Below are positions 1 to 32,000 of a stretch of 32,000 bases of DNA, one piece after another. Numbering within the stretch: position 1 is the first letter of the stretch; each line of letters opens with the position of its first letter. The position numbers and the translations under genes are program-made. The notes beneath the pieces are model-generated. The model was not told the origin of the DNA. It did no database searches and was given only the letters and a program-made list of their open reading frames with translations. Source of the DNA: Pelotomaculum isophthalicicum JI (GTDB lineage: Bacteria > Bacillota > Desulfotomaculia > Desulfotomaculales > Pelotomaculaceae); contig NZ_JAKOAV010000015.1 of assembly GCF_029478095.1 (NCBI RefSeq), positions 3,332 through 35,331 on the forward strand, read 5' to 3'.

Positions 1-359
1 AAGAAAAAAAGGTTATCGCAAACGACTGTGGTGATCCCGCGGCATAGAGCGGCTTCCGCCAGGCTGACTGGATTGTATATCCCCCACGGGTGAGAGTGCG
101 GTTCAATCAGGGCGGGGCAGAGGTAGAATCCTTCCGCGTCGATAATCGCTGTGTTTGCGCCCACCATTTTTTCACTACTGCCCACATATGCGATTTTGTC
201 CCGCCATATTGCGATATTGGCCGGATAAATTTCACCGGAGAGCACGTTCACCAGTGAACCGCCCTTAAGATAACAATCGGCCTCCCGCCTGCCGGCAGAC
301 ACATCCAGCAATTCTTGGAGACCTTTAGCCGGTGCTGACAAAATACCACCCCGTCTCAT
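1..359 (-). CDS. Amidohydrolase-superfamily protein, adenine-deaminase-like (N-terminal ~119 aa only; rest lies beyond the window start)
   Basis: Own translation of the minus strand from ATG 359..357 gives MRRGGILSAPAKGLQELLDVSAGRREADCYLKGGSLVNVLSGEIYPANIAIWRDKIAYVGSSEKMVGANTAIIDAEGFYLCPALIEPHSHPWG... The pattern 'IDAEG..x..P.LIEPHSH' (HxH metal ligands) after an N-terminal beta-sandwich-like segment is typical of adenine deaminase/amidohydrolases. The ATG overlaps the stop of the upstream gene (ATGA). It is absent from the ORF track because it runs off the edge. Confidence 0.6.
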   Translation of the reverse strand, partial: MRRGGILSAPAKGLQELLDVSAGRREADCYLKGGSLVNVLSGEIYPANIAIWRDKIAYVGSSEKMVGANTAIIDAEGFYLCPALIEPHSHPWGIYNPVSLAEAALCRGITTVVCDNLFF

Positions 360-916
360 GATTTAGGCATGCCACAGTCTTTTTCCACTAGTTCCATTCC
401 TTCACGCAGGTATTGATGAGCAAGATCAACATAGAGCTGCTTGCCCCATAACCAAAATTTCCGGTCCTTGTCCTCTACATCCCGTACTATTTTAGCCGGG
501 TTACCTGCCACCACAACCCCGCCGGGAACGATTTGGCGATTCTTAACCACACATCCTTCAGCAACAATAGTCCAAAAGCCGATTTTGACATGAAGACTCA
601 ATATCGCTCCCATCCCAATAACCGCGTAATCCTCGATATTTTCCGCATGGACTACGGCGCCGTGTCCAACAGTGACACTTTTTCCAATACGGCATACACT
701 GCCTGAAAATGCATGAACAATTACACCCTCTTCCACAGCTGTGCCCAGACCTACTTCAATAGTACCATGATCGCCCCTGAGTATTGCACCAGGACCTATA
801 TAGCAATCATCACCAATTCTAATATCACCAATAAGCACAGCTGCTTCACTTACGTAACTCCTTTCGCTCACCACCGGCATTCGTCCGGCAAAACGATATA
901 AGGGCATAGACTGCAC
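356..916 (-). CDS. Left-handed beta-helix (hexapeptide repeat) protein of the gamma-carbonic-anhydrase / PaaY / CaiE family
   Basis: 186-aa ORF with repeated [LIV]G-x4 hexapeptide turns (VLIGDIRIGDDCYIGPGAILRGDHGTIEVGLGTAVEEGVIVHA...VGHGAVVHA). The track start at 916 is GTG. The ATG at 907 (MPLYRFAGRMP...) lies 9 nt after the SD AGGAAGGG and is the more likely start. Confidence 0.85.
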   Translation of the reverse strand: MQSMPLYRFAGRMPVVSERSYVSEAAVLIGDIRIGDDCYIGPGAILRGDHGTIEVGLGTAVEEGVIVHAFSGSVCRIGKSVTVGHGAVVHAENIEDYAVIGMGAILSLHVKIGFWTIVAEGCVVKNRQIVPGGVVVAGNPAKIVRDVEDKDRKFWLWGKQLYVDLAHQYLREGMELVEKDCGMPKS

Positions 917-964
917 CCCTTCCTGTTTAATCCCTGGAATGATCGAAAGATCCGTTCTAATGTG

Positions 965-2338
965 TTAATCGTCTTGAATTTTCCGCAATTTATTATATAA
1001 GGTTGTTAAAGAGATGCCCAACGCCCGGGCAGCTTCCTTTTTGCCGGCCAATGAAGGGCCGAATTTCTGAAGCGCGCGGCTGATCATCGACTTCTCCAGT
1101 TCCTCCAACGAGACAATGGATTCGGGCATTTGAGAAGGCAGCGGAGACAGGCAAATATCCTCCGCCATGATCCATTCCCCGTCGCAAAGAGTGCTTGCTT
1201 TTTCCAGGACATTTTCCAATTCACGAATGTTGCCCGGCCAGTGGTGGTTTGCCAACTTGACTAAAGCTTCGTCTTCCAGACCTTTTATCACCCTGCCCAC
1301 CCGGCAATTTATTTTAGGCAGCAAGTTCCGCGCGATCAGGGGAATATCGTCAATTCGTTCGCGCAGCGGCGGGATTTCTATACTCACTACATTCAACCGG
1401 TAATAAAGATCTATTCGAAACAAATCCTTTGCGATTAATTCTTCCAAGTTCCGGTTGGTCGCGGCAATTACACGGGTATTAACTTTAATTTCTTTAGTGC
1501 CTCCCAGGCGGCGGAACGTTCCGCTCTGGAGCACCTGCAGCAATTTGGCCTGCAGGCGCAAGTCCATGTCTCCGATCTCATCCAGGAAAATGGTCCCCTG
1601 GTTAGCTAATTCGAAAGTCCCAATTTTTTGCTGACCCGCTCCGGTAAAAGAGCCCTTTTCATAGCCGAAAAACTCGCTTTCCAAGAGATTATCCGGAATG
1701 GCCGCGCAATTGACATTGATAAACGGCTGGTACCGGCGCGTGCTGGTATTATGAATGGCTTCAGCAAACAACTGCTTTCCCGTGCCGCTTTCTCCCCGTA
1801 AAAGCACGGTTGAGTCTGTCCGCGAAACACGCCGGGCTAAAGCTAAGGATTTTTTAAAGCATTGAGTTTTACCCGCTATGTTACTAAAATCATATCTTGT
1901 AAAATCATATCTTGCCTGTTCAATCTGCTCAGAGATATTGGATGAAAAACGGATGTCCTTTCTGGCTTTAGCCAATTCACCCAGCACGTTTATCGCCTCC
2001 GCGGCCTCACGGAAGAATACAATCGCCCCGACAAACTGGTCGCCTATATGGATTGGAAAAGCATTGGAAAAGACTTCAGTATGCGCTCCCAGCGGTATGT
2101 GTTTTTTGCCAAAAACCGGTTGACCAGTCAATAAAACTTCTGTTAAGGCCCCGTGCGGGTTCGTTTTCAATATGTTTTTGCCAACCCGTTTCTGTCCGTC
2201 ACTCCTGCAAATTAACGAATATGATTTATTCGCGTACATTATATTGCCTTCATCATCAGCAAGAAGAATTCCCTCCGGAGAAGAGTCCAGAACTGCATGA
2301 CCAAGCTGACCGATGCTTTTTACAAGGCTCTTAAACAA
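965..2338 (-). CDS. Sigma-54-dependent transcriptional activator (N-terminal PAS-like sensor, AAA+ domain, C-terminal Fis-type HTH), copy 1
   Basis: Walker A GESGTGK, Walker B FLDEIGD, sigma-54 contact loop variant GYEKGSFTGAG (GAFTGA family), WPGNIRELEN, and C-terminal AARALGISLTTLYNKLRK HTH. TTG start preceded by SD GGGAGTGA. Confidence 0.9.
   Translation of the reverse strand: MFKSLVKSIGQLGHAVLDSSPEGILLADDEGNIMYANKSYSLICRSDGQKRVGKNILKTNPHGALTEVLLTGQPVFGKKHIPLGAHTEVFSNAFPIHIGDQFVGAIVFFREAAEAINVLGELAKARKDIRFSSNISEQIEQARYDFTRYDFSNIAGKTQCFKKSLALARRVSRTDSTVLLRGESGTGKQLFAEAIHNTSTRRYQPFINVNCAAIPDNLLESEFFGYEKGSFTGAGQQKIGTFELANQGTIFLDEIGDMDLRLQAKLLQVLQSGTFRRLGGTKEIKVNTRVIAATNRNLEELIAKDLFRIDLYYRLNVVSIEIPPLRERIDDIPLIARNLLPKINCRVGRVIKGLEDEALVKLANHHWPGNIRELENVLEKASTLCDGEWIMAEDICLSPLPSQMPESIVSLEELEKSMISRALQKFGPSLAGKKEAARALGISLTTLYNKLRKIQDD
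1886..1915. repeat. In-frame 15-bp tandem duplication (aaaatcatatcttgt / aaaatcatatcttgc) inside activator copy 1
   Basis: Two adjacent 15-mers differ at one base. They encode RYDFT-RYDFS in the sensor-to-AAA+ linker. The paralogue at 10538..11896 has a single copy (IYDFN). Confidence 0.9.
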
Positions 2339-2484
2339 GATTTCTCACTCCCTGAGTTAATCATTCTTACCATAAGTATTGTTCTAAATTAAGGTAGAAC
2401 TCCCACCGGTAAAAGTGGGAGTAGTATTAAAATTGGAAAAATTACAAATAATATTCTTCCACAAAACAGCGTATCTTTTTTGCA

Positions 2485-4341
2485 TTACCCTACTTTAAAA
2501 TGATTGGCAAGCGCTTCCAGTTCTTCTGCCAGCACGGCAAGGTGCTGGGTGGTGGAAGAAACTTCTTCCATGGTGGCTGTCTCTTCCTCGGCTGCCGCGG
2601 CCACGTTCTGCACCGCCATAGTTATTTCTTCGGTTGCTTTAACAACCGATTGGATCTCGCTTGCCAGACACTGTACCGATGACTGGATTTTATTGAATAT
2701 TTCACCCATGTCCTGAACCACTGCCGTACCGGCTTGCACATTAACGACGCTTTCATTCATGCTTTGGACAGATTTTTGCGATCCTTGCTGGATAGTATTG
2801 ATCAGTAGATTGATTTCTCTCGCGGCGCCGGCAGACTGCTCGGCCAATTTTCTCACTTCTTCGGCCACCACCGCAAACCCCAGGCCTTGCTCGCCGGCCC
2901 TGGCCGCCTCGATCGCGGCATTTAGCGCCAGCAAATTAGTCTGGTCGGCAAATTGCGTAATCAATTCGACGATCTTGGAAATTTTTATGGCCGATTCGTT
3001 TAGTTGGTTTATAACTTCCATGCCGGTGGCCGTGGTCTGCTGGATCGAGTTCATCTGCACGGTAATGCGCTGGACAGCGTCGCTGCCCTCCCCGGCGAAT
3101 TCAGTGGTCTGCACGGAAACGCCGGCAATCCGGTGGGCGTTCGCAGATATCTGTTCTACTGTACTGGCTACCTGGCTAATTGTAGTAGCCGTTTCGTTAG
3201 CCCCTGCCGCCACATTTTCGGCGTTGGCTGACAGTTCGTTGGACGAAGCGGCGACGGTCTTGGATTTTTCCTGAAGATGATTGACAACCGACTTTAAGTT
3301 TGCCTGCATAGTGTTAAACGCTCCGGCCAGTTGATCAAATTCATCCTGCGATTTAACTTCGATTTCTTCACCGCTAAGATCACCTGCGGCAATCTTGGCA
3401 GACCTGGCGACTACTTTTTTGAGAGGAGCGATCATCCTGGTAAGAACCACACTAACAACGCCACCGGCAATCACCATAATCAGCAAAGTAATTATTAAAT
3501 AAGTAACCGGCAGGGAGGAAATCTGGGACAAAATCTCTGATACCGGCGCCGTAAGCGCCAGAGACCATTTGACGCCCGGCACCGGCGCGTAAGCGATATA
3601 TTTGTCCACACCCTCAAAAGCATAACGCGCTTTACCATTCTCGCCTTTAGTCATTTTTTGGGTTGCGTCCACCAAATCTGGCGAAGTGCCGCTGTCTTTT
3701 AACGGATTGTATTTCATTACCAAATCTTGCTGCGGGTGGGCTATAAACAAACCGTCACCTTGAATCATATAAGCGTAGCCGGTTTTACCCACCTTGATCA
3801 AAGAGATCCTTCGCAACAGGTCATCCAATAAGACAGCTCCGCCTGCGACACCAATAATTTCGTTGTTTCTTTTAATTGGCGAGGCCGCGGTAATAATCCA
3901 ATTTCCGGTAGTTTTAGAAACCACCGGATCGGAAATCACCGTTTCGCCCGTAGCCATTACTTTTTTAAAATAATCCCGGTCACCCATATTAGCCGACATT
4001 CCCAATGAATTAAAATAACTGCCTGTCCTATCGGCAACATAAAGCGTTTCGTATTTTCCATTGCGCTGAACCTCGGCGGCCAAATAAGCGACAATCATCT
4101 CGCGGTTGTTGTTATTGATCAGCGACAGCGAATTAGCGAGTAATTCCGCTTCAGCTTTCCGGACATCCAGCCACAGGGCAACCTCGTTGCTTGAGGCTAT
4201 AACCAGGGACGCAAGCGACTGCTCAATATTGTCAGTTAAAAGTTGCTTCGTCTTAACATAGTTCGAAAAAGACAAACTACCCAGGCCCACCGTCAGGATG
4301 GCGATAATAATTATCAACAGTTTAGTCTTGAAGCTTTTCAC
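2485..4341 (-). CDS. Methyl-accepting chemotaxis protein (N-terminal TM, Cache-like extracellular sensor, second TM, HAMP, MA signalling domain)
   Basis: 618 aa. TM1 is [16 protein letters not shown] and TM2 is [26 protein letters not shown] segment ([12 protein letters not shown]...[12 protein letters not shown]). Highly conserved MCP hairpin tip [40 protein letters not shown] start with SD GAGAGGAG, only 13 bp after the ubiX stop. Confidence 0.9.
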
Positions 4342-4354
4342 AATTATACTCCTC

Positions 4355-5002
4355 TCAGTATTGAGCCGCTTGACTTACTTCGTTTGACTTCACTGCTCGC
4401 TGTCCGACCAAACCTACCTCACCCCACCGGCGCGTCAGGTTATGCGGCAAGCCAAATTGATCCATCACCCGCCCCACCAGATGGTTGACCAAATCGTCGA
4501 TGGTAGCCGGGTGATTGTAGAAAGCCGGCATGGGCGGGACCAGATACGCGCCGGCCCTGTTTACTGCAAGCATGTTCTCAAGATGGATCGCGCTCAAAGG
4601 AGTCTCCCGCGGGACCAGGATCAGTTTCTTTCGTTCTTTCAGCATCACGTCGGCGGCGCGGATAATGAGGTTTTCAGACAGGCCATGCGCTATTGACCCC
4701 AGTGTTTTCATACTGCAGGGGATGACGGCCATACCGCTGGTCTGGAATGAACCGCTGGCAACCGGCGCTCCCACATTACGGAGGTCGTGGCAGAAATGAG
4801 CCATTTTGCGTACCGCCTCAACAGTGTAACTTGTTTCCAGCACAATTGTTTTCTCGGCCCAACCGCTCAAGATAAGGTGAGTTTCCACTCCAGGGCATTC
4901 CTGCAAAGCTTCAAGCAACCGAACGCCGTAAATTGCTCCGGTAGCTCCAGTGATGGCGACAACAATTTTCTGAACATCCATTTTTTGTACCCTCCTGACC
5001 AT
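4355..5002 (-). CDS. ubiX: Flavin prenyltransferase UbiX (prFMN synthase)
   Basis: [22 protein letters not shown]...[43 protein letters not shown] is the UbiX/Pad1 signature. The internal ATG at 4981 ([12 protein letters not shown]) follows AGGAGG by 9 nt and is the more likely start than 5002. Confidence 0.9.
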
Positions 5003-5062
5003 ATCATTGAGCGACTTATGAACTGTTCAGTAAAACCCGTAAAAATCGTGCGTTCCGCAAAC

Positions 5063-6328
5063 TTAGCTGTGAGCGTTAACAGCTCCGCCGGTTTCAGCAT
5101 TGGGACGTAAAAAAGACTTAACATTTTCCCTTTCGAAAATCAATGAAACTATTATGCCAACTAGTAAGGACCATACCGGGGAACTGATATTGTATATTGT
5201 AAAATTGGAGTAAGCGACGATAAATGCGAAAAAGGCACCCATTTGGAATTTATTCTTGCCGCTAAAAGCCACTTCAAACGCAGTGATAAACAAGCTTATC
5301 ATAGCCAGGCCCGCCAGAACGTTGGCAACGGTTGCAGGCAAAGACCTTAAAAAAGGTACCAGCAACCCGCCAATAAAGGCGATGAAAACTTGGATAACCC
5401 CTTTTATCAATCCCGCGACCCACCTGCAATCTTTGGGACCGGCGTCATCACAGGAAGTTATGGCGGTCACCGGACCGGCGACCGTAATGCTGTGCGCCAG
5501 TAAAAAGGCGCCTATTGTTGAGCAAATACCGGTAGATGTAATCATTGTATTGACAGGCGCGTCAAATCCATTGGCTCTTAAAATGCCATAACCTTTTAAA
5601 AAGTCGGCCAGGCCCAGCAATACCAACGGCACACCGATAGATAATATCGCGGCAAAACCAAAGTCGGGTTTAACCAAAACAGGCGCGTAAAACAGATCCC
5701 CCACCGCCATTTTCGACTTCATCAAGTACATGCTCGCTATTACGCCAACAACCAGCGCGATCGCCTGGGGCGGGATCTTTTTTGTAAAAAGACGGCTGAT
5801 AAAAAACGCTAACAGTGTTAATCCGGCTCCTATATAATCCTTTTGAACCGATGTAACAATTCCCATCGCGTAACTGAACAAGGCTCCCGCAATCATCCCC
5901 ATGATGATCGGCAAGGGTAAATACTTAACCACCGTTTTAATCAAGCCGGTAACACCAAGAAAGAGTAAGATCAACCCTCCGAAAATATATCCCCCGACCA
6001 TTTGTTCCAATGAAAAAACTTTCATGAGACTGCCTACTACGATGATGCCCGGCAATGAAAAGGCAATGGCTATGGGCTGCTGGTAGTAAAGAGACAAAAA
6101 AACCATTAACGCGCCGCTGATAAAATAAATCGACATAAGCCATGTAACGGTTTGCTGGTCAGTTAAATGGGCTTCGTTGGCAATGTTAATTAATAATATG
6201 ATCGGCCCGCTCAAGCTGAATACTGTTGCAATTATGGCCGCTGTGACATTATTGACATTGAAGCTATGCGGCAGGGCTTTTAAGGTTGCCATGATCCCAG
6301 GGCCACGTTCAAGTAAACCTTTAGTCAC
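5063..6328 (-). CDS. benE: BenE-family benzoate/aromatic-carboxylate membrane transporter
   Basis: 421-aa polytopic membrane protein. The N-terminal layout (..AAIIATVFSLSGPIILLINIA..LTDQQTVTWLMSIYFISGALMVFLSLYYQQPIAIAFSLPG) matches my recollection of BenE. GTG start with SD AGGAGGG 7 nt upstream. Confidence 0.7.
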   Translation of the reverse strand: MTKGLLERGPGIMATLKALPHSFNVNNVTAAIIATVFSLSGPIILLINIANEAHLTDQQTVTWLMSIYFISGALMVFLSLYYQQPIAIAFSLPGIIVVGSLMKVFSLEQMVGGYIFGGLILLFLGVTGLIKTVVKYLPLPIIMGMIAGALFSYAMGIVTSVQKDYIGAGLTLLAFFISRLFTKKIPPQAIALVVGVIASMYLMKSKMAVGDLFYAPVLVKPDFGFAAILSIGVPLVLLGLADFLKGYGILRANGFDAPVNTMITSTGICSTIGAFLLAHSITVAGPVTAITSCDDAGPKDCRWVAGLIKGVIQVFIAFIGGLLVPFLRSLPATVANVLAGLAMISLFITAFEVAFSGKNKFQMGAFFAFIVAYSNFTIYNISSPVWSLLVGIIVSLIFERENVKSFLRPNAETGGAVNAHS

Positions 6329-6350
6329 GCTAAACCCTCCTAATCTTTTT

Positions 6351-6366
6351 ATAGATCTAGATCTAT
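6351..6366. repeat. 16-bp perfect palindrome ATAGATCTAGATCTAT just upstream of the transporter start; candidate operator
   Basis: The sequence equals its own reverse complement and lies about 23 nt upstream of the GTG at 6328. The function is an inference. Confidence 0.4.
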
Positions 6367-6508
6367 CCGACTATTAAACGTTCCCAATAGGAAGAAATTT
6401 TGGGGGCGGTTATAATCGCCCCCTAAGGGAGTATTCTGAGGACTGTATTATCATTGTCCCCTTCTGTATTTATATTGTAATACAAATTTAATTGACTCTC
6501 CTTGGCCG

Positions 6509-7810
6509 TTACGCCCGCTTGCTCCGCTCGTCGATAAACCGTTTGCCTTTATAATCCGAACGCGCGAGCGTTCCTCTAGGCACCGTCTGGATTTCGACCC
6601 GCAGGTTGAGACGTTTTTTCATTTCGGTGGTAATGATCTCGCTTACATCTTTTGACTCGGGGGTTGTTTCAATTTGTATTTTCAACTCGTCCATGTCACC
6701 CCGGCGGAAAGCTGTAATCAGGTATTCATTGCCGAGCTCCAGATACTCTTCCACGATATTTGCCATGGTGCTCGGGAAAACGTTTACCCCCCGGACGATC
6801 AGCATTTCATCCTGCCTCCCCAGCACCCCTCCGATTAACTTGCCGAAGGTCCGGCCGCAGGCGCAAGACGATCTTTCCAACCGCACCCGGTCATTGGTCC
6901 GGTAACGGATGGCCGGACTGCACGTGCGCCCCAGGTTCGTGAGCACCAGTTCGCCGATTTCACCGTCCGCCACACTTTTCCCGGTTTTCGAATCCAATAC
7001 TTCCACGATAAACTCGCTCTCGATGATGTGCAAGGCCTGGTTGTCCTGGTCGCACATAAAAGCGTAGGTGCCGGTCTCGGTCAGTCCCGGGTACTCAAAC
7101 ACTTTCGCTCCCCAGGCTCTTTCAAGTTTCTCCCGCACGGCGGGTATCATCGCACCCGGCTCCCCGGCCAGGATAAGCACCCGGATGGACGAGCCGGCCA
7201 GGTCTATTCCCAGATCCTGGGCCGCCTCGGCCAAGCGCAGCATATAAGTCGGCGTGCCGATAATCAAAGTGGCGTTGTTTTCACCGATGCAGCTCAAACG
7301 TTGCTCGGTGGTCCACCCCCCGGTGGGAATTGTCAATACGTCCAGGTGCTGCGCCGCTTCGTAAACACCCCAGAAAGCGGTGTAAGGGCCAAAGTTAAAG
7401 GGCAACAGCAAAACGTCTTTGCTGCTAATACCCGCCGCCGCCAGGGAATGGGCCATGCACCGCGCCCGCCAGAGCCAGCATTCTTTTGTATCAAGCCATT
7501 TCAACGGCTTGCCGGTGGTGCCGGTAGTCTGGTGGAACTGGACATAGTTCTCGAACGGTTCCGTTAAGTTGGTCCCGAAAACGGGGTTCTCTTCCTGATC
7601 CTTCTGAAAATCTTTTTTAGTCGAAAAGGGCAGCTTTACGATGTCGTCAAGATTCCGGATGTCTTCAAGCGCCACCCCGTGTTTTTTAAAACTATTCTGG
7701 TAAAACCGGTTGCTCTGGTATACCTTTTTCAGCATGTCTTGCAGTTTTTGCCATTGAATCTCCCGTATCTTTTCAAGCGGAGCTGTTTCAGTTGCCGCGT
7801 CATAAAACAT
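6509..7810 (-). CDS. Phenylacetate-CoA-ligase-like (PaaK / coenzyme F390 synthetase family) aryl-carboxylate:CoA ligase
   Basis: 433 aa, the short adenylate-forming-enzyme size class. Motifs FHQTTGTTGKPLKW (P-loop-like A3 motif), YPGLTETG and C-terminal RSDYKGKRFIDER. ATG with SD GGGAGG. Confidence 0.85.
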   Translation of the reverse strand: MFYDAATETAPLEKIREIQWQKLQDMLKKVYQSNRFYQNSFKKHGVALEDIRNLDDIVKLPFSTKKDFQKDQEENPVFGTNLTEPFENYVQFHQTTGTTGKPLKWLDTKECWLWRARCMAHSLAAAGISSKDVLLLPFNFGPYTAFWGVYEAAQHLDVLTIPTGGWTTEQRLSCIGENNATLIIGTPTYMLRLAEAAQDLGIDLAGSSIRVLILAGEPGAMIPAVREKLERAWGAKVFEYPGLTETGTYAFMCDQDNQALHIIESEFIVEVLDSKTGKSVADGEIGELVLTNLGRTCSPAIRYRTNDRVRLERSSCACGRTFGKLIGGVLGRQDEMLIVRGVNVFPSTMANIVEEYLELGNEYLITAFRRGDMDELKIQIETTPESKDVSEIITTEMKKRLNLRVEIQTVPRGTLARSDYKGKRFIDERSKRA

Positions 7811-7846
7811 TAACTAACCTCCCACCTTTCTCCGGACATAGGTCGC

Positions 7847-8137
7847 TTACCGGTTCATGCAGCTAAAGACATCGGTATAAGGACGGCCTTTAACATAGTC
7901 AGGCAGTTCTTTCACAATTTTAATCGCCCATGGCTGCGGATCAAGCACACCCATTTCCGAACGCACCCAGAGTGTGTCCGCTCCCGGCAAATCCTTGGCT
8001 GAGCGGGCAATCACCGCCCTTACCTGCTTGGTATCGTATTTTCTCGGGCCCGGTGTCAGGTCCTTAATGAATATGTCTCGCTCACCATCATAAAGATCCG
8101 CGTATTTACGAACATATGTCAGGTATTCCTTGGACAT
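7847..8137 (-). CDS. 96-aa protein of unknown function between the UbiD gene and the ligase gene; possible small accessory subunit of the (de)carboxylase
   Basis: ATG with AGGAGG SD, and codon usage and GC like its neighbours. The position mirrors small subunits of UbiD-type carboxylases. No motif recognised by eye. Confidence 0.5.
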   Translation of the reverse strand: MSKEYLTYVRKYADLYDGERDIFIKDLTPGPRKYDTKQVRAVIARSAKDLPGADTLWVRSEMGVLDPQPWAIKIVKELPDYVKGRPYTDVFSCMNR

Positions 8138-8189
8138 CTAATCTTCGCCTCCTAAAAATTTATTAATCAATTAAACCAAAAGCCGGTTC

Positions 8190-9614
8190 TTAAAGTCCGT
8201 ATTCATGCCATTTCGCCAGCACTTTTTCCTTCGTTTCCTGCGAGTAAATATCTTCAAAAGTGGCTCTCGGAGGAATATTTTCTTTCGGCCACTCCAACGG
8301 CCAGGTAGCGTCGAAGGCCGCGAACGCTCCCTTGAGGATACGCCGTTCGTCAGCATCGTAGCAGGGGGTGAGGGCATTGGACTTGCCTACGAAGTGTTCC
8401 ACGAGGATGCTCCGTCCCGGGTGGCACTTGGTGGCAAAAGCGTGCATCCACTGCTTCATATCGAAGACATCGACATCCTTGTCCACCACGATGCATTTCA
8501 GAACCATTACCCGCCGCGCGATAAAGAAGTCGAGGACTTTCTTGGTAGTTTCGATTCCGCCTGTTTTCACCCCGACGATAGCCAGGTGGGTGACTCCTTC
8601 CGGCGGCACGTACACATCTGTTACGTCAATGCCCCGTCTCTTCAGACCAATCTTCATCCCTACGGCCGCGGTCAGAGAAGCGGCGATTGAGCTGTCGTCA
8701 ACCGGGGCGCCCAGGGCAGTCATTGATAAAATGGGGTTGTTCCGGTGCGTGATCGCCTTAATCCTGAATCCCACGCCTTCCGCCATGGTGCCGCTCCGAT
8801 AGCCCGGGTATTCGCCAAAGGGCCCGTCCGGAACGATAGCGTCCACGGGGACTTCTCCTTCAATAACGATTTCCGCATTGGCCGGCACCATAATGTCGCA
8901 TGTCTCGCACTTCACCAGGTCAACCGGTTCTCCCCGCAAGGATCCGGCCACCTCGACCTCATTCACGCCAGGCTTTAACGGCGCGGTGGCTACCATATGA
9001 TCGAGGGGATGCGAGCCAATGACTATAGCTACCGGCATATCCTGGCCCTTAGGCACGTATCTCTCGTTCAGGATCATGGCAAACTGGCTGGTAGTCTGGG
9101 GCCAGCCGGCAAGAAAATTCTTGTTGTGGATCATGAAGCGGTACATGCCCCAGTTCGTCCAGTTGACTTCCGGGTCTTTATTTATGATTATGTCCCAGGT
9201 GGCGATGTAGCGCCCGCCGTCTCCCTCGTGAATGAGCGGCGCCGGGAGCTTGTAGATGTCCGCGTCTGCCCCGACGAAAACATTTTCCTTGCAGGGTGCG
9301 TCTTTGCGATCAACGATATTGGGCTGAACACGCCCTTGAATCCGCTCTTCATATATCTTGTAAATCTCACGTAACGGCGTGTCCGCATCCAATCCCATCG
9401 CGAGAGCTACCCGCCGCCAGGTGCCGCACTCGCCGTTAACGACGGAGTATCCCGGGTAATCTTTCACATTCTCGAACCAAAGGCACGGGCCGTACTGGTC
9501 GTACACCCGGCGGCTGATCGCTCCTAATTCAATATCCCAATCCACTTCCTTTTTGATTCGCACCAATTCTCCATTTTTCTCAAGAACGTTGATAAAATGC
9601 CTCAAATCTTTCAC
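8190..9614 (-). CDS. UbiD-family prFMN-dependent (de)carboxylase
   Basis: 474 aa. N-terminus MKDLRHFINVLEKNGELVRIKKEVDWDIELGAISRR and the central FGEYPGY / GSHP segments are typical of UbiD enzymes. GTG start with SD GGAGGGAG. Confidence 0.9.
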   Translation of the reverse strand: MKDLRHFINVLEKNGELVRIKKEVDWDIELGAISRRVYDQYGPCLWFENVKDYPGYSVVNGECGTWRRVALAMGLDADTPLREIYKIYEERIQGRVQPNIVDRKDAPCKENVFVGADADIYKLPAPLIHEGDGGRYIATWDIIINKDPEVNWTNWGMYRFMIHNKNFLAGWPQTTSQFAMILNERYVPKGQDMPVAIVIGSHPLDHMVATAPLKPGVNEVEVAGSLRGEPVDLVKCETCDIMVPANAEIVIEGEVPVDAIVPDGPFGEYPGYRSGTMAEGVGFRIKAITHRNNPILSMTALGAPVDDSSIAASLTAAVGMKIGLKRRGIDVTDVYVPPEGVTHLAIVGVKTGGIETTKKVLDFFIARRVMVLKCIVVDKDVDVFDMKQWMHAFATKCHPGRSILVEHFVGKSNALTPCYDADERRILKGAFAAFDATWPLEWPKENIPPRATFEDIYSQETKEKVLAKWHEYGL

Positions 9615-9704
9615 TGGTGATTCTCTCCCTCCATGACATATTTTTGCTATTAGACTTTCTTCGGCTCCGCGGTTGCCTTAAAAGTAAAAGCTGATTATAT
9701 TAAA

Positions 9705-9720
9705 AGCAATTTATATACCA
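9705..9720 (-). promoter_or_regulatory. Sigma-54 (-24/-12) promoter driving the UbiD operon
   Basis: Minus strand reads TGGTATATAAATTGCT. GG and GC have the canonical spacing of TGGCAC-N5-TTGCW. It lies about 90 nt upstream of the UbiD start, and two sigma-54 activators are encoded nearby. Confidence 0.7.
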
Positions 9721-9776
9721 AGTCCTATTCCCAATAAAATCACCGTTTTATGACGTTCTTCTATCATTAGACTTGC

Positions 9777-9816
9777 AAAATTTAAAAGGGTTGGTTCCCT
9801 TTGAGAGAACCAACCC
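9777..9816 (-). terminator. Intrinsic terminator-like hairpin after the LpdD-like gene (alternatively an activator-binding inverted repeat)
   Basis: Minus strand reads GGGTTGGTTC-tctcaaagg-GAACCAACCC followed by TTTTAAATTTT. Confidence 0.55.
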
Positions 9817-9946
9817 CGTATTTCATACCGTTCAAAGTATTCAAATATTTGAAATTTTAATTACAATTTTTATAATTTTCTTACATTTCACAATATATTT
9901 AATTGCTAAAATTAATAATTATTTTTAATGATAATTTTATTCAGTT

Positions 9947-10336
9947 TTAAATAGGCCTTAATAATCTTTCCAAAATAAATATTTGCGCCACATAGTTGCA
10001 ATTTTCCATAATCTTTTTGATTTCTTCCGGTCCGGCATTGTCCACGTGTATACCTGCAACTACTACCACAGGTTTACCAAAAGCTAATGCTATTTTTTCC
10101 GCAATAGGTTTGGCTACTTCGTCATCTTTATGACCTAACAAAGGTATAACGCTTGTGTTGCAGCTAACTTTAGTATTGTCGGATATGCTGGGCCTGGTCA
10201 GGCTTATTGCAACTGCTCCTACATGCGGCTTATCGCCACCATAAAGATGTGCGACTAAACCGTCTCCGGTAATTGAAACCATCAAGTCAACCCTGTATTT
10301 CCCAAGACCCGCAGTATATAAAACTTGTTCCGCCAA
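9947..10336 (-). CDS. Small LpdD-like protein (putative prenylated-flavin chaperone / UbiD partner)
   Basis: 129 aa. GGDKPHVGAVAISL...VIPLLGHKDDEVAKPIAEKIA...VVVAGIHVDNA resembles my recollection of LpdD/ShdD-type subunits of UbiD decarboxylases. TTG start with SD AGGGAGGGA. It has its own sigma-54 promoter. Confidence 0.5.
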   Translation of the reverse strand: MAEQVLYTAGLGKYRVDLMVSITGDGLVAHLYGGDKPHVGAVAISLTRPSISDNTKVSCNTSVIPLLGHKDDEVAKPIAEKIALAFGKPVVVVAGIHVDNAGPEEIKKIMENCNYVAQIFILERLLRPI

Positions 10337-10386
10337 TTTATTCCCTCCCTAAAGGACTCATAAATTAAAAGCTGCTTAATATTAAT

Positions 10387-10402
10387 TGCAATTTATATGC
10401 CA
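10387..10402 (-). promoter_or_regulatory. Sigma-54 (-24/-12) promoter driving the LpdD-like gene
   Basis: Minus strand reads TGGCATATAAATTGCA, a near-perfect match to TGGCAC-N5-TTGCA, about 50 nt upstream of the TTG start at 10336. Confidence 0.75.
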
Positions 10403-10455
10403 AGTCTATTCCCAACAAATTCAGCTTTTTGTTACGATCTCTATCCTTAGCTTGT

Positions 10456-10494
10456 AAAACTTAAAAGGGTTGGTCACCTTTAGAGAACCAACCC
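10456..10494 (-). terminator. Intrinsic terminator-like hairpin after activator copy 2 (paralogous to 9777..9816)
   Basis: Minus strand reads GGGTTGGTTCtctaaaggTGACCAACCC (8 bp perfect plus mismatches) followed by TTTTAAGTTTT. Confidence 0.5.
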
Positions 10495-10537
10495 TGTATT
10501 TCATACTATATTAATATCCTTGCTGTCCTTATTTGGG

Positions 10538-11896
10538 TTAATCACATTTAAACTTTCGCAATTTATTATATAATGTTGTTAAAGAGATACCTAACGCTTG
10601 GGCAGCTTCTTTTTTGCCGGCCAAGGAAGGGCCGTACTTTGCGAGTGCACGGCTTATCATCGACCTTTCCAGTTCCTCTAACGAGACAATGGATTCAGGT
10701 TTTTGAGAAGGCAGTGGCGACAGGCAAATATCATCCGCCTTGATCCATTCCCCGTCACATAGAGTGCCGGCTTTTTCCAGAACATTTTCCAATTCACGAA
10801 TATTTCCCGGCCAGCAGTGGTTTGCCAACTTGCCTAAAGCTTCATTTTCCAAACCTTTTATTACCCTACCAACCCGGCAGCTAATTTTAGGCAGCAAGTT
10901 CCGCGCTACCAAGGGAATATCGTCAATTCGTTCACGCAGCGGTGGAATCTCTATACTCACTACATTCAACCGGTAATATAAATCTATTCGAAACAAATCC
11001 TTTGTAATTAATTCCTCTAAGTTCCGGTTGGTCGCGGCGATCACACGCGTATTTACTTTTATTTCTTTAGTGCCCCCCAAGCGACGGAACTTTCCGCTCT
11101 GGAGCACCTGCAGCAGTTTGGCCTGCAGCCGCAAATCCATATCTCCAATCTCATCCAGAAAAATAGTCCCTTGATTAGCTAATTCGAAAGTCCCAATTTT
11201 TTGATGACCTGCTCCAGTAAATGAACCTTTTTCATAGCCGAAAAATTCACTTTCCAAGAGACTATCCGGAACGGCCGCGCAATTCACATTAACAAACGGC
11301 TGATACCGACGTGTGCTGTTATTATGAATGGCTTCAGCGAACAACTGCTTTCCCGTACCGCTTTCCCCTCGTAAAAGTACGGTGGAGTCTGTCCGTGAAA
11401 CTCGCTTAGCTATAGTTACGGCTTCTTTAAAACATTGAGTTTGACCAGCTATTGTATTAAAATCATATATTGCCTGTCCAATTTGATTGGACCTATCTGA
11501 AGAGATCCGAATGTCTTCCCGGGCTTTAGCTAATTTATCTAACATGTTCATCGCTTCCGGGACTCCACGAAAGAATACAATTGCCCCAACAAACTGGTTG
11601 TCAATGTGGATCGGAAAGGCGTTGGAAAGGACTTCAGTTTGAGCTCCCGGTGGCAAATGTTTTTTGCCAAAAACCGGTTGACCAGTCAATATAACCTCTG
11701 TTAATGCTCCATACGGGTTCGTTTTTAATATATTTTGACCAATTCTTTTCTGTCCGTCATTTCTACAAATTAAAGTGTATGAATTATTGGCATAGACAAT
11801 ATTGCCTTCGCGATCAGCAAGAAGAATTCCCTCCGGGGAAGAGTCTAAAACTGCGCGCCCCAGTATACCGATACTTTCTACAAGGCTATTAAACAA
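10538..11896 (-). CDS. Sigma-54-dependent transcriptional activator, copy 2 (paralogue of 965..2338)
   Basis: Same domain order and motifs as copy 1 (GESGTGK, GSFTGAG, WPGNIRELEN, C-terminal HTH). TTG start with SD GGGAGTGA. The roughly 40-bp leader is also conserved with copy 1. Confidence 0.9.
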   Translation of the reverse strand: MFNSLVESIGILGRAVLDSSPEGILLADREGNIVYANNSYTLICRNDGQKRIGQNILKTNPYGALTEVILTGQPVFGKKHLPPGAQTEVLSNAFPIHIDNQFVGAIVFFRGVPEAMNMLDKLAKAREDIRISSDRSNQIGQAIYDFNTIAGQTQCFKEAVTIAKRVSRTDSTVLLRGESGTGKQLFAEAIHNNSTRRYQPFVNVNCAAVPDSLLESEFFGYEKGSFTGAGHQKIGTFELANQGTIFLDEIGDMDLRLQAKLLQVLQSGKFRRLGGTKEIKVNTRVIAATNRNLEELITKDLFRIDLYYRLNVVSIEIPPLRERIDDIPLVARNLLPKISCRVGRVIKGLENEALGKLANHCWPGNIRELENVLEKAGTLCDGEWIKADDICLSPLPSQKPESIVSLEELERSMISRALAKYGPSLAGKKEAAQALGISLTTLYNKLRKFKCD

Positions 11897-11949
11897 GAAT
11901 TTTCACTCCCTGAGTTAATTATTCTCACCATTGTAGTGGCCAGGGCGAT

Positions 11950-11955
11950 ATTATA
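11950..11955 (-). promoter_or_regulatory. Candidate sigma-70 -10 box (TATAAT) for activator copy 2
   Basis: Minus strand reads gacTATAATatc, 54 nt upstream of the TTG start. The -35 region is poor (TTAAAT). Confidence 0.3.
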
Positions 11956-12239
11956 GTCACATTATTGACATTATTTAAACTAATCCGATAATTTTGCAAA
12001 TTGTCCAGCTTTATAACTCCGATAATGTAAATAGCCACGTAATTTGTTCCATTACTGGCTAACCAAAGTAACTACCGGCAGATGGTTTCATAAACAATCT
12101 CATTTAAGCCATTAACCCGGTTTTATTTAATCTTATACATTTAGATGATTAACTATAGTAGTTCGTCATATTACTATGATATGCCTTCTATTTCAAGAAA
12201 AAAGTTTTACATAAATTGCAACATAATTTGACAAATGGG

Positions 12240-12493
12240 AAGGAGCGGGTACTGCTCCCTTATGTCTATTACGTTTGCTGAATACTCAAGTATGTGGAAA
12301 TAGCGGTTTTCAAGATCGGAGAAAAAGGTATACTGTCTTGGAGTTTTTATACCAATTTCCCGGTGCGATCTGCCGGTTGAAGGTACATCTTGAACAGAAA
12401 GCCACGGCTTATAATCTACGCCAATGCCCTGACCACGTCCTTCCTTCAGCCACCTTTCAATTTTCCTTTTTACCGCGTTGACGTTTGGCCATA
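12240..12493 (-). pseudogene. tnsA: Frameshifted, 3'-truncated tnsA (Tn7-type transposase endonuclease subunit) remnant
   Basis: Own translation. ATG at 12493 gives MAKRQRGKKEN*. The +1 frame continues KIERWLKEGRGQGIGVDYKPWLSVQDVPSTGRSHREIGIKTPRQYTFFSDLENRYFHILEYSANVIDIREQYPLLP. This aligns almost residue for residue with Tn7 TnsA as I recall it (..IARRIKEGRGQGHGKDYIPWLTVQEVPSSGRSHRI..HHLLSDLELAVFLSLEW..VLDIREQFPLLP). Similarity stops abruptly after PLLP, around 12240. Confidence 0.85.
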
Positions 12494-12550
12494 AAATATG
12501 GCACCCCCTGTCTATACTACCATTGTATAACAGAAAGTGCCAAAGGTAAA

Positions 12551-12610
12551 TACATTTATTATTTTAAATATACATCTTTTATTTTAAAACTACTTTTACT
12601 ATTTTAAATC
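12551..12610. repeat. Three contiguous 20-bp direct repeats (TACWTYTWYT-ATTTTAAA-NN); candidate TnsB-binding sites of the decayed element's right end
   Basis: tacatttattattttaaata / tacatcttttattttaaaac / tacttttactattttaaatc. 14 of 20 positions are invariant, the period is exactly 20 bp, and the repeats sit 57 bp upstream of the tnsA remnant start. Confidence 0.8.
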
Positions 12611-12636
12611 CACAAAAATCTGTTTGTGTAAAATAA

Positions 12637-12765
12637 TGTTGTACACTAACAGACTCCATCACACAATGATTACTCAACTAAAAAGCAATTAACACAAAAA
12701 AATAGTTGTACACTATAATTCTAGCGTTTTATACTTTATTGAAATATATAGTTGTACACTATAAA
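12637..12765 (-). mobile_element. Putative left (cargo-distal) end of the Tn7-like transposon: three direct GTTGTACACTA repeats
   Basis: GTTGTACACTA occurs at 12638-12648, 12705-12715 and 12751-12761 with similar A/T-rich flanks. The outermost copy is preceded by TGT (12637). The dispersed three-site layout over about 130 bp resembles Tn7 left ends. It lies directly downstream of the last cargo gene. Confidence 0.6.
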
Positions 12766-12790
12766 TTATGTTTGACGTTTCCAATTGTAT

Positions 12791-15577
12791 TTAAACCAGC
12801 TCTACTAACCCCAGCAATTTGGCCGAAAACATTGCACCTTCTGGCAATGCACCTTTATATTGCAATTCCCTCTGCAACATTGGCGGTATAACTTCGGATA
12901 TTATGTGTTCTAACCAATCAGCAGTAAAGCCATCCCCAAGGCTAGGTTGCAATTGTTGTAACATCGTCCACGCTTGTTCTATACTTCTGGTTCTTTCCCC
13001 TTCCCTATTAACTCCTAAAGGTATTATCAAACGCTGTATTTGCCCCTTAGCCCCTAAAACCTCAATATGCCATACAGTTAAAACTCCAGTATTATTTAGC
13101 GATGGGATTTTACCACGCAAAGCTCTGTCTTCTGGTGGAAGGTTTGTGTATGCCTCTAACAATTGCTGTATTAACGGATGCTCCAGCCCTAAAAGCGATA
13201 GATTTTCATCTTCAATGGCAATATCTCTTTGGGTAGTAAAACGAACGGATTGCCCATTACCAATATCAGCAATATACGTTTTACCTTTTTCTACTTCTAT
13301 TAACTTCCCATTTTTATATTGTAAAGCTATGGTGGCAAAATGTATTAATCTGAGCATGCCAGCCCCTTTGTCATCATGGGCTTGATAATCAGAAATATTA
13401 AAACCTTCCAAGTCTTGAAAAAGCTCAAAAACAACATTCCTTGCCCTGGCGGCGTTCTCCATAGCCACCTCAATTTCCTGACGGGTACGGCGCAATGCTG
13501 GATCGCGGACCGCATCCTGATACAGGCGGTCGTAAGACAGCCGCTCAAACAACTGTCCCAATATCTGACTACGCAAATCTTCTGATACTTGCCCGTTCTC
13601 GTCAACTTTACCCAATGTCCTGGCGATCTCTTTTAATTTTTCCTCTAACATTAAATATATTTTGCCTTCAATTGTGTCTGCAGCAACAAAATTATAGACC
13701 TGGGCAGTAGACTTCTGACCATAACGGTGAATACGGCCAATCCTTTGCTCCAAATCCATTGGATTCCATGGTAAGTCATGATTAAAAAGAATCCGAGAGA
13801 ATTGAAGGTTTATACCCTCGCGGCCTGCAGCAGTGCAAATTAACACCCTGGGGCCATCCGGCCGTTTGAACCTTTTCTCCGCCGCTGTCTTGGAACCGTG
13901 GTCCCCACCCTTAAGCACTTCCACACCCTGGCCGGGAAAGGTACTCTCGATTGCTCCCTTTATACTGTCTACACTTCCCAAATAGGTGGTAAAGATAACC
14001 ACTTTCTCACTTTGATTGGCCTGCCATATTTCACCTAACGCTCTGAGCAACTCAATTATTTTTGTTTCAATACCACCCGGGAAACGTTCCAGCAGACTAA
14101 AAATACGCCTGCGCTCTTCCGGCAGGGCTAAAGATACAAAATCTGCAGCCGCTTCTTCAGCAGTTCCGGCAGCGATATCACTCGTCCCTTGCAAATCATA
14201 ATTAAGGATGAATGTTTCAGACTCCTCAATTTTTCGCAATACTCTTAAACGATAATCAGCCAAAATACGTTCTGCTTCGGCCCTCCCAATGGGATCAAAA
14301 GGCACATCAAACATATCATGAATCAGCGCGCGGGCTTCAGAAAGGGCGTTATCCCGGCCATCTACATCCATATTCTGATCACAGTGAATTGCTTCATGAA
14401 TTGTTAACATTAATAGTCGCCGGCGCAGTGTTTTTTTGACTGCGGCAAAACTGGATGCCGCGATTTTTTGAAAAATGGTCATGACAAAACCAAGGGCTCT
14501 ACCCTTTCCGCCTTGAGTTTCAGCCAAATTATAACCATCCCGCAAGTAATCCTGCAGAGCATTATAGAATTTTAATTCATCATTATTTAAATGAAAAGCT
14601 TGTGTATTAACAAGCCTCCGGGCGAAAATGGGACGGCCATCCGCTTTACAGGCATCAGCCTTTGTGCGCCTTATCACCACAGCATTTAAACGGTGACGGC
14701 TTTCCACCATTTCCTGCTCATTTTGGAATAGGGTCGGGTCCAATAAACGTACTAGCATCCAAAAACGGAAATGGTCCCCCTGATGTGGAGTAGCCGAAAG
14801 CAATAATAAATCCCGGCAATGGTCCCGGATTGCTTCTGATAATTTATAATTCTCGGTTTTTTTAACCCTCCGCCCATTTTTGTAAGCTGAAAGATGGTGC
14901 GCCTCATCAAATACCACCAAATCCCAGGGGGGAGCTTCCAGCAAACGCTTAACTCTTGCTGGCCGCTTCAAAGTATCGACCGAGGCAATTAACCGATTAT
15001 GTTTGGCAAAAGCATTTGATTTTCGGTCCGTGACATCACCTTCGGAACCAAATATTTCAAAATCAAGGTTAAATGTTTCATTTAACTCCCTGGCCCAGTT
15101 ATTGACTAGCCCCGCCGGCACAATCATTAAAGCCCTTTTCATCTGTCCGCGGGAAGCCAGTTCGCGAAGGATCAAGGCTGTTTCAACAGTTTTTCCGAGA
15201 CCTACCTCATCGGCAATTAAGTATCTTCGCGGTGATGCCATAGCCAGTCTATGTACTAGCACTACCTGATGGGGAAGTAAATCAACTTTAGCTGAAGTAA
15301 GAGTGCTGGCACTCTCCATAAGGGGTAGCTGTTCAGCCTCCCAGGACAGCCATAATAGCTCAAGATTTTTCGGGCTAACTTGGCGCAAACCCGATATTAC
15401 CCTTTGCTCCCAGGTTAATTGACGACGTAACGTTTCTACAGGAACTTGCCGTAGGCCAACAGACTTAAAAAAAACCGCCGCATAACCACCGGGGCTAAAC
15501 GCAGTGATTACACCCTCACCAAGATCCGGGTGATAAACTGACTGACCCGGCTTAAAATCAGGAATAACGGCGGACAT
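12791..15577 (-). CDS. SNF2/Rad54-family helicase (BrxHII-like)
   Basis: 928 aa. Motif I is LIADEVGLGKTVE, motif II DLVVFDEAHHL, motif III LLLSATPHQG, motif V LICTAAGREGINLQ and motif VI HDLPWNPMDLEQRIGRIHRYGQ. The ATG overlaps the upstream gene by 20 nt. Confidence 0.9.
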   Translation of the reverse strand: MSAVIPDFKPGQSVYHPDLGEGVITAFSPGGYAAVFFKSVGLRQVPVETLRRQLTWEQRVISGLRQVSPKNLELLWLSWEAEQLPLMESASTLTSAKVDLLPHQVVLVHRLAMASPRRYLIADEVGLGKTVETALILRELASRGQMKRALMIVPAGLVNNWARELNETFNLDFEIFGSEGDVTDRKSNAFAKHNRLIASVDTLKRPARVKRLLEAPPWDLVVFDEAHHLSAYKNGRRVKKTENYKLSEAIRDHCRDLLLLSATPHQGDHFRFWMLVRLLDPTLFQNEQEMVESRHRLNAVVIRRTKADACKADGRPIFARRLVNTQAFHLNNDELKFYNALQDYLRDGYNLAETQGGKGRALGFVMTIFQKIAASSFAAVKKTLRRRLLMLTIHEAIHCDQNMDVDGRDNALSEARALIHDMFDVPFDPIGRAEAERILADYRLRVLRKIEESETFILNYDLQGTSDIAAGTAEEAAADFVSLALPEERRRIFSLLERFPGGIETKIIELLRALGEIWQANQSEKVVIFTTYLGSVDSIKGAIESTFPGQGVEVLKGGDHGSKTAAEKRFKRPDGPRVLICTAAGREGINLQFSRILFNHDLPWNPMDLEQRIGRIHRYGQKSTAQVYNFVAADTIEGKIYLMLEEKLKEIARTLGKVDENGQVSEDLRSQILGQLFERLSYDRLYQDAVRDPALRRTRQEIEVAMENAARARNVVFELFQDLEGFNISDYQAHDDKGAGMLRLIHFATIALQYKNGKLIEVEKGKTYIADIGNGQSVRFTTQRDIAIEDENLSLLGLEHPLIQQLLEAYTNLPPEDRALRGKIPSLNNTGVLTVWHIEVLGAKGQIQRLIIPLGVNREGERTRSIEQAWTMLQQLQPSLGDGFTADWLEHIISEVIPPMLQRELQYKGALPEGAMFSAKLLGLVELV

Positions 15578-16076
15578 AAAATCCTCCCCCGATTTCTTTT
15601 ACAACTTCATTTCGATGCACATTATTATCCTCGACCATGATTATTTGCGCTTCCCTCGCCACACCGTTCCAAAGAGCAAAGGTTACATTCAGTTCATGTC
15701 CCCCCCGCAAACGTAAATAGGCGTGTTCGTTGGAATCGATTCGCCATTGCCGCCAATTGCAATTACAGCCGAAAACAATTCCTACATTGTTGCCATAAAA
15801 GTCCTGCACCCGTACAATCAATCGTTGAACTCGGTTGCGTAAAAACGTAAAAGCTGCCTCAGAATCCAGCGTCTCTAAAACGGTTTGCAACCCGACAACA
15901 AATATAGTTTTACCATCCCCAGATGGGATGGTAGATGGTAGTTTTCCTCCGATCCAGTTAAGGGCCTTATGCAAGGGTATTTGCACTCCATTTTCTAGTA
16001 GGGGGCTCAATAATTGGGCATCCCATATTAAACTGCTGCCCGAACGTAACCAGCCATTACCCCTTATCTCTCTCAA
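15558..16076 (-). CDS. 172-aa protein of unknown function (candidate DUF3780-, BrxF- or BrxB-like accessory component)
   Basis: There is no ATG in the first ~150 codons. The TTG start at 16076 overlaps the methyltransferase stop (gcTTGA). Both ends are overlapped by neighbouring genes. It contains SGDGKTIFVVG, a degenerate P-loop-like string of uncertain meaning. Confidence 0.6.
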   Translation of the reverse strand: MREIRGNGWLRSGSSLIWDAQLLSPLLENGVQIPLHKALNWIGGKLPSTIPSGDGKTIFVVGLQTVLETLDSEAAFTFLRNRVQRLIVRVQDFYGNNVGIVFGCNCNWRQWRIDSNEHAYLRLRGGHELNVTFALWNGVAREAQIIMVEDNNVHRNEVVKEIGGGFYVRRYS

Positions 16077-19000
16077 GCGTCATACACCTCCCCTTCTTCG
16101 CGTAAATCTAAGGCATATTGAACGAATTTTGGTTTAGTAGGCTTAATTAGATTGTTCTTTCTCCAGCCTTGCAATAAACGCCTACCAAGTTCAGACGCCT
16201 GCCTGATGTGTAAATGCGGAGACATTTCTGCATACCAACCTAAAATAGCCTCAACAGGAGGTTTATAATTTAGTTTTTCTTCACTCAATTCCTTTTGAAT
16301 ATCTATACCGCTTTTAGGAAAGGCTGCCCCGATAACAAAATGGGCAATGTCGAGATCTAGTTTTATTGAATCCCTACGTTTTCCAGGCCGGGTCAAAAAA
16401 GCAAATCTCTGCTCTAACGGTACCACCGATACTTTTTTATTAACCTCCACAACCCAACCCAGTTCTATCAAATCATCTATTGTGACCGTTGTCCCCCTTA
16501 ACATTTTGTGCACGTCATCCCGGGGTAACGTTTCAGTATTCTGAAATAAGCTTAAAAATAGCCGTGTAACAGGCAGTGCAGATTCCGGAGGCCGCTTGAC
16601 AAGATCACCGCCAGTGTCATCCAGCAATTGATTTATTCCTAATAACGCATCTTTTATGGAGAGAACCTCACCGCTCCCGGTAAAAACCTGACCGTAATGA
16701 CGGCTGTAAAATTCTAGGGCTTTCCCTCGTAAAACCACCCTGATATCCGCTTCAGAAATATCCTGGTTGCGATATAATTCAAGGATACGTTGCTGGTTTT
16801 TAACTTCTTCTTTAACCCAGCGGCGCATTTTGGCCCAGGATACAGGTGTTGGATCCTCCAAACGCTTGCGGCAAACATGGAGAATGTCATACTCGATTTT
16901 GCGCGAGCCAAAGGCACCTCCCTCTCCTTTTGTTTCGTCACTACGGATAGGATAAGTGGCTACTAAAATAAATCCAGCCTCAAATAAACTGCGCAAAACA
17001 GCCTCCCACTGCCTGTCGTCATTGTGATGGAAGGTAAAGGCCAACAGTCCACCGGGCTTCAAAACTCTGTTTGCTTCCATCCAGCAGGCTGTAAGAGTAT
17101 TCTCATAAAATTCCGTCGCAGGTTCCGTGCGATAGAGAGGGTTTGGGTCACCAATGTTAAGCGCATTATCCTGCATATAATCCCTTATATATTGTAGGTG
17201 GTCGGCTTTTATAGTCGGCTTCTTTTCCCACTCTTCCCGGTCATCCGGGTGTTCAGCCCTGTTCCTTATTGCTTCAAGAGTTTTTGGTGTAGCCGTGGAA
17301 CGCCAATATTCAGCTTCCGGTTTGTCCTCATACCATTTCAACATCGGTATTCGTAGCCAGACGTAGAAGAAATCTGCCAAGTCAGCGTAAAATACATTGT
17401 CCGAGAAAGGCGGATCAGTTATTACCATGTCAATCATATTATCTTGGCAGAAATTTAAATCAGTAGAAGAAAAACAATATATATCTTCAATACTTTTTAG
17501 TATCTCATTTGTAAATAGATGTTTGCTGCTTTTATTATCTGATGCATTACTTATGTAAACATCCCAAGTATTTTGTAGCCAATTTAGTCCATTAATAACA
17601 TTTTTCTTAATTGAATAATAATTTCCATTACCTAAAGTACCGAAAGGCGCTACTTCAATATTTGTTTGCTTTGGGTAAAAATTATTATTTGCAAATAATT
17701 GGTTATTGTGATCTCTTTTAATATTATATGTGCAAAATAAGTTTAAAAAATTTAATGCCTGACTTAAACCCCCAACGACTTGCTGCAAATCTATTAAAGA
17801 GTGATCTTTGATTTTTAATATGCTTAACCTTAGAACCAAAGAATGCAATAGTAACTGTCTAGGATTAAACATTGTCCACCAATGTGTATAACCCCAATTG
17901 GGAATACCACCATTTAAATGATGCGTCATCCAGGCATATGGAAGCCTCTCCTTTGGCCAATAATCAAACAAATCACCATTTTTACGCTCAGCCCATTCTC
18001 TTTCAGCAAAAATTATTCGCCTTAGATCATAATCATCCGGTGCCTTAAAGTAACGCCCGTTGTAATTATAGCCCTCCGCTTCACATGCCGGACAATGGCA
18101 TTGCAGTGCGTATGTTGCTACCGGTGCTGTCCTGCGGGTGTCTTTTACTATCTCGAGGGCATTTTGGTTGAAATTCGAATCAGCGGCCAGTTCAATTATC
18201 TCTTTGTCCTCTTTTTCCCCTGCTATTATTGCCTGTCGCACCAAAGCAAGCCTACCTGATTGCCGCAACTGATCAACCCATTCAGGGGCATAGCCGCCGG
18301 CTTTCAATGCTTCAGCCATATCGTTAAGTGAAAGGCTCATTTTCACAGCAGTGAGCAAATCGTTCTCACGCCCGCAGGCTGAATTTTGACAGGTAAACTT
18401 GCTTTTACCTGGCACAGTGCCCTGGCGCGTATCCATAACAGTGCCGTCAGGCAGTTCTAAATATCTCGGCAATCCATATTTTTTCCGGTCGGTATCAACA
18501 TCAGCATCATCAATCTCACCGCTATTTAAATCCTGTTCATGGACATTGCCCTCACCGTCTTCTCCTGCGTACTCCTCTTCATCAAAATAAGCATGCGAAT
18601 CATCCTCGTCCAGTTTGATGCGGCCGCGCACTTCAATCAGTTCCAAATTTTTCAACCGCTCACGGAACCAGGCTTCCGTTTGTTCCGCCGTGGCTTTGGC
18701 AAAACCGCCCAAATCCATCTCATTTAATGTGCCGGGAGACCCTTTAAGCCATTCCGGATGAATGAGCAATGTCATGTATACGGGCTTACGCCCTATCCCC
18801 AACGCCTTTTTATCAACATTACCGGACTTGAAGTCATAAACGGGCTCATTGTTGACATAACCTTTTATTTTACCCCGCTGGCGCTCCAGTTCAGTAATTA
18901 ATTTTTCACCTGAAAAAGTTCCACAAGAAGGACAACACAAGCCTGGTTCATCGCCGGCGGATTCCAACAACCGTAATATTCCGGCCAGTTTTTCACCGGC

Positions 19001-20053
19001 GTTGCCCTTACTGTAATCTTTTAAACCCCGGGCATACGCTTGAGAAAGCTCCGTAAATTTACCTTCACCCGGCAGTATAACCCTGGGCGCTCCCGGCGCC
19101 ATCCGGGTTTCACCCAATTCGGCATGAAAAGACGTACCGCAGGAGGGACACTTTAATTCAATGTAACTGGTGGACAACTTTTTTTCCGCTACAACAGGCG
19201 AGCGAAAAACGGGTGTACGGTGGCCACAGCCGGTAGCAGGGCAAGGGCCATGTTTGGCCCAAAATGTATAGATAACCTCCGGCCCTTCCCAGCGATAATT
19301 ATGTCTTTCTTCTGGTGGCAAATCGATAGGATCCACAGATGCTATTTCATTTGTTCGTACATCAATCCAATTGCCCTTATGCCCACGGGGGCAGGTAGTT
19401 GTATAAAATGGCTGTATTTGAGGCTTTACTTCAGCCTCAATATGTTCAAAAAGTTTAGCAACCTCTTCCGGGTCTGAACAAGACAGTTCGTTTTTCACTA
19501 CCAACCATGCTACAGGGTTTAAATCAACCCCGTACATTTGCATGCCCAGGCGGGCTCCTTCAACCAGAGTGGTCCCACCACCCATAAAGTTATCTAAAAC
19601 TTTAAGATTTTTAAAATTTCCGGCCTTCTGGTGGTTTGCATAGTAATGCTCCCACACTTTTTTCGCAGCTTCGGCAGGATCTTCAGGGGCCTCGGTGGCA
19701 GCTGCTATCAAGGTTGATCTAAAAACTGAAGACCGTCTCCGTGCCCACCATTTTGACATTTGATAAATAGGTTTACCAGCGTTACCTTCCAGGGCTGACA
19801 AGGCATTAATTGGCGCTATGGGGAAATCCACCTCAAGGCAGGTTTTGGGACGGTCTGGATCAGAAAAATCCGGTACCTTTAGACGAACTGCTTTTCCTAA
19901 ATTGGGTGGAGCATCTTTTTGAATAATTTTTTTGGTAGTGCTTTTTGTTTCATTAAAGTTTAAGCTGGGACTCTCTAAAATTTTAAGCTGCTCATTATCA
20001 ACAACTAGTTGTAAATCACCATTTGTTGACTTGCTTTTTCGTCTAGCTGCCAT
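16073..20053 (-). CDS. Large DUF1156-type (COG1743-like, PF01555-class) N6-adenine/N4-cytosine DNA methyltransferase with multiple Zn-ribbons (PglXI-like)
   Basis: 1326 aa. N-terminal MSKWWARRRSSVFR (DUF1156 hallmark). AdoMet motif VLDNFMGGGTTLVEGARLG. Catalytic motif IV VITDPPF at residues ~880-883. C-terminal GGLLAFTFHH...AGFILVATYPIRSDET. Several CxxC...CxxC pairs (CPSCGTSF, CCPSCGT, CHCPACEAEG). Confidence 0.9.
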   Translation of the reverse strand: MAARRKSKSTNGDLQLVVDNEQLKILESPSLNFNETKSTTKKIIQKDAPPNLGKAVRLKVPDFSDPDRPKTCLEVDFPIAPINALSALEGNAGKPIYQMSKWWARRRSSVFRSTLIAAATEAPEDPAEAAKKVWEHYYANHQKAGNFKNLKVLDNFMGGGTTLVEGARLGMQMYGVDLNPVAWLVVKNELSCSDPEEVAKLFEHIEAEVKPQIQPFYTTTCPRGHKGNWIDVRTNEIASVDPIDLPPEERHNYRWEGPEVIYTFWAKHGPCPATGCGHRTPVFRSPVVAEKKLSTSYIELKCPSCGTSFHAELGETRMAPGAPRVILPGEGKFTELSQAYARGLKDYSKGNAGEKLAGILRLLESAGDEPGLCCPSCGTFSGEKLITELERQRGKIKGYVNNEPVYDFKSGNVDKKALGIGRKPVYMTLLIHPEWLKGSPGTLNEMDLGGFAKATAEQTEAWFRERLKNLELIEVRGRIKLDEDDSHAYFDEEEYAGEDGEGNVHEQDLNSGEIDDADVDTDRKKYGLPRYLELPDGTVMDTRQGTVPGKSKFTCQNSACGRENDLLTAVKMSLSLNDMAEALKAGGYAPEWVDQLRQSGRLALVRQAIIAGEKEDKEIIELAADSNFNQNALEIVKDTRRTAPVATYALQCHCPACEAEGYNYNGRYFKAPDDYDLRRIIFAEREWAERKNGDLFDYWPKERLPYAWMTHHLNGGIPNWGYTHWWTMFNPRQLLLHSLVLRLSILKIKDHSLIDLQQVVGGLSQALNFLNLFCTYNIKRDHNNQLFANNNFYPKQTNIEVAPFGTLGNGNYYSIKKNVINGLNWLQNTWDVYISNASDNKSSKHLFTNEILKSIEDIYCFSSTDLNFCQDNMIDMVITDPPFSDNVFYADLADFFYVWLRIPMLKWYEDKPEAEYWRSTATPKTLEAIRNRAEHPDDREEWEKKPTIKADHLQYIRDYMQDNALNIGDPNPLYRTEPATEFYENTLTACWMEANRVLKPGGLLAFTFHHNDDRQWEAVLRSLFEAGFILVATYPIRSDETKGEGGAFGSRKIEYDILHVCRKRLEDPTPVSWAKMRRWVKEEVKNQQRILELYRNQDISEADIRVVLRGKALEFYSRHYGQVFTGSGEVLSIKDALLGINQLLDDTGGDLVKRPPESALPVTRLFLSLFQNTETLPRDDVHKMLRGTTVTIDDLIELGWVVEVNKKVSVVPLEQRFAFLTRPGKRRDSIKLDLDIAHFVIGAAFPKSGIDIQKELSEEKLNYKPPVEAILGWYAEMSPHLHIRQASELGRRLLQGWRKNNLIKPTKPKFVQYALDLREEGEVYDA

Positions 20054-21051
20054 TACATTTCCTCCGGAAATTCAATTAATGGTACCAATACCTCAAAAAC
20101 TGTTAACCCTCCATGTGTCAGGTGGGGGTAACCTCCCTGTATCTTCCAGCGCCTTTGTCCCAGCACCATATGGTGATTATTTATGGTTGTGGCCAATGCA
20201 GGCATAAAACCGACAGGGAACGGAGTATCAGCCACACATGAACGGCTTGCGCCAAAATATTTAATTAAAATGTCTTTAGCTTGTTGTTCAGTTTCTTCGT
20301 TGGAAAATAATTTGCAATTAGCATAGCCATGATCTGAAGCAATAACCAGTTTCCTGCCTTTTCGCATTTTATTGACTAACTGCCAAAAGCCTGGACTGGT
20401 AAGTTCCTGTTGCACAGCATTCTCTACTTCCTCGGGTTCCCTTTTATAAAGGTGGATTAAGTCGTCAAGCCAACAGTGCCAAATAAATATATCCGGCGAA
20501 GGAGGAACGTCTCCTAGACAGTCCTGAAAAGGAGATGTCAATACATCGGTCCGGGTGGTCTTCCCTCCCAAAAGGAAAGAATCTGTAGCACCATTATTAA
20601 AAAGGCTCGCTCTGGATGGCATACCTAAAGCTTTGGCAAATTGTTCTGTTTCCGTTGGTAATTCAGCTCCTGTTATTTTTACAGAAACAGGATCCAACCC
20701 ATTAGCCCTGGCATTTTCAATTAACGGTTTCAATTCCCGCAAAGACAAAGCGTCAAGGATCAGTATAGCCCTGCCACCTACAGAGTTATCTTCCCACCAG
20801 CCTTTTAAGGCCTCCGCTGTACTGGTTACACAATCTATAAAATCATGCCATAGATTCCAGGCCGACTCTGCCAGTAACCTATCCAGTTTTACTGTAGCCT
20901 GATGCAGCATGGTCGGACTTACTTCCGGGGCTATCTCTAAAAGATAATTGATTATAGCCAGCCAGCAATTCTGGCTATTAGTATCATTTAATAAATTAAT
21001 CAATAAGTCTTGTTGTTTATTCAATAACTCTTTGTTTATATTACCCATCAA
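20053..21051 (-). CDS. pglZ: Stand-alone short PglZ-domain (alkaline-phosphatase superfamily) protein
   Basis: Motifs AILILDALSLRE, ELPTETEQFAKALG (nucleophile region), VIASDHGY and THGGLTVFEVLVPLIEF match the PglZ core. The track start at 21051 is TTG. ATG at 21048 overlaps the upstream stop (TGATG). The stop overlaps the methyltransferase start (TAATG). Confidence 0.8.
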   Translation of the reverse strand: MMGNINKELLNKQQDLLINLLNDTNSQNCWLAIINYLLEIAPEVSPTMLHQATVKLDRLLAESAWNLWHDFIDCVTSTAEALKGWWEDNSVGGRAILILDALSLRELKPLIENARANGLDPVSVKITGAELPTETEQFAKALGMPSRASLFNNGATDSFLLGGKTTRTDVLTSPFQDCLGDVPPSPDIFIWHCWLDDLIHLYKREPEEVENAVQQELTSPGFWQLVNKMRKGRKLVIASDHGYANCKLFSNEETEQQAKDILIKYFGASRSCVADTPFPVGFMPALATTINNHHMVLGQRRWKIQGGYPHLTHGGLTVFEVLVPLIEFPEEM

Positions 21052-23807
21052 TCTTTTCCCTCCGGCATGGTAACTTCCAAAATTGCCCGGGTGGTCGGCG
21101 GTAATTTTTGCAACAAGGCTTTTAGTTCTTTGACTGTAAGGCCTTTAAATTCCAGCTTTGCCAGGGATAATTTATCTGCTGTAGCCAATCCCCAGTTTTC
21201 AAATTCACCGGAAAGATTTAGGGTTGTTTTTTCCTCACTTCGTTTAACAGTAGGAGGCTTTATCCCCATTGTAGTCCCGGGTGTACCGTTCCTGGGAATT
21301 CCAATGGTTCCTCCACATATCGGGCCATCGCCTGGTGGCTCAGGAACTGGAACACCTGGTCCATTAACAGGCGGGACAACTGGGTCTGTAGGAATCGGAG
21401 GTGTCGTTGTCGGTGGTTGTGGCGGCGGAATCACGGTATCAGCACCTACTACGTCAGCTGTACCTAATATAATGTCATATAGCTCCTTACCACGTTTGGA
21501 TGCCTTTGTCCGTAACATCTGCAAAGTTACCTGATCATTTGCATGATCATCTTTCTTGCCCAGCCAGCTACCGCCTACATTAAGATAAATTTTCCCTGAT
21601 GCAGCCACCCGCAATATCTGCTCATAAATATAGATTTCTCCCAAATAAGGTACAGGCTCAACACCAGGCTTCACCGGTGGTTCCTTTAACTCAGTAAGAA
21701 ACGCCCCGACTGTCTGGGTATTGGAAGCAGCTTCTCCTACCATAATTTCAAAGTCTTCGAATGCAAACAAATTTTCTCTTATGACTTTTTCCACTTCATT
21801 TACAATTTCTGTACCACTCTTTGTTATCTGCTCAAAAGTAAATTTGCAATTTTGGGGGTTTTGAAAGTCCCAACTTTGTAAAACGGCAAAGCGATCATAA
21901 CGTGAACTGAGGGCTTTAATTAAATCGGTACGGAATTTACTTCCTTCTTTATTGTAATGTGCATCATTATTCCCCCATTGTTTACCCAGTAACGCAGCCC
22001 TGGCCTGAATAACTATTTCTTTGTCATCAAATATTGAGGAAGTGCCAACTTTAGGCAAAAGAAAACGTACTACATTCCGCTGTTTCGTTACATGTTTTTT
22101 CAGCCAGAGGCCCAGGTCGGAATTAAAATTTTCGGTGACTGCAGGTACTACAAATAAAACCGGTCTGTCCCAGCGCTCTGGTTGGTCATTTTCATCCAGA
22201 CCCTCCCACGGTGAGGTTAACCAAGAGGGTCCCGGGACAATTACTCTTGCCACAGACTCAGCGGCTACAGGTGTTAATGCATAACGTAATGTACTACGCA
22301 TGTATTCTTTATCACTACCATCTTCGAATAACTTATCATTTTTTGCCGAGGCCAATAATTTTGCCCTGGCGTTTTCTTCGACTTTAAACCTAAGGCGAGG
22401 CTGAACACCTTCCTCCTCATGAATATTGAAGGAGTTCTCTTTTATTTGAGTCAGTTCATCATTAAAAATATTGTCGTCGATTACAGATGACCTTGTAATA
22501 TCTAAATGCAACTCTTCTCTAATTCCACCAACTTTTATGCCAGGAGAAATGGACCGCATCCATAATGCGCTGATAATTCCTCTGGCGTTCGGGGCCTGTA
22601 CACCTGCTTGAATGACAGCCTCTAAATTTCGCTGAGCAATTTCTCTTAGCCGGTCTTGCTTTTCATCCGAAATAGCGTCCAGCAAAGACTGGACACCGCA
22701 GTCAACATTATCTACTGCAAAGTCTGCCGGTGTAATTATGCAATTACTTTCCGGTGTAGCCTTAAATATCTGTACTAGCACCTTAATCAAATCTCTGGAG
22801 CCCTGGGCTGCTTCTGAAAGTAAAATCTGATCTTCTAATAAATCTATTAACTCAGGTGCAAAGGGCCATGATTCCACCACTTCATTATGAATCCGGTCAT
22901 ATTCTGCTGCCGGTAAATGGCTATAGAGCAATCGAAACCGTTCAGCGGCATATACTGCTGTAGCTTGGCGTATTTCATTATCTGGAATATTACGCCGGTT
23001 TTCAAAAAGCCTATGCAAAACCAACCGTTTACGATCAGTTTTCGCTGTAACCCCTTTGAAATCAACCAGTGCGGGATTATCACGGTGGACCTGCCTATAG
23101 GCATCAGTTTGATTGTTACGAACAGAAATTATAAACCTAAAGATATCAGGGCGGTCCTTTGATAATTCCGAAAGGTTTTGTATGAAATTAAATGTCCAGG
23201 TGCGACGTTTACGACCGGTATCACCTGGCTCATCGTTAAGTCCATCAAACCAAGTTTGAAACTCATCAACAATAAGAACTGTTGGTTGTAGAGAAAACAT
23301 CTCTTCCATTAACGATCTGGCTGGAACAGGCACTCCCGAGGCCTCAAATTTCCCCTGCATTTTTTGCCCAGAAGGATGGCGCTCAAAAAGCAGGTCCCAT
23401 AGATATTCATATTCATTATTATGAACTGCTTCGGTTATTGGATAAAAACCTGAGGATAATTGTAAGTTTATCAGCTTATCGTTTCTCAGGCGCTGTCCCC
23501 AATCTTGTGCCCACGTCTCCACCACATCACGCGAAACGACAGCATGGTGGAGAGCTGCCATGATATGAGATTTACCGCGCCCCCTGTCGCCAATAAGAAC
23601 AACAGGCTTGCCAGTTCCCGCTTCACTGATAGCAAATAGTGCTTTTTGCAAATCTACAACTGGGTAGGTAATTCTAAAAAAATCCTCACTAGGTAAATCT
23701 AATGCGCCGGTACCATCGTCCCTCCGAAAGACAATGGCAGTATCACGCATATGCCCGTTTAAAAATTCCGCCCGCAGTTTCAAATCAAGCATAATTTTTT
23801 CCCCCAA
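21048..23807 (-). CDS. DUF499/BrxC(PglY)-like P-loop ATPase
   Basis: Walker A is VVLIGDRGRGKSHIMAAL and Walker B is VLIVDEFQTWF. The size and N-terminal layout are typical of COG1483/DUF499. The track start at 23807 is TTG. ATG at 23792 (MLDLKLRAEF) lies 8 nt after the SD GGGGGA and is more likely. The C-terminus has a Pro-rich linker plus a domain of about 90 aa. Confidence 0.85.
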   Translation of the reverse strand: MGEKIMLDLKLRAEFLNGHMRDTAIVFRRDDGTGALDLPSEDFFRITYPVVDLQKALFAISEAGTGKPVVLIGDRGRGKSHIMAALHHAVVSRDVVETWAQDWGQRLRNDKLINLQLSSGFYPITEAVHNNEYEYLWDLLFERHPSGQKMQGKFEASGVPVPARSLMEEMFSLQPTVLIVDEFQTWFDGLNDEPGDTGRKRRTWTFNFIQNLSELSKDRPDIFRFIISVRNNQTDAYRQVHRDNPALVDFKGVTAKTDRKRLVLHRLFENRRNIPDNEIRQATAVYAAERFRLLYSHLPAAEYDRIHNEVVESWPFAPELIDLLEDQILLSEAAQGSRDLIKVLVQIFKATPESNCIITPADFAVDNVDCGVQSLLDAISDEKQDRLREIAQRNLEAVIQAGVQAPNARGIISALWMRSISPGIKVGGIREELHLDITRSSVIDDNIFNDELTQIKENSFNIHEEEGVQPRLRFKVEENARAKLLASAKNDKLFEDGSDKEYMRSTLRYALTPVAAESVARVIVPGPSWLTSPWEGLDENDQPERWDRPVLFVVPAVTENFNSDLGLWLKKHVTKQRNVVRFLLPKVGTSSIFDDKEIVIQARAALLGKQWGNNDAHYNKEGSKFRTDLIKALSSRYDRFAVLQSWDFQNPQNCKFTFEQITKSGTEIVNEVEKVIRENLFAFEDFEIMVGEAASNTQTVGAFLTELKEPPVKPGVEPVPYLGEIYIYEQILRVAASGKIYLNVGGSWLGKKDDHANDQVTLQMLRTKASKRGKELYDIILGTADVVGADTVIPPPQPPTTTPPIPTDPVVPPVNGPGVPVPEPPGDGPICGGTIGIPRNGTPGTTMGIKPPTVKRSEEKTTLNLSGEFENWGLATADKLSLAKLEFKGLTVKELKALLQKLPPTTRAILEVTMPEGKD

Positions 23808-23948
23808 AAAGATATTAATCCTTATGTGAAAATCTATAATATCAATTCATAATAATATTATATCCATTTTTATCCGTTTCTTTTAAGCAGAACAGTCAAA
23901 ATAGCTCACATGAAAATTCTACAAAATCATAAATAAACCTCCAATTAT

Positions 23949-24137
23949 TTACCTGAATTGATTATTAATATTGCTGGTAAAAATTGTGGCAAATAAAAGT
24001 AATGAGGAAGCCACAGGACCTGGACCGGTCAAGCCTTCCTCTGTGGTCACCGGTCCAGGACCTATGGGGTTGTGATTGAAAACTCGCTCCAAGGGTCGGG
24101 CGGTCGTGCTCTTGCGGCATTCCTTATTTACTGCCAT
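23949..24137 (-). CDS. Hypothetical 62-aa protein (possible small membrane protein) in the intergenic region between the KAP gene and the BREX-like operon
   Basis: ATG preceded by a strong SD GGGAGGG at 8 nt. C-terminal hydrophobic stretch VASSLLLFATIFTS. The ORF also contains a 14-bp inverted repeat that may be the real functional element. Confidence 0.3.
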   Translation of the reverse strand: MAVNKECRKSTTARPLERVFNHNPIGPGPVTTEEGLTGPGPVASSLLLFATIFTSNINNQFR

Positions 24138-24200
24138 ATCATTTTCCCTCCCATCTTTTTTATCGGGCGGGCACCAAGCTGTAAACGGGAGCTCACACGT

Positions 24201-24237
24201 AAAAAATAAATAACCGGAGAACTTACCGGTCAGTTCT
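24201..24237 (-). terminator. Intrinsic terminator after the KAP NTPase gene
   Basis: Minus strand reads AGAACTgaccggtaAGTTCT, or alternatively ACCGGtaagttctCCGGT, followed by TATTTATTTTTT. Confidence 0.5.
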
Positions 24238-24331
24238 AGTGTAATAGCTATTTAAATACTTGCCATGTTCATTTTATAAATACTTCGCCATTAATTAAAT
24301 TATATAAAATTTAGACTTTCCCCCTTATACA

Positions 24332-27300
24332 TTACCCTACTTTTCTTTGAATTTTATCTAACAATTTTGATTCCGGGAAAAAACTTATTAGTATTGCAAG
24401 ATCGTCTTCGGTAAGCTCCTCATATTTCCTTAAGTTGCGAAATACGGCGCCAACCTTTAAATCTTTCATCCAGGCTGCAAATTTATTTTTAATTACTTGC
24501 GATGTAACGGTAATAAAACATCTAAGTAATGTCACCCCAAGATCGTACTGTTCTTCTTTTGAAGTAAACAATTTATTTATATCCTCTTTGGTTTCAAAAA
24601 TTGTCCTTGCGGTCTCAGGAATTTCTTGAAGCTTAAAAACTTCTGGCAAAACTGAAATAAAGAAATCATTTCCCAGTTCTTGAGAAGTCCGACTAATAAG
24701 TAACCAGATACGTTTTCGTTGTTCGTCATTTAACTCAATATCGGTTACAGATTTTTTAAGTAAATCGGCTTTGTGCATTTTTTGCAAATCAAGCCATATT
24801 TGCAGACATAGATCAGGCTCCTGCTCCGTCCCCTTAGGCGTTTTACCCAAAATAAATTTTGTTGTGGCAACCCTTTGCTCATCGTTCAATATACCTACTA
24901 TATGGGACCAAGCTTTTTTAAGTTGGTCGATTTCTTCTTTCTCTTGTATATTGATCTGATCCATAAGTTCCGATATTCGCGACGGGCTGGGGGCTTGCCT
25001 GAACGCCAGAAAGGTATTGAGAGAATGAAACTGGTGATATGGCCACAGTATACAGGCCGTCTCAATTACATGTGCAATATTTTCCTCACCAACAATACCT
25101 CTCTGTACCATTTCCCGCATTGAATATATAATTCCATAAGAAGCTTCATTGTTTGGGTACTGAGCAGCAAACGTTTGAGCATCATTGAAAAGCTGCTGTG
25201 GGTTATATGGACTCAATTCAGCCTGTTGCATGGGCCAATATTTAGCCATTTGTTCGTGAAGCCAACCAAATAATGCTGGATTATTTCTTGCATTTATAAA
25301 TAATCCATGTAACATGGATCCTGCTTGAGGTAGCGGGCCATATTTGATAAGCCGTGGAAATACAGGAAAAACTATATGTAGATAATCAGTATTATTCAAT
25401 AAACGTGCTGTCTGTGAAAACATATTCTGTAAGTGAGATTGAATAGTTCCATACTTTATAGCTTCCTCCGGCAATTGGCTCATGAAACGTTGATAATGTT
25501 GTCCTCTTTCCTCTGTTACACTATTTGGCTGAGACATTTCCTGTAGATATGAAGTTACCTGATTGCGCTGTTCATCATTAAGACCACTAATAAAATTGTT
25601 GCCGAGCCAATTAATGCAGGGTTCAGGAAGATCCAACAATATACGTCCGGACCAGTTAGCTATGATTTCTCCTGTAAGCGTTTTATTAATGTTTTGTAAT
25701 GTACTTACTAAACAGGTTGAGAAAGCTGAAGTTTCAACCACATTGCTCCAGCTAATTGCAAGAGCTACGAGAGCTTGTTGGGCCTCATTACCGATATCAT
25801 TTATTCGCCCCTCAACAATATTCAGCAGAGCCAATGCTCCGTCTTCCCAATCAAGACCCCAGTTTTTATCATCCTCCATATCTTTATTAAGACGATTAGC
25901 AAAACTCATGATAAATGAGGTGAGAGCATTAGAATCAGGCTCTTTTTGATATCGTCTCATTAATTCCCAGGCAAGAGCAACCGCTTCCTTCATCTTAACC
26001 GCCACATACCTGGTCAACAAATCCCATAGCTCTATCCGGCTCTCCTCACCTGCATCCCATAAGCTTTGAAAAACGCTACGACTTCTTCCCATTACAACAT
26101 CTGTTTTAAGTTCTTGAGTCTGTTCACTTTCCATCTGGGCAGCGAGTAATTTTGTATAGCGGCCCCCGAGGGCACTTAATAAATGTTCTTGGTTTTCATC
26201 CATCCATGTTTCTAATTCGCTGAAAGGAAATATATATTCTTTACTTCTAATTGCAACACGTCTTATTTCGAGCCAACTTAAAAATGCACTGTCAGATTGT
26301 TCGTCCAGGCCGTTTCGCTTTCTCACCCATAAAACTAAAAGACAGGCCTGGCGTGCCATTTCGACAGCTTCGTCGTAAGAAGGAGGCTGTCCACTTTCCA
26401 AGCGAAAAGTAATATCCCCTTCAGTTCTTAGTAAATCTTCAATCAACCTTCCAGCTATATCTTTTTGTTCCTCAGCTGTGATAAATGGTAATATGTCTTG
26501 TATTTTTTCAATACCGAGCCGCCATCTCAATTCAGGTGAAATCGTTAGCCGGCGCGCAAGCGGACTTAAAAGCATATGTGCTTGTTCTTTGGGGAAACGA
26601 TTAGACAAGACCGCTATGACTGCCGCGGCATGATTTTGCCTGACATCTGTTTCATGATGTAGTTCTTCCTCTAATTCACGGAGCAACCGCATGTCTTCAC
26701 TTGTTAGAGGTCTGGAGTCTTTATCTCGGCCTAATTCTACGAGAACCCCCTGGTAGTCACCTGAGACGAAGGCATCATTAATACGCTGAGCTCCATCACC
26801 ATATTTTCTTGTCACGGGGTCTTGTGAAAGAAGTAAAAGTGGTAGTAGGGTGGATGGCCACCGAAGACCTTGAAGGCTGGCAATATACTGACGTAGAGGG
26901 CGATAATCAGTTTTAAGTTCATTACTCTGGTGATCAAAATATTTATACAAAAGATGTTTGGCTGATTCCGGCTGTTCTTCAATAGGTAAGCTGCGTATAA
27001 AAACATCCGTAAATCTATTGATAAGATTAGGCTCTTGCTGGAGATCGCTGTAAAAATCGGGGAAATCTACACGCAGAGCACAAAGCGCTGCAAGTGAAAA
27101 CGGATGATTGGTTACTGCACCTTCCTGTAGACCACCAGGGCGTTCTGTTCCTGCACCATCGCGCTCACGTTGTCGTGCCAACCACCAGGACTGTACAAAA
27201 GCATTTACAATTTGCAAGGCATTTCGCGGACTTTGTACACCCGGGTGAATCATTCTGTCAATAATATTTTCGAGAGGCACACCCCTATCTTTAAAATCTT

Positions 27301-28390
27301 GAACTATCTCAGGTAATTCACTAATTCTTTTCATCGCATAATCGCGCATATCTCGCTTGGGGAATTGAGGAATCTCAAGACGATACTGAAAAATACGATC
27401 AAGGAAACGACGTGCATCACTGCGGCTAAATCCGGTATTCAAAAGGCCTGATATATTGACATGCTGTCGGCGATTGGCTAAAGCGTTTGCCACCCTCTCT
27501 TCGTCGCAGGAAATAACAAAAACAATTCCCAATCCATCCGGCATCTGATTTTTTGGGATTTCCATAAAAGCCCTAACCGCATCTAAACCACTAACCATTT
27601 CTTCCGCAGAGAGTCGATCAAGGTCATCTATAAAAACTACAAGTCGCTCACATTTCTTGCCTTCTTTTAGGATTGTCCCGCCGGCTTTGTATTTAATTAG
27701 CTGCTTAATTAAAAGATCTTCATATTCTTCATTAGTTGTGCTAGGTGGTTCTATTCTAGTTATATTAGAAGATCGGGGAATTAAAAAATGCTTTAGATCA
27801 AAGGTAAATTTAATTATAGGAACCCCACATGCAAATAAAATAACTGATATAAAGCCTTTTACCCAGTCATTTGATATTTGAAGTTTACTTAGGATTAAAT
27901 ATAATGATATTAAGATAATTAAATATGTAAACGTTATTATTATTAATTGTGGCAAACTCCAAATCCATTTTTCAAAAACATCACGGAGAATATCTTTCCA
28001 TTTTCTTTTTTCAGTTAAGGTTTTTTCAATCTGATGAAATAGGGCATCCTTTAGTTGTAATTCATCTCCACCGATATTAAGAAAAACGTTCCTTAATAAA
28101 GCACGCTTGATATCTTCTCCACCGCATCGCCAAGCATTAAAAGTAATTGTGTGAATCTTCTCAACTCTTTTTGAATCATCCTTTAAAGAGGATAAATAAA
28201 GTGATTTAATTGAACTCTTACCGGTACCCCATTTTCCCAACAAGCCAATGCTATAAGGTGGTTCATTCTTGGAGTTTTCAATAAGACCTTCTAGTGCCTT
28301 TGCAAAATGTCTGTGACCAAAAGCATCAAATTCTACGGAGCTAATTTCCCGATCAAGCAAACAAGGCATTAGTTTTTTTTCTTCAGCCAT
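24332..28390 (-). CDS. KAP-family P-loop NTPase with intra-domain transmembrane hairpin and a C-terminal region of about 900 aa and unknown function
   Basis: 1352 aa. Walker A is IGLLGKWGTGKSSIKSL. Two TM helices (LPQLIIITFTYLIILISLYLIL and GFISVILFACGVPIIKF) are inserted before the Walker B VVFIDDLDRL, which is the defining KAP architecture. ATG with SD AAAGGGGA. Confidence 0.85.
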   Translation of the reverse strand: MAEEKKLMPCLLDREISSVEFDAFGHRHFAKALEGLIENSKNEPPYSIGLLGKWGTGKSSIKSLYLSSLKDDSKRVEKIHTITFNAWRCGGEDIKRALLRNVFLNIGGDELQLKDALFHQIEKTLTEKRKWKDILRDVFEKWIWSLPQLIIITFTYLIILISLYLILSKLQISNDWVKGFISVILFACGVPIIKFTFDLKHFLIPRSSNITRIEPPSTTNEEYEDLLIKQLIKYKAGGTILKEGKKCERLVVFIDDLDRLSAEEMVSGLDAVRAFMEIPKNQMPDGLGIVFVISCDEERVANALANRRQHVNISGLLNTGFSRSDARRFLDRIFQYRLEIPQFPKRDMRDYAMKRISELPEIVQDFKDRGVPLENIIDRMIHPGVQSPRNALQIVNAFVQSWWLARQRERDGAGTERPGGLQEGAVTNHPFSLAALCALRVDFPDFYSDLQQEPNLINRFTDVFIRSLPIEEQPESAKHLLYKYFDHQSNELKTDYRPLRQYIASLQGLRWPSTLLPLLLLSQDPVTRKYGDGAQRINDAFVSGDYQGVLVELGRDKDSRPLTSEDMRLLRELEEELHHETDVRQNHAAAVIAVLSNRFPKEQAHMLLSPLARRLTISPELRWRLGIEKIQDILPFITAEEQKDIAGRLIEDLLRTEGDITFRLESGQPPSYDEAVEMARQACLLVLWVRKRNGLDEQSDSAFLSWLEIRRVAIRSKEYIFPFSELETWMDENQEHLLSALGGRYTKLLAAQMESEQTQELKTDVVMGRSRSVFQSLWDAGEESRIELWDLLTRYVAVKMKEAVALAWELMRRYQKEPDSNALTSFIMSFANRLNKDMEDDKNWGLDWEDGALALLNIVEGRINDIGNEAQQALVALAISWSNVVETSAFSTCLVSTLQNINKTLTGEIIANWSGRILLDLPEPCINWLGNNFISGLNDEQRNQVTSYLQEMSQPNSVTEERGQHYQRFMSQLPEEAIKYGTIQSHLQNMFSQTARLLNNTDYLHIVFPVFPRLIKYGPLPQAGSMLHGLFINARNNPALFGWLHEQMAKYWPMQQAELSPYNPQQLFNDAQTFAAQYPNNEASYGIIYSMREMVQRGIVGEENIAHVIETACILWPYHQFHSLNTFLAFRQAPSPSRISELMDQINIQEKEEIDQLKKAWSHIVGILNDEQRVATTKFILGKTPKGTEQEPDLCLQIWLDLQKMHKADLLKKSVTDIELNDEQRKRIWLLISRTSQELGNDFFISVLPEVFKLQEIPETARTIFETKEDINKLFTSKEEQYDLGVTLLRCFITVTSQVIKNKFAAWMKDLKVGAVFRNLRKYEELTEDDLAILISFFPESKLLDKIQRKVG

Positions 28391-28412
28391 ATTGGTCCCC
28401 TTTCAACCAATT

Positions 28413-28441
28413 TTCATAAAACACTATTTTGTTATTTTCAA
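28413..28441 (-). promoter_or_regulatory. Candidate sigma-70-type promoter of the KAP NTPase gene
   Basis: Minus strand reads TTGAAA-17 nt-TATGAA, ending 22 nt upstream of the ATG at 28390. Confidence 0.3.
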
Positions 28442-28747
28442 CATAAAAAAACAAATTCCTCCAGACATCAAAACTATAAGTAAAACTACTATGCTTCACA
28501 GATAAAGTTATTTTTTAAATATCATAAATAACTTCATTTACCCTTAGTCAAATAAAAAAGACTTTTCAAAGAGGACGTCACATACTGCCCGGCCAAAAAT
28601 CTCGCTGCAAGCTGGTAGATGACATCATACAGGAAGTGGGTGCTTAGCCCACTCTTGAAAAAGCTCTGGGCATAATATATAATTAATTAGCCATTGTTTT
28701 CCTTGTACAATTTCCGAAAGTTTTGCCGCAGTATTTTTTGAACGTCC

Positions 28748-28962
28748 TTACTCATTGGCATACTGCTCGATTTTTGTTCGCAGCTCGCCAAGATTTATAT
28801 CCGCAGAAGCACCGATAATCCAGCTATCCTGGAGTTCACCAATAACTTCAATACCGAATATTCGTAACCCGTCTGGATCAGTGCGACAGGATCGATTTGG
28901 AGATAGAGTGGTATGGCCTGAGGGAGTTCTGGTAATTTTTCCTCATAACACCCGCTTATCAT
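28748..28962 (-). pseudogene. Possible frameshifted gene remnant downstream of tnsD
   Basis: Own translation. ATG at 28962 gives MISGCYEEKLPELPQAIPLYLQIDPVALIQTGYEY... A second frame reads ..DPDGLRIFGIEVIGELQDSWIIGASADINLGELRTKIEQYANE* and ends at 28748. Both read like protein, but neither frame is intact. No family recognised. Confidence 0.2.
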
Positions 28963-29018
28963 TAAAAGAGTTTATCAAAAAAGAGACTATAATGTAGGCT
29001 CCCACTTTTCACGATAGT

Positions 29019-30890
29019 TCATAAATTTTCTATTTCCTTCTGAATCTGCTGTTCTATTTTTTCAGAATACCCCGGTCGAAGCCCCGCCTCGCGGACGATT
29101 TTCCACGTTCGCAGCAATTCCCCCTGCTCACGCAATTTTTCTACCGCATATTCTACTCGTCTAACTTGAAAATTCTCCGCCGTTTCAACCACTTCTTGAA
29201 GAATACTCTTGGTTTTCGGCAACTTCTCCAAGTGTTTTTGCAGTAGCGCCAGTTCCCCAACCCGCTTACCTATTGAACTAATAGTCAAACGAACCGGCCT
29301 ACCGGGCACCTGTTTAATCTCCTGCGCTGCCATGGACACCCGTTCCGCCAATTCCTCGTCGCGTTTAACCCAATTCACGCGCCTGTCAGTATATTTCATC
29401 CGGCGTATCGGGGTAGGTGAATGATCATTTAGCCAGTCACGGTCATGCCGATAAAGCCAAGCATATTCTGCTTTTGTCGACCGGCGCAGTTCCGTCTTCG
29501 TTTTGCCAGGATTATGCTCCGCAATCTCCAGCCAACGGGCTCGATATTTATTCAATTCGCTTTGAAAATCCCTCATTGATAAATCATTTATTAACTGGTC
29601 ATTACTTTGGTCTTGTATTTTTTTCAATTGATTTTTTATAGTTTTCGGGTCTACATTAAGTTGCCGTGCAGATTCTCGTAGTCCCTTTTTCTCTACTACC
29701 GCCAGACGAATCAATTCTTTTTCCCAGGTAGGGCCAAATGATTTTATACGCCCAATTTTATATCGGTCTGATTCCTTTTGATCGGGCCCGCATCTTAAAT
29801 AAGTAAACCCGCAACTACATGAAAAGGTGCCAACAGGTAATCCTGTATCATAATCCCGGGTTAAGCTACATTGCTCAATGACAGGCTGACGGTAGTGGTT
29901 TGCTGCCGCATTTAAGCAAGGCCAAGGTCCACGGCCGAAAGGAAGATAACGCTCTTTCCTACCGGTCAAAAATTTCTCCGGCATTACGCCAAGAAACCTC
30001 ATAAAAAGGATGTGACGTATGGGATATGTAGTAATCCTGGGTTCTCGGACCAGCTTACTTAACCAATTGTCCTGATGATCATAATCAACTGCACTATTCA
30101 TTTGTACAAGAAATTCCGGCCCATAAAAACTCTTAAACGATTCAATCAGGTCTCGCTGTCTTACCCTGCCTGTATATGTTGCCAGGTCTATCTTTTGCAA
30201 GTGGTTGATATATCGATTTCGAAGTTCTGCCAAACCGAGTATCGGGGCTTCATTATTGAGTAGCCAATGAACCGCCTCGGCAACCGCCAGGTAGTGCGAG
30301 AAATCATTTTCTGGGTTAAACGACTTTAATTGCTCTTGTTTATAGTTTTTGATTAAGGGTTGAAAGACATGTTTGTTTTGCTGGGCTGAAACCGCGACAT
30401 CGCTTTCGGTTAACCAGATTTTATGATCAGGACAGATCTGAACGCCAAATACCTGGTGGATCCGGTGCCAATATGGTTCACCGTATTGTTCCTCATCGGC
30501 CTGCATGCACTCATGGCAATAACGGAGAAACCTTGGAGAAGTAATGCTGCTGGCCATGATACCAATCATCGTATGGATCTGCCCCCCATTTGAACCTTTC
30601 ATCGCTTGAATTATCTTGTTAGCCCTTTCTTTTGGCAAAAATGGTCTAAATAATGGAAACAAAGAGTGCCGATTGATCACAAGTTCCGGCGTAATCAGAG
30701 AGCCATGAGGTAAACGTTTATACAATGCCTCCAGACGATTCGGCAGATCCATCACCGCACAGGCCGTTTTGCAGCCGAAAAGGTCCATCATCGTATCCTT
30801 TAAGCTCATATTTCTGCTCCACATGTGATACCTGGCGAAGACGCTATAAAGGATTTCATCTGGATAAGGCGTCGGGAAAAACGGTAACAT
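29019..30890 (-). CDS. tnsD: TnsD/TniQ-family transposition target-selection protein
   Basis: 623 aa. The N-terminus MLPFFPTPYPDEILYSVFARYHMWS is the typical TniQ-domain opening. Cys/His clusters (CHECMQADEEQYGEPYWHRIHQVFGVQICPDH). HTH-like segment ESARQLNVDPKTIKNQLKK. It starts 15 bp after the tnsC stop with SD GGGGGGAAG. Confidence 0.8.
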   Translation of the reverse strand: MLPFFPTPYPDEILYSVFARYHMWSRNMSLKDTMMDLFGCKTACAVMDLPNRLEALYKRLPHGSLITPELVINRHSLFPLFRPFLPKERANKIIQAMKGSNGGQIHTMIGIMASSITSPRFLRYCHECMQADEEQYGEPYWHRIHQVFGVQICPDHKIWLTESDVAVSAQQNKHVFQPLIKNYKQEQLKSFNPENDFSHYLAVAEAVHWLLNNEAPILGLAELRNRYINHLQKIDLATYTGRVRQRDLIESFKSFYGPEFLVQMNSAVDYDHQDNWLSKLVREPRITTYPIRHILFMRFLGVMPEKFLTGRKERYLPFGRGPWPCLNAAANHYRQPVIEQCSLTRDYDTGLPVGTFSCSCGFTYLRCGPDQKESDRYKIGRIKSFGPTWEKELIRLAVVEKKGLRESARQLNVDPKTIKNQLKKIQDQSNDQLINDLSMRDFQSELNKYRARWLEIAEHNPGKTKTELRRSTKAEYAWLYRHDRDWLNDHSPTPIRRMKYTDRRVNWVKRDEELAERVSMAAQEIKQVPGRPVRLTISSIGKRVGELALLQKHLEKLPKTKSILQEVVETAENFQVRRVEYAVEKLREQGELLRTWKIVREAGLRPGYSEKIEQQIQKEIENL

Positions 30891-30905
30891 GACTTCACTT
30901 CCCCC

Positions 30906-32000
30906 CTACCTGGCCAGGAACTCACTTGCTGGCTTGATCATGCCAGCATCCTTTAGTGCTTGATAAGCAGGGATGCCTTTCTTTTTACTTTTCTCCACAA
31001 TTTCTCGCAGGTCGCCTGATAAAGAGACTACCTTATCTTTCCGCTTACGGCGGTTCGGTTCTTGCTTAGATTCTTCTTTTTCCGAGCTTTCATCTTCCTG
31101 GCTCGCTAAATATTTTACGGCAAGTGTAAACGCCTCTTGCATCACCAATTTCAGATTAATTCCTGAACCGTGCCGGTTCAACGCTTTAACGGTACATTCC
31201 CTGGCTGTCTTTGGTTCGATTCCCGCCTCGACCAGCCACCGTGCCACTTGAATAATAAGCGATTCCGCGTCATCATCCATAATATTTTTCTCCGCCTTTT
31301 GCTGATTACGCAAAGTATTCAATGTTCCCTCGATTGTAATGCGGTCTGTAGCGCGGTGGAGATATTCGTCCAGATTGCGAATCGGCGGATAAATATCGCT
31401 GATCTGGCTAAGTTTCTGAATATCTCTCGCTTTAAGGGCATCAAGAATCGGTTTGGCCAATTTAAGACTTTCCCTGGCAACATCCCGGATCAGGCCGGGA
31501 TAAATTCGTTCATCTTCCTGTCCGATTACATGCCATTGGGCTAGCATGTACAACTTGACAGCAATATCCACGATCCCTTGAGATTCTTCATATAACACTT
31601 GTCTTAACGCCGGAGTTAAAGAGGAAGAAACGTTTGTCCACTGGTACTCCCATAAACCATCGATAAAAAAGTCCCAAACATCATCCCGGGCAAGGTTGGC
31701 CCATATCAAATCTCCCTGACCGGCACTTCGCCGGGCTTGGGCAAACTCCCTGGTCATAAAGTGTAGCGCCTTAAATGTACCTACCAGTACAACAGGAACA
31801 CCAATGGTATTCACCATCTGCACAAAAAAATTCAGCATCTTTGCTGCCCCACCGCTTTTTGCTTCATTAAGGCGTTGGATTTCGTCAATTACCAGAACAC
31901 CCAACCCCAAAGCCGCAGCCAAATGGGCCATATTCGGCAAAAGCTCGTCAACAGTACGACGGCTGTTTCCGAATTTTTGATAGTATCGTGTACCAAGGAT
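30906..32000 (-). CDS. tnsC: TnsC/TniB-family AAA+ transposition ATPase (C-terminal ~364 aa; N-terminus beyond the window end)
   Basis: Walker B is GVLVIDEIQRL, followed by VPVVLVGT and sensor-like motifs. The reading frame stays open from the track's TTG at 31940 to base 32000 (ILGTRYYQKFGNSRRTVDELLPNMAHL...), so the gene is truncated by the window. Confidence 0.8.
   Translation of the reverse strand: MLGTRYYQKFGNSRRTVDELLPNMAHLAAALGLGVLVIDEIQRLNEAKSGGAAKMLNFFVQMVNTIGVPVVLVGTFKALHFMTREFAQARRSAGQGDLIWANLARDDVWDFFIDGLWEYQWTNVSSSLTPALRQVLYEESQGIVDIAVKLYMLAQWHVIGQEDERIYPGLIRDVARESLKLAKPILDALKARDIQKLSQISDIYPPIRNLDEYLHRATDRITIEGTLNTLRNQQKAEKNIMDDDAESLIIQVARWLVEAGIEPKTARECTVKALNRHGSGINLKLVMQEAFTLAVKYLASQEDESSEKEESKQEPNRRKRKDKVVSLSGDLREIVEKSKKKGIPAYQALKDAGMIKPASEFLAR

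Follow-up and report, generated by a model that had tools for sequence, protein, structure and literature searches.

Do the transposition genes and the defence-type genes of this locus form one mobile element, and if so, where does it begin and end, and what does it carry? The window (the whole 32,000-nt stretch of DNA analysed) holds all of its visible genes of both kinds on the − strand, from a five-gene operon through a KAP NTPase gene to tnsD and tnsC, as the preliminary description had stated. With high confidence, positions 12621 to ∼35828 (the latter extrapolated past 32 kb) are assigned to one Tn7-family transposon of ∼23.2 kb (contig C7 15952-39159), inserted at a chromosomal attTn7-type site downstream of glmS. 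Moving away from glmS, the order is right end, tnsA, tnsB, tnsC, tnsD, KAP NTPase, five-gene operon and left end. The transposition part comprises the following features.

12616-12620: target-site duplication, left copy (+ strand AAATC, GATTT when read from glmS)
12621-12762, + strand: left end, tip TGTTTGTG, with three predicted TnsB-binding-type sites
12633-12649, 12700-12716 and 12746-12762, + strand: 17-nt cores of the left-end sites
29019-30890, − strand: tnsD, 623-aa target selector with TniQ at its N-terminus, plus a TnsD domain
30906-32000, − strand: C-terminal 364 codons of tnsC (AAA_22/TniB); the full gene encodes 572 aa (L002 1238-2956)
L002 2964-5186, outside the window: tnsB, 740 aa, Mu-transpos_C
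L002 5183-6019, outside the window: tnsA, 278 aa, PF08722 and PF08721
L002 6071-6160, outside the window: right end, four contiguous inverted GTTGTACAC-type sites
L002 6184-8013, outside the window, to the right of the element: glmS

The sequence past 32 kb thus supplied what had been predicted there: tnsB, tnsA and the remainder of tnsC, a right end with inverted sites, and a conserved neighbouring gene, glmS, whose cdaA-cdaR-glmM-glmS cluster adjoins the right end just beyond the window. In phmmer searches of PDB chains, all four proteins matched their E. coli Tn7 namesakes (TnsA, 1f1z_A, 1.2e-48; TnsB, 7pik_A, 3e-115; TnsC, 8glu_G, 4.3e-83; TnsD, 8glu_X, 3.2e-28), and TnsD also matched Pfam PF15978 (5.7e-109) and PF06527 (8.7e-24). 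All four reading frames are full length. The DDE triad of TnsB (D300, D388 and E423, spacing 88/35) is invariant in a 14-sequence alignment, and TnsC has a Walker A motif (GTSGVGKT, residue 146) and a Walker B motif (VLVIDE, residue 243).

The three direct repeats reported at the left end are real. Exactly three copies of GTTGTACACTA occur in the window, all on the + strand (12638-12648, 12705-12715 and 12751-12761), where none is expected by chance (100 shuffles), and a repeat search recovered the same family at spacings of 67 and 46 nt. A core, GTTGTACAC, is common to the three left and four right sites, all seven of which are well conserved, and no further site with up to three mismatches was found on the contig. 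The left sites are spaced (67/46 nt) and the right sites abut (20/20/21 nt). The TGT at 12637, earlier taken as the outer boundary, lies within the first TnsB-type site; the tip was placed 16 nt further out, at 12621, because this position is in register with the right end and with relatives and agrees with the flanking duplication. From this tip the left sites are at offsets 13, 80 and 126, a register shared by the right end and by the related locus L088, and the tip-to-site offset of 12-13 nt agrees with the median of 12 bp in Tn7-like elements (PMC8649781). The right tip reads TGA, versus the usual TGT; L040, the closest relative, has kept this tip (TGATC).

Both junctions contain the heptamer CAGATTT (glmS-reading strand). 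A short flanking repeat exists as expected, but not as a clean 5-bp duplication, which is characteristic of the family (PMC11406308): the repeat is GATT(T), with one base ambiguous and only GATT certain. TG tips in register at both ends give a 4-bp repeat, and 5 bp would need a 1-nt shift at one tip. A same-species empty site was sought and none was recovered; the boundaries are accordingly drawn from evidence within the locus and from its relatives.

Those relatives share the layout. Among 80 TnsB relatives (44-66% identity), tnsA adjoins tnsB in 79, and glmS lies directly upstream of tnsA in ∼20, as it does in two additional relatives (L004 and L005, from related genomes) and in the degraded L040. 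Wherever enough flanking DNA was available, tnsC and tnsD were always present in the same order. The tips of relatives fall 24-28 nt after glmS in the same tip-to-site register; here the distance from the glmS stop codon is 23 nt.

This placement and the presence of TnsD as the sole recognisable target selector (the only TniQ-family gene within the element) agree with the earlier proposal of TnsD-directed insertion at one site. The window also lacks cas genes, as noted before for the part from tnsD to the left end, and contains no CRISPR array, tRNA or Rfam match. By analogy with the Tn7 paradigm, TnsD would recognise conserved coding sequence at the 3' end of glmS and recruit TnsC, which would activate a TnsA/TnsB transposase sitting on the end sites. 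Joining would occur downstream of glmS, with distance and orientation both fixed, and the six cargo genes would be passive passengers.

Whether the transposon can still move is uncertain: the tns frames, DDE triad, Walker motifs and end sites are intact, but TnsA has an arginine (R135) at the column of the catalytic lysine. It may have inserted once, lost excision and become an ordinary chromosomal defence island, a possibility that we take seriously while leaning against it. R135 aligns with the lysine of the 'vK' motif of the Tn7 TnsA chain 1f1z, and 66 of 70 homologues have lysine there. The two closest relatives, L040 and L088, carry in-frame stops in tnsA, so the lineage appears prone to decay, and tnsB is truncated in one of them. 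The TGA tip, the imperfect duplication and the single copy in the genome point the same way. Against such fixation stand the four full-length frames with their catalytic and nucleotide-binding motifs and the conservation of all seven end sites. The same arginine occurs in two other elements (L059 and L061), which suggests that it may be tolerated. In addition, loss of TnsA catalysis in Tn7 reportedly (May and Craig, 1996) does not abolish transposition but makes it replicative.

The cargo consists of two units, a five-gene operon (12791-23807) of overlapping or abutting genes and a separate KAP NTPase gene with 524 and 628 nt of spacer on its two sides.

12791-15577, − strand: SNF2-family helicase, 928 aa, BrxHII/HmaA/DrmD-like (Pfam SNF2-rel_dom and Helicase_C)
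15558-16076, − strand: 172-aa protein, candidate iSTAND component
16073-20053, − strand: N6-adenine DNA methyltransferase, 1326 aa, with zinc ribbons and an N-terminal region of DUF1156 type
20053-21051, − strand: short, stand-alone PglZ-like protein, 332 aa
21048-23807, − strand: large AAA+ ATPase, 919 aa
24332-28390, − strand: KAP-family P-loop NTPase, 1352 aa (Pfam KAP_NTPase, 1.8e-29)

From the glmS side, the operon therefore reads ATPase, short PglZ, DUF1156 N6-methyltransferase, 172-aa protein and SNF2 helicase. The helicase, in which no nuclease domain was detected, matches the PADLOC BrxHI/BrxHII (1.4e-100) and HmaA (4e-96) models, its BrxH, HmaA and DrmD matches spanning 1e-100 to 1e-79. 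The methyltransferase matches HmaB (5.3e-31) and PglXI (8e-21) in PADLOC, DUF1156_antiphage in NCBIfam (4.2e-22, under the model cut-off), and N6_N4_Mtase, DUF1156 and Zn_ribbon in Pfam, each slightly under cut-off. For the PglZ-like protein, the PADLOC PglZ (3.5e-5) and NCBIfam BREX_PglZ_3 (1.3e-5) matches are accompanied by its position in the ESM Atlas, where 27 of the 30 nearest clusters lie in a set whose only displayed Pfam family is PglZ (PF08665); the three clusters listed from that set have lengths of 285-334 aa and carry PglZ on 14-38% of members. The ATPase gave Pfam matches to AAA_16 (1.5e-4) and DUF499 (0.047), no PADLOC match and no match to a BrxC model (PADLOC, NCBIfam), and is tentatively assigned, on weak similarity, to the BrxC/DUF499 type; a sample of 400 other genomes of the phylum yielded homologues in only 2. 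The 172-aa protein has no Pfam, PADLOC or NCBIfam match and is a candidate iSTAND component. The KAP NTPase matches PifA (4.6e-22) and QatA (2.4e-18) in PADLOC over its N-terminal part only, and its nearest Atlas clusters are large KAP NTPases.

The same five-gene order recurs in genome G321 at 33-60% amino acid identity (helicase 60%, PglZ-like protein 48%), and the 172-aa protein is kept at the same position (33%, E 2e-22). Within 34 kb of that operon there is no tns, glmS or KAP gene, and its neighbours (SIR2 with DUF4020, HEPN, IS fragments) form a typical defence-island setting. In the relatives of the transposon the cargo differs: none of 84 related loci has a KAP or operon homologue after tnsD, and the methyltransferase and KAP queries had no match in a same-genus genome (G001, 98% complete) or in four other relatives. 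The G321 operon, which has no tns genes beside it, lies at an unrelated locus. A related glmS element in G027 carries other cargo, also of defence type (DruA-like and an N6 methyltransferase).

All six cargo genes fall into families associated with anti-phage defence (profile searches, Atlas, PMC12839542), as previously proposed for the entire cargo, and a defence function is predicted for them from this membership. A different service to transposon or host, such as DNA maintenance or regulation, is unlikely. It would accord with NCBIfam matches that are all far under the equivalog cut-offs and with an ATPase and a 172-aa protein that match no defence model. However, the gene content and domain architecture match a system of 569 taxa (PMC12839542), the helicase matches three kinds of defence model, the G321 counterpart lies among defence genes, and the absence of the cargo from related Tn7-like elements places it outside the transposition machinery.

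Immediately to the left, outside the 23-kb transposon, lies what remains of the right end of another, older Tn7-like element.

12208-12614, − strand: remnant right end
12610-12614: remnant tip, TGTGG (read on the − strand)
12551-12608: three contiguous 20-nt sites (TRF period 20 × 3 at 12550-12609)
∼12208-12492: frameshifted tnsA stump

Over 81 aa, the stump and the intact TnsA share 53% identity (E 8e-26), and contigs of an abundant relative part from the window sequence exactly at 12208. No left end matching the remnant was found anywhere in the genome. The transposon inserted 1-2 bp from the remnant tip, which shows that a single attachment site has been used serially; the TnsB sites of the remnant are unrelated in sequence to those of the transposon and, being heterologous, should confer no target immunity. 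That the KAP gene and the operon came from earlier elements or islands, with a short tnsABCD element beside them and another element's repeats at the left, is highly improbable: serial insertion is real here and the KAP gene is set apart by its spacers and its GC content (39.4% versus 43.8% for the operon), but the left sites share an exact 11-mer and the 17-nt core with the right sites beside tnsA, differ from those of the remnant, and have no extra end-like counterpart (up to three mismatches) between tnsD and 12762, and the flanking repeat is common to both junctions. For the single transposon as a whole, the lower GC noted earlier is real but modest (42.8%, versus 49.0% in the catabolic cluster and 46.5% in the genome).

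Comparison with the prototypic E. coli Tn7 (tnsABCDE) shows homology of all four core proteins, encoded in one common order beside the right end, the same end layout (three spaced left and four abutting right sites, TG/CA tips) and a like insertion, 23 nt past the glmS stop codon and with the right end towards glmS. The site cores, we presume, also resemble Tn7's own site sequence. Differences are the right tip, the TnsA arginine, the length of TnsB (740 aa versus the 703-residue solved chain 7pik_A) and the cargo, which in Tn7 is an integron with resistance cassettes. Tn7 also has tnsE, whereas Pfam scans of the cargo proteins gave no TnsE_C match, in line with the preliminary description; a whole-genome Pfam search for TnsE_C was silent, as were its controls.

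The operon had been called 'BREX-like'. Its standing as a defence-type five-gene set holds, but by content it fits better the Type-3 BREX-related (BR) system defined by Rakesh and Krishnan (2026) in 569 taxa (PMC12839542). Shared features are the AAA+ ATPase, the DUF1156-type N6-methyltransferase with zinc ribbons, the short stand-alone PglZ, the BrxHII-like SNF2 helicase without nuclease fusion and a small, fast-evolving extra gene, which is an iSTAND gene in 82% of Type-3 BR loci; here the ATPase matches DUF499 only weakly, and the candidate iSTAND is the 172-aa protein. Tn7 is absent from the main text of that paper, and transposons appear in its reference list only. Canonical BREX type 3 (BrxF, BrxC, PglXI, BrxHII, PglZ and BrxA) has in common a PglXI-related methyltransferase, a BrxHII-like helicase and a PglZ domain; it differs in gene order and in having BrxA and BrxF, for which the cargo gave no match (PADLOC, NCBIfam), while here PglZ is 332 aa without extensions and the methyltransferase carries DUF1156.

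The cargo of Tn7-like elements is enriched in defence genes (anti-MGE systems), and 40 such elements, Firmicutes included, were found to carry BREX, with BrxC as marker (Benler 2021, PMC8649781). In that set, boundaries were drawn from TnsB-site arrays ∼12 bp off the tip, as here. The BR operon would probably escape such a BrxC-model screen, because its ATPase matches no BrxC model. Defence cargo, BREX included, is already catalogued for Tn7-like elements (PMC8649781), and the present transposon is not a new kind of element but a clean case of a well-documented type.

The Tn7-like element runs from window position 12621 to about 35828, and its transposition genes continue beyond the right edge of the window. 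The window corresponds to C7:3332-35331, part of an 89-kb contig. To its right, in the adjoining locus (L002), tnsC reaches its full 572 aa and is followed by the genes for a 740-aa TnsB (Mu-transpos_C) and a 278-aa, full-length TnsA with both of its domains (PF08722 and PF08721). The features placed within the window are the following.

12208-12614, same direction as the element: right-end remnant of an older Tn7-like element, with a TGTGG tip, 20-nt repeats and a tnsA stump
12791-15577, minus strand: SNF2 helicase, 928 aa (PADLOC BrxHI/BrxHII, 1.4e-100; HmaA, 4e-96)
16073-20053, minus strand: N6-methyltransferase, 1326 aa (HmaB, 5.3e-31; PglXI, 8e-21)
within 12791-23807, minus strand: short PglZ-like protein, 332 aa, encoded by a separate gene (weak HMM matches: PADLOC, 3.5e-5; NCBIfam BREX_PglZ_3, 1.3e-5)
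within 12791-23807, minus strand: AAA+ ATPase, 919 aa (AAA_16, 1.5e-4; DUF499 only weakly, E 0.047)
24332-28390, minus strand: KAP NTPase, 1352 aa (Pfam)
29019-30890, minus strand: tnsD (PF15978, 5.7e-109, plus TniQ)
30906-32000, minus strand: C-terminal part of a tnsC-type AAA+ gene (Pfam)

The gene order from the right end inward is tnsA-B-C-D, and each product matches an E. coli Tn7 protein of known structure: TnsA (PDB chain 1f1z, E 1.2e-48), TnsB (7pik_A, E 3e-115), TnsC (8glu_G, E 4.3e-83) and TnsD (8glu_X, E 3.2e-28). The preliminary description, made from the window alone, had expected tnsB and tnsA beyond 32 kb, and both are present there at full length. All genes across 12.8-32 kb lie on the minus strand, in agreement with the single orientation it had reported for the TnsC-like and TnsD/TniQ-like genes, the KAP NTPase and the five-gene operon. 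The drop in GC content that it had noted relative to the catabolic cluster is likewise real (42.8% in the element, 49.0% in the cluster), the genome as a whole standing at 46.5%.

Both ends of the element were located. On the left, three copies of the 11-mer GTTGTACACTA lie on the plus strand of the window at 12638, 12705 and 12751, where chance would give none; a repeat search of the window joins them into one 23-nt repeat family, 67 and 46 nt apart, and these are the three direct repeats previously placed near 12.64-12.77 kb. The right end with inverted sites that had been anticipated past 32 kb was found between tnsA and glmS, where four inverted site cores (ACAAAGTTGTACACTAA, GTAATGTTGGAAACTAA, ATAATGTTGTGCAACAA and ATAAAGTTGTAGACTTC) follow one another at a spacing of 20-21 nt. 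With up to three mismatches allowed, the contig holds no copy of the core beyond these three and four. The sites begin 13, 80 and 126 nt from the left tip and 12-13, 32, 52 and 73 nt from the right tip. When the ends are aligned by their outermost site, TG occupies positions 1-2 of both tips (left TGTTTGTGTAAAATAATGTTG, right TGATCAAATAAAACAAAGTTG); the tip of the relative L088 stands in the same register (TGTCTGCGTAAAATAAAGTTG), and the right tip TGATC is also present in the closest relative, L040. Because the register of both ends agrees with these relatives, the left tip is placed at 12621 and not at 12637, where a TGT had been taken for the outer boundary; the first binding site begins with that TGT. 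The element is thus bounded by asymmetric, inverted repeats of the TnsB-binding type with 5'-TG...CA-3' termini. This is the layout given for Tn7 and its relatives, with three spaced and four abutting sites, the outermost about 12 nt from the tip (Benler et al., PMC8649781).

Between tnsA and glmS lie 165 nt of non-coding DNA; glmM, cdaR and cdaA come after glmS, and these four genes share the strand of the tns genes. The conserved gene foreseen beside the right end is therefore glmS; the right end is the glmS-proximal one, its tip 23 nt past the stop codon (24-28 nt in relatives). Read from glmS, the junctions are TAG-N19-GATT / TGATC... (element) ...CAAACA / GATT-TT-TGTGG. GATT is unambiguously duplicated at both junctions, which also share the heptamer CAGATTT. 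A duplication of 5 bp is expected for the Tn7 family (PMC11406308) and had been predicted here; four of its bases, GATT, flank both ends, but to obtain a fifth (GATTT or AGATT) one tip has to be shifted by 1 nt. The discrepancy would be accounted for by slippage of a single base within the run of T.

The same site had been used before. The TGTGG tip of the remnant at 12208-12614 lies directly outside the left tip of the element. Its three sites are abutting 20-nt repeats (period 20 x 3 at 12550-12609) with a sequence unlike that of the element's sites, and the product of its frameshifted tnsA stump shares 53% identity with the intact TnsA across 81 residues. The remnant is what is left, at the right end, of a different and older Tn7-like element that occupied this site and whose tip lay 25 nt past glmS. 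A search of the whole genome for the matching left end gave no clustered match, and the remainder of the older element is missing. Since the TnsB sites of the two elements are unrelated, the older element should not have kept the second one out by target immunity of the Tn7 type (we infer this from PMC11406308).

Among the genomes of one same-genus relative (G001) and three family members (G014, G002 and G008), no clean empty site was obtained. In G001 and G014, other Tn7-like end-type repeats follow glmS and the flanks are rearranged; in G002 there are no obvious end repeats after glmS, and the divergence is too great for an empty site to be read from it. The repeat arrays of G001 (L015, ~18400-18636) and G014 (L016, ~2780-2924) lie directly after glmS without adjacent tns genes, and look like scars of yet other elements at this site.

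Bioreactor-sludge metagenomes contain an abundant, ~93%-identical relative, whose contigs part from the window sequence exactly at 12208, where the tnsA stump has its inner edge. The contigs of this relative cover 10520-12208, including the gene for a sigma-54 regulator, at 15-35x in three sludge runs from two studies, and they carry 420 other letters in place of 11900-12090. Contigs at exact identity cover the cargo and tnsD at only 2-6x, in four runs from three studies; they are too short to bridge either junction and are not independent support, because one run may be the source sample. Loose contig ends at 12683 (X2) and 12754 (X4) only hint at relatives that combine this left end with other cargo.

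In a collection of 5.8 billion proteins, the nearest TnsB is a metagenomic sequence (P0001) at 89% identity, followed by one at 67%. A search of genome contigs with the TnsB alignment gave 80 related loci, with TnsB 44-66% identical. In 79 of these tnsA lies beside tnsB, and tnsC and tnsD follow in the same order wherever the flanking DNA suffices. glmS is directly upstream of tnsA in about 20 of the 80, and also in L004 and L005 from related genomes and in the degraded L040, where tnsA is 81% identical at the amino acid level and the right end lies 24 nt after glmS. The element's cargo was not found in the few kb after tnsD of the related loci. Both closest sequenced relatives are decaying: L040 (9168-10573) has an in-frame stop in tnsA and a tnsB truncated after 190 codons, and L088 (9168-9995) has an in-frame stop in tnsA.

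Two further Tn7-like elements were observed. In genome G027, a 48%-identical Tn7-like element lies just after glmS (L129, G027:C141, 5846-16560) with a different defence-type cargo, comprising a DruA-like protein, an N6 methyltransferase and two large proteins without family matches. The P. isophthalicicum genome itself holds a second Tn7-like element on contig C32 (L128, 5255-14349), with TnsB 48% identical. A gene for a 1013-aa AEP-TOTE primase / DUF1653 / helicase / PLD protein stands between its tnsA and tnsB, its tnsD exists as two pieces, one TniQ and one TnsD, and downstream are a HepT-like gene and serine recombinases. The right tip of this element is not placed behind glmS but begins one base past the stop codon of a short hydrophobic ORF.

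In order of transcription, the five-gene cargo operon encodes the ATPase, the PglZ-like protein, the methyltransferase, a 172-aa protein without family match and the helicase. The ATPase matches neither the HmaC nor the BrxC model of PADLOC. The Atlas neighbours of the PglZ-like protein are PglZ clusters of 285-334 aa. The methyltransferase also matches DUF1156_antiphage (NCBIfam, 4.2e-22) and Pfam DUF1156 (8.6e-5), with zinc-ribbon matches at residues 288-310 and 363-392. The Pfam matches of the helicase are to helicase-type domains only (SNF2-rel_dom, Helicase_C, ResIII, DEAD and related), with no nuclease domain among them. Judged by these family matches, the predicted composition matches the Type-3 BR system of Rakesh and Krishnan (PMC12839542). 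That system consists of a DUF499-type ATPase, a DUF1156 N6-methyltransferase, a BrxHII-like helicase without nuclease and a stand-alone PglZ, is known from 569 taxa and has a fast-evolving iSTAND protein in 82% of loci (PMC12839542). The element shares with it the DUF1156 N6-methyltransferase with zinc ribbons and the BrxHII-like helicase without nuclease fusion. In contrast to canonical BREX type 3, it has no BrxA or BrxF match (PADLOC, NCBIfam), and its PglZ-like protein is only 332 aa, not full-length.

Among 400 other genomes sampled from the phylum, only 2 contain homologues of the ATPase. Genome G321 carries five homologous genes in identical order at 33-60% identity (L126, G321:C3, 2910-19324); tns, glmS and KAP genes are all absent there within 34 kb. 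The surroundings of that operon include IS66 and other transposase fragments, an adjacent SIR2-like and DUF4020 pair, and a HEPN gene ~8.5 kb further.

The sixth cargo protein, the KAP NTPase, matches the PifA and QatA models over its P-loop N-terminus only, and its Atlas neighbours are other KAP proteins of 1000-1350 aa. Neither it nor the methyltransferase was found in G001 or four other relatives. The possibility that the KAP gene takes the place of tnsE as a conserved target selector was rejected, as it lies 628 nt from tnsD and is absent in 84 of 84 related loci. By family association, the earlier characterization of the cargo as entirely defence-like is a fair one, the proteins being putative defence components.

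The element is not a CAST, because it lacks both cas genes and an array and has only one gene of the TniQ family. The cargo proteins contain no Cas domain, as had been said of the stretch between tnsD and the left end, and the search for CAST features returned no repeat array and no Rfam match.

In the alignment of TnsA to the PDB chain, R135 (L002, 5615-5617) stands at the lysine of the Tn7 'QVK' motif, while E63 and D116 are retained. We take this column to be K132 of the Tn7 TnsA active site E63/D114/K132. In a 70-sequence alignment it holds Lys in 66 homologues and Arg in three: the element and two cyanobacterial elements, L059 and L061. Among the closest relatives, L088 and the C32 element have Lys, and L040 a decayed Ile. 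Loss of TnsA catalysis in Tn7, according to what May and Craig reportedly found in 1996, leads to replicative transposition, not to none. Because the Lys-to-Arg change occurs in an intact-looking element and the same Arg is shared by two unrelated cyanobacterial elements, this may be a Tn7-like type that keeps tnsA but moves replicatively or not at all; separately, the KAP gene and the operon might act as a co-mobilised functional pair and not as two independent systems. This proposal is improbable in our estimation. If it were true, defence islands at attTn7 would be locked in place after a single insertion. Against R135 stand four intact tns ORFs, seven good end sites, a recognisable duplication and the catalytic motifs: the TnsB residues D300, D388 and E423, 88 and 35 residues apart, are invariant in a 14-sequence alignment, and TnsC has its Walker A and Walker B motifs, all of which favour mobility.

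The duplication length and the TnsA lysine aside, the element passes as a glmS-homing Tn7-like transposon. The locus is a well-resolved natural case in which a site-specific transposon brings phage-defence modules to a safe chromosomal site, and it shows repeated use of one attachment site. It also assigns a predicted Type-3 BREX-related system, from a class that was not described until 2026, to a mobile element whose limits and ends are defined, which offers a ready-made cassette for functional tests. Tn7-like elements with defence systems, BREX included, are already catalogued from Firmicutes and other phyla (PMC8649781), and the existing picture of these elements and their cargo is left unchanged. 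To it the locus makes a small addition: a newly described BREX-related subtype as predicted cargo, stacking at one attachment site and an Arg variant of TnsA.

Follow-up and report, generated by a model that had tools for sequence, protein, structure and literature searches.

[quoted passage not shown] The Type-2 system, MANTIS or Gao_RL, discriminates self from non-self by methylation and is the only member of the BR family with a reconstituted mechanism: MtsA (DUF499) and MtsB are required to load the methyltransferase for hemimethylation, and restriction is carried out by a helicase-nuclease (bioRxiv 10.64898/2026.09.23.753747). In Hma, the Type-1 BR system, defence is conferred by a nuclease domain carried on the helicase (PMC8565338; PMC11232893). 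Type-3 BREX, from the Goldfarb 2015 classification and described in PMC12839542, has a BrxC/DUF6079 ATPase, a multidomain PglZ of ~640 aa and BrxA. In type-1 BREX, the PglZ-BrxB pair is bound by BrxC via the inactive AAA+ domain of BrxB (PDB 9zn5).

The window, a 32,000-nucleotide stretch of the genome of Pelotomaculum isophthalicicum JI, contains a five-gene operon described in an earlier sequence-only reading as a BREX-type-3-like locus of non-canonical, minimal or divergent make-up. The region is very probably an intact Type-3 BR anti-phage system, carried as terminal cargo of a Tn7-like transposon at the glmS site, with a mechanism that can be drawn by analogy. The published definition (PMC12839542) fits feature for feature: all five components match, including a methyltransferase with zinc-finger insert, a nuclease-less helicase, a PglZ with intact active site and an iSTAND protein, and nothing essential differs, the window copy having a long methyltransferase and sitting in Tn7-like cargo. 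What had been taken as an unusual composition is the standard, conserved architecture of a named subtype, present in hundreds of species.

The locus is already catalogued, since its helicase is identical to WP_277443845.1, listed in a helicase-domain alignment of PMC12839542, and OPX92064.1 of the same study belongs to it by gene order. It therefore carries little weight as a discovery, the architecture having been defined in 2025-2026; its value is that of a compact, intact example, all catalytic motifs kept, of a BREX-related subtype that has a bare PglZ where its sister systems have a nuclease.

Operon layout and gene junctions

The five open reading frames are present on the minus strand in the order originally read (Table 1). 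Only the start of the ATPase gene needs revision, the TTG at 23807 giving way to the ATG at 23792, which is the most likely start and the one used in public annotation. All four overlaps were confirmed by direct reading of the sequence, and a GGAGG-like Shine-Dalgarno motif lies 6-9 nt upstream of every downstream start in the operon. The translational coupling proposed earlier is likewise upheld by homologous loci: 35 of 47 loci, from different phyla, have an overlap of exactly 20 nt, with an ATG, between the small gene and the helicase gene, and in 53 of 63 the ATPase and PglZ genes overlap by 4 nt or 1 nt. The gene overlaps are thus a family trait and not a product of chance.

A promoter-like site ~65 nt ahead of the ATPase start codon is, from its match to the consensus, probably the operon promoter. 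As the upstream KAP gene has its own terminator-like hairpin, the five genes seem to be transcribed separately from it. Between that gene and the putative promoter lies an annotated 62-aa ORF, which contains an imperfect palindrome and was also called as a gene in an identical contig. Scans of the window for Rfam families and tRNAs gave no match. In the interval 12.6-24.3 kb, the only other minus-strand ORFs that reach 80 aa are two short ones, nested in the helicase and ATPase genes.

Table 1. Features of the window, in the order of their coordinates
Feature	Position	Strand	Basis or remarks
Cargo-distal (left) transposon end	12617..12764		AATCT duplication 12617-12621; terminus ~12621/12622 (+/-1 nt)
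TnsB-type repeats of left end	12635-12648, 12702-12715, 12748-12761		three, inward-facing
Five-gene operon	12791-23792	-	ATPase, PglZ, methyltransferase, 172-aa gene, SNF2 helicase; ORFs confirmed
SNF2 (Swi2/Snf2) helicase, BrxHII/RapA-like, 928 aa	12791..15577	-	Pfam, PADLOC, NCBIfam
Junction 172-aa gene/helicase	15558-15577		20-nt overlap, helicase ATG inside
iSTAND protein, 172 aa	15558..16076	-	TTG start; hhalign to published reference
Junction methyltransferase/172-aa gene	16076-16073		TTGA; TTG start of 172-aa gene overlaps methyltransferase TGA
DUF1156-type N6-adenine DNA methyltransferase, 1326 aa	16073..20053	-	Pfam, PADLOC, NCBIfam matches
Junction PglZ/methyltransferase	20055-20051		TAATG; PglZ stop overlaps methyltransferase ATG
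Standalone PglZ, 331 aa	20053..21048	-	weak HMM matches, alignment, predicted structure
Junction ATPase/PglZ	21050-21046		TGATG; ATPase stop overlaps PglZ ATG
DUF499-family AAA+ (ORC/Cdc6-type) ATPase, 914 aa	21048..23792	-	translation, family HMM matches
Promoter-like site, TTAAAA-18-TATAAT	23857..23886	-	10/12; consensus match only
Annotated ORF, 62 aa	23949..24137	-	WP_277443850.1 / OPX92060.1; between KAP gene and promoter-like site
Terminator-like hairpin of KAP gene	24232-24211
KAP-family P-loop NTPase, 1352 aa	24332..28390	-	Pfam KAP_NTPase 2e-29
TnsD/TniQ target selector	29019..30890	-	Pfam TnsD 6e-109, TniQ 9e-24
TnsC (TniB-type AAA+), 3' part	30906..32000	-	Pfam TniB/AAA_22; runs off the window

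Transposon cargo and distribution of the cassette

The suggestion that the operon travels as transposon cargo proved correct: it lies as terminal cargo in a ~23-kb Tn7-like transposon at the glmS attachment site (attTn7), where the order is glmS-tnsABCD-cargo, each end has TnsB-type repeats and the target shows a 5-bp duplication. In the identical contig the right end is inverted, has four tightly spaced repeats and the same AATCT, and is found 24 bp downstream of glmS; there the array reads glmS-tnsA-tnsB-tnsC-tnsD, the full tnsC gene encoding 572 aa. No tnsE was seen in the element. The entire cargo consists of the KAP NTPase, the 62-aa ORF and the five-gene operon, the KAP NTPase being a second cargo gene outside the five-gene system, with PADLOC matches to PifA/QatA in its N-terminus only. 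Defence genes are a frequent cargo of Tn7-like elements. None of the other 84 loci has KAP or TnsD, and most genomes carry the cassette off Tn7.

Practically all of the 80 loci fetched share the gene order and sizes; order, strand and sizes are kept in virtually every locus that is long enough, in many bacterial phyla and in archaea, down to 38% PglZ identity. The short PglZ is encoded in 412 reference species genomes, archaea included. Elsewhere the cassette adjoins defence genes (SIR2, HEPN/NTase, BrxC_BrxD), and in other loci gene pairs of defence type are nested within it. About 30 Klebsiella plasmids have a full-length helicase copy, and one of these was confirmed to hold the whole cassette. 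The homologous locus of pKPN-262 (NZ_CP007734.1, ~252.1-265.3 kb) has a SIR2/ATPase pair nested in it. The Klebsiella accessions were not found in the machine-read PDF text of the published supplement, where a term search also missed the listed WP_277443845.

Residence on a mobile element here, and on conjugative plasmids elsewhere, would suit a cassette that is primarily an epigenetic or addiction module stabilising the Tn7-like element, or a regulator of host genes via methylation, and not an antiviral system; the literature search, moreover, returned no phage-defence experiment on Type-3 BR. This reading has nevertheless little probability, given that most genomes have the cassette outside Tn7, that it occurs in defence islands and has defence gene pairs nested inside it, and that the sister systems have been shown to restrict both phages and plasmids. 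An antiviral role and an epigenetic or addiction role are not mutually exclusive.

The five proteins and their relation to known systems

The protein identities proposed from the sequence alone hold, for three of the proteins at the family or fold level only, and the catalytic motifs of all operon enzymes are, as far as their residues tell, intact. The ATPase, identical to WP_277443849.1 / OPX92061.1, retains Walker A (GDRGRGKS, residues 68-75) and Walker B (LIVDEF, residues 172-177), and has a Pro-rich linker followed by a C-terminal domain of ~90 aa. It gives weak AAA_16 matches in Pfam and falls below every DUF499 threshold; PF04465 (DUF499) is matched by 24 of 30 family members, and DUF6079/BrxC by neither the window ATPase nor any of the 30. 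Homologs of 900-940 aa number more than 2000. Searches of PDB chains with the sequence, and then with the family profile, gave nothing usable.

The methyltransferase (OPX92063) retains its AdoMet motif (DNFMGGGTT, residues 154-162) and catalytic DPPF (residues 880-883), arranged in the order AdoMet motif, insert, DPPF, and has a C-terminal region of ~300 aa. The large insert is Cys-rich (Cys pairs 271/276, 302/305, 374/377, 555/560 and 652/654/657), and this five-pair layout, kept in homologs of 1190 and 1326 aa, suggests a zinc-finger role. The window protein belongs to a long-methyltransferase clade (1326 vs ~1190 aa) distinguished by an acidic linker plus a ~70-aa helical insertion. Its Pfam matches, N6_N4_Mtase and DUF1156, are both below cutoff; PADLOC returned HmaB (5e-31), PglXI (8e-21) and DUF1156_MTase (7e-16), and NCBIfam DUF1156_antiphage scored 78 bits (cutoff 1000). 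A PDB search with its sequence gave nothing usable.

PglZ is predicted to be a phosphodiesterase of the alkaline-phosphatase fold, with an N-terminal helical bundle and a catalytic domain. Residues D99, S102, D195, H199, D239, H240 and H312, which include the metal and nucleophile residues, are invariant in an alignment of 47 sequences. HMM matches are weak and confined to the C-terminal halves of PglZ models, the best in NCBIfam being BREX_PglZ_3 (NF033449) with 23.7 bits against a cutoff of 250, over positions 503-641 of 642, the last ~140 positions of the BREX-3 model only. The earlier description of a bare catalytic domain holds. Its shortness had been read as an oddity, but ~320 aa is the norm within Type-3 BR and uniform across more than 1000 homologs. 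With the AF2 model (pLDDT 93.8), the top Foldseek matches were PorX PglZ domains (E 2e-11) and the BREX PglZ 9zn5_B (E 7e-8); the family profile matched the PglZ chain 9nv3_C in the PDB at E 9e-4, where the single sequence gave nothing usable.

The 172-aa protein is by sequence comparison the regular inactive STAND component of Type-3 BR, the counterpart of BrxB/BrxF: its family aligns over the full length with the published Type-3 BR iSTAND Representative_1 (hhalign probability 99.9%, E 7e-33). Walker A and Walker B are absent, with no GK[ST] or hhhhD/E motif. W9, G13, P47, G62, L63, F102, W136, G138, G165, R170 and the C-terminal S172 are near-invariant in the family, the chain ending in a near-invariant R-x-S-COOH. 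Neither this protein nor 68 family members gave any match in Pfam, PADLOC or NCBIfam. A word-indexed search recovered just 4 relatives and exhaustive HMMER was needed, which returned 121 cluster representatives at 23-48% identity. Foldseek gave the AF2 model (pLDDT 95.3) no more than weak P-loop/AAA+ neighbours, and PDB chains searched with the sequence and then the family profile yielded nothing usable. OPX92064.1, present in the published iSTAND alignment, falls by number between OPX92063 (methyltransferase) and OPX92065 (helicase); its assignment to the 172-aa protein follows from gene order in the accession series, not from sequence identity, and no copy of the exact 172-aa sequence with the TTG start was present in the protein collection searched. 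Annotation tools alone (PADLOC, Pfam, NCBIfam) would miss two of the five components.

The helicase matches SNF2-rel_dom, Helicase_C and ResIII in Pfam, with a weak RapA_C at its C-terminus; PADLOC gave BrxHI/BrxHII (1e-100) and HmaA (4e-96), along with DrmD and DrmA models, and NCBIfam gave RapA (1e-63), DrmD (317 bits, cutoff 610) and phospholipD_antiphage (155, cutoff 1100). The Pfam search detected no nuclease domain of the PLD/HKD or PD-(D/E)XK type. DISARM was considered and rejected, as only the helicase resembles it and neither a separate DrmA gene nor a DrmB/DUF1998 gene is present.

Membership of the DUF499-DUF1156-SNF2 defence family, claimed at the outset, is supported by the HMM matches and by the published definition. 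With MANTIS the locus shares a homologous DUF499 ATPase, a DUF1156-type methyltransferase and a small accessory protein, whereas MANTIS has DUF3780 (MtsB) and a helicase-PLD nuclease fusion (MtsD) in place of the iSTAND protein, nuclease-less helicase and separate PglZ found here. With Hma it shares the helicase-methylase-ATPase trio, and HmaB is the best PADLOC score of the methyltransferase; Hma has no PglZ and no iSTAND protein. A Type-1 or Type-2 BR system restricting through a helicase-fused nuclease is very unlikely: the HmaB and HmaA scores and the matches to the NCBIfam Type-2 models would favour it, but the latter lie far under their equivalog cutoffs, the 928-aa helicase lacks a detectable nuclease domain, no DUF3780 gene or PLD domain was found in the operon (Pfam, PADLOC), and the PglZ and iSTAND genes, which define Type-3, are present. 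Both readings were rejected for want of their defining genes.

Type-3 BREX has in common with the locus a BrxHII-type SNF2 helicase, a PglXI-like methyltransferase (internal recognition insert, zinc finger), the catalytic domain of PglZ, and a small inactive P-loop protein, BrxF, as the counterpart of the 172-aa protein. A canonical type-3 BREX (BrxF-BrxC-PglXI-BrxHII-PglZ-BrxA), rearranged or partly lost, is scarcely credible despite the BrxHI/BrxHII, PglXI and BREX_PglZ_3 matches, since the ATPase is DUF499 and not BrxC, PglZ is far below the BREX-3 cutoff, BrxA is missing and the methyltransferase carries DUF1156 and scores better against HmaB than PglXI; nor is this a decayed BREX-3, because the architecture is conserved as it is in hundreds of genomes. 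The original characterisation as BREX-3-like yet not canonical BREX-3, without BrxA, therefore stands: no BrxA-model match was obtained among the five proteins (Pfam, PADLOC) and no BrxA-like ORF occurs in the operon. A search for a BrxF reference using the helicase as plasmid bait led to Type-1 BR (Planktothrix) and BREX-5 (Halococcus) and to no BREX-3.

Proposed mechanism of the Type-3 BR system

The earlier view that the mechanism is essentially unstudied applies to Type-3 BR itself, on which no experimental report was found in the literature search, and not to its Type-2 sister MANTIS, whose mechanism is experimental. By analogy with MANTIS, the DUF499 ATPase and the 172-aa cofactor would load the DUF1156 methyltransferase onto DNA, where it would N6-methylate adenine in a short, probably asymmetric motif, possibly read by its Cys-rich zinc-finger insert, and so provide a self mark. 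At unmethylated sites of incoming DNA the recognition complex would then engage an effector arm, putatively formed by the SNF2 translocase and the standalone PglZ, which would replace the helicase-fused nuclease of Types 1 and 2. The iSTAND protein may bridge the ATPase and PglZ, as in the BrxC-BrxB-PglZ assembly of type-1 BREX, and phage or plasmid DNA would in the end be cleaved or blocked in its replication. Through the overlapping junctions the subunits may be kept in fixed proportion.

A more speculative and unlikely idea is that PglZ is not a DNA nuclease but has as its substrate a nucleotide or a phosphorylated protein of the complex. From its near-invariant R-x-S end and the exact 20-nt overlap of its last codons with the helicase start, the 172-aa protein could then be a regulatory subunit present in stoichiometric amounts, with a C-terminal tail that docks into the PglZ or ATPase site or is modified there. 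If true, no system would be simpler than Type-3 BR for finding the long-sought PglZ substrate and the switch that sets methylation against restriction in BREX-type immunity. Type-3 BR is in any case a good place to test the role of PglZ. Close relatives on conjugative plasmids of clinical Klebsiella offer a host far more tractable than a syntrophic anaerobe, and these plasmid copies are relevant to phage therapy and to plasmid spread.

A published class of BREX-related operon

The five-gene operon of Pelotomaculum isophthalicicum JI, encoding an ATPase, a PglZ-like protein, a DUF1156 methyltransferase, a 172-aa protein and an SNF2 helicase, is of a known kind and lies within a published dataset, that of the Type-3 BREX-related (BR) systems (Rakesh and Krishnan, 2026; PMC12839542). 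In that paper, Type-3 BR is reported from 569 taxa and combines a DUF499 ATPase, a DUF1156 methyltransferase (with two 4-Cys zinc fingers in a subset), a BrxHII-like helicase whose nuclease has been lost, a standalone active PglZ in nearly all cases and, in 82%, a small “inactive STAND” (iSTAND) protein; Type-1 BR corresponds there to PADLOC Hma, and Type-2 BR to Gao_RL, now MANTIS.

An exact-sequence look-up matched four of the five operon proteins, the neighboring KAP NTPase and a 62-aa ORF to P. isophthalicicum JI records (WP_277443845-851 series; MAG series OPX92059-92065). The helicase accession WP_277443845.1 is present in one of the helicase-domain alignments of PMC12839542, and OPX92064.1 is listed in its iSTAND alignment. 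The number of OPX92064.1 lies between those of the methyltransferase (OPX92063) and the helicase (OPX92065), which by gene order makes it the 172-aa protein; a protein-collection look-up of the 172-aa sequence with its TTG start gave no exact match, so this link depends on gene order and not on identical sequence. The 172-aa family profile aligned over its full length with the reference sequence of the iSTAND alignment (hhalign probability 99.9%, E 7e-33), and this match, along with the accessions, indicates that the locus has already been catalogued as Type-3 BR. The sequence-only reading had thus recognized the right family but overstated its novelty, and the arrangement it considered unusual or divergent recurs, with the same order and similar sizes, in essentially every long-enough locus among 80 genome loci, with PglZ identity down to 38%.

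A canonical BREX-3 system was rejected, as the operon has no BrxC/DUF6079 and no BrxA, and its PglZ is not multidomain, scoring 23.7 bits with the BREX-3 multidomain PglZ model against a cutoff of 250. Hma, MANTIS and DISARM were rejected because their defining genes are missing.

Components, gene junctions and distribution

Library scans of the operon proteins (Pfam, PADLOC, NCBIfam) were patchy on their own. The helicase (928 aa) matched PADLOC BrxHI|BrxHII (1e-100), HmaA (4e-96) and DrmD, and NCBIfam RapA (1e-63), and is clearly an SNF2 enzyme; no nuclease domain was detected in it by these scans. The methyltransferase (1326 aa) matched PADLOC HmaB (5e-31), PglXI (8e-21) and DUF1156_MTase, and Pfam DUF1156 and N6_N4_Mtase near the cutoffs. 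Its AdoMet motif, DNFMGGGTT, starts at residue 154, on the N-terminal side of the catalytic DPPF (residues 880-883), and the large insert between the two has conserved Cys residues in five pairs, sufficient for two or more predicted 4-Cys zinc sites. The ATPase (914 aa) alone matched generic AAA models only, and both its Walker A (GDRGRGKS) and Walker B (LIVDEF) motifs are intact in the translation. Its family comprises over 2000 proteins of 900-940 aa; in a sample of 30 of them, 24 were recognized by Pfam DUF499, and the BrxC-type DUF6079 model matched none.

The PglZ-like protein (331 aa) gave weak library matches, confined to the C-terminal half of each PglZ model. The family, with over 1000 members of uniformly 316-332 aa, has invariant residues D99, S102, D195, H199, D239, H240, and H312, and the family profile reaches the solved PglZ 9nv3_C by sequence (E 9e-4). 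The best structural matches of its confident AlphaFold model (pLDDT 93.8) were PorX PglZ domains (E 2e-11) and the Acinetobacter BREX PglZ 9zn5_B (E 7e-8). The protein is thus apparently an active standalone PglZ, whose Ser occupies the position taken to be that of the catalytic nucleophile.

The 172-aa protein and 68 relatives had no match in any of the libraries (Pfam, PADLOC, NCBIfam). An exhaustive search yielded a family of 121 cluster representatives, nearly all of 160-177 aa and 23-48% identical. The predicted model is confident (pLDDT 95.3), and its structural neighbors are P-loop folds (RFC, ORC, KaiC, Cdc48, and Rad51 paralogs), the matches not being significant.

All five ORFs were located on the minus strand, as had been claimed, and direct reading of the junctions bore out every gene overlap (see Table), with a GGAGG-like ribosome-binding motif before each downstream start. 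The ATPase start had been placed at TTG 23807; ATG 23792 is most likely the correct one, and the identical protein is publicly annotated with this start. A promoter-like site and the terminator-like hairpin of the KAP gene, both consensus matches only, make the five genes look like one separate transcription unit.

The overlaps are a family trait: in 35 of 47 loci, from bacterial phyla and archaea, the helicase ATG lies in an overlap of exactly 20 nt with the small gene, and in 53 of 63 the ATPase and PglZ genes overlap by 4 nt or 1 nt. Start-codon choice is biased to small gaps, a bias that cannot produce a recurring exact value. The 172-aa family also has a near-invariant R-x-S at its extreme C-terminus; together with the 20-nt overlap, this may reflect a dual-coding constraint or a functional tail.

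The arrangement is not a one-off, as the same order, on one strand and with similar sizes, occurs in Moorella, in Desulfosarcina and in a JGI metagenome contig. A short-PglZ relative is encoded in 412 of the scanned species genomes, including Methanoperedens and Methanococcoides. Full-length helicase homologs (57% identity) occur on about 30 Klebsiella plasmids and on plasmids of Citrobacter, Raoultella and Enterobacter (H1-H41, the plasmid matches); clinical isolates are the source of many of these plasmids, and some are of the conjugative IncF type. The one plasmid inspected, Klebsiella pKPN-262 (NZ_CP007734.1, 252127-265338), carries the entire cassette; its PglZ and iSTAND components are annotated by NCBI just as “hypothetical protein”. 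Two junctions recur as insertion sites for extra gene pairs, in pKPN-262 (L085), in Desulfosarcina (L002) and in about 15 other loci; these pairs are defence genes within a defence operon. The ATPase partner of DUF4276 at the second site is of the AAA_15/AAA_21 type across loci.

Features of the window and of compared loci
Feature	Position	Strand	Remark
Five-gene operon	12791-23792	-	
ATPase/PglZ junction	21050-21046	-	TGATG
PglZ/methyltransferase junction	20055-20051	-	TAATG
Methyltransferase/172-aa junction	16076-16073	-	TTGA
172-aa/helicase junction	15558-15577	-	20-nt overlap
Promoter-like site	23886-23857	-	about 65 nt upstream of ATPase ATG
62-aa ORF	23949-24137	-	hypothetical; WP_277443850.1 / OPX92060.1; between KAP hairpin and operon promoter-like site
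Terminator-like hairpin of KAP gene	24232-24211	-	
KAP-family P-loop NTPase, 1352 aa	24332-28390	-	other large transposon cargo gene
Three spaced ATAGTTGTACACTA copies	12635-12761		inward-facing; just past helicase stop
AATCT flanks	12617-12621		reverse complement of 1622-1626 in MVQK01000006.1 (L088)
Chemoreceptor	2485-4341		
UbiX-like flavoprotein	4355-5002		
BenE transporter	5063-6328		
CoA-ligase-like enzyme	6509-7810		
UbiD-family decarboxylase	8190-9614		
Bacterial proteasome-chaperone-like protein	9947-10336		
Paralogous PAS/sigma-54 activators	965-2338; 10538-11896		either side of aromatic-acid cluster
SIR2 + ATPase pair	5370-8247 (L085)		between PglZ and methyltransferase
AAA_15 + DUF4276 pair	17327-19068 (L002)		between methyltransferase and small gene

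Proposed mechanism

No experimental reports on a Type-3 BR system were found in the literature, and the Type-2 sister system MANTIS was judged the best guide. [quoted passage not shown] In type-1 BREX, PglZ-BrxB is bound by BrxC via the inactive AAA+ domain of BrxB (PDB 9zn5). By analogy, the ATPase and the 172-aa iSTAND protein would load and activate the zinc-finger methyltransferase, thereby marking self DNA, and on unmarked DNA the complex would engage the SNF2 translocase and PglZ. PglZ would stand where Types 1 and 2 have a fused nuclease, with the iSTAND protein probably bridging the ATPase and PglZ; PMC12839542 argues likewise, on the ground that nuclease and PglZ replace each other.

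A Tn7-like transposon and its surroundings

The operon had been described as transposon cargo, and rightly so, given the tns genes, end repeats and AATCT flanks. A library scan identified TnsD and a partial TnsC inside the window, and the identical contig MVQK01000006.1 has the order glmS, tnsA, tnsB, tnsC, tnsD, KAP NTPase, 62-aa ORF and operon. On that contig, four tightly spaced ATAGTTGTACACTA copies, in inverted orientation, lie about 24 bp downstream of the glmS stop. The spaced and tight repeat ends form the left-end and right-end pattern of Tn7, and the ATAGTTGTACACTA motif resembles its TnsB site. AATCT at both ends is consistent with a target duplication of 5 bp; the position of the terminus has an uncertainty of one base. 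The transposon is about 23.2 kb, and its entire cargo consists of the KAP gene, the 62-aa ORF and the operon.

The closest relative, from Pelotomaculum sp. MAG SL1-B34.2 (L005, 7266-18261), has operon proteins 88-95% identical in a non-Tn7 context, where the neighbors are recQ, a group II intron reverse transcriptase and an S-layer-homology protein, and neither KAP nor TnsD occurs in any other Type-3 BR locus (84 compared); the movement of the operon therefore does not depend on this transposon. The near-identical operon elsewhere suggests that the cassette alone was recently transferred horizontally.

The KAP NTPase resembles PifA/QatA at its N-terminus only, its residues 896-990 weakly match the C-terminal part of DUF6079 (BrxC family), and it is the sole member of its own 90% cluster; it may be a defence gene in its own right, so far uncharacterised. 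The 62-aa ORF contains an imperfect palindrome, GGTCCTGGACCGGT...ACCGGTCCAGGTCC; at its position the Klebsiella and Desulfosarcina loci carry a small gene of HTH type. Window positions 356-11896, on the host side, hold an aromatic-acid cluster, which fits an isophthalate-degrading Pelotomaculum. Directly outside the left end of the transposon, at 12548-12614, are three AT-rich 20-bp tandem units (…TTTATTATTTTAAATATACA…).

What the first reader, a model, noticed from the sequence alone, without database searches (positions are those of the whole stretch)
24332..28390. 1352-aa membrane-inserted KAP NTPase as a separate transposon cargo unit next to the BREX-like operon
The N-terminal ~330 aa are a textbook KAP P-loop domain, with Walker A, two TM helices inserted in the NTPase fold and Walker B DDLDRL. 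The remaining ~900-1000 aa match nothing I can recognise and look helical-repeat-like. The gene has its own candidate promoter and terminator. It sits between the transposition genes and the methylation-based system, a position typical of defence cargo. Giant KAP NTPases are frequently seen in defence islands, but to my knowledge they are functionally uncharacterised.
Basis: partly seen in the sequence, partly recalled or inferred. Interest (0 to 1): 0.65.

Follow-up and report, generated by a model that had tools for sequence, protein, structure and literature searches.

The report
Membrane-anchored KAP ATPase with solenoid arm
This is a real 1352-residue gene for a membrane-anchored ATPase with a very long helical-repeat arm, carried as stand-alone cargo on a Tn7-like transposon; it belongs to a rare, untested family that sits in defence and mobile-element islands and is most likely a single-protein anti-phage sensor.

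Summary
Window 24332-28390 (-) encodes a 1352-aa protein. [quoted passage not shown] A two-helix membrane hairpin (aa ~143-196) lies between the two motifs. AlphaFold2 (pLDDT 91.6) shows that aa ~520-1352 form one HEAT/ARM-like alpha-solenoid with no enzymatic domain.

The solenoid occurs only in this fixed ~1350-aa architecture: 244 clusters among 1.84 billion representatives, scattered over many bacterial phyla and some contigs labelled archaeal. No neighbouring gene is conserved, so it is a stand-alone unit, not part of the adjacent BREX-related operon.

The gene lies inside a 23.2-kb Tn7-like element inserted 23 nt after glmS in a Pelotomaculum genome. The element has a 5-bp target duplication. 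An unrelated Tn7-like element in Paenibacillus carries a homologue as its first cargo gene.

Twelve of 14 annotated homologue loci hold defence or mobile-element genes within 10 kb.

Best reading: a membrane-anchored, nucleotide-switched immune sensor. It is analogous to Tmn and belongs to the recently validated class of KAP-fusion anti-phage proteins. The family itself is untested, so I rate it a new variant of a known kind, of moderate interest.

The parts
24332..28390 (-). Complete gene for the 1352-aa KAP NTPase / alpha-solenoid protein (stop codon 24332-24334)
   Evidence: ORF list and translation. Full-length homologues at 38-61% identity. Identical gene on the public contig MVQK01000006.1.
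27197..28312 (-). KAP-family P-loop NTPase domain, aa 27-398
   Evidence: Pfam PF07693, E 1.8e-29. AF2 model pLDDT 91.6; nearest solved folds are RdrA, Cdc6/Orc1, then NLR/Apaf-1.
28214..28237 (-). Walker A, GKWGTGKS, aa 52-59
   Evidence: Motif search. G52, G55, G57 and K58 invariant in 108 sequences.
27803..27964 (-). Two-helix transmembrane hairpin inserted in the NTPase domain, aa ~143-196: TM1 143-167, loop 168-178 with conserved N/D-D/E-W, TM2 179-193, conserved K194
   Evidence: Kyte-Doolittle scan. Charge-free hydrophobic columns in the 115-sequence alignment. AF2 helices H131-170 and H175-196.
27611..27643 (-). Walker B, LVVFIDDLDRL, aa 250-260
   Evidence: Motif search. D255, D256, D258 and R259 invariant.
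26831..27196 (-). Highly conserved helical module with a beta-hairpin, aa 399-520; possibly lid or winged-helix-like, joining the NTPase to the solenoid
   Evidence: Low alignment entropy at aa 401-450 and 501-550. AF2 helices plus hairpin E485-492. Foldseek alignments to Cdc6/Orc1 span about 500 columns. The winged-helix reading is inference.
24335..26830 (-). HEAT/ARM-like alpha-solenoid, aa ~521-1352, more variable towards the C-terminus; the putative sensor arm
   Evidence: AF2 pLDDT 91.6, almost entirely helical. Foldseek to transportin-3, Kap121, CRM1, CAND1 and CAP-G at E about 1e-6 but TM about 0.25. No Pfam hit. Found only in this architecture. Entropy 2.3-2.6 bits against 0.8-1.6 in the NTPase core.
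24201..24232 (-). Terminator-like hairpin (TGACCGG-8 nt-CCGGTTA) followed by TTTATTTTTT, about 100 nt after the stop codon
   Evidence: Pattern scan and sequence. The scan total is not above the shuffle expectation, so this rests on position only.
28391..29018 (-). 628-bp AT-rich upstream intergenic region. It holds the ribosome-binding site (AGGGG 7 nt before the ATG), imperfect promoter-like hexamers and a 12-nt inverted repeat at 28502-28537
   Evidence: Sequence. No minus-strand promoter passed the scan. Inverted repeat.
29019..30890 (-). Context: tnsD (TniQ + TnsD domains), the last transposition gene of the Tn7-like element, immediately upstream of the KAP gene
   Evidence: Pfam TnsD E 5.7e-109 and TniQ E 8.7e-24. 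The public contig shows glmS-tnsA-tnsB-tnsC-tnsD-KAP.
12617..12770 (+). Context: left end of the Tn7-like element. 5-bp target duplication AATCT (12617-12621), then three spaced TnsB-type sites (..GTTGTACAC..)
   Evidence: Pattern search and sequence. The same 5 bp and four packed sites occur at the right end, 23 nt after the glmS stop on L059. The element runs from window 12622 to about 35828, 23.2 kb.

Best explanation
The gene encodes a stand-alone, membrane-anchored immune sensor of the KAP P-loop NTPase family. It is carried as one of two independent defence cargo units of a 23-kb Tn7-like transposon inserted at glmS in a Pelotomaculum genome.

**Shown.**
- An intact KAP NTPase with catalytic motifs.
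- A two-helix membrane hairpin inserted between Walker A and Walker B. The short external loop puts both the NTPase and the C-terminal region in the cytoplasm.
- A conserved helical connector.
- An alpha-solenoid of about 830 residues with no recognisable enzymatic domain.
- A fixed architecture across about 240 sequence clusters.
- No conserved partner gene.
- Residence in variable defence and mobile-element islands.

**Inferred mechanism.** I draw on Tmn, PifA, the KAP-fusion defence proteins and STAND/ORC-type switches.
1. The protein sits in the membrane as an oligomer, with the NTPase cores as a hub and the solenoids as cytosolic arms.
2. The variable solenoid binds a phage (or other invader) protein.
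3. Binding switches the NTPase through nucleotide exchange, hydrolysis and re-packing of the ring.
4. The output is delivered by the protein itself, because there is no separate effector. Either the clustered TM hairpins perturb membrane or ion homeostasis, or there is runaway ATP consumption. Either would stop phage replication in the infected cell.

**My probabilities.**
- Defence or conflict role: about 0.75.
- Solenoid is the sensor: about 0.55.
- Membrane/ion or ATP-drain output: about 0.35.
For: **Domain anatomy.**

**No enzymatic effector.** Pfam, PADLOC, NCBIfam and PHROGs hit only the N-terminal NTPase. Foldseek gives only solenoid proteins.

**NTPase fold.** It is nearest to ring-forming switch ATPases: RADAR RdrA heptamer at E 5.7e-5, Cdc6/Orc1, then NLR resistosomes and Apaf-1.

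**Exclusive architecture.** The solenoid is found only in this architecture and is more variable than the NTPase. N-terminal identity to homologues is 49-67%, against 33-60% for the C-terminal part.

**Stand-alone.** No neighbour cluster is shared by more than 11 of 59 loci, and that cluster contains the annotated integrase of L001.

**Contexts of homologues.**
- Type I RM 60 bp upstream.
- Prophage-type lysis-like genes (a weak Glyco_hydro_19 hit) plus a Schlafen-like helicase in P. aeruginosa.
- ICE with an Xre-RES toxin-antitoxin pair.
- Serine recombinase and integrases plus an NgoFVII-like nuclease.
- Hachiman, NERD and ArdC.
- Integrase, PIN-TPR protein and type I RM.
- Type III RM and an integrase.
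- Serine recombinases and Mrr.
- Rhizobial plasmids.
- PADLOC hits among 278 neighbours.

**Tn7 cargo, twice independently.**

**Precedents.**
- KAP NTPase fusions protect E. faecalis from phage. For EF_KAP, both Walker B and the C-terminal region are required (PMC13552941).
- Tmn is a decameric TM P-loop NTPase whose HEAT/ARM-like arms bind T2 RIIB and trigger ATP turnover and Mg2+ export (PMC13001434).
- PifA causes membrane depolarisation and nucleotide leakage on T7 infection (as summarised in PMC13001434).
Against: - No experiment exists for this family.
- Oligomeric state, trigger and output are all inferred.
- The TM helices have no conserved charged or polar lining residues, so a pore is not evident from sequence. 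They may be only an anchor.
- EF_KAP, the best-studied KAP-fusion protein, was reported not to act by abortive infection, so the output may differ.
- Two of 14 annotated loci and the Methanosarcinaceae contig show no obvious defence or mobile genes.
- I could not compute enrichment against a genome-wide background.
- The family is absent from 50,697 phage records and from PADLOC as a full-length model, so no curated defence catalogue that I could query lists it.
Confidence: 0.6

Rival explanations
1. The protein serves the mobile elements that carry it rather than the host. It could be an exclusion or competition factor against incoming plasmids, ICEs or rival transposons, or a stabilising (addiction-like) function, with the same sensor-switch anatomy.
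For: Homologues sit inside an ICE between conjugation genes, on large rhizobial plasmids and on two Tn7-like elements. Others lie next to relaxase or DUF932 genes. The founding bacterial KAP protein PifA is F-plasmid borne, and phage exclusion has been said not to be its primary role (quoted in PMC13552941).
Against: There is no antitoxin-like partner and no conserved neighbour. Many loci are ordinary defence islands with RM, Hachiman or Gabija systems rather than transfer regions. Tested KAP fusions act on phages.
Confidence: 0.15
2. It is an accessory or regulatory subunit of the neighbouring BREX-related (Hma/DUF499-type) methylase-helicase operon, for example tethering it to the membrane or sensing infection for it.
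For: The two lie next to each other on the same strand in the same transposon. There is a weak sub-threshold match of aa 896-990 to the C-terminal part of the BrxC profile DUF6079 (DUF6079 = BrxC according to bioRxiv 10.1101/2025.10.09.681413).
Against: None of 56 homologue loci contains homologues of the five operon genes. A gap of about 520 bp with a terminator-like hairpin and a separate promoter-like site (23886-23857) separates them. The DUF6079 match is below Pfam's cut-off and vanishes when the solenoid is scanned alone.
Confidence: 0.05
3. It is a non-defence membrane scaffold or signalling NTPase that organises a membrane-associated complex for host physiology, and is merely hitch-hiking on mobile DNA.
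For: Alpha-solenoids are generic protein-binding scaffolds. The eukaryotic KAP protein Kidins220/ARMS is a signalling scaffold (my knowledge). Two or three loci have only housekeeping-type neighbours.
Against: The distribution is rare and patchy: 244 clusters in 1.84 billion representatives, and 56 loci confirmed among species representatives, which is a lower bound. Disrupted copies exist (L047, L048). Neighbours are always variable, and most loci are defence or mobile islands. All of this is typical of conflict genes, not of housekeeping genes.
Confidence: 0.1

Closest known systems
[quoted passage not shown]
   Same: Single large protein. Two TM helices are inserted in the P-loop domain after Walker A. 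It has a long cytosolic HEAT/ARM-like alpha-solenoid that is variable between clades, no separate enzymatic effector, and lies in defence islands. This is the best model for how the window protein may work.
   Different: Different NTPase family. Pfam YobI-ATPase scores only 16.4 bits (cut-off 27) against 103 bits for KAP_NTPase, and no PADLOC Tmn model hit at E<=0.01. No Tmn sequence or structure was available to me for a direct comparison of the solenoids. Tmn's decamer, RIIB trigger and Mg2+ export are not shown for this family.
Single-protein KAP P-loop NTPase fusion defences (EF_KAP and three metagenomic proteins; PLoS Biol 2026, PMC13552941)
   Same: KAP NTPase domain with membrane helices, fused to a C-terminal region with no known domain. 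Stand-alone genes next to recombinases. Walker B and the C-terminal region are both needed for protection in EF_KAP.
   Different: EF_KAP has one N-terminal and one internal TM helix and a C-terminal region of only 322 aa. The window protein has an internal hairpin and about 950 aa after the NTPase. Those proteins come from Enterococcus and gut Bacillota. I could not obtain their sequences to test homology of the C-terminal regions.
PifA (F plasmid, exclusion of phage T7)
   Same: KAP-family NTPase on a mobile element. It is the best PADLOC hit (E 4.6e-22) and is a membrane-linked abortive mechanism triggered by specific phage proteins.
   Different: The best-scoring aligned stretch covers only aa 12-111, so the match does not span the PifA model. 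PifA is about 720-740 aa, is stated to lack TM helices and has no long solenoid.
QatA of the QatABCD system
   Same: KAP-type ATPase; second-best PADLOC and only NCBIfam hit.
   Different: NCBIfam QatA scores 77 bits against a cut-off of 600, N-terminal stretch only. QatA works with QatB/C/D, which are absent from the window.
STAND NTPases (Avs, bacterial NLR-like proteins) and RADAR RdrA / Cdc6-Orc1 ATPases
   Same: Logic of a nucleotide-switched oligomerising core joined to a long helical-repeat sensor. The nearest solved folds to the N-terminal 520 aa are RdrA, Cdc6/Orc1, then NLR/Apaf-1.
   Different: No NACHT or NB-ARC sequence match. TM scores are low (0.27-0.36). There is no N-terminal effector domain. 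A membrane hairpin sits inside the NTPase, which those families lack.
Kidins220/ARMS (eukaryotic KAP NTPase)
   Same: KAP NTPase with inserted TM helices combined with a long repeat array (ankyrin). This is from my knowledge of the family definition.
   Different: Eukaryotic signalling scaffold with four TM helices; repeats are N-terminal and of a different type. Not compared here.

Membership tests
KAP family P-loop NTPase (Pfam PF07693) | Profile match above the curated threshold | tested here: met
   103.4 bits against a cut-off of 20, E 1.8e-29, aa 27-398 covering profile positions 2-286 of 293.
KAP family P-loop NTPase (Pfam PF07693) | Intact Walker A and Walker B motifs | tested here: met
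   GKWGTGKS at aa 52-59 and DDLDR at aa 255-259. The key residues are invariant across 108 sequences.
KAP family P-loop NTPase (Pfam PF07693) | Transmembrane helices inserted within the NTPase domain (the family's founding description: Genome Biol 2004, 5:R30; title seen; paper not held) | tested here: met
   Two hydrophobic helices at aa ~143-196, between Walker A and Walker B, present in all 115 homologues. No dedicated TM predictor was available; I used hydropathy and the AF2 helices.
YobI / Tmn defence NTPases | Match to the YobI-ATPase profile or the PADLOC Tmn model | tested here: not met
   Pfam YobI-ATPase 16.4 bits against a cut-off of 27. No Tmn model among PADLOC hits at E<=0.01.
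YobI / Tmn defence NTPases | Architecture: TM hairpin after Walker A plus a cytosolic HEAT/ARM-like solenoid | tested here: met
   This is a resemblance in design, not family membership.
PifA | Full-length similarity to PifA | tested here: not met
   PADLOC PifA at E 4.6e-22, but the best-scoring aligned stretch is only aa 12-111 against profile positions 7-105 of 720.
Qat system (QatA) | QatA equivalog score and presence of QatB/C/D partners | tested here: not met
   77 bits against a cut-off of 600. No Qat partners in the window.
STAND NTPases (Avs / NLR-like) | NACHT/NB-ARC-type NOD module with an N-terminal effector and a C-terminal repeat sensor | tested here: inconclusive
   The repeat sensor-like arm is present. 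No NACHT or NB-ARC profile hit. Foldseek reaches NLR/Apaf-1 only at E 0.05-0.08, behind RdrA and Cdc6/Orc1. There is no N-terminal effector, since only 26 aa precede the NTPase.
HEAT/ARM alpha-solenoid fold | Superhelical array of paired helices | tested here: met
   AF2 model pLDDT 91.6 with more than 50 helices. Top 50 PDB matches are almost all HEAT/ARM solenoids (E about 1e-6, probability 1.0, TM about 0.15-0.28). No sequence-level HEAT or ARM repeat hit.
Tn7-like transposon cargo | Location between the tns genes and a transposon end, with TnsB-type end repeats, a 5-bp target duplication and the attTn7 (glmS) site | tested here: met
   Gene order glmS-tnsABCD-KAP. Four packed sites at the right end and three spaced sites at the left end. 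AATCT duplicated on both sides. Insertion 23 nt after the glmS stop.
BREX / BREX-related (Hma, DUF499-type) system component | Conserved co-occurrence with the system's methylase, ATPase, PglZ or helicase genes | tested here: not met
   No homologue of the five operon genes in any of 56 other KAP loci.
Anti-phage defence system (functional class) | Experimental protection against phage | not testable with these tools
   Context evidence only.

The most novel reading that the evidence does not exclude
The KAP-solenoid family is an independent, convergent counterpart of Tmn. It would be a ring of membrane-embedded KAP NTPases whose ~830-residue solenoid arms recognise a conserved invader protein. 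The only effector would be the inserted TM hairpin bundle and/or ATP drain, producing an ion- or energy-collapse state. The module would be functional in both bacteria and archaea and would spread between them on Tn7-like elements, ICEs and plasmids. The 59%-identical copy on a contig labelled Methanosarcinaceae, against a Pelotomaculum host here, would reflect transfer within methanogenic consortia.
Probability: 0.25. Interest if true: 0.65.

Novelty: new variant of a known kind. Interest (0 to 1): 0.45.

Why it matters
If the reading is right, this is a compact, single-gene, membrane-based immune sensor with very large recognition surfaces and no classical enzymatic effector.

- It would extend the newly recognised class of KAP-NTPase defences to a distinct, phylogenetically wide family, found across many bacterial phyla and on contigs labelled archaeal.
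- It would give a second, independent case beside Tmn of the design 'TM-inserted P-loop NTPase plus solenoid arm'. That would help decide whether the design is a general solution for membrane-coupled immunity.
- The high-confidence structure models and strict domain boundaries make mutational tests straightforward.
- It adds a clear example of a Tn7-like element whose entire cargo is two separate defence-type units.

Tried and rejected
1. **Sequence search of the PDB.** The whole protein gave no hit at E<=1, so no solved relative is detectable by sequence.
2. **Specific fold for the C-terminal region.** Foldseek against the PDB and BFVD gave only generic solenoid or repeat proteins with low TM scores. 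I reject any specific functional assignment such as nuclear-transport receptor.
3. **Sub-threshold DUF6079/BrxC hit.** It is below the cut-off and is absent when the solenoid is scanned alone, so I treat it as noise.
4. **Conserved partner gene.** All-against-all clustering of 906 ORFs from 59 loci found none.
5. **Phage-encoded homologues.** None in 50,697 phage records. PHROGs matched only the N-terminal P-loop stretch.
6. **E. coli genomes by megablast.** No match. This is uninformative at this divergence.
7. **Rfam on the whole window.** Nothing.
8. **Promoter scan.** No qualifying minus-strand site upstream of the gene.
9. **The founding KAP paper.** Not available in the library.
10. **The 2020 eLife conflict-systems paper and the 2026 Nature Avs survey.** Neither mentions KAP.
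11. **Per-gene defence counts for the 278 neighbours.** The tool reports only the 25 commonest families, so I give family lists, not a rate.

Full report
**1. The observation**

- Window 24332..28390 (minus strand) is a 1352-codon ORF that starts with ATG and has a good ribosome-binding site.
- It is identical to a gene called on the public contig MVQK01000006.1 of assembly GCA_002067515.1.
- It aligns over 97-100% of its length with more than 100 proteins of 1332-1390 aa at 38-61% identity. It is therefore a real, intact gene.
- Pfam KAP_NTPase matches aa 27-398 (E 1.8e-29, 103 bits, cut-off 20).
- Walker A (GKWGTGKS, aa 52-59) and Walker B (LVVFIDDLDRL, aa 250-260) are present, and their key residues are invariant in a 108-sequence alignment.
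- The only two hydrophobic segments in the protein lie between these motifs.
  - In the family alignment they are charge-free columns at aa 143-167 and 179-193.
  - They are joined by a short loop with a conserved N/D-D/E-W motif and are followed by a conserved lysine.
  - All 115 full-length homologues have a hydrophobic segment starting within aa ~127-221.
  - AlphaFold2 models them as a helical hairpin protruding from the NTPase core.

**2. The C-terminal two thirds**

- An AlphaFold2 model of aa 400-1352, built from 108 sequences, has mean pLDDT 91.6. It is almost entirely helical, with more than 50 helices and only two short beta-hairpins.
- Foldseek against the PDB returns transportin-3, Kap121, CRM1, importin-13, CAND1, condensin CAP-G and cohesin SA2. 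E is about 1e-6 and probability 1.0, but TM is only 0.15-0.28.
- This means a HEAT/ARM-type alpha-solenoid, with no specific relative.
- The viral structure library gives only generic repeat proteins.
- No Pfam family matches aa 521-1352 even at E<=5. The whole protein has no sequence match in the PDB.
- PADLOC, NCBIfam and PHROGs recognise only the first ~110 residues, as PifA, QatA, PDC-S20 and phrog_8614.
- There is thus no detectable enzymatic effector domain.
- Between the NTPase and the solenoid lies a very conserved helical module with a beta-hairpin, aa ~400-520.
- The N-terminal 520 aa (pLDDT 91.6) are closest to the RADAR ATPase RdrA (heptameric ring), archaeal and eukaryotic Cdc6/Orc1 and, more weakly, NLR resistosomes and Apaf-1. 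These are all oligomerising, nucleotide-switched ATPases.

**3. The family**

- A phmmer search with aa 400-1352 against 1.84 billion representative proteins found only 244 hits at E<=0.001.
  - Every full-length hit is 1311-1416 aa with the match at about residues 385-1350.
  - The shorter hits are shorter proteins that match only part of the query; I take them to be fragments.
- The solenoid therefore exists only in this one architecture, and the family is rare.
- A scan of one genome per species confirmed 56 loci.
- By contig label, those loci come from Bacillota, Pseudomonadota (alpha, beta, gamma), Planctomycetota, Verrucomicrobiota, Bacteroidota, Actinomycetota, Chloroflexota, Myxococcota, Nitrospinota, Thermodesulfobacteriota, Melainabacteria and Brachyspira. 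Two contigs are labelled archaeal.
- The NTPase is more conserved (49-67% identity to the window protein) than the solenoid (33-60%). Alignment entropy rises from 0.8-1.6 bits in the core to 2.3-2.6 bits beyond aa ~750.
- Some copies are broken or truncated, for example L047 and L048.

**4. Genomic setting in the window**

- Cluster mates of the flanking host genes name the organism as Pelotomaculum, a syntrophic Bacillota genus. Those genes are a sigma-54 activator, a UbiD decarboxylase and a phenylacetate-CoA ligase.
- On the public contig the order is glmS, tnsA, tnsB, tnsC, tnsD, KAP, then a five-gene operon.
- The right end, 23 nt after the glmS stop, has four closely packed ..GTTG(T/G).. 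sites.
- The left end, at window 12622-12770, has three spaced GTTGTACAC sites in inverted orientation.
- The same 5 bp, AATCT, flanks both ends.
- This is the canonical Tn7 layout at attTn7. The element is 23.2 kb, from window 12622 to about 35828.
- Its whole cargo is two units.
  - The first is the KAP gene.
  - The second is the operon at 12791-23807: an ATPase, a small protein with a PglZ-C-like region, a 1326-aa methylase related to DUF1156/HmaB, a 172-aa protein and an SNF2 helicase.
  - The operon resembles the 'BREX-related / Hma' systems described in bioRxiv 10.1101/2025.10.09.681413.
- The KAP gene is separated from tnsD by 628 bp and from the operon by about 520 bp. The latter gap contains a terminator-like hairpin at 24232-24211 and a promoter-like site for the operon at 23886-23857.
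- A promoter for the KAP gene itself was not found by the scan; only imperfect candidates are visible.

**5. Stand-alone or part of a system?**

- I called ORFs in 59 loci (906 proteins) and clustered them.
- Apart from the KAP family itself, no cluster occurs in more than 11 loci, and that cluster contains the annotated tyrosine recombinase/integrase of L001.
- Nothing related to the five-gene operon recurs.
- The only neighbours shared with the window are TnsC and TnsD homologues.
- In Paenibacillus naphthalenovorans a 47%-identical homologue is the first cargo gene after tnsABCDE of an unrelated Tn7-like element.
- The gene is an autonomous unit that different mobile elements have picked up repeatedly.

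**6. Context of homologues**

Of 14 loci with record or Pfam annotation, 12 contain defence and/or mobile-element genes within 10 kb:

| Locus (query protein) | Defence or mobile-element genes nearby |
|---|---|
| Window | Tn7-like element, BREX-related operon |
| Ensifer plasmid | IS21, DUF4238, HNH endonuclease, nucleotidyltransferase, integrase |
| Mesorhizobium plasmid | DUF4238, SbcCD-like pair, DUF3320 |
| P0022 | hsdR-S-M ending 60 bp upstream |
| P0099, P. aeruginosa | Prophage-type lysis-like genes (weak Glyco_hydro_19 hit), Schlafen-like helicase |
| P0061 | ICE with Xre-RES toxin-antitoxin, RNase T, NERD |
| P0015 | Large serine recombinase, four integrases, NgoFVII/PLD nuclease |
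| P0045 | Hachiman, NERD, transposase, ArdC |
| Paenibacillus | Tn7-like element, tnsABCDE |
| P0062 | Integrase, PIN-TPR protein, type I RM |
| P0096 | Type III RM, DUF932, adjacent integrase |
| P0074 | Serine recombinases, Phd antitoxin, Mrr |

- Two loci are uninformative.
- Among the 278 nearest neighbours (three each side), PADLOC models matched include Gabija GajA/GajB, Lamassu LmuB, Mokosh, several DRT reverse transcriptases, MADS genes, Hhe, QatC, and type I, II and IIG RM enzymes.
- Pfam adds relaxases, integrases and PIN toxins next to ordinary metabolic genes.
- This is the signature of variable defence and mobile-element islands. It is qualitative, because I had no genome-wide background to compute enrichment.

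**7. How it most likely works**

Shown:
- A membrane-anchored P-loop NTPase with intact catalytic motifs.
- Both large cytosolic parts on the same side of the membrane, because the hairpin loop is short.
- A long, faster-evolving solenoid.
- No other domain and no partner gene.

Inferred, step by step:
- (a) The protein oligomerises through its NTPase, by analogy with the nearest folds and with Tmn's decamer.
- (b) The solenoid is the sensor that binds an invader protein, as shown for Tmn's HEAT/ARM-like arms and T2 RIIB and for repeat sensors of STAND proteins.
- (c) Binding changes nucleotide turnover. In EF_KAP, Walker B and the C-terminal region are both essential for defence.
- (d) With no separate effector, the output must be the membrane hairpins and/or ATP consumption. 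Precedents are PifA (depolarisation and nucleotide leakage) and Tmn (ATP collapse and Mg2+ export).

Step (d) is the weakest. The TM helices have no conserved polar lining, and EF_KAP was reported not to be abortive.

**8. Comparison with known families**

- It is a member of the KAP NTPase family: profile, motifs and inserted TM helices are all met.
- It is not a member of YobI/Tmn (16.4 bits against a cut-off of 27; no PADLOC Tmn hit).
- It is not PifA, whose best-scoring aligned stretch covers only the N-terminal ~100 residues.
- It is not QatA (77 bits against a cut-off of 600; no Qat partners).
- It is not a recognisable STAND family member.
- It works most like Tmn and belongs to the class 'KAP NTPase fused to a region of unknown function' that PMC13552941 (2026) validated experimentally. 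Its C-terminal region is about three times longer than that of EF_KAP.
- I found no paper that mentions this family.

**9. Verdict**

- It is not categorically new. It is a distinct, untested variant within a class whose defence role and likely logic were published in 2026.
- Interest is moderate, 0.45. It is a well-defined candidate with high-confidence structure models and clear experiments, and a possible convergent counterpart of Tmn that spans many bacterial phyla and contigs labelled archaeal.

Noticed in passing
window 12791-23807 (-): The second cargo unit is a five-gene operon. Its genes are a 914-aa ATPase (only weak AAA_16 and DUF499 hits, no PADLOC hit), a 332-aa protein whose C-terminal half weakly resembles the end of PglZ, and a 1326-aa methylase (HmaB, PglX and DUF1156 models, all partial). 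A 172-aa protein with no hits and an SNF2 helicase (BrxHI / HmaA / DrmD-like) complete it. It fits none of the PADLOC or NCBIfam systems fully and looks like a divergent BREX-related (Hma/DUF499-type) system.
   Followed up: partly
window 12617-12770 and L059 1622-1715: The Tn7-like ends could be defined: a 5-bp duplication AATCT, three spaced sites on the left, four packed sites on the right, and insertion 23 nt after the glmS stop. The element is 23.2 kb and its cargo is entirely the two defence-type units.
   Followed up: yes
window 24011-24067: A 19-nt inverted repeat (89% complementary, 19-nt loop), CCACAGGACCTGGACCGGT / ACCGGTCCAGGACCTATGG, lies between the KAP terminator and the next operon. 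It sits inside a 62-codon ORF called on the public contig (window about 24137-23949, minus strand). Its function is unknown.
   Followed up: no
window 28502-28537: A 12-nt inverted repeat (ATAAAGTTATTT / AAATAACTTCAT) lies in the AT-rich region upstream of the KAP gene, just downstream of a TTGACT hexamer. It may be an operator.
   Followed up: no
L006 (JAUWQD010000060.1, MAG labelled Methanosarcinaceae), gene at 5107-9162: The closest homologue among species-representative genomes (59% identity over the C-terminal 950 aa) is on a contig labelled Methanosarcinaceae. Its neighbours are FeoB-like, glycosyltransferase and beta-helix/PKD genes. The window host is Pelotomaculum, a syntrophic partner of methanogens. 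This may be inter-domain transfer, but the binning was not verified.
   Followed up: partly
L005 (Paenibacillus naphthalenovorans NZ_FNDY01000030.1) 723-12847: A canonical tnsABCDE Tn7-like element, with a TnsE C-terminal domain hit, carries a 47%-identical KAP-solenoid gene as its first cargo gene. This is an independent acquisition by another Tn7 lineage.
   Followed up: partly
L047 (Halomonas jincaotanensis) and L048 (Pseudomonadales MAG): The family gene is split into three ORF fragments in each, so these look like frameshifted or decaying copies. Several other loci (L007, L010, L035, L043) have truncated copies.
   Followed up: no
window aa 896-990 of the KAP protein (about 25421-25705): A sub-threshold Pfam match (E 4.9e-5, 21.4 bits against a cut-off of 23) to the C-terminal part of DUF6079, the full-length BrxC profile. 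It is not reproduced when the solenoid alone is scanned, so it is probably helical-repeat noise.
   Followed up: partly
L069 8254-9900 and L074 7235-9835: In two unrelated genomes a large serine recombinase gene lies immediately upstream of the KAP-solenoid gene on the same strand. This echoes the recombinase-defence linkage reported in PMC13552941.
   Followed up: no
window 1-11896: Outside the transposon the window carries host genes typical of anaerobic aromatic-compound metabolism (UbiD-family decarboxylase, phenylacetate-CoA ligase, a sigma-54 PAS activator). They are at least 90% identical to Pelotomaculum proteins. The 700 bp between them and the transposon end (11897-12616) lie in the stretch of lowest GC in the window (0.356 for 12001-13000).
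   Followed up: partly
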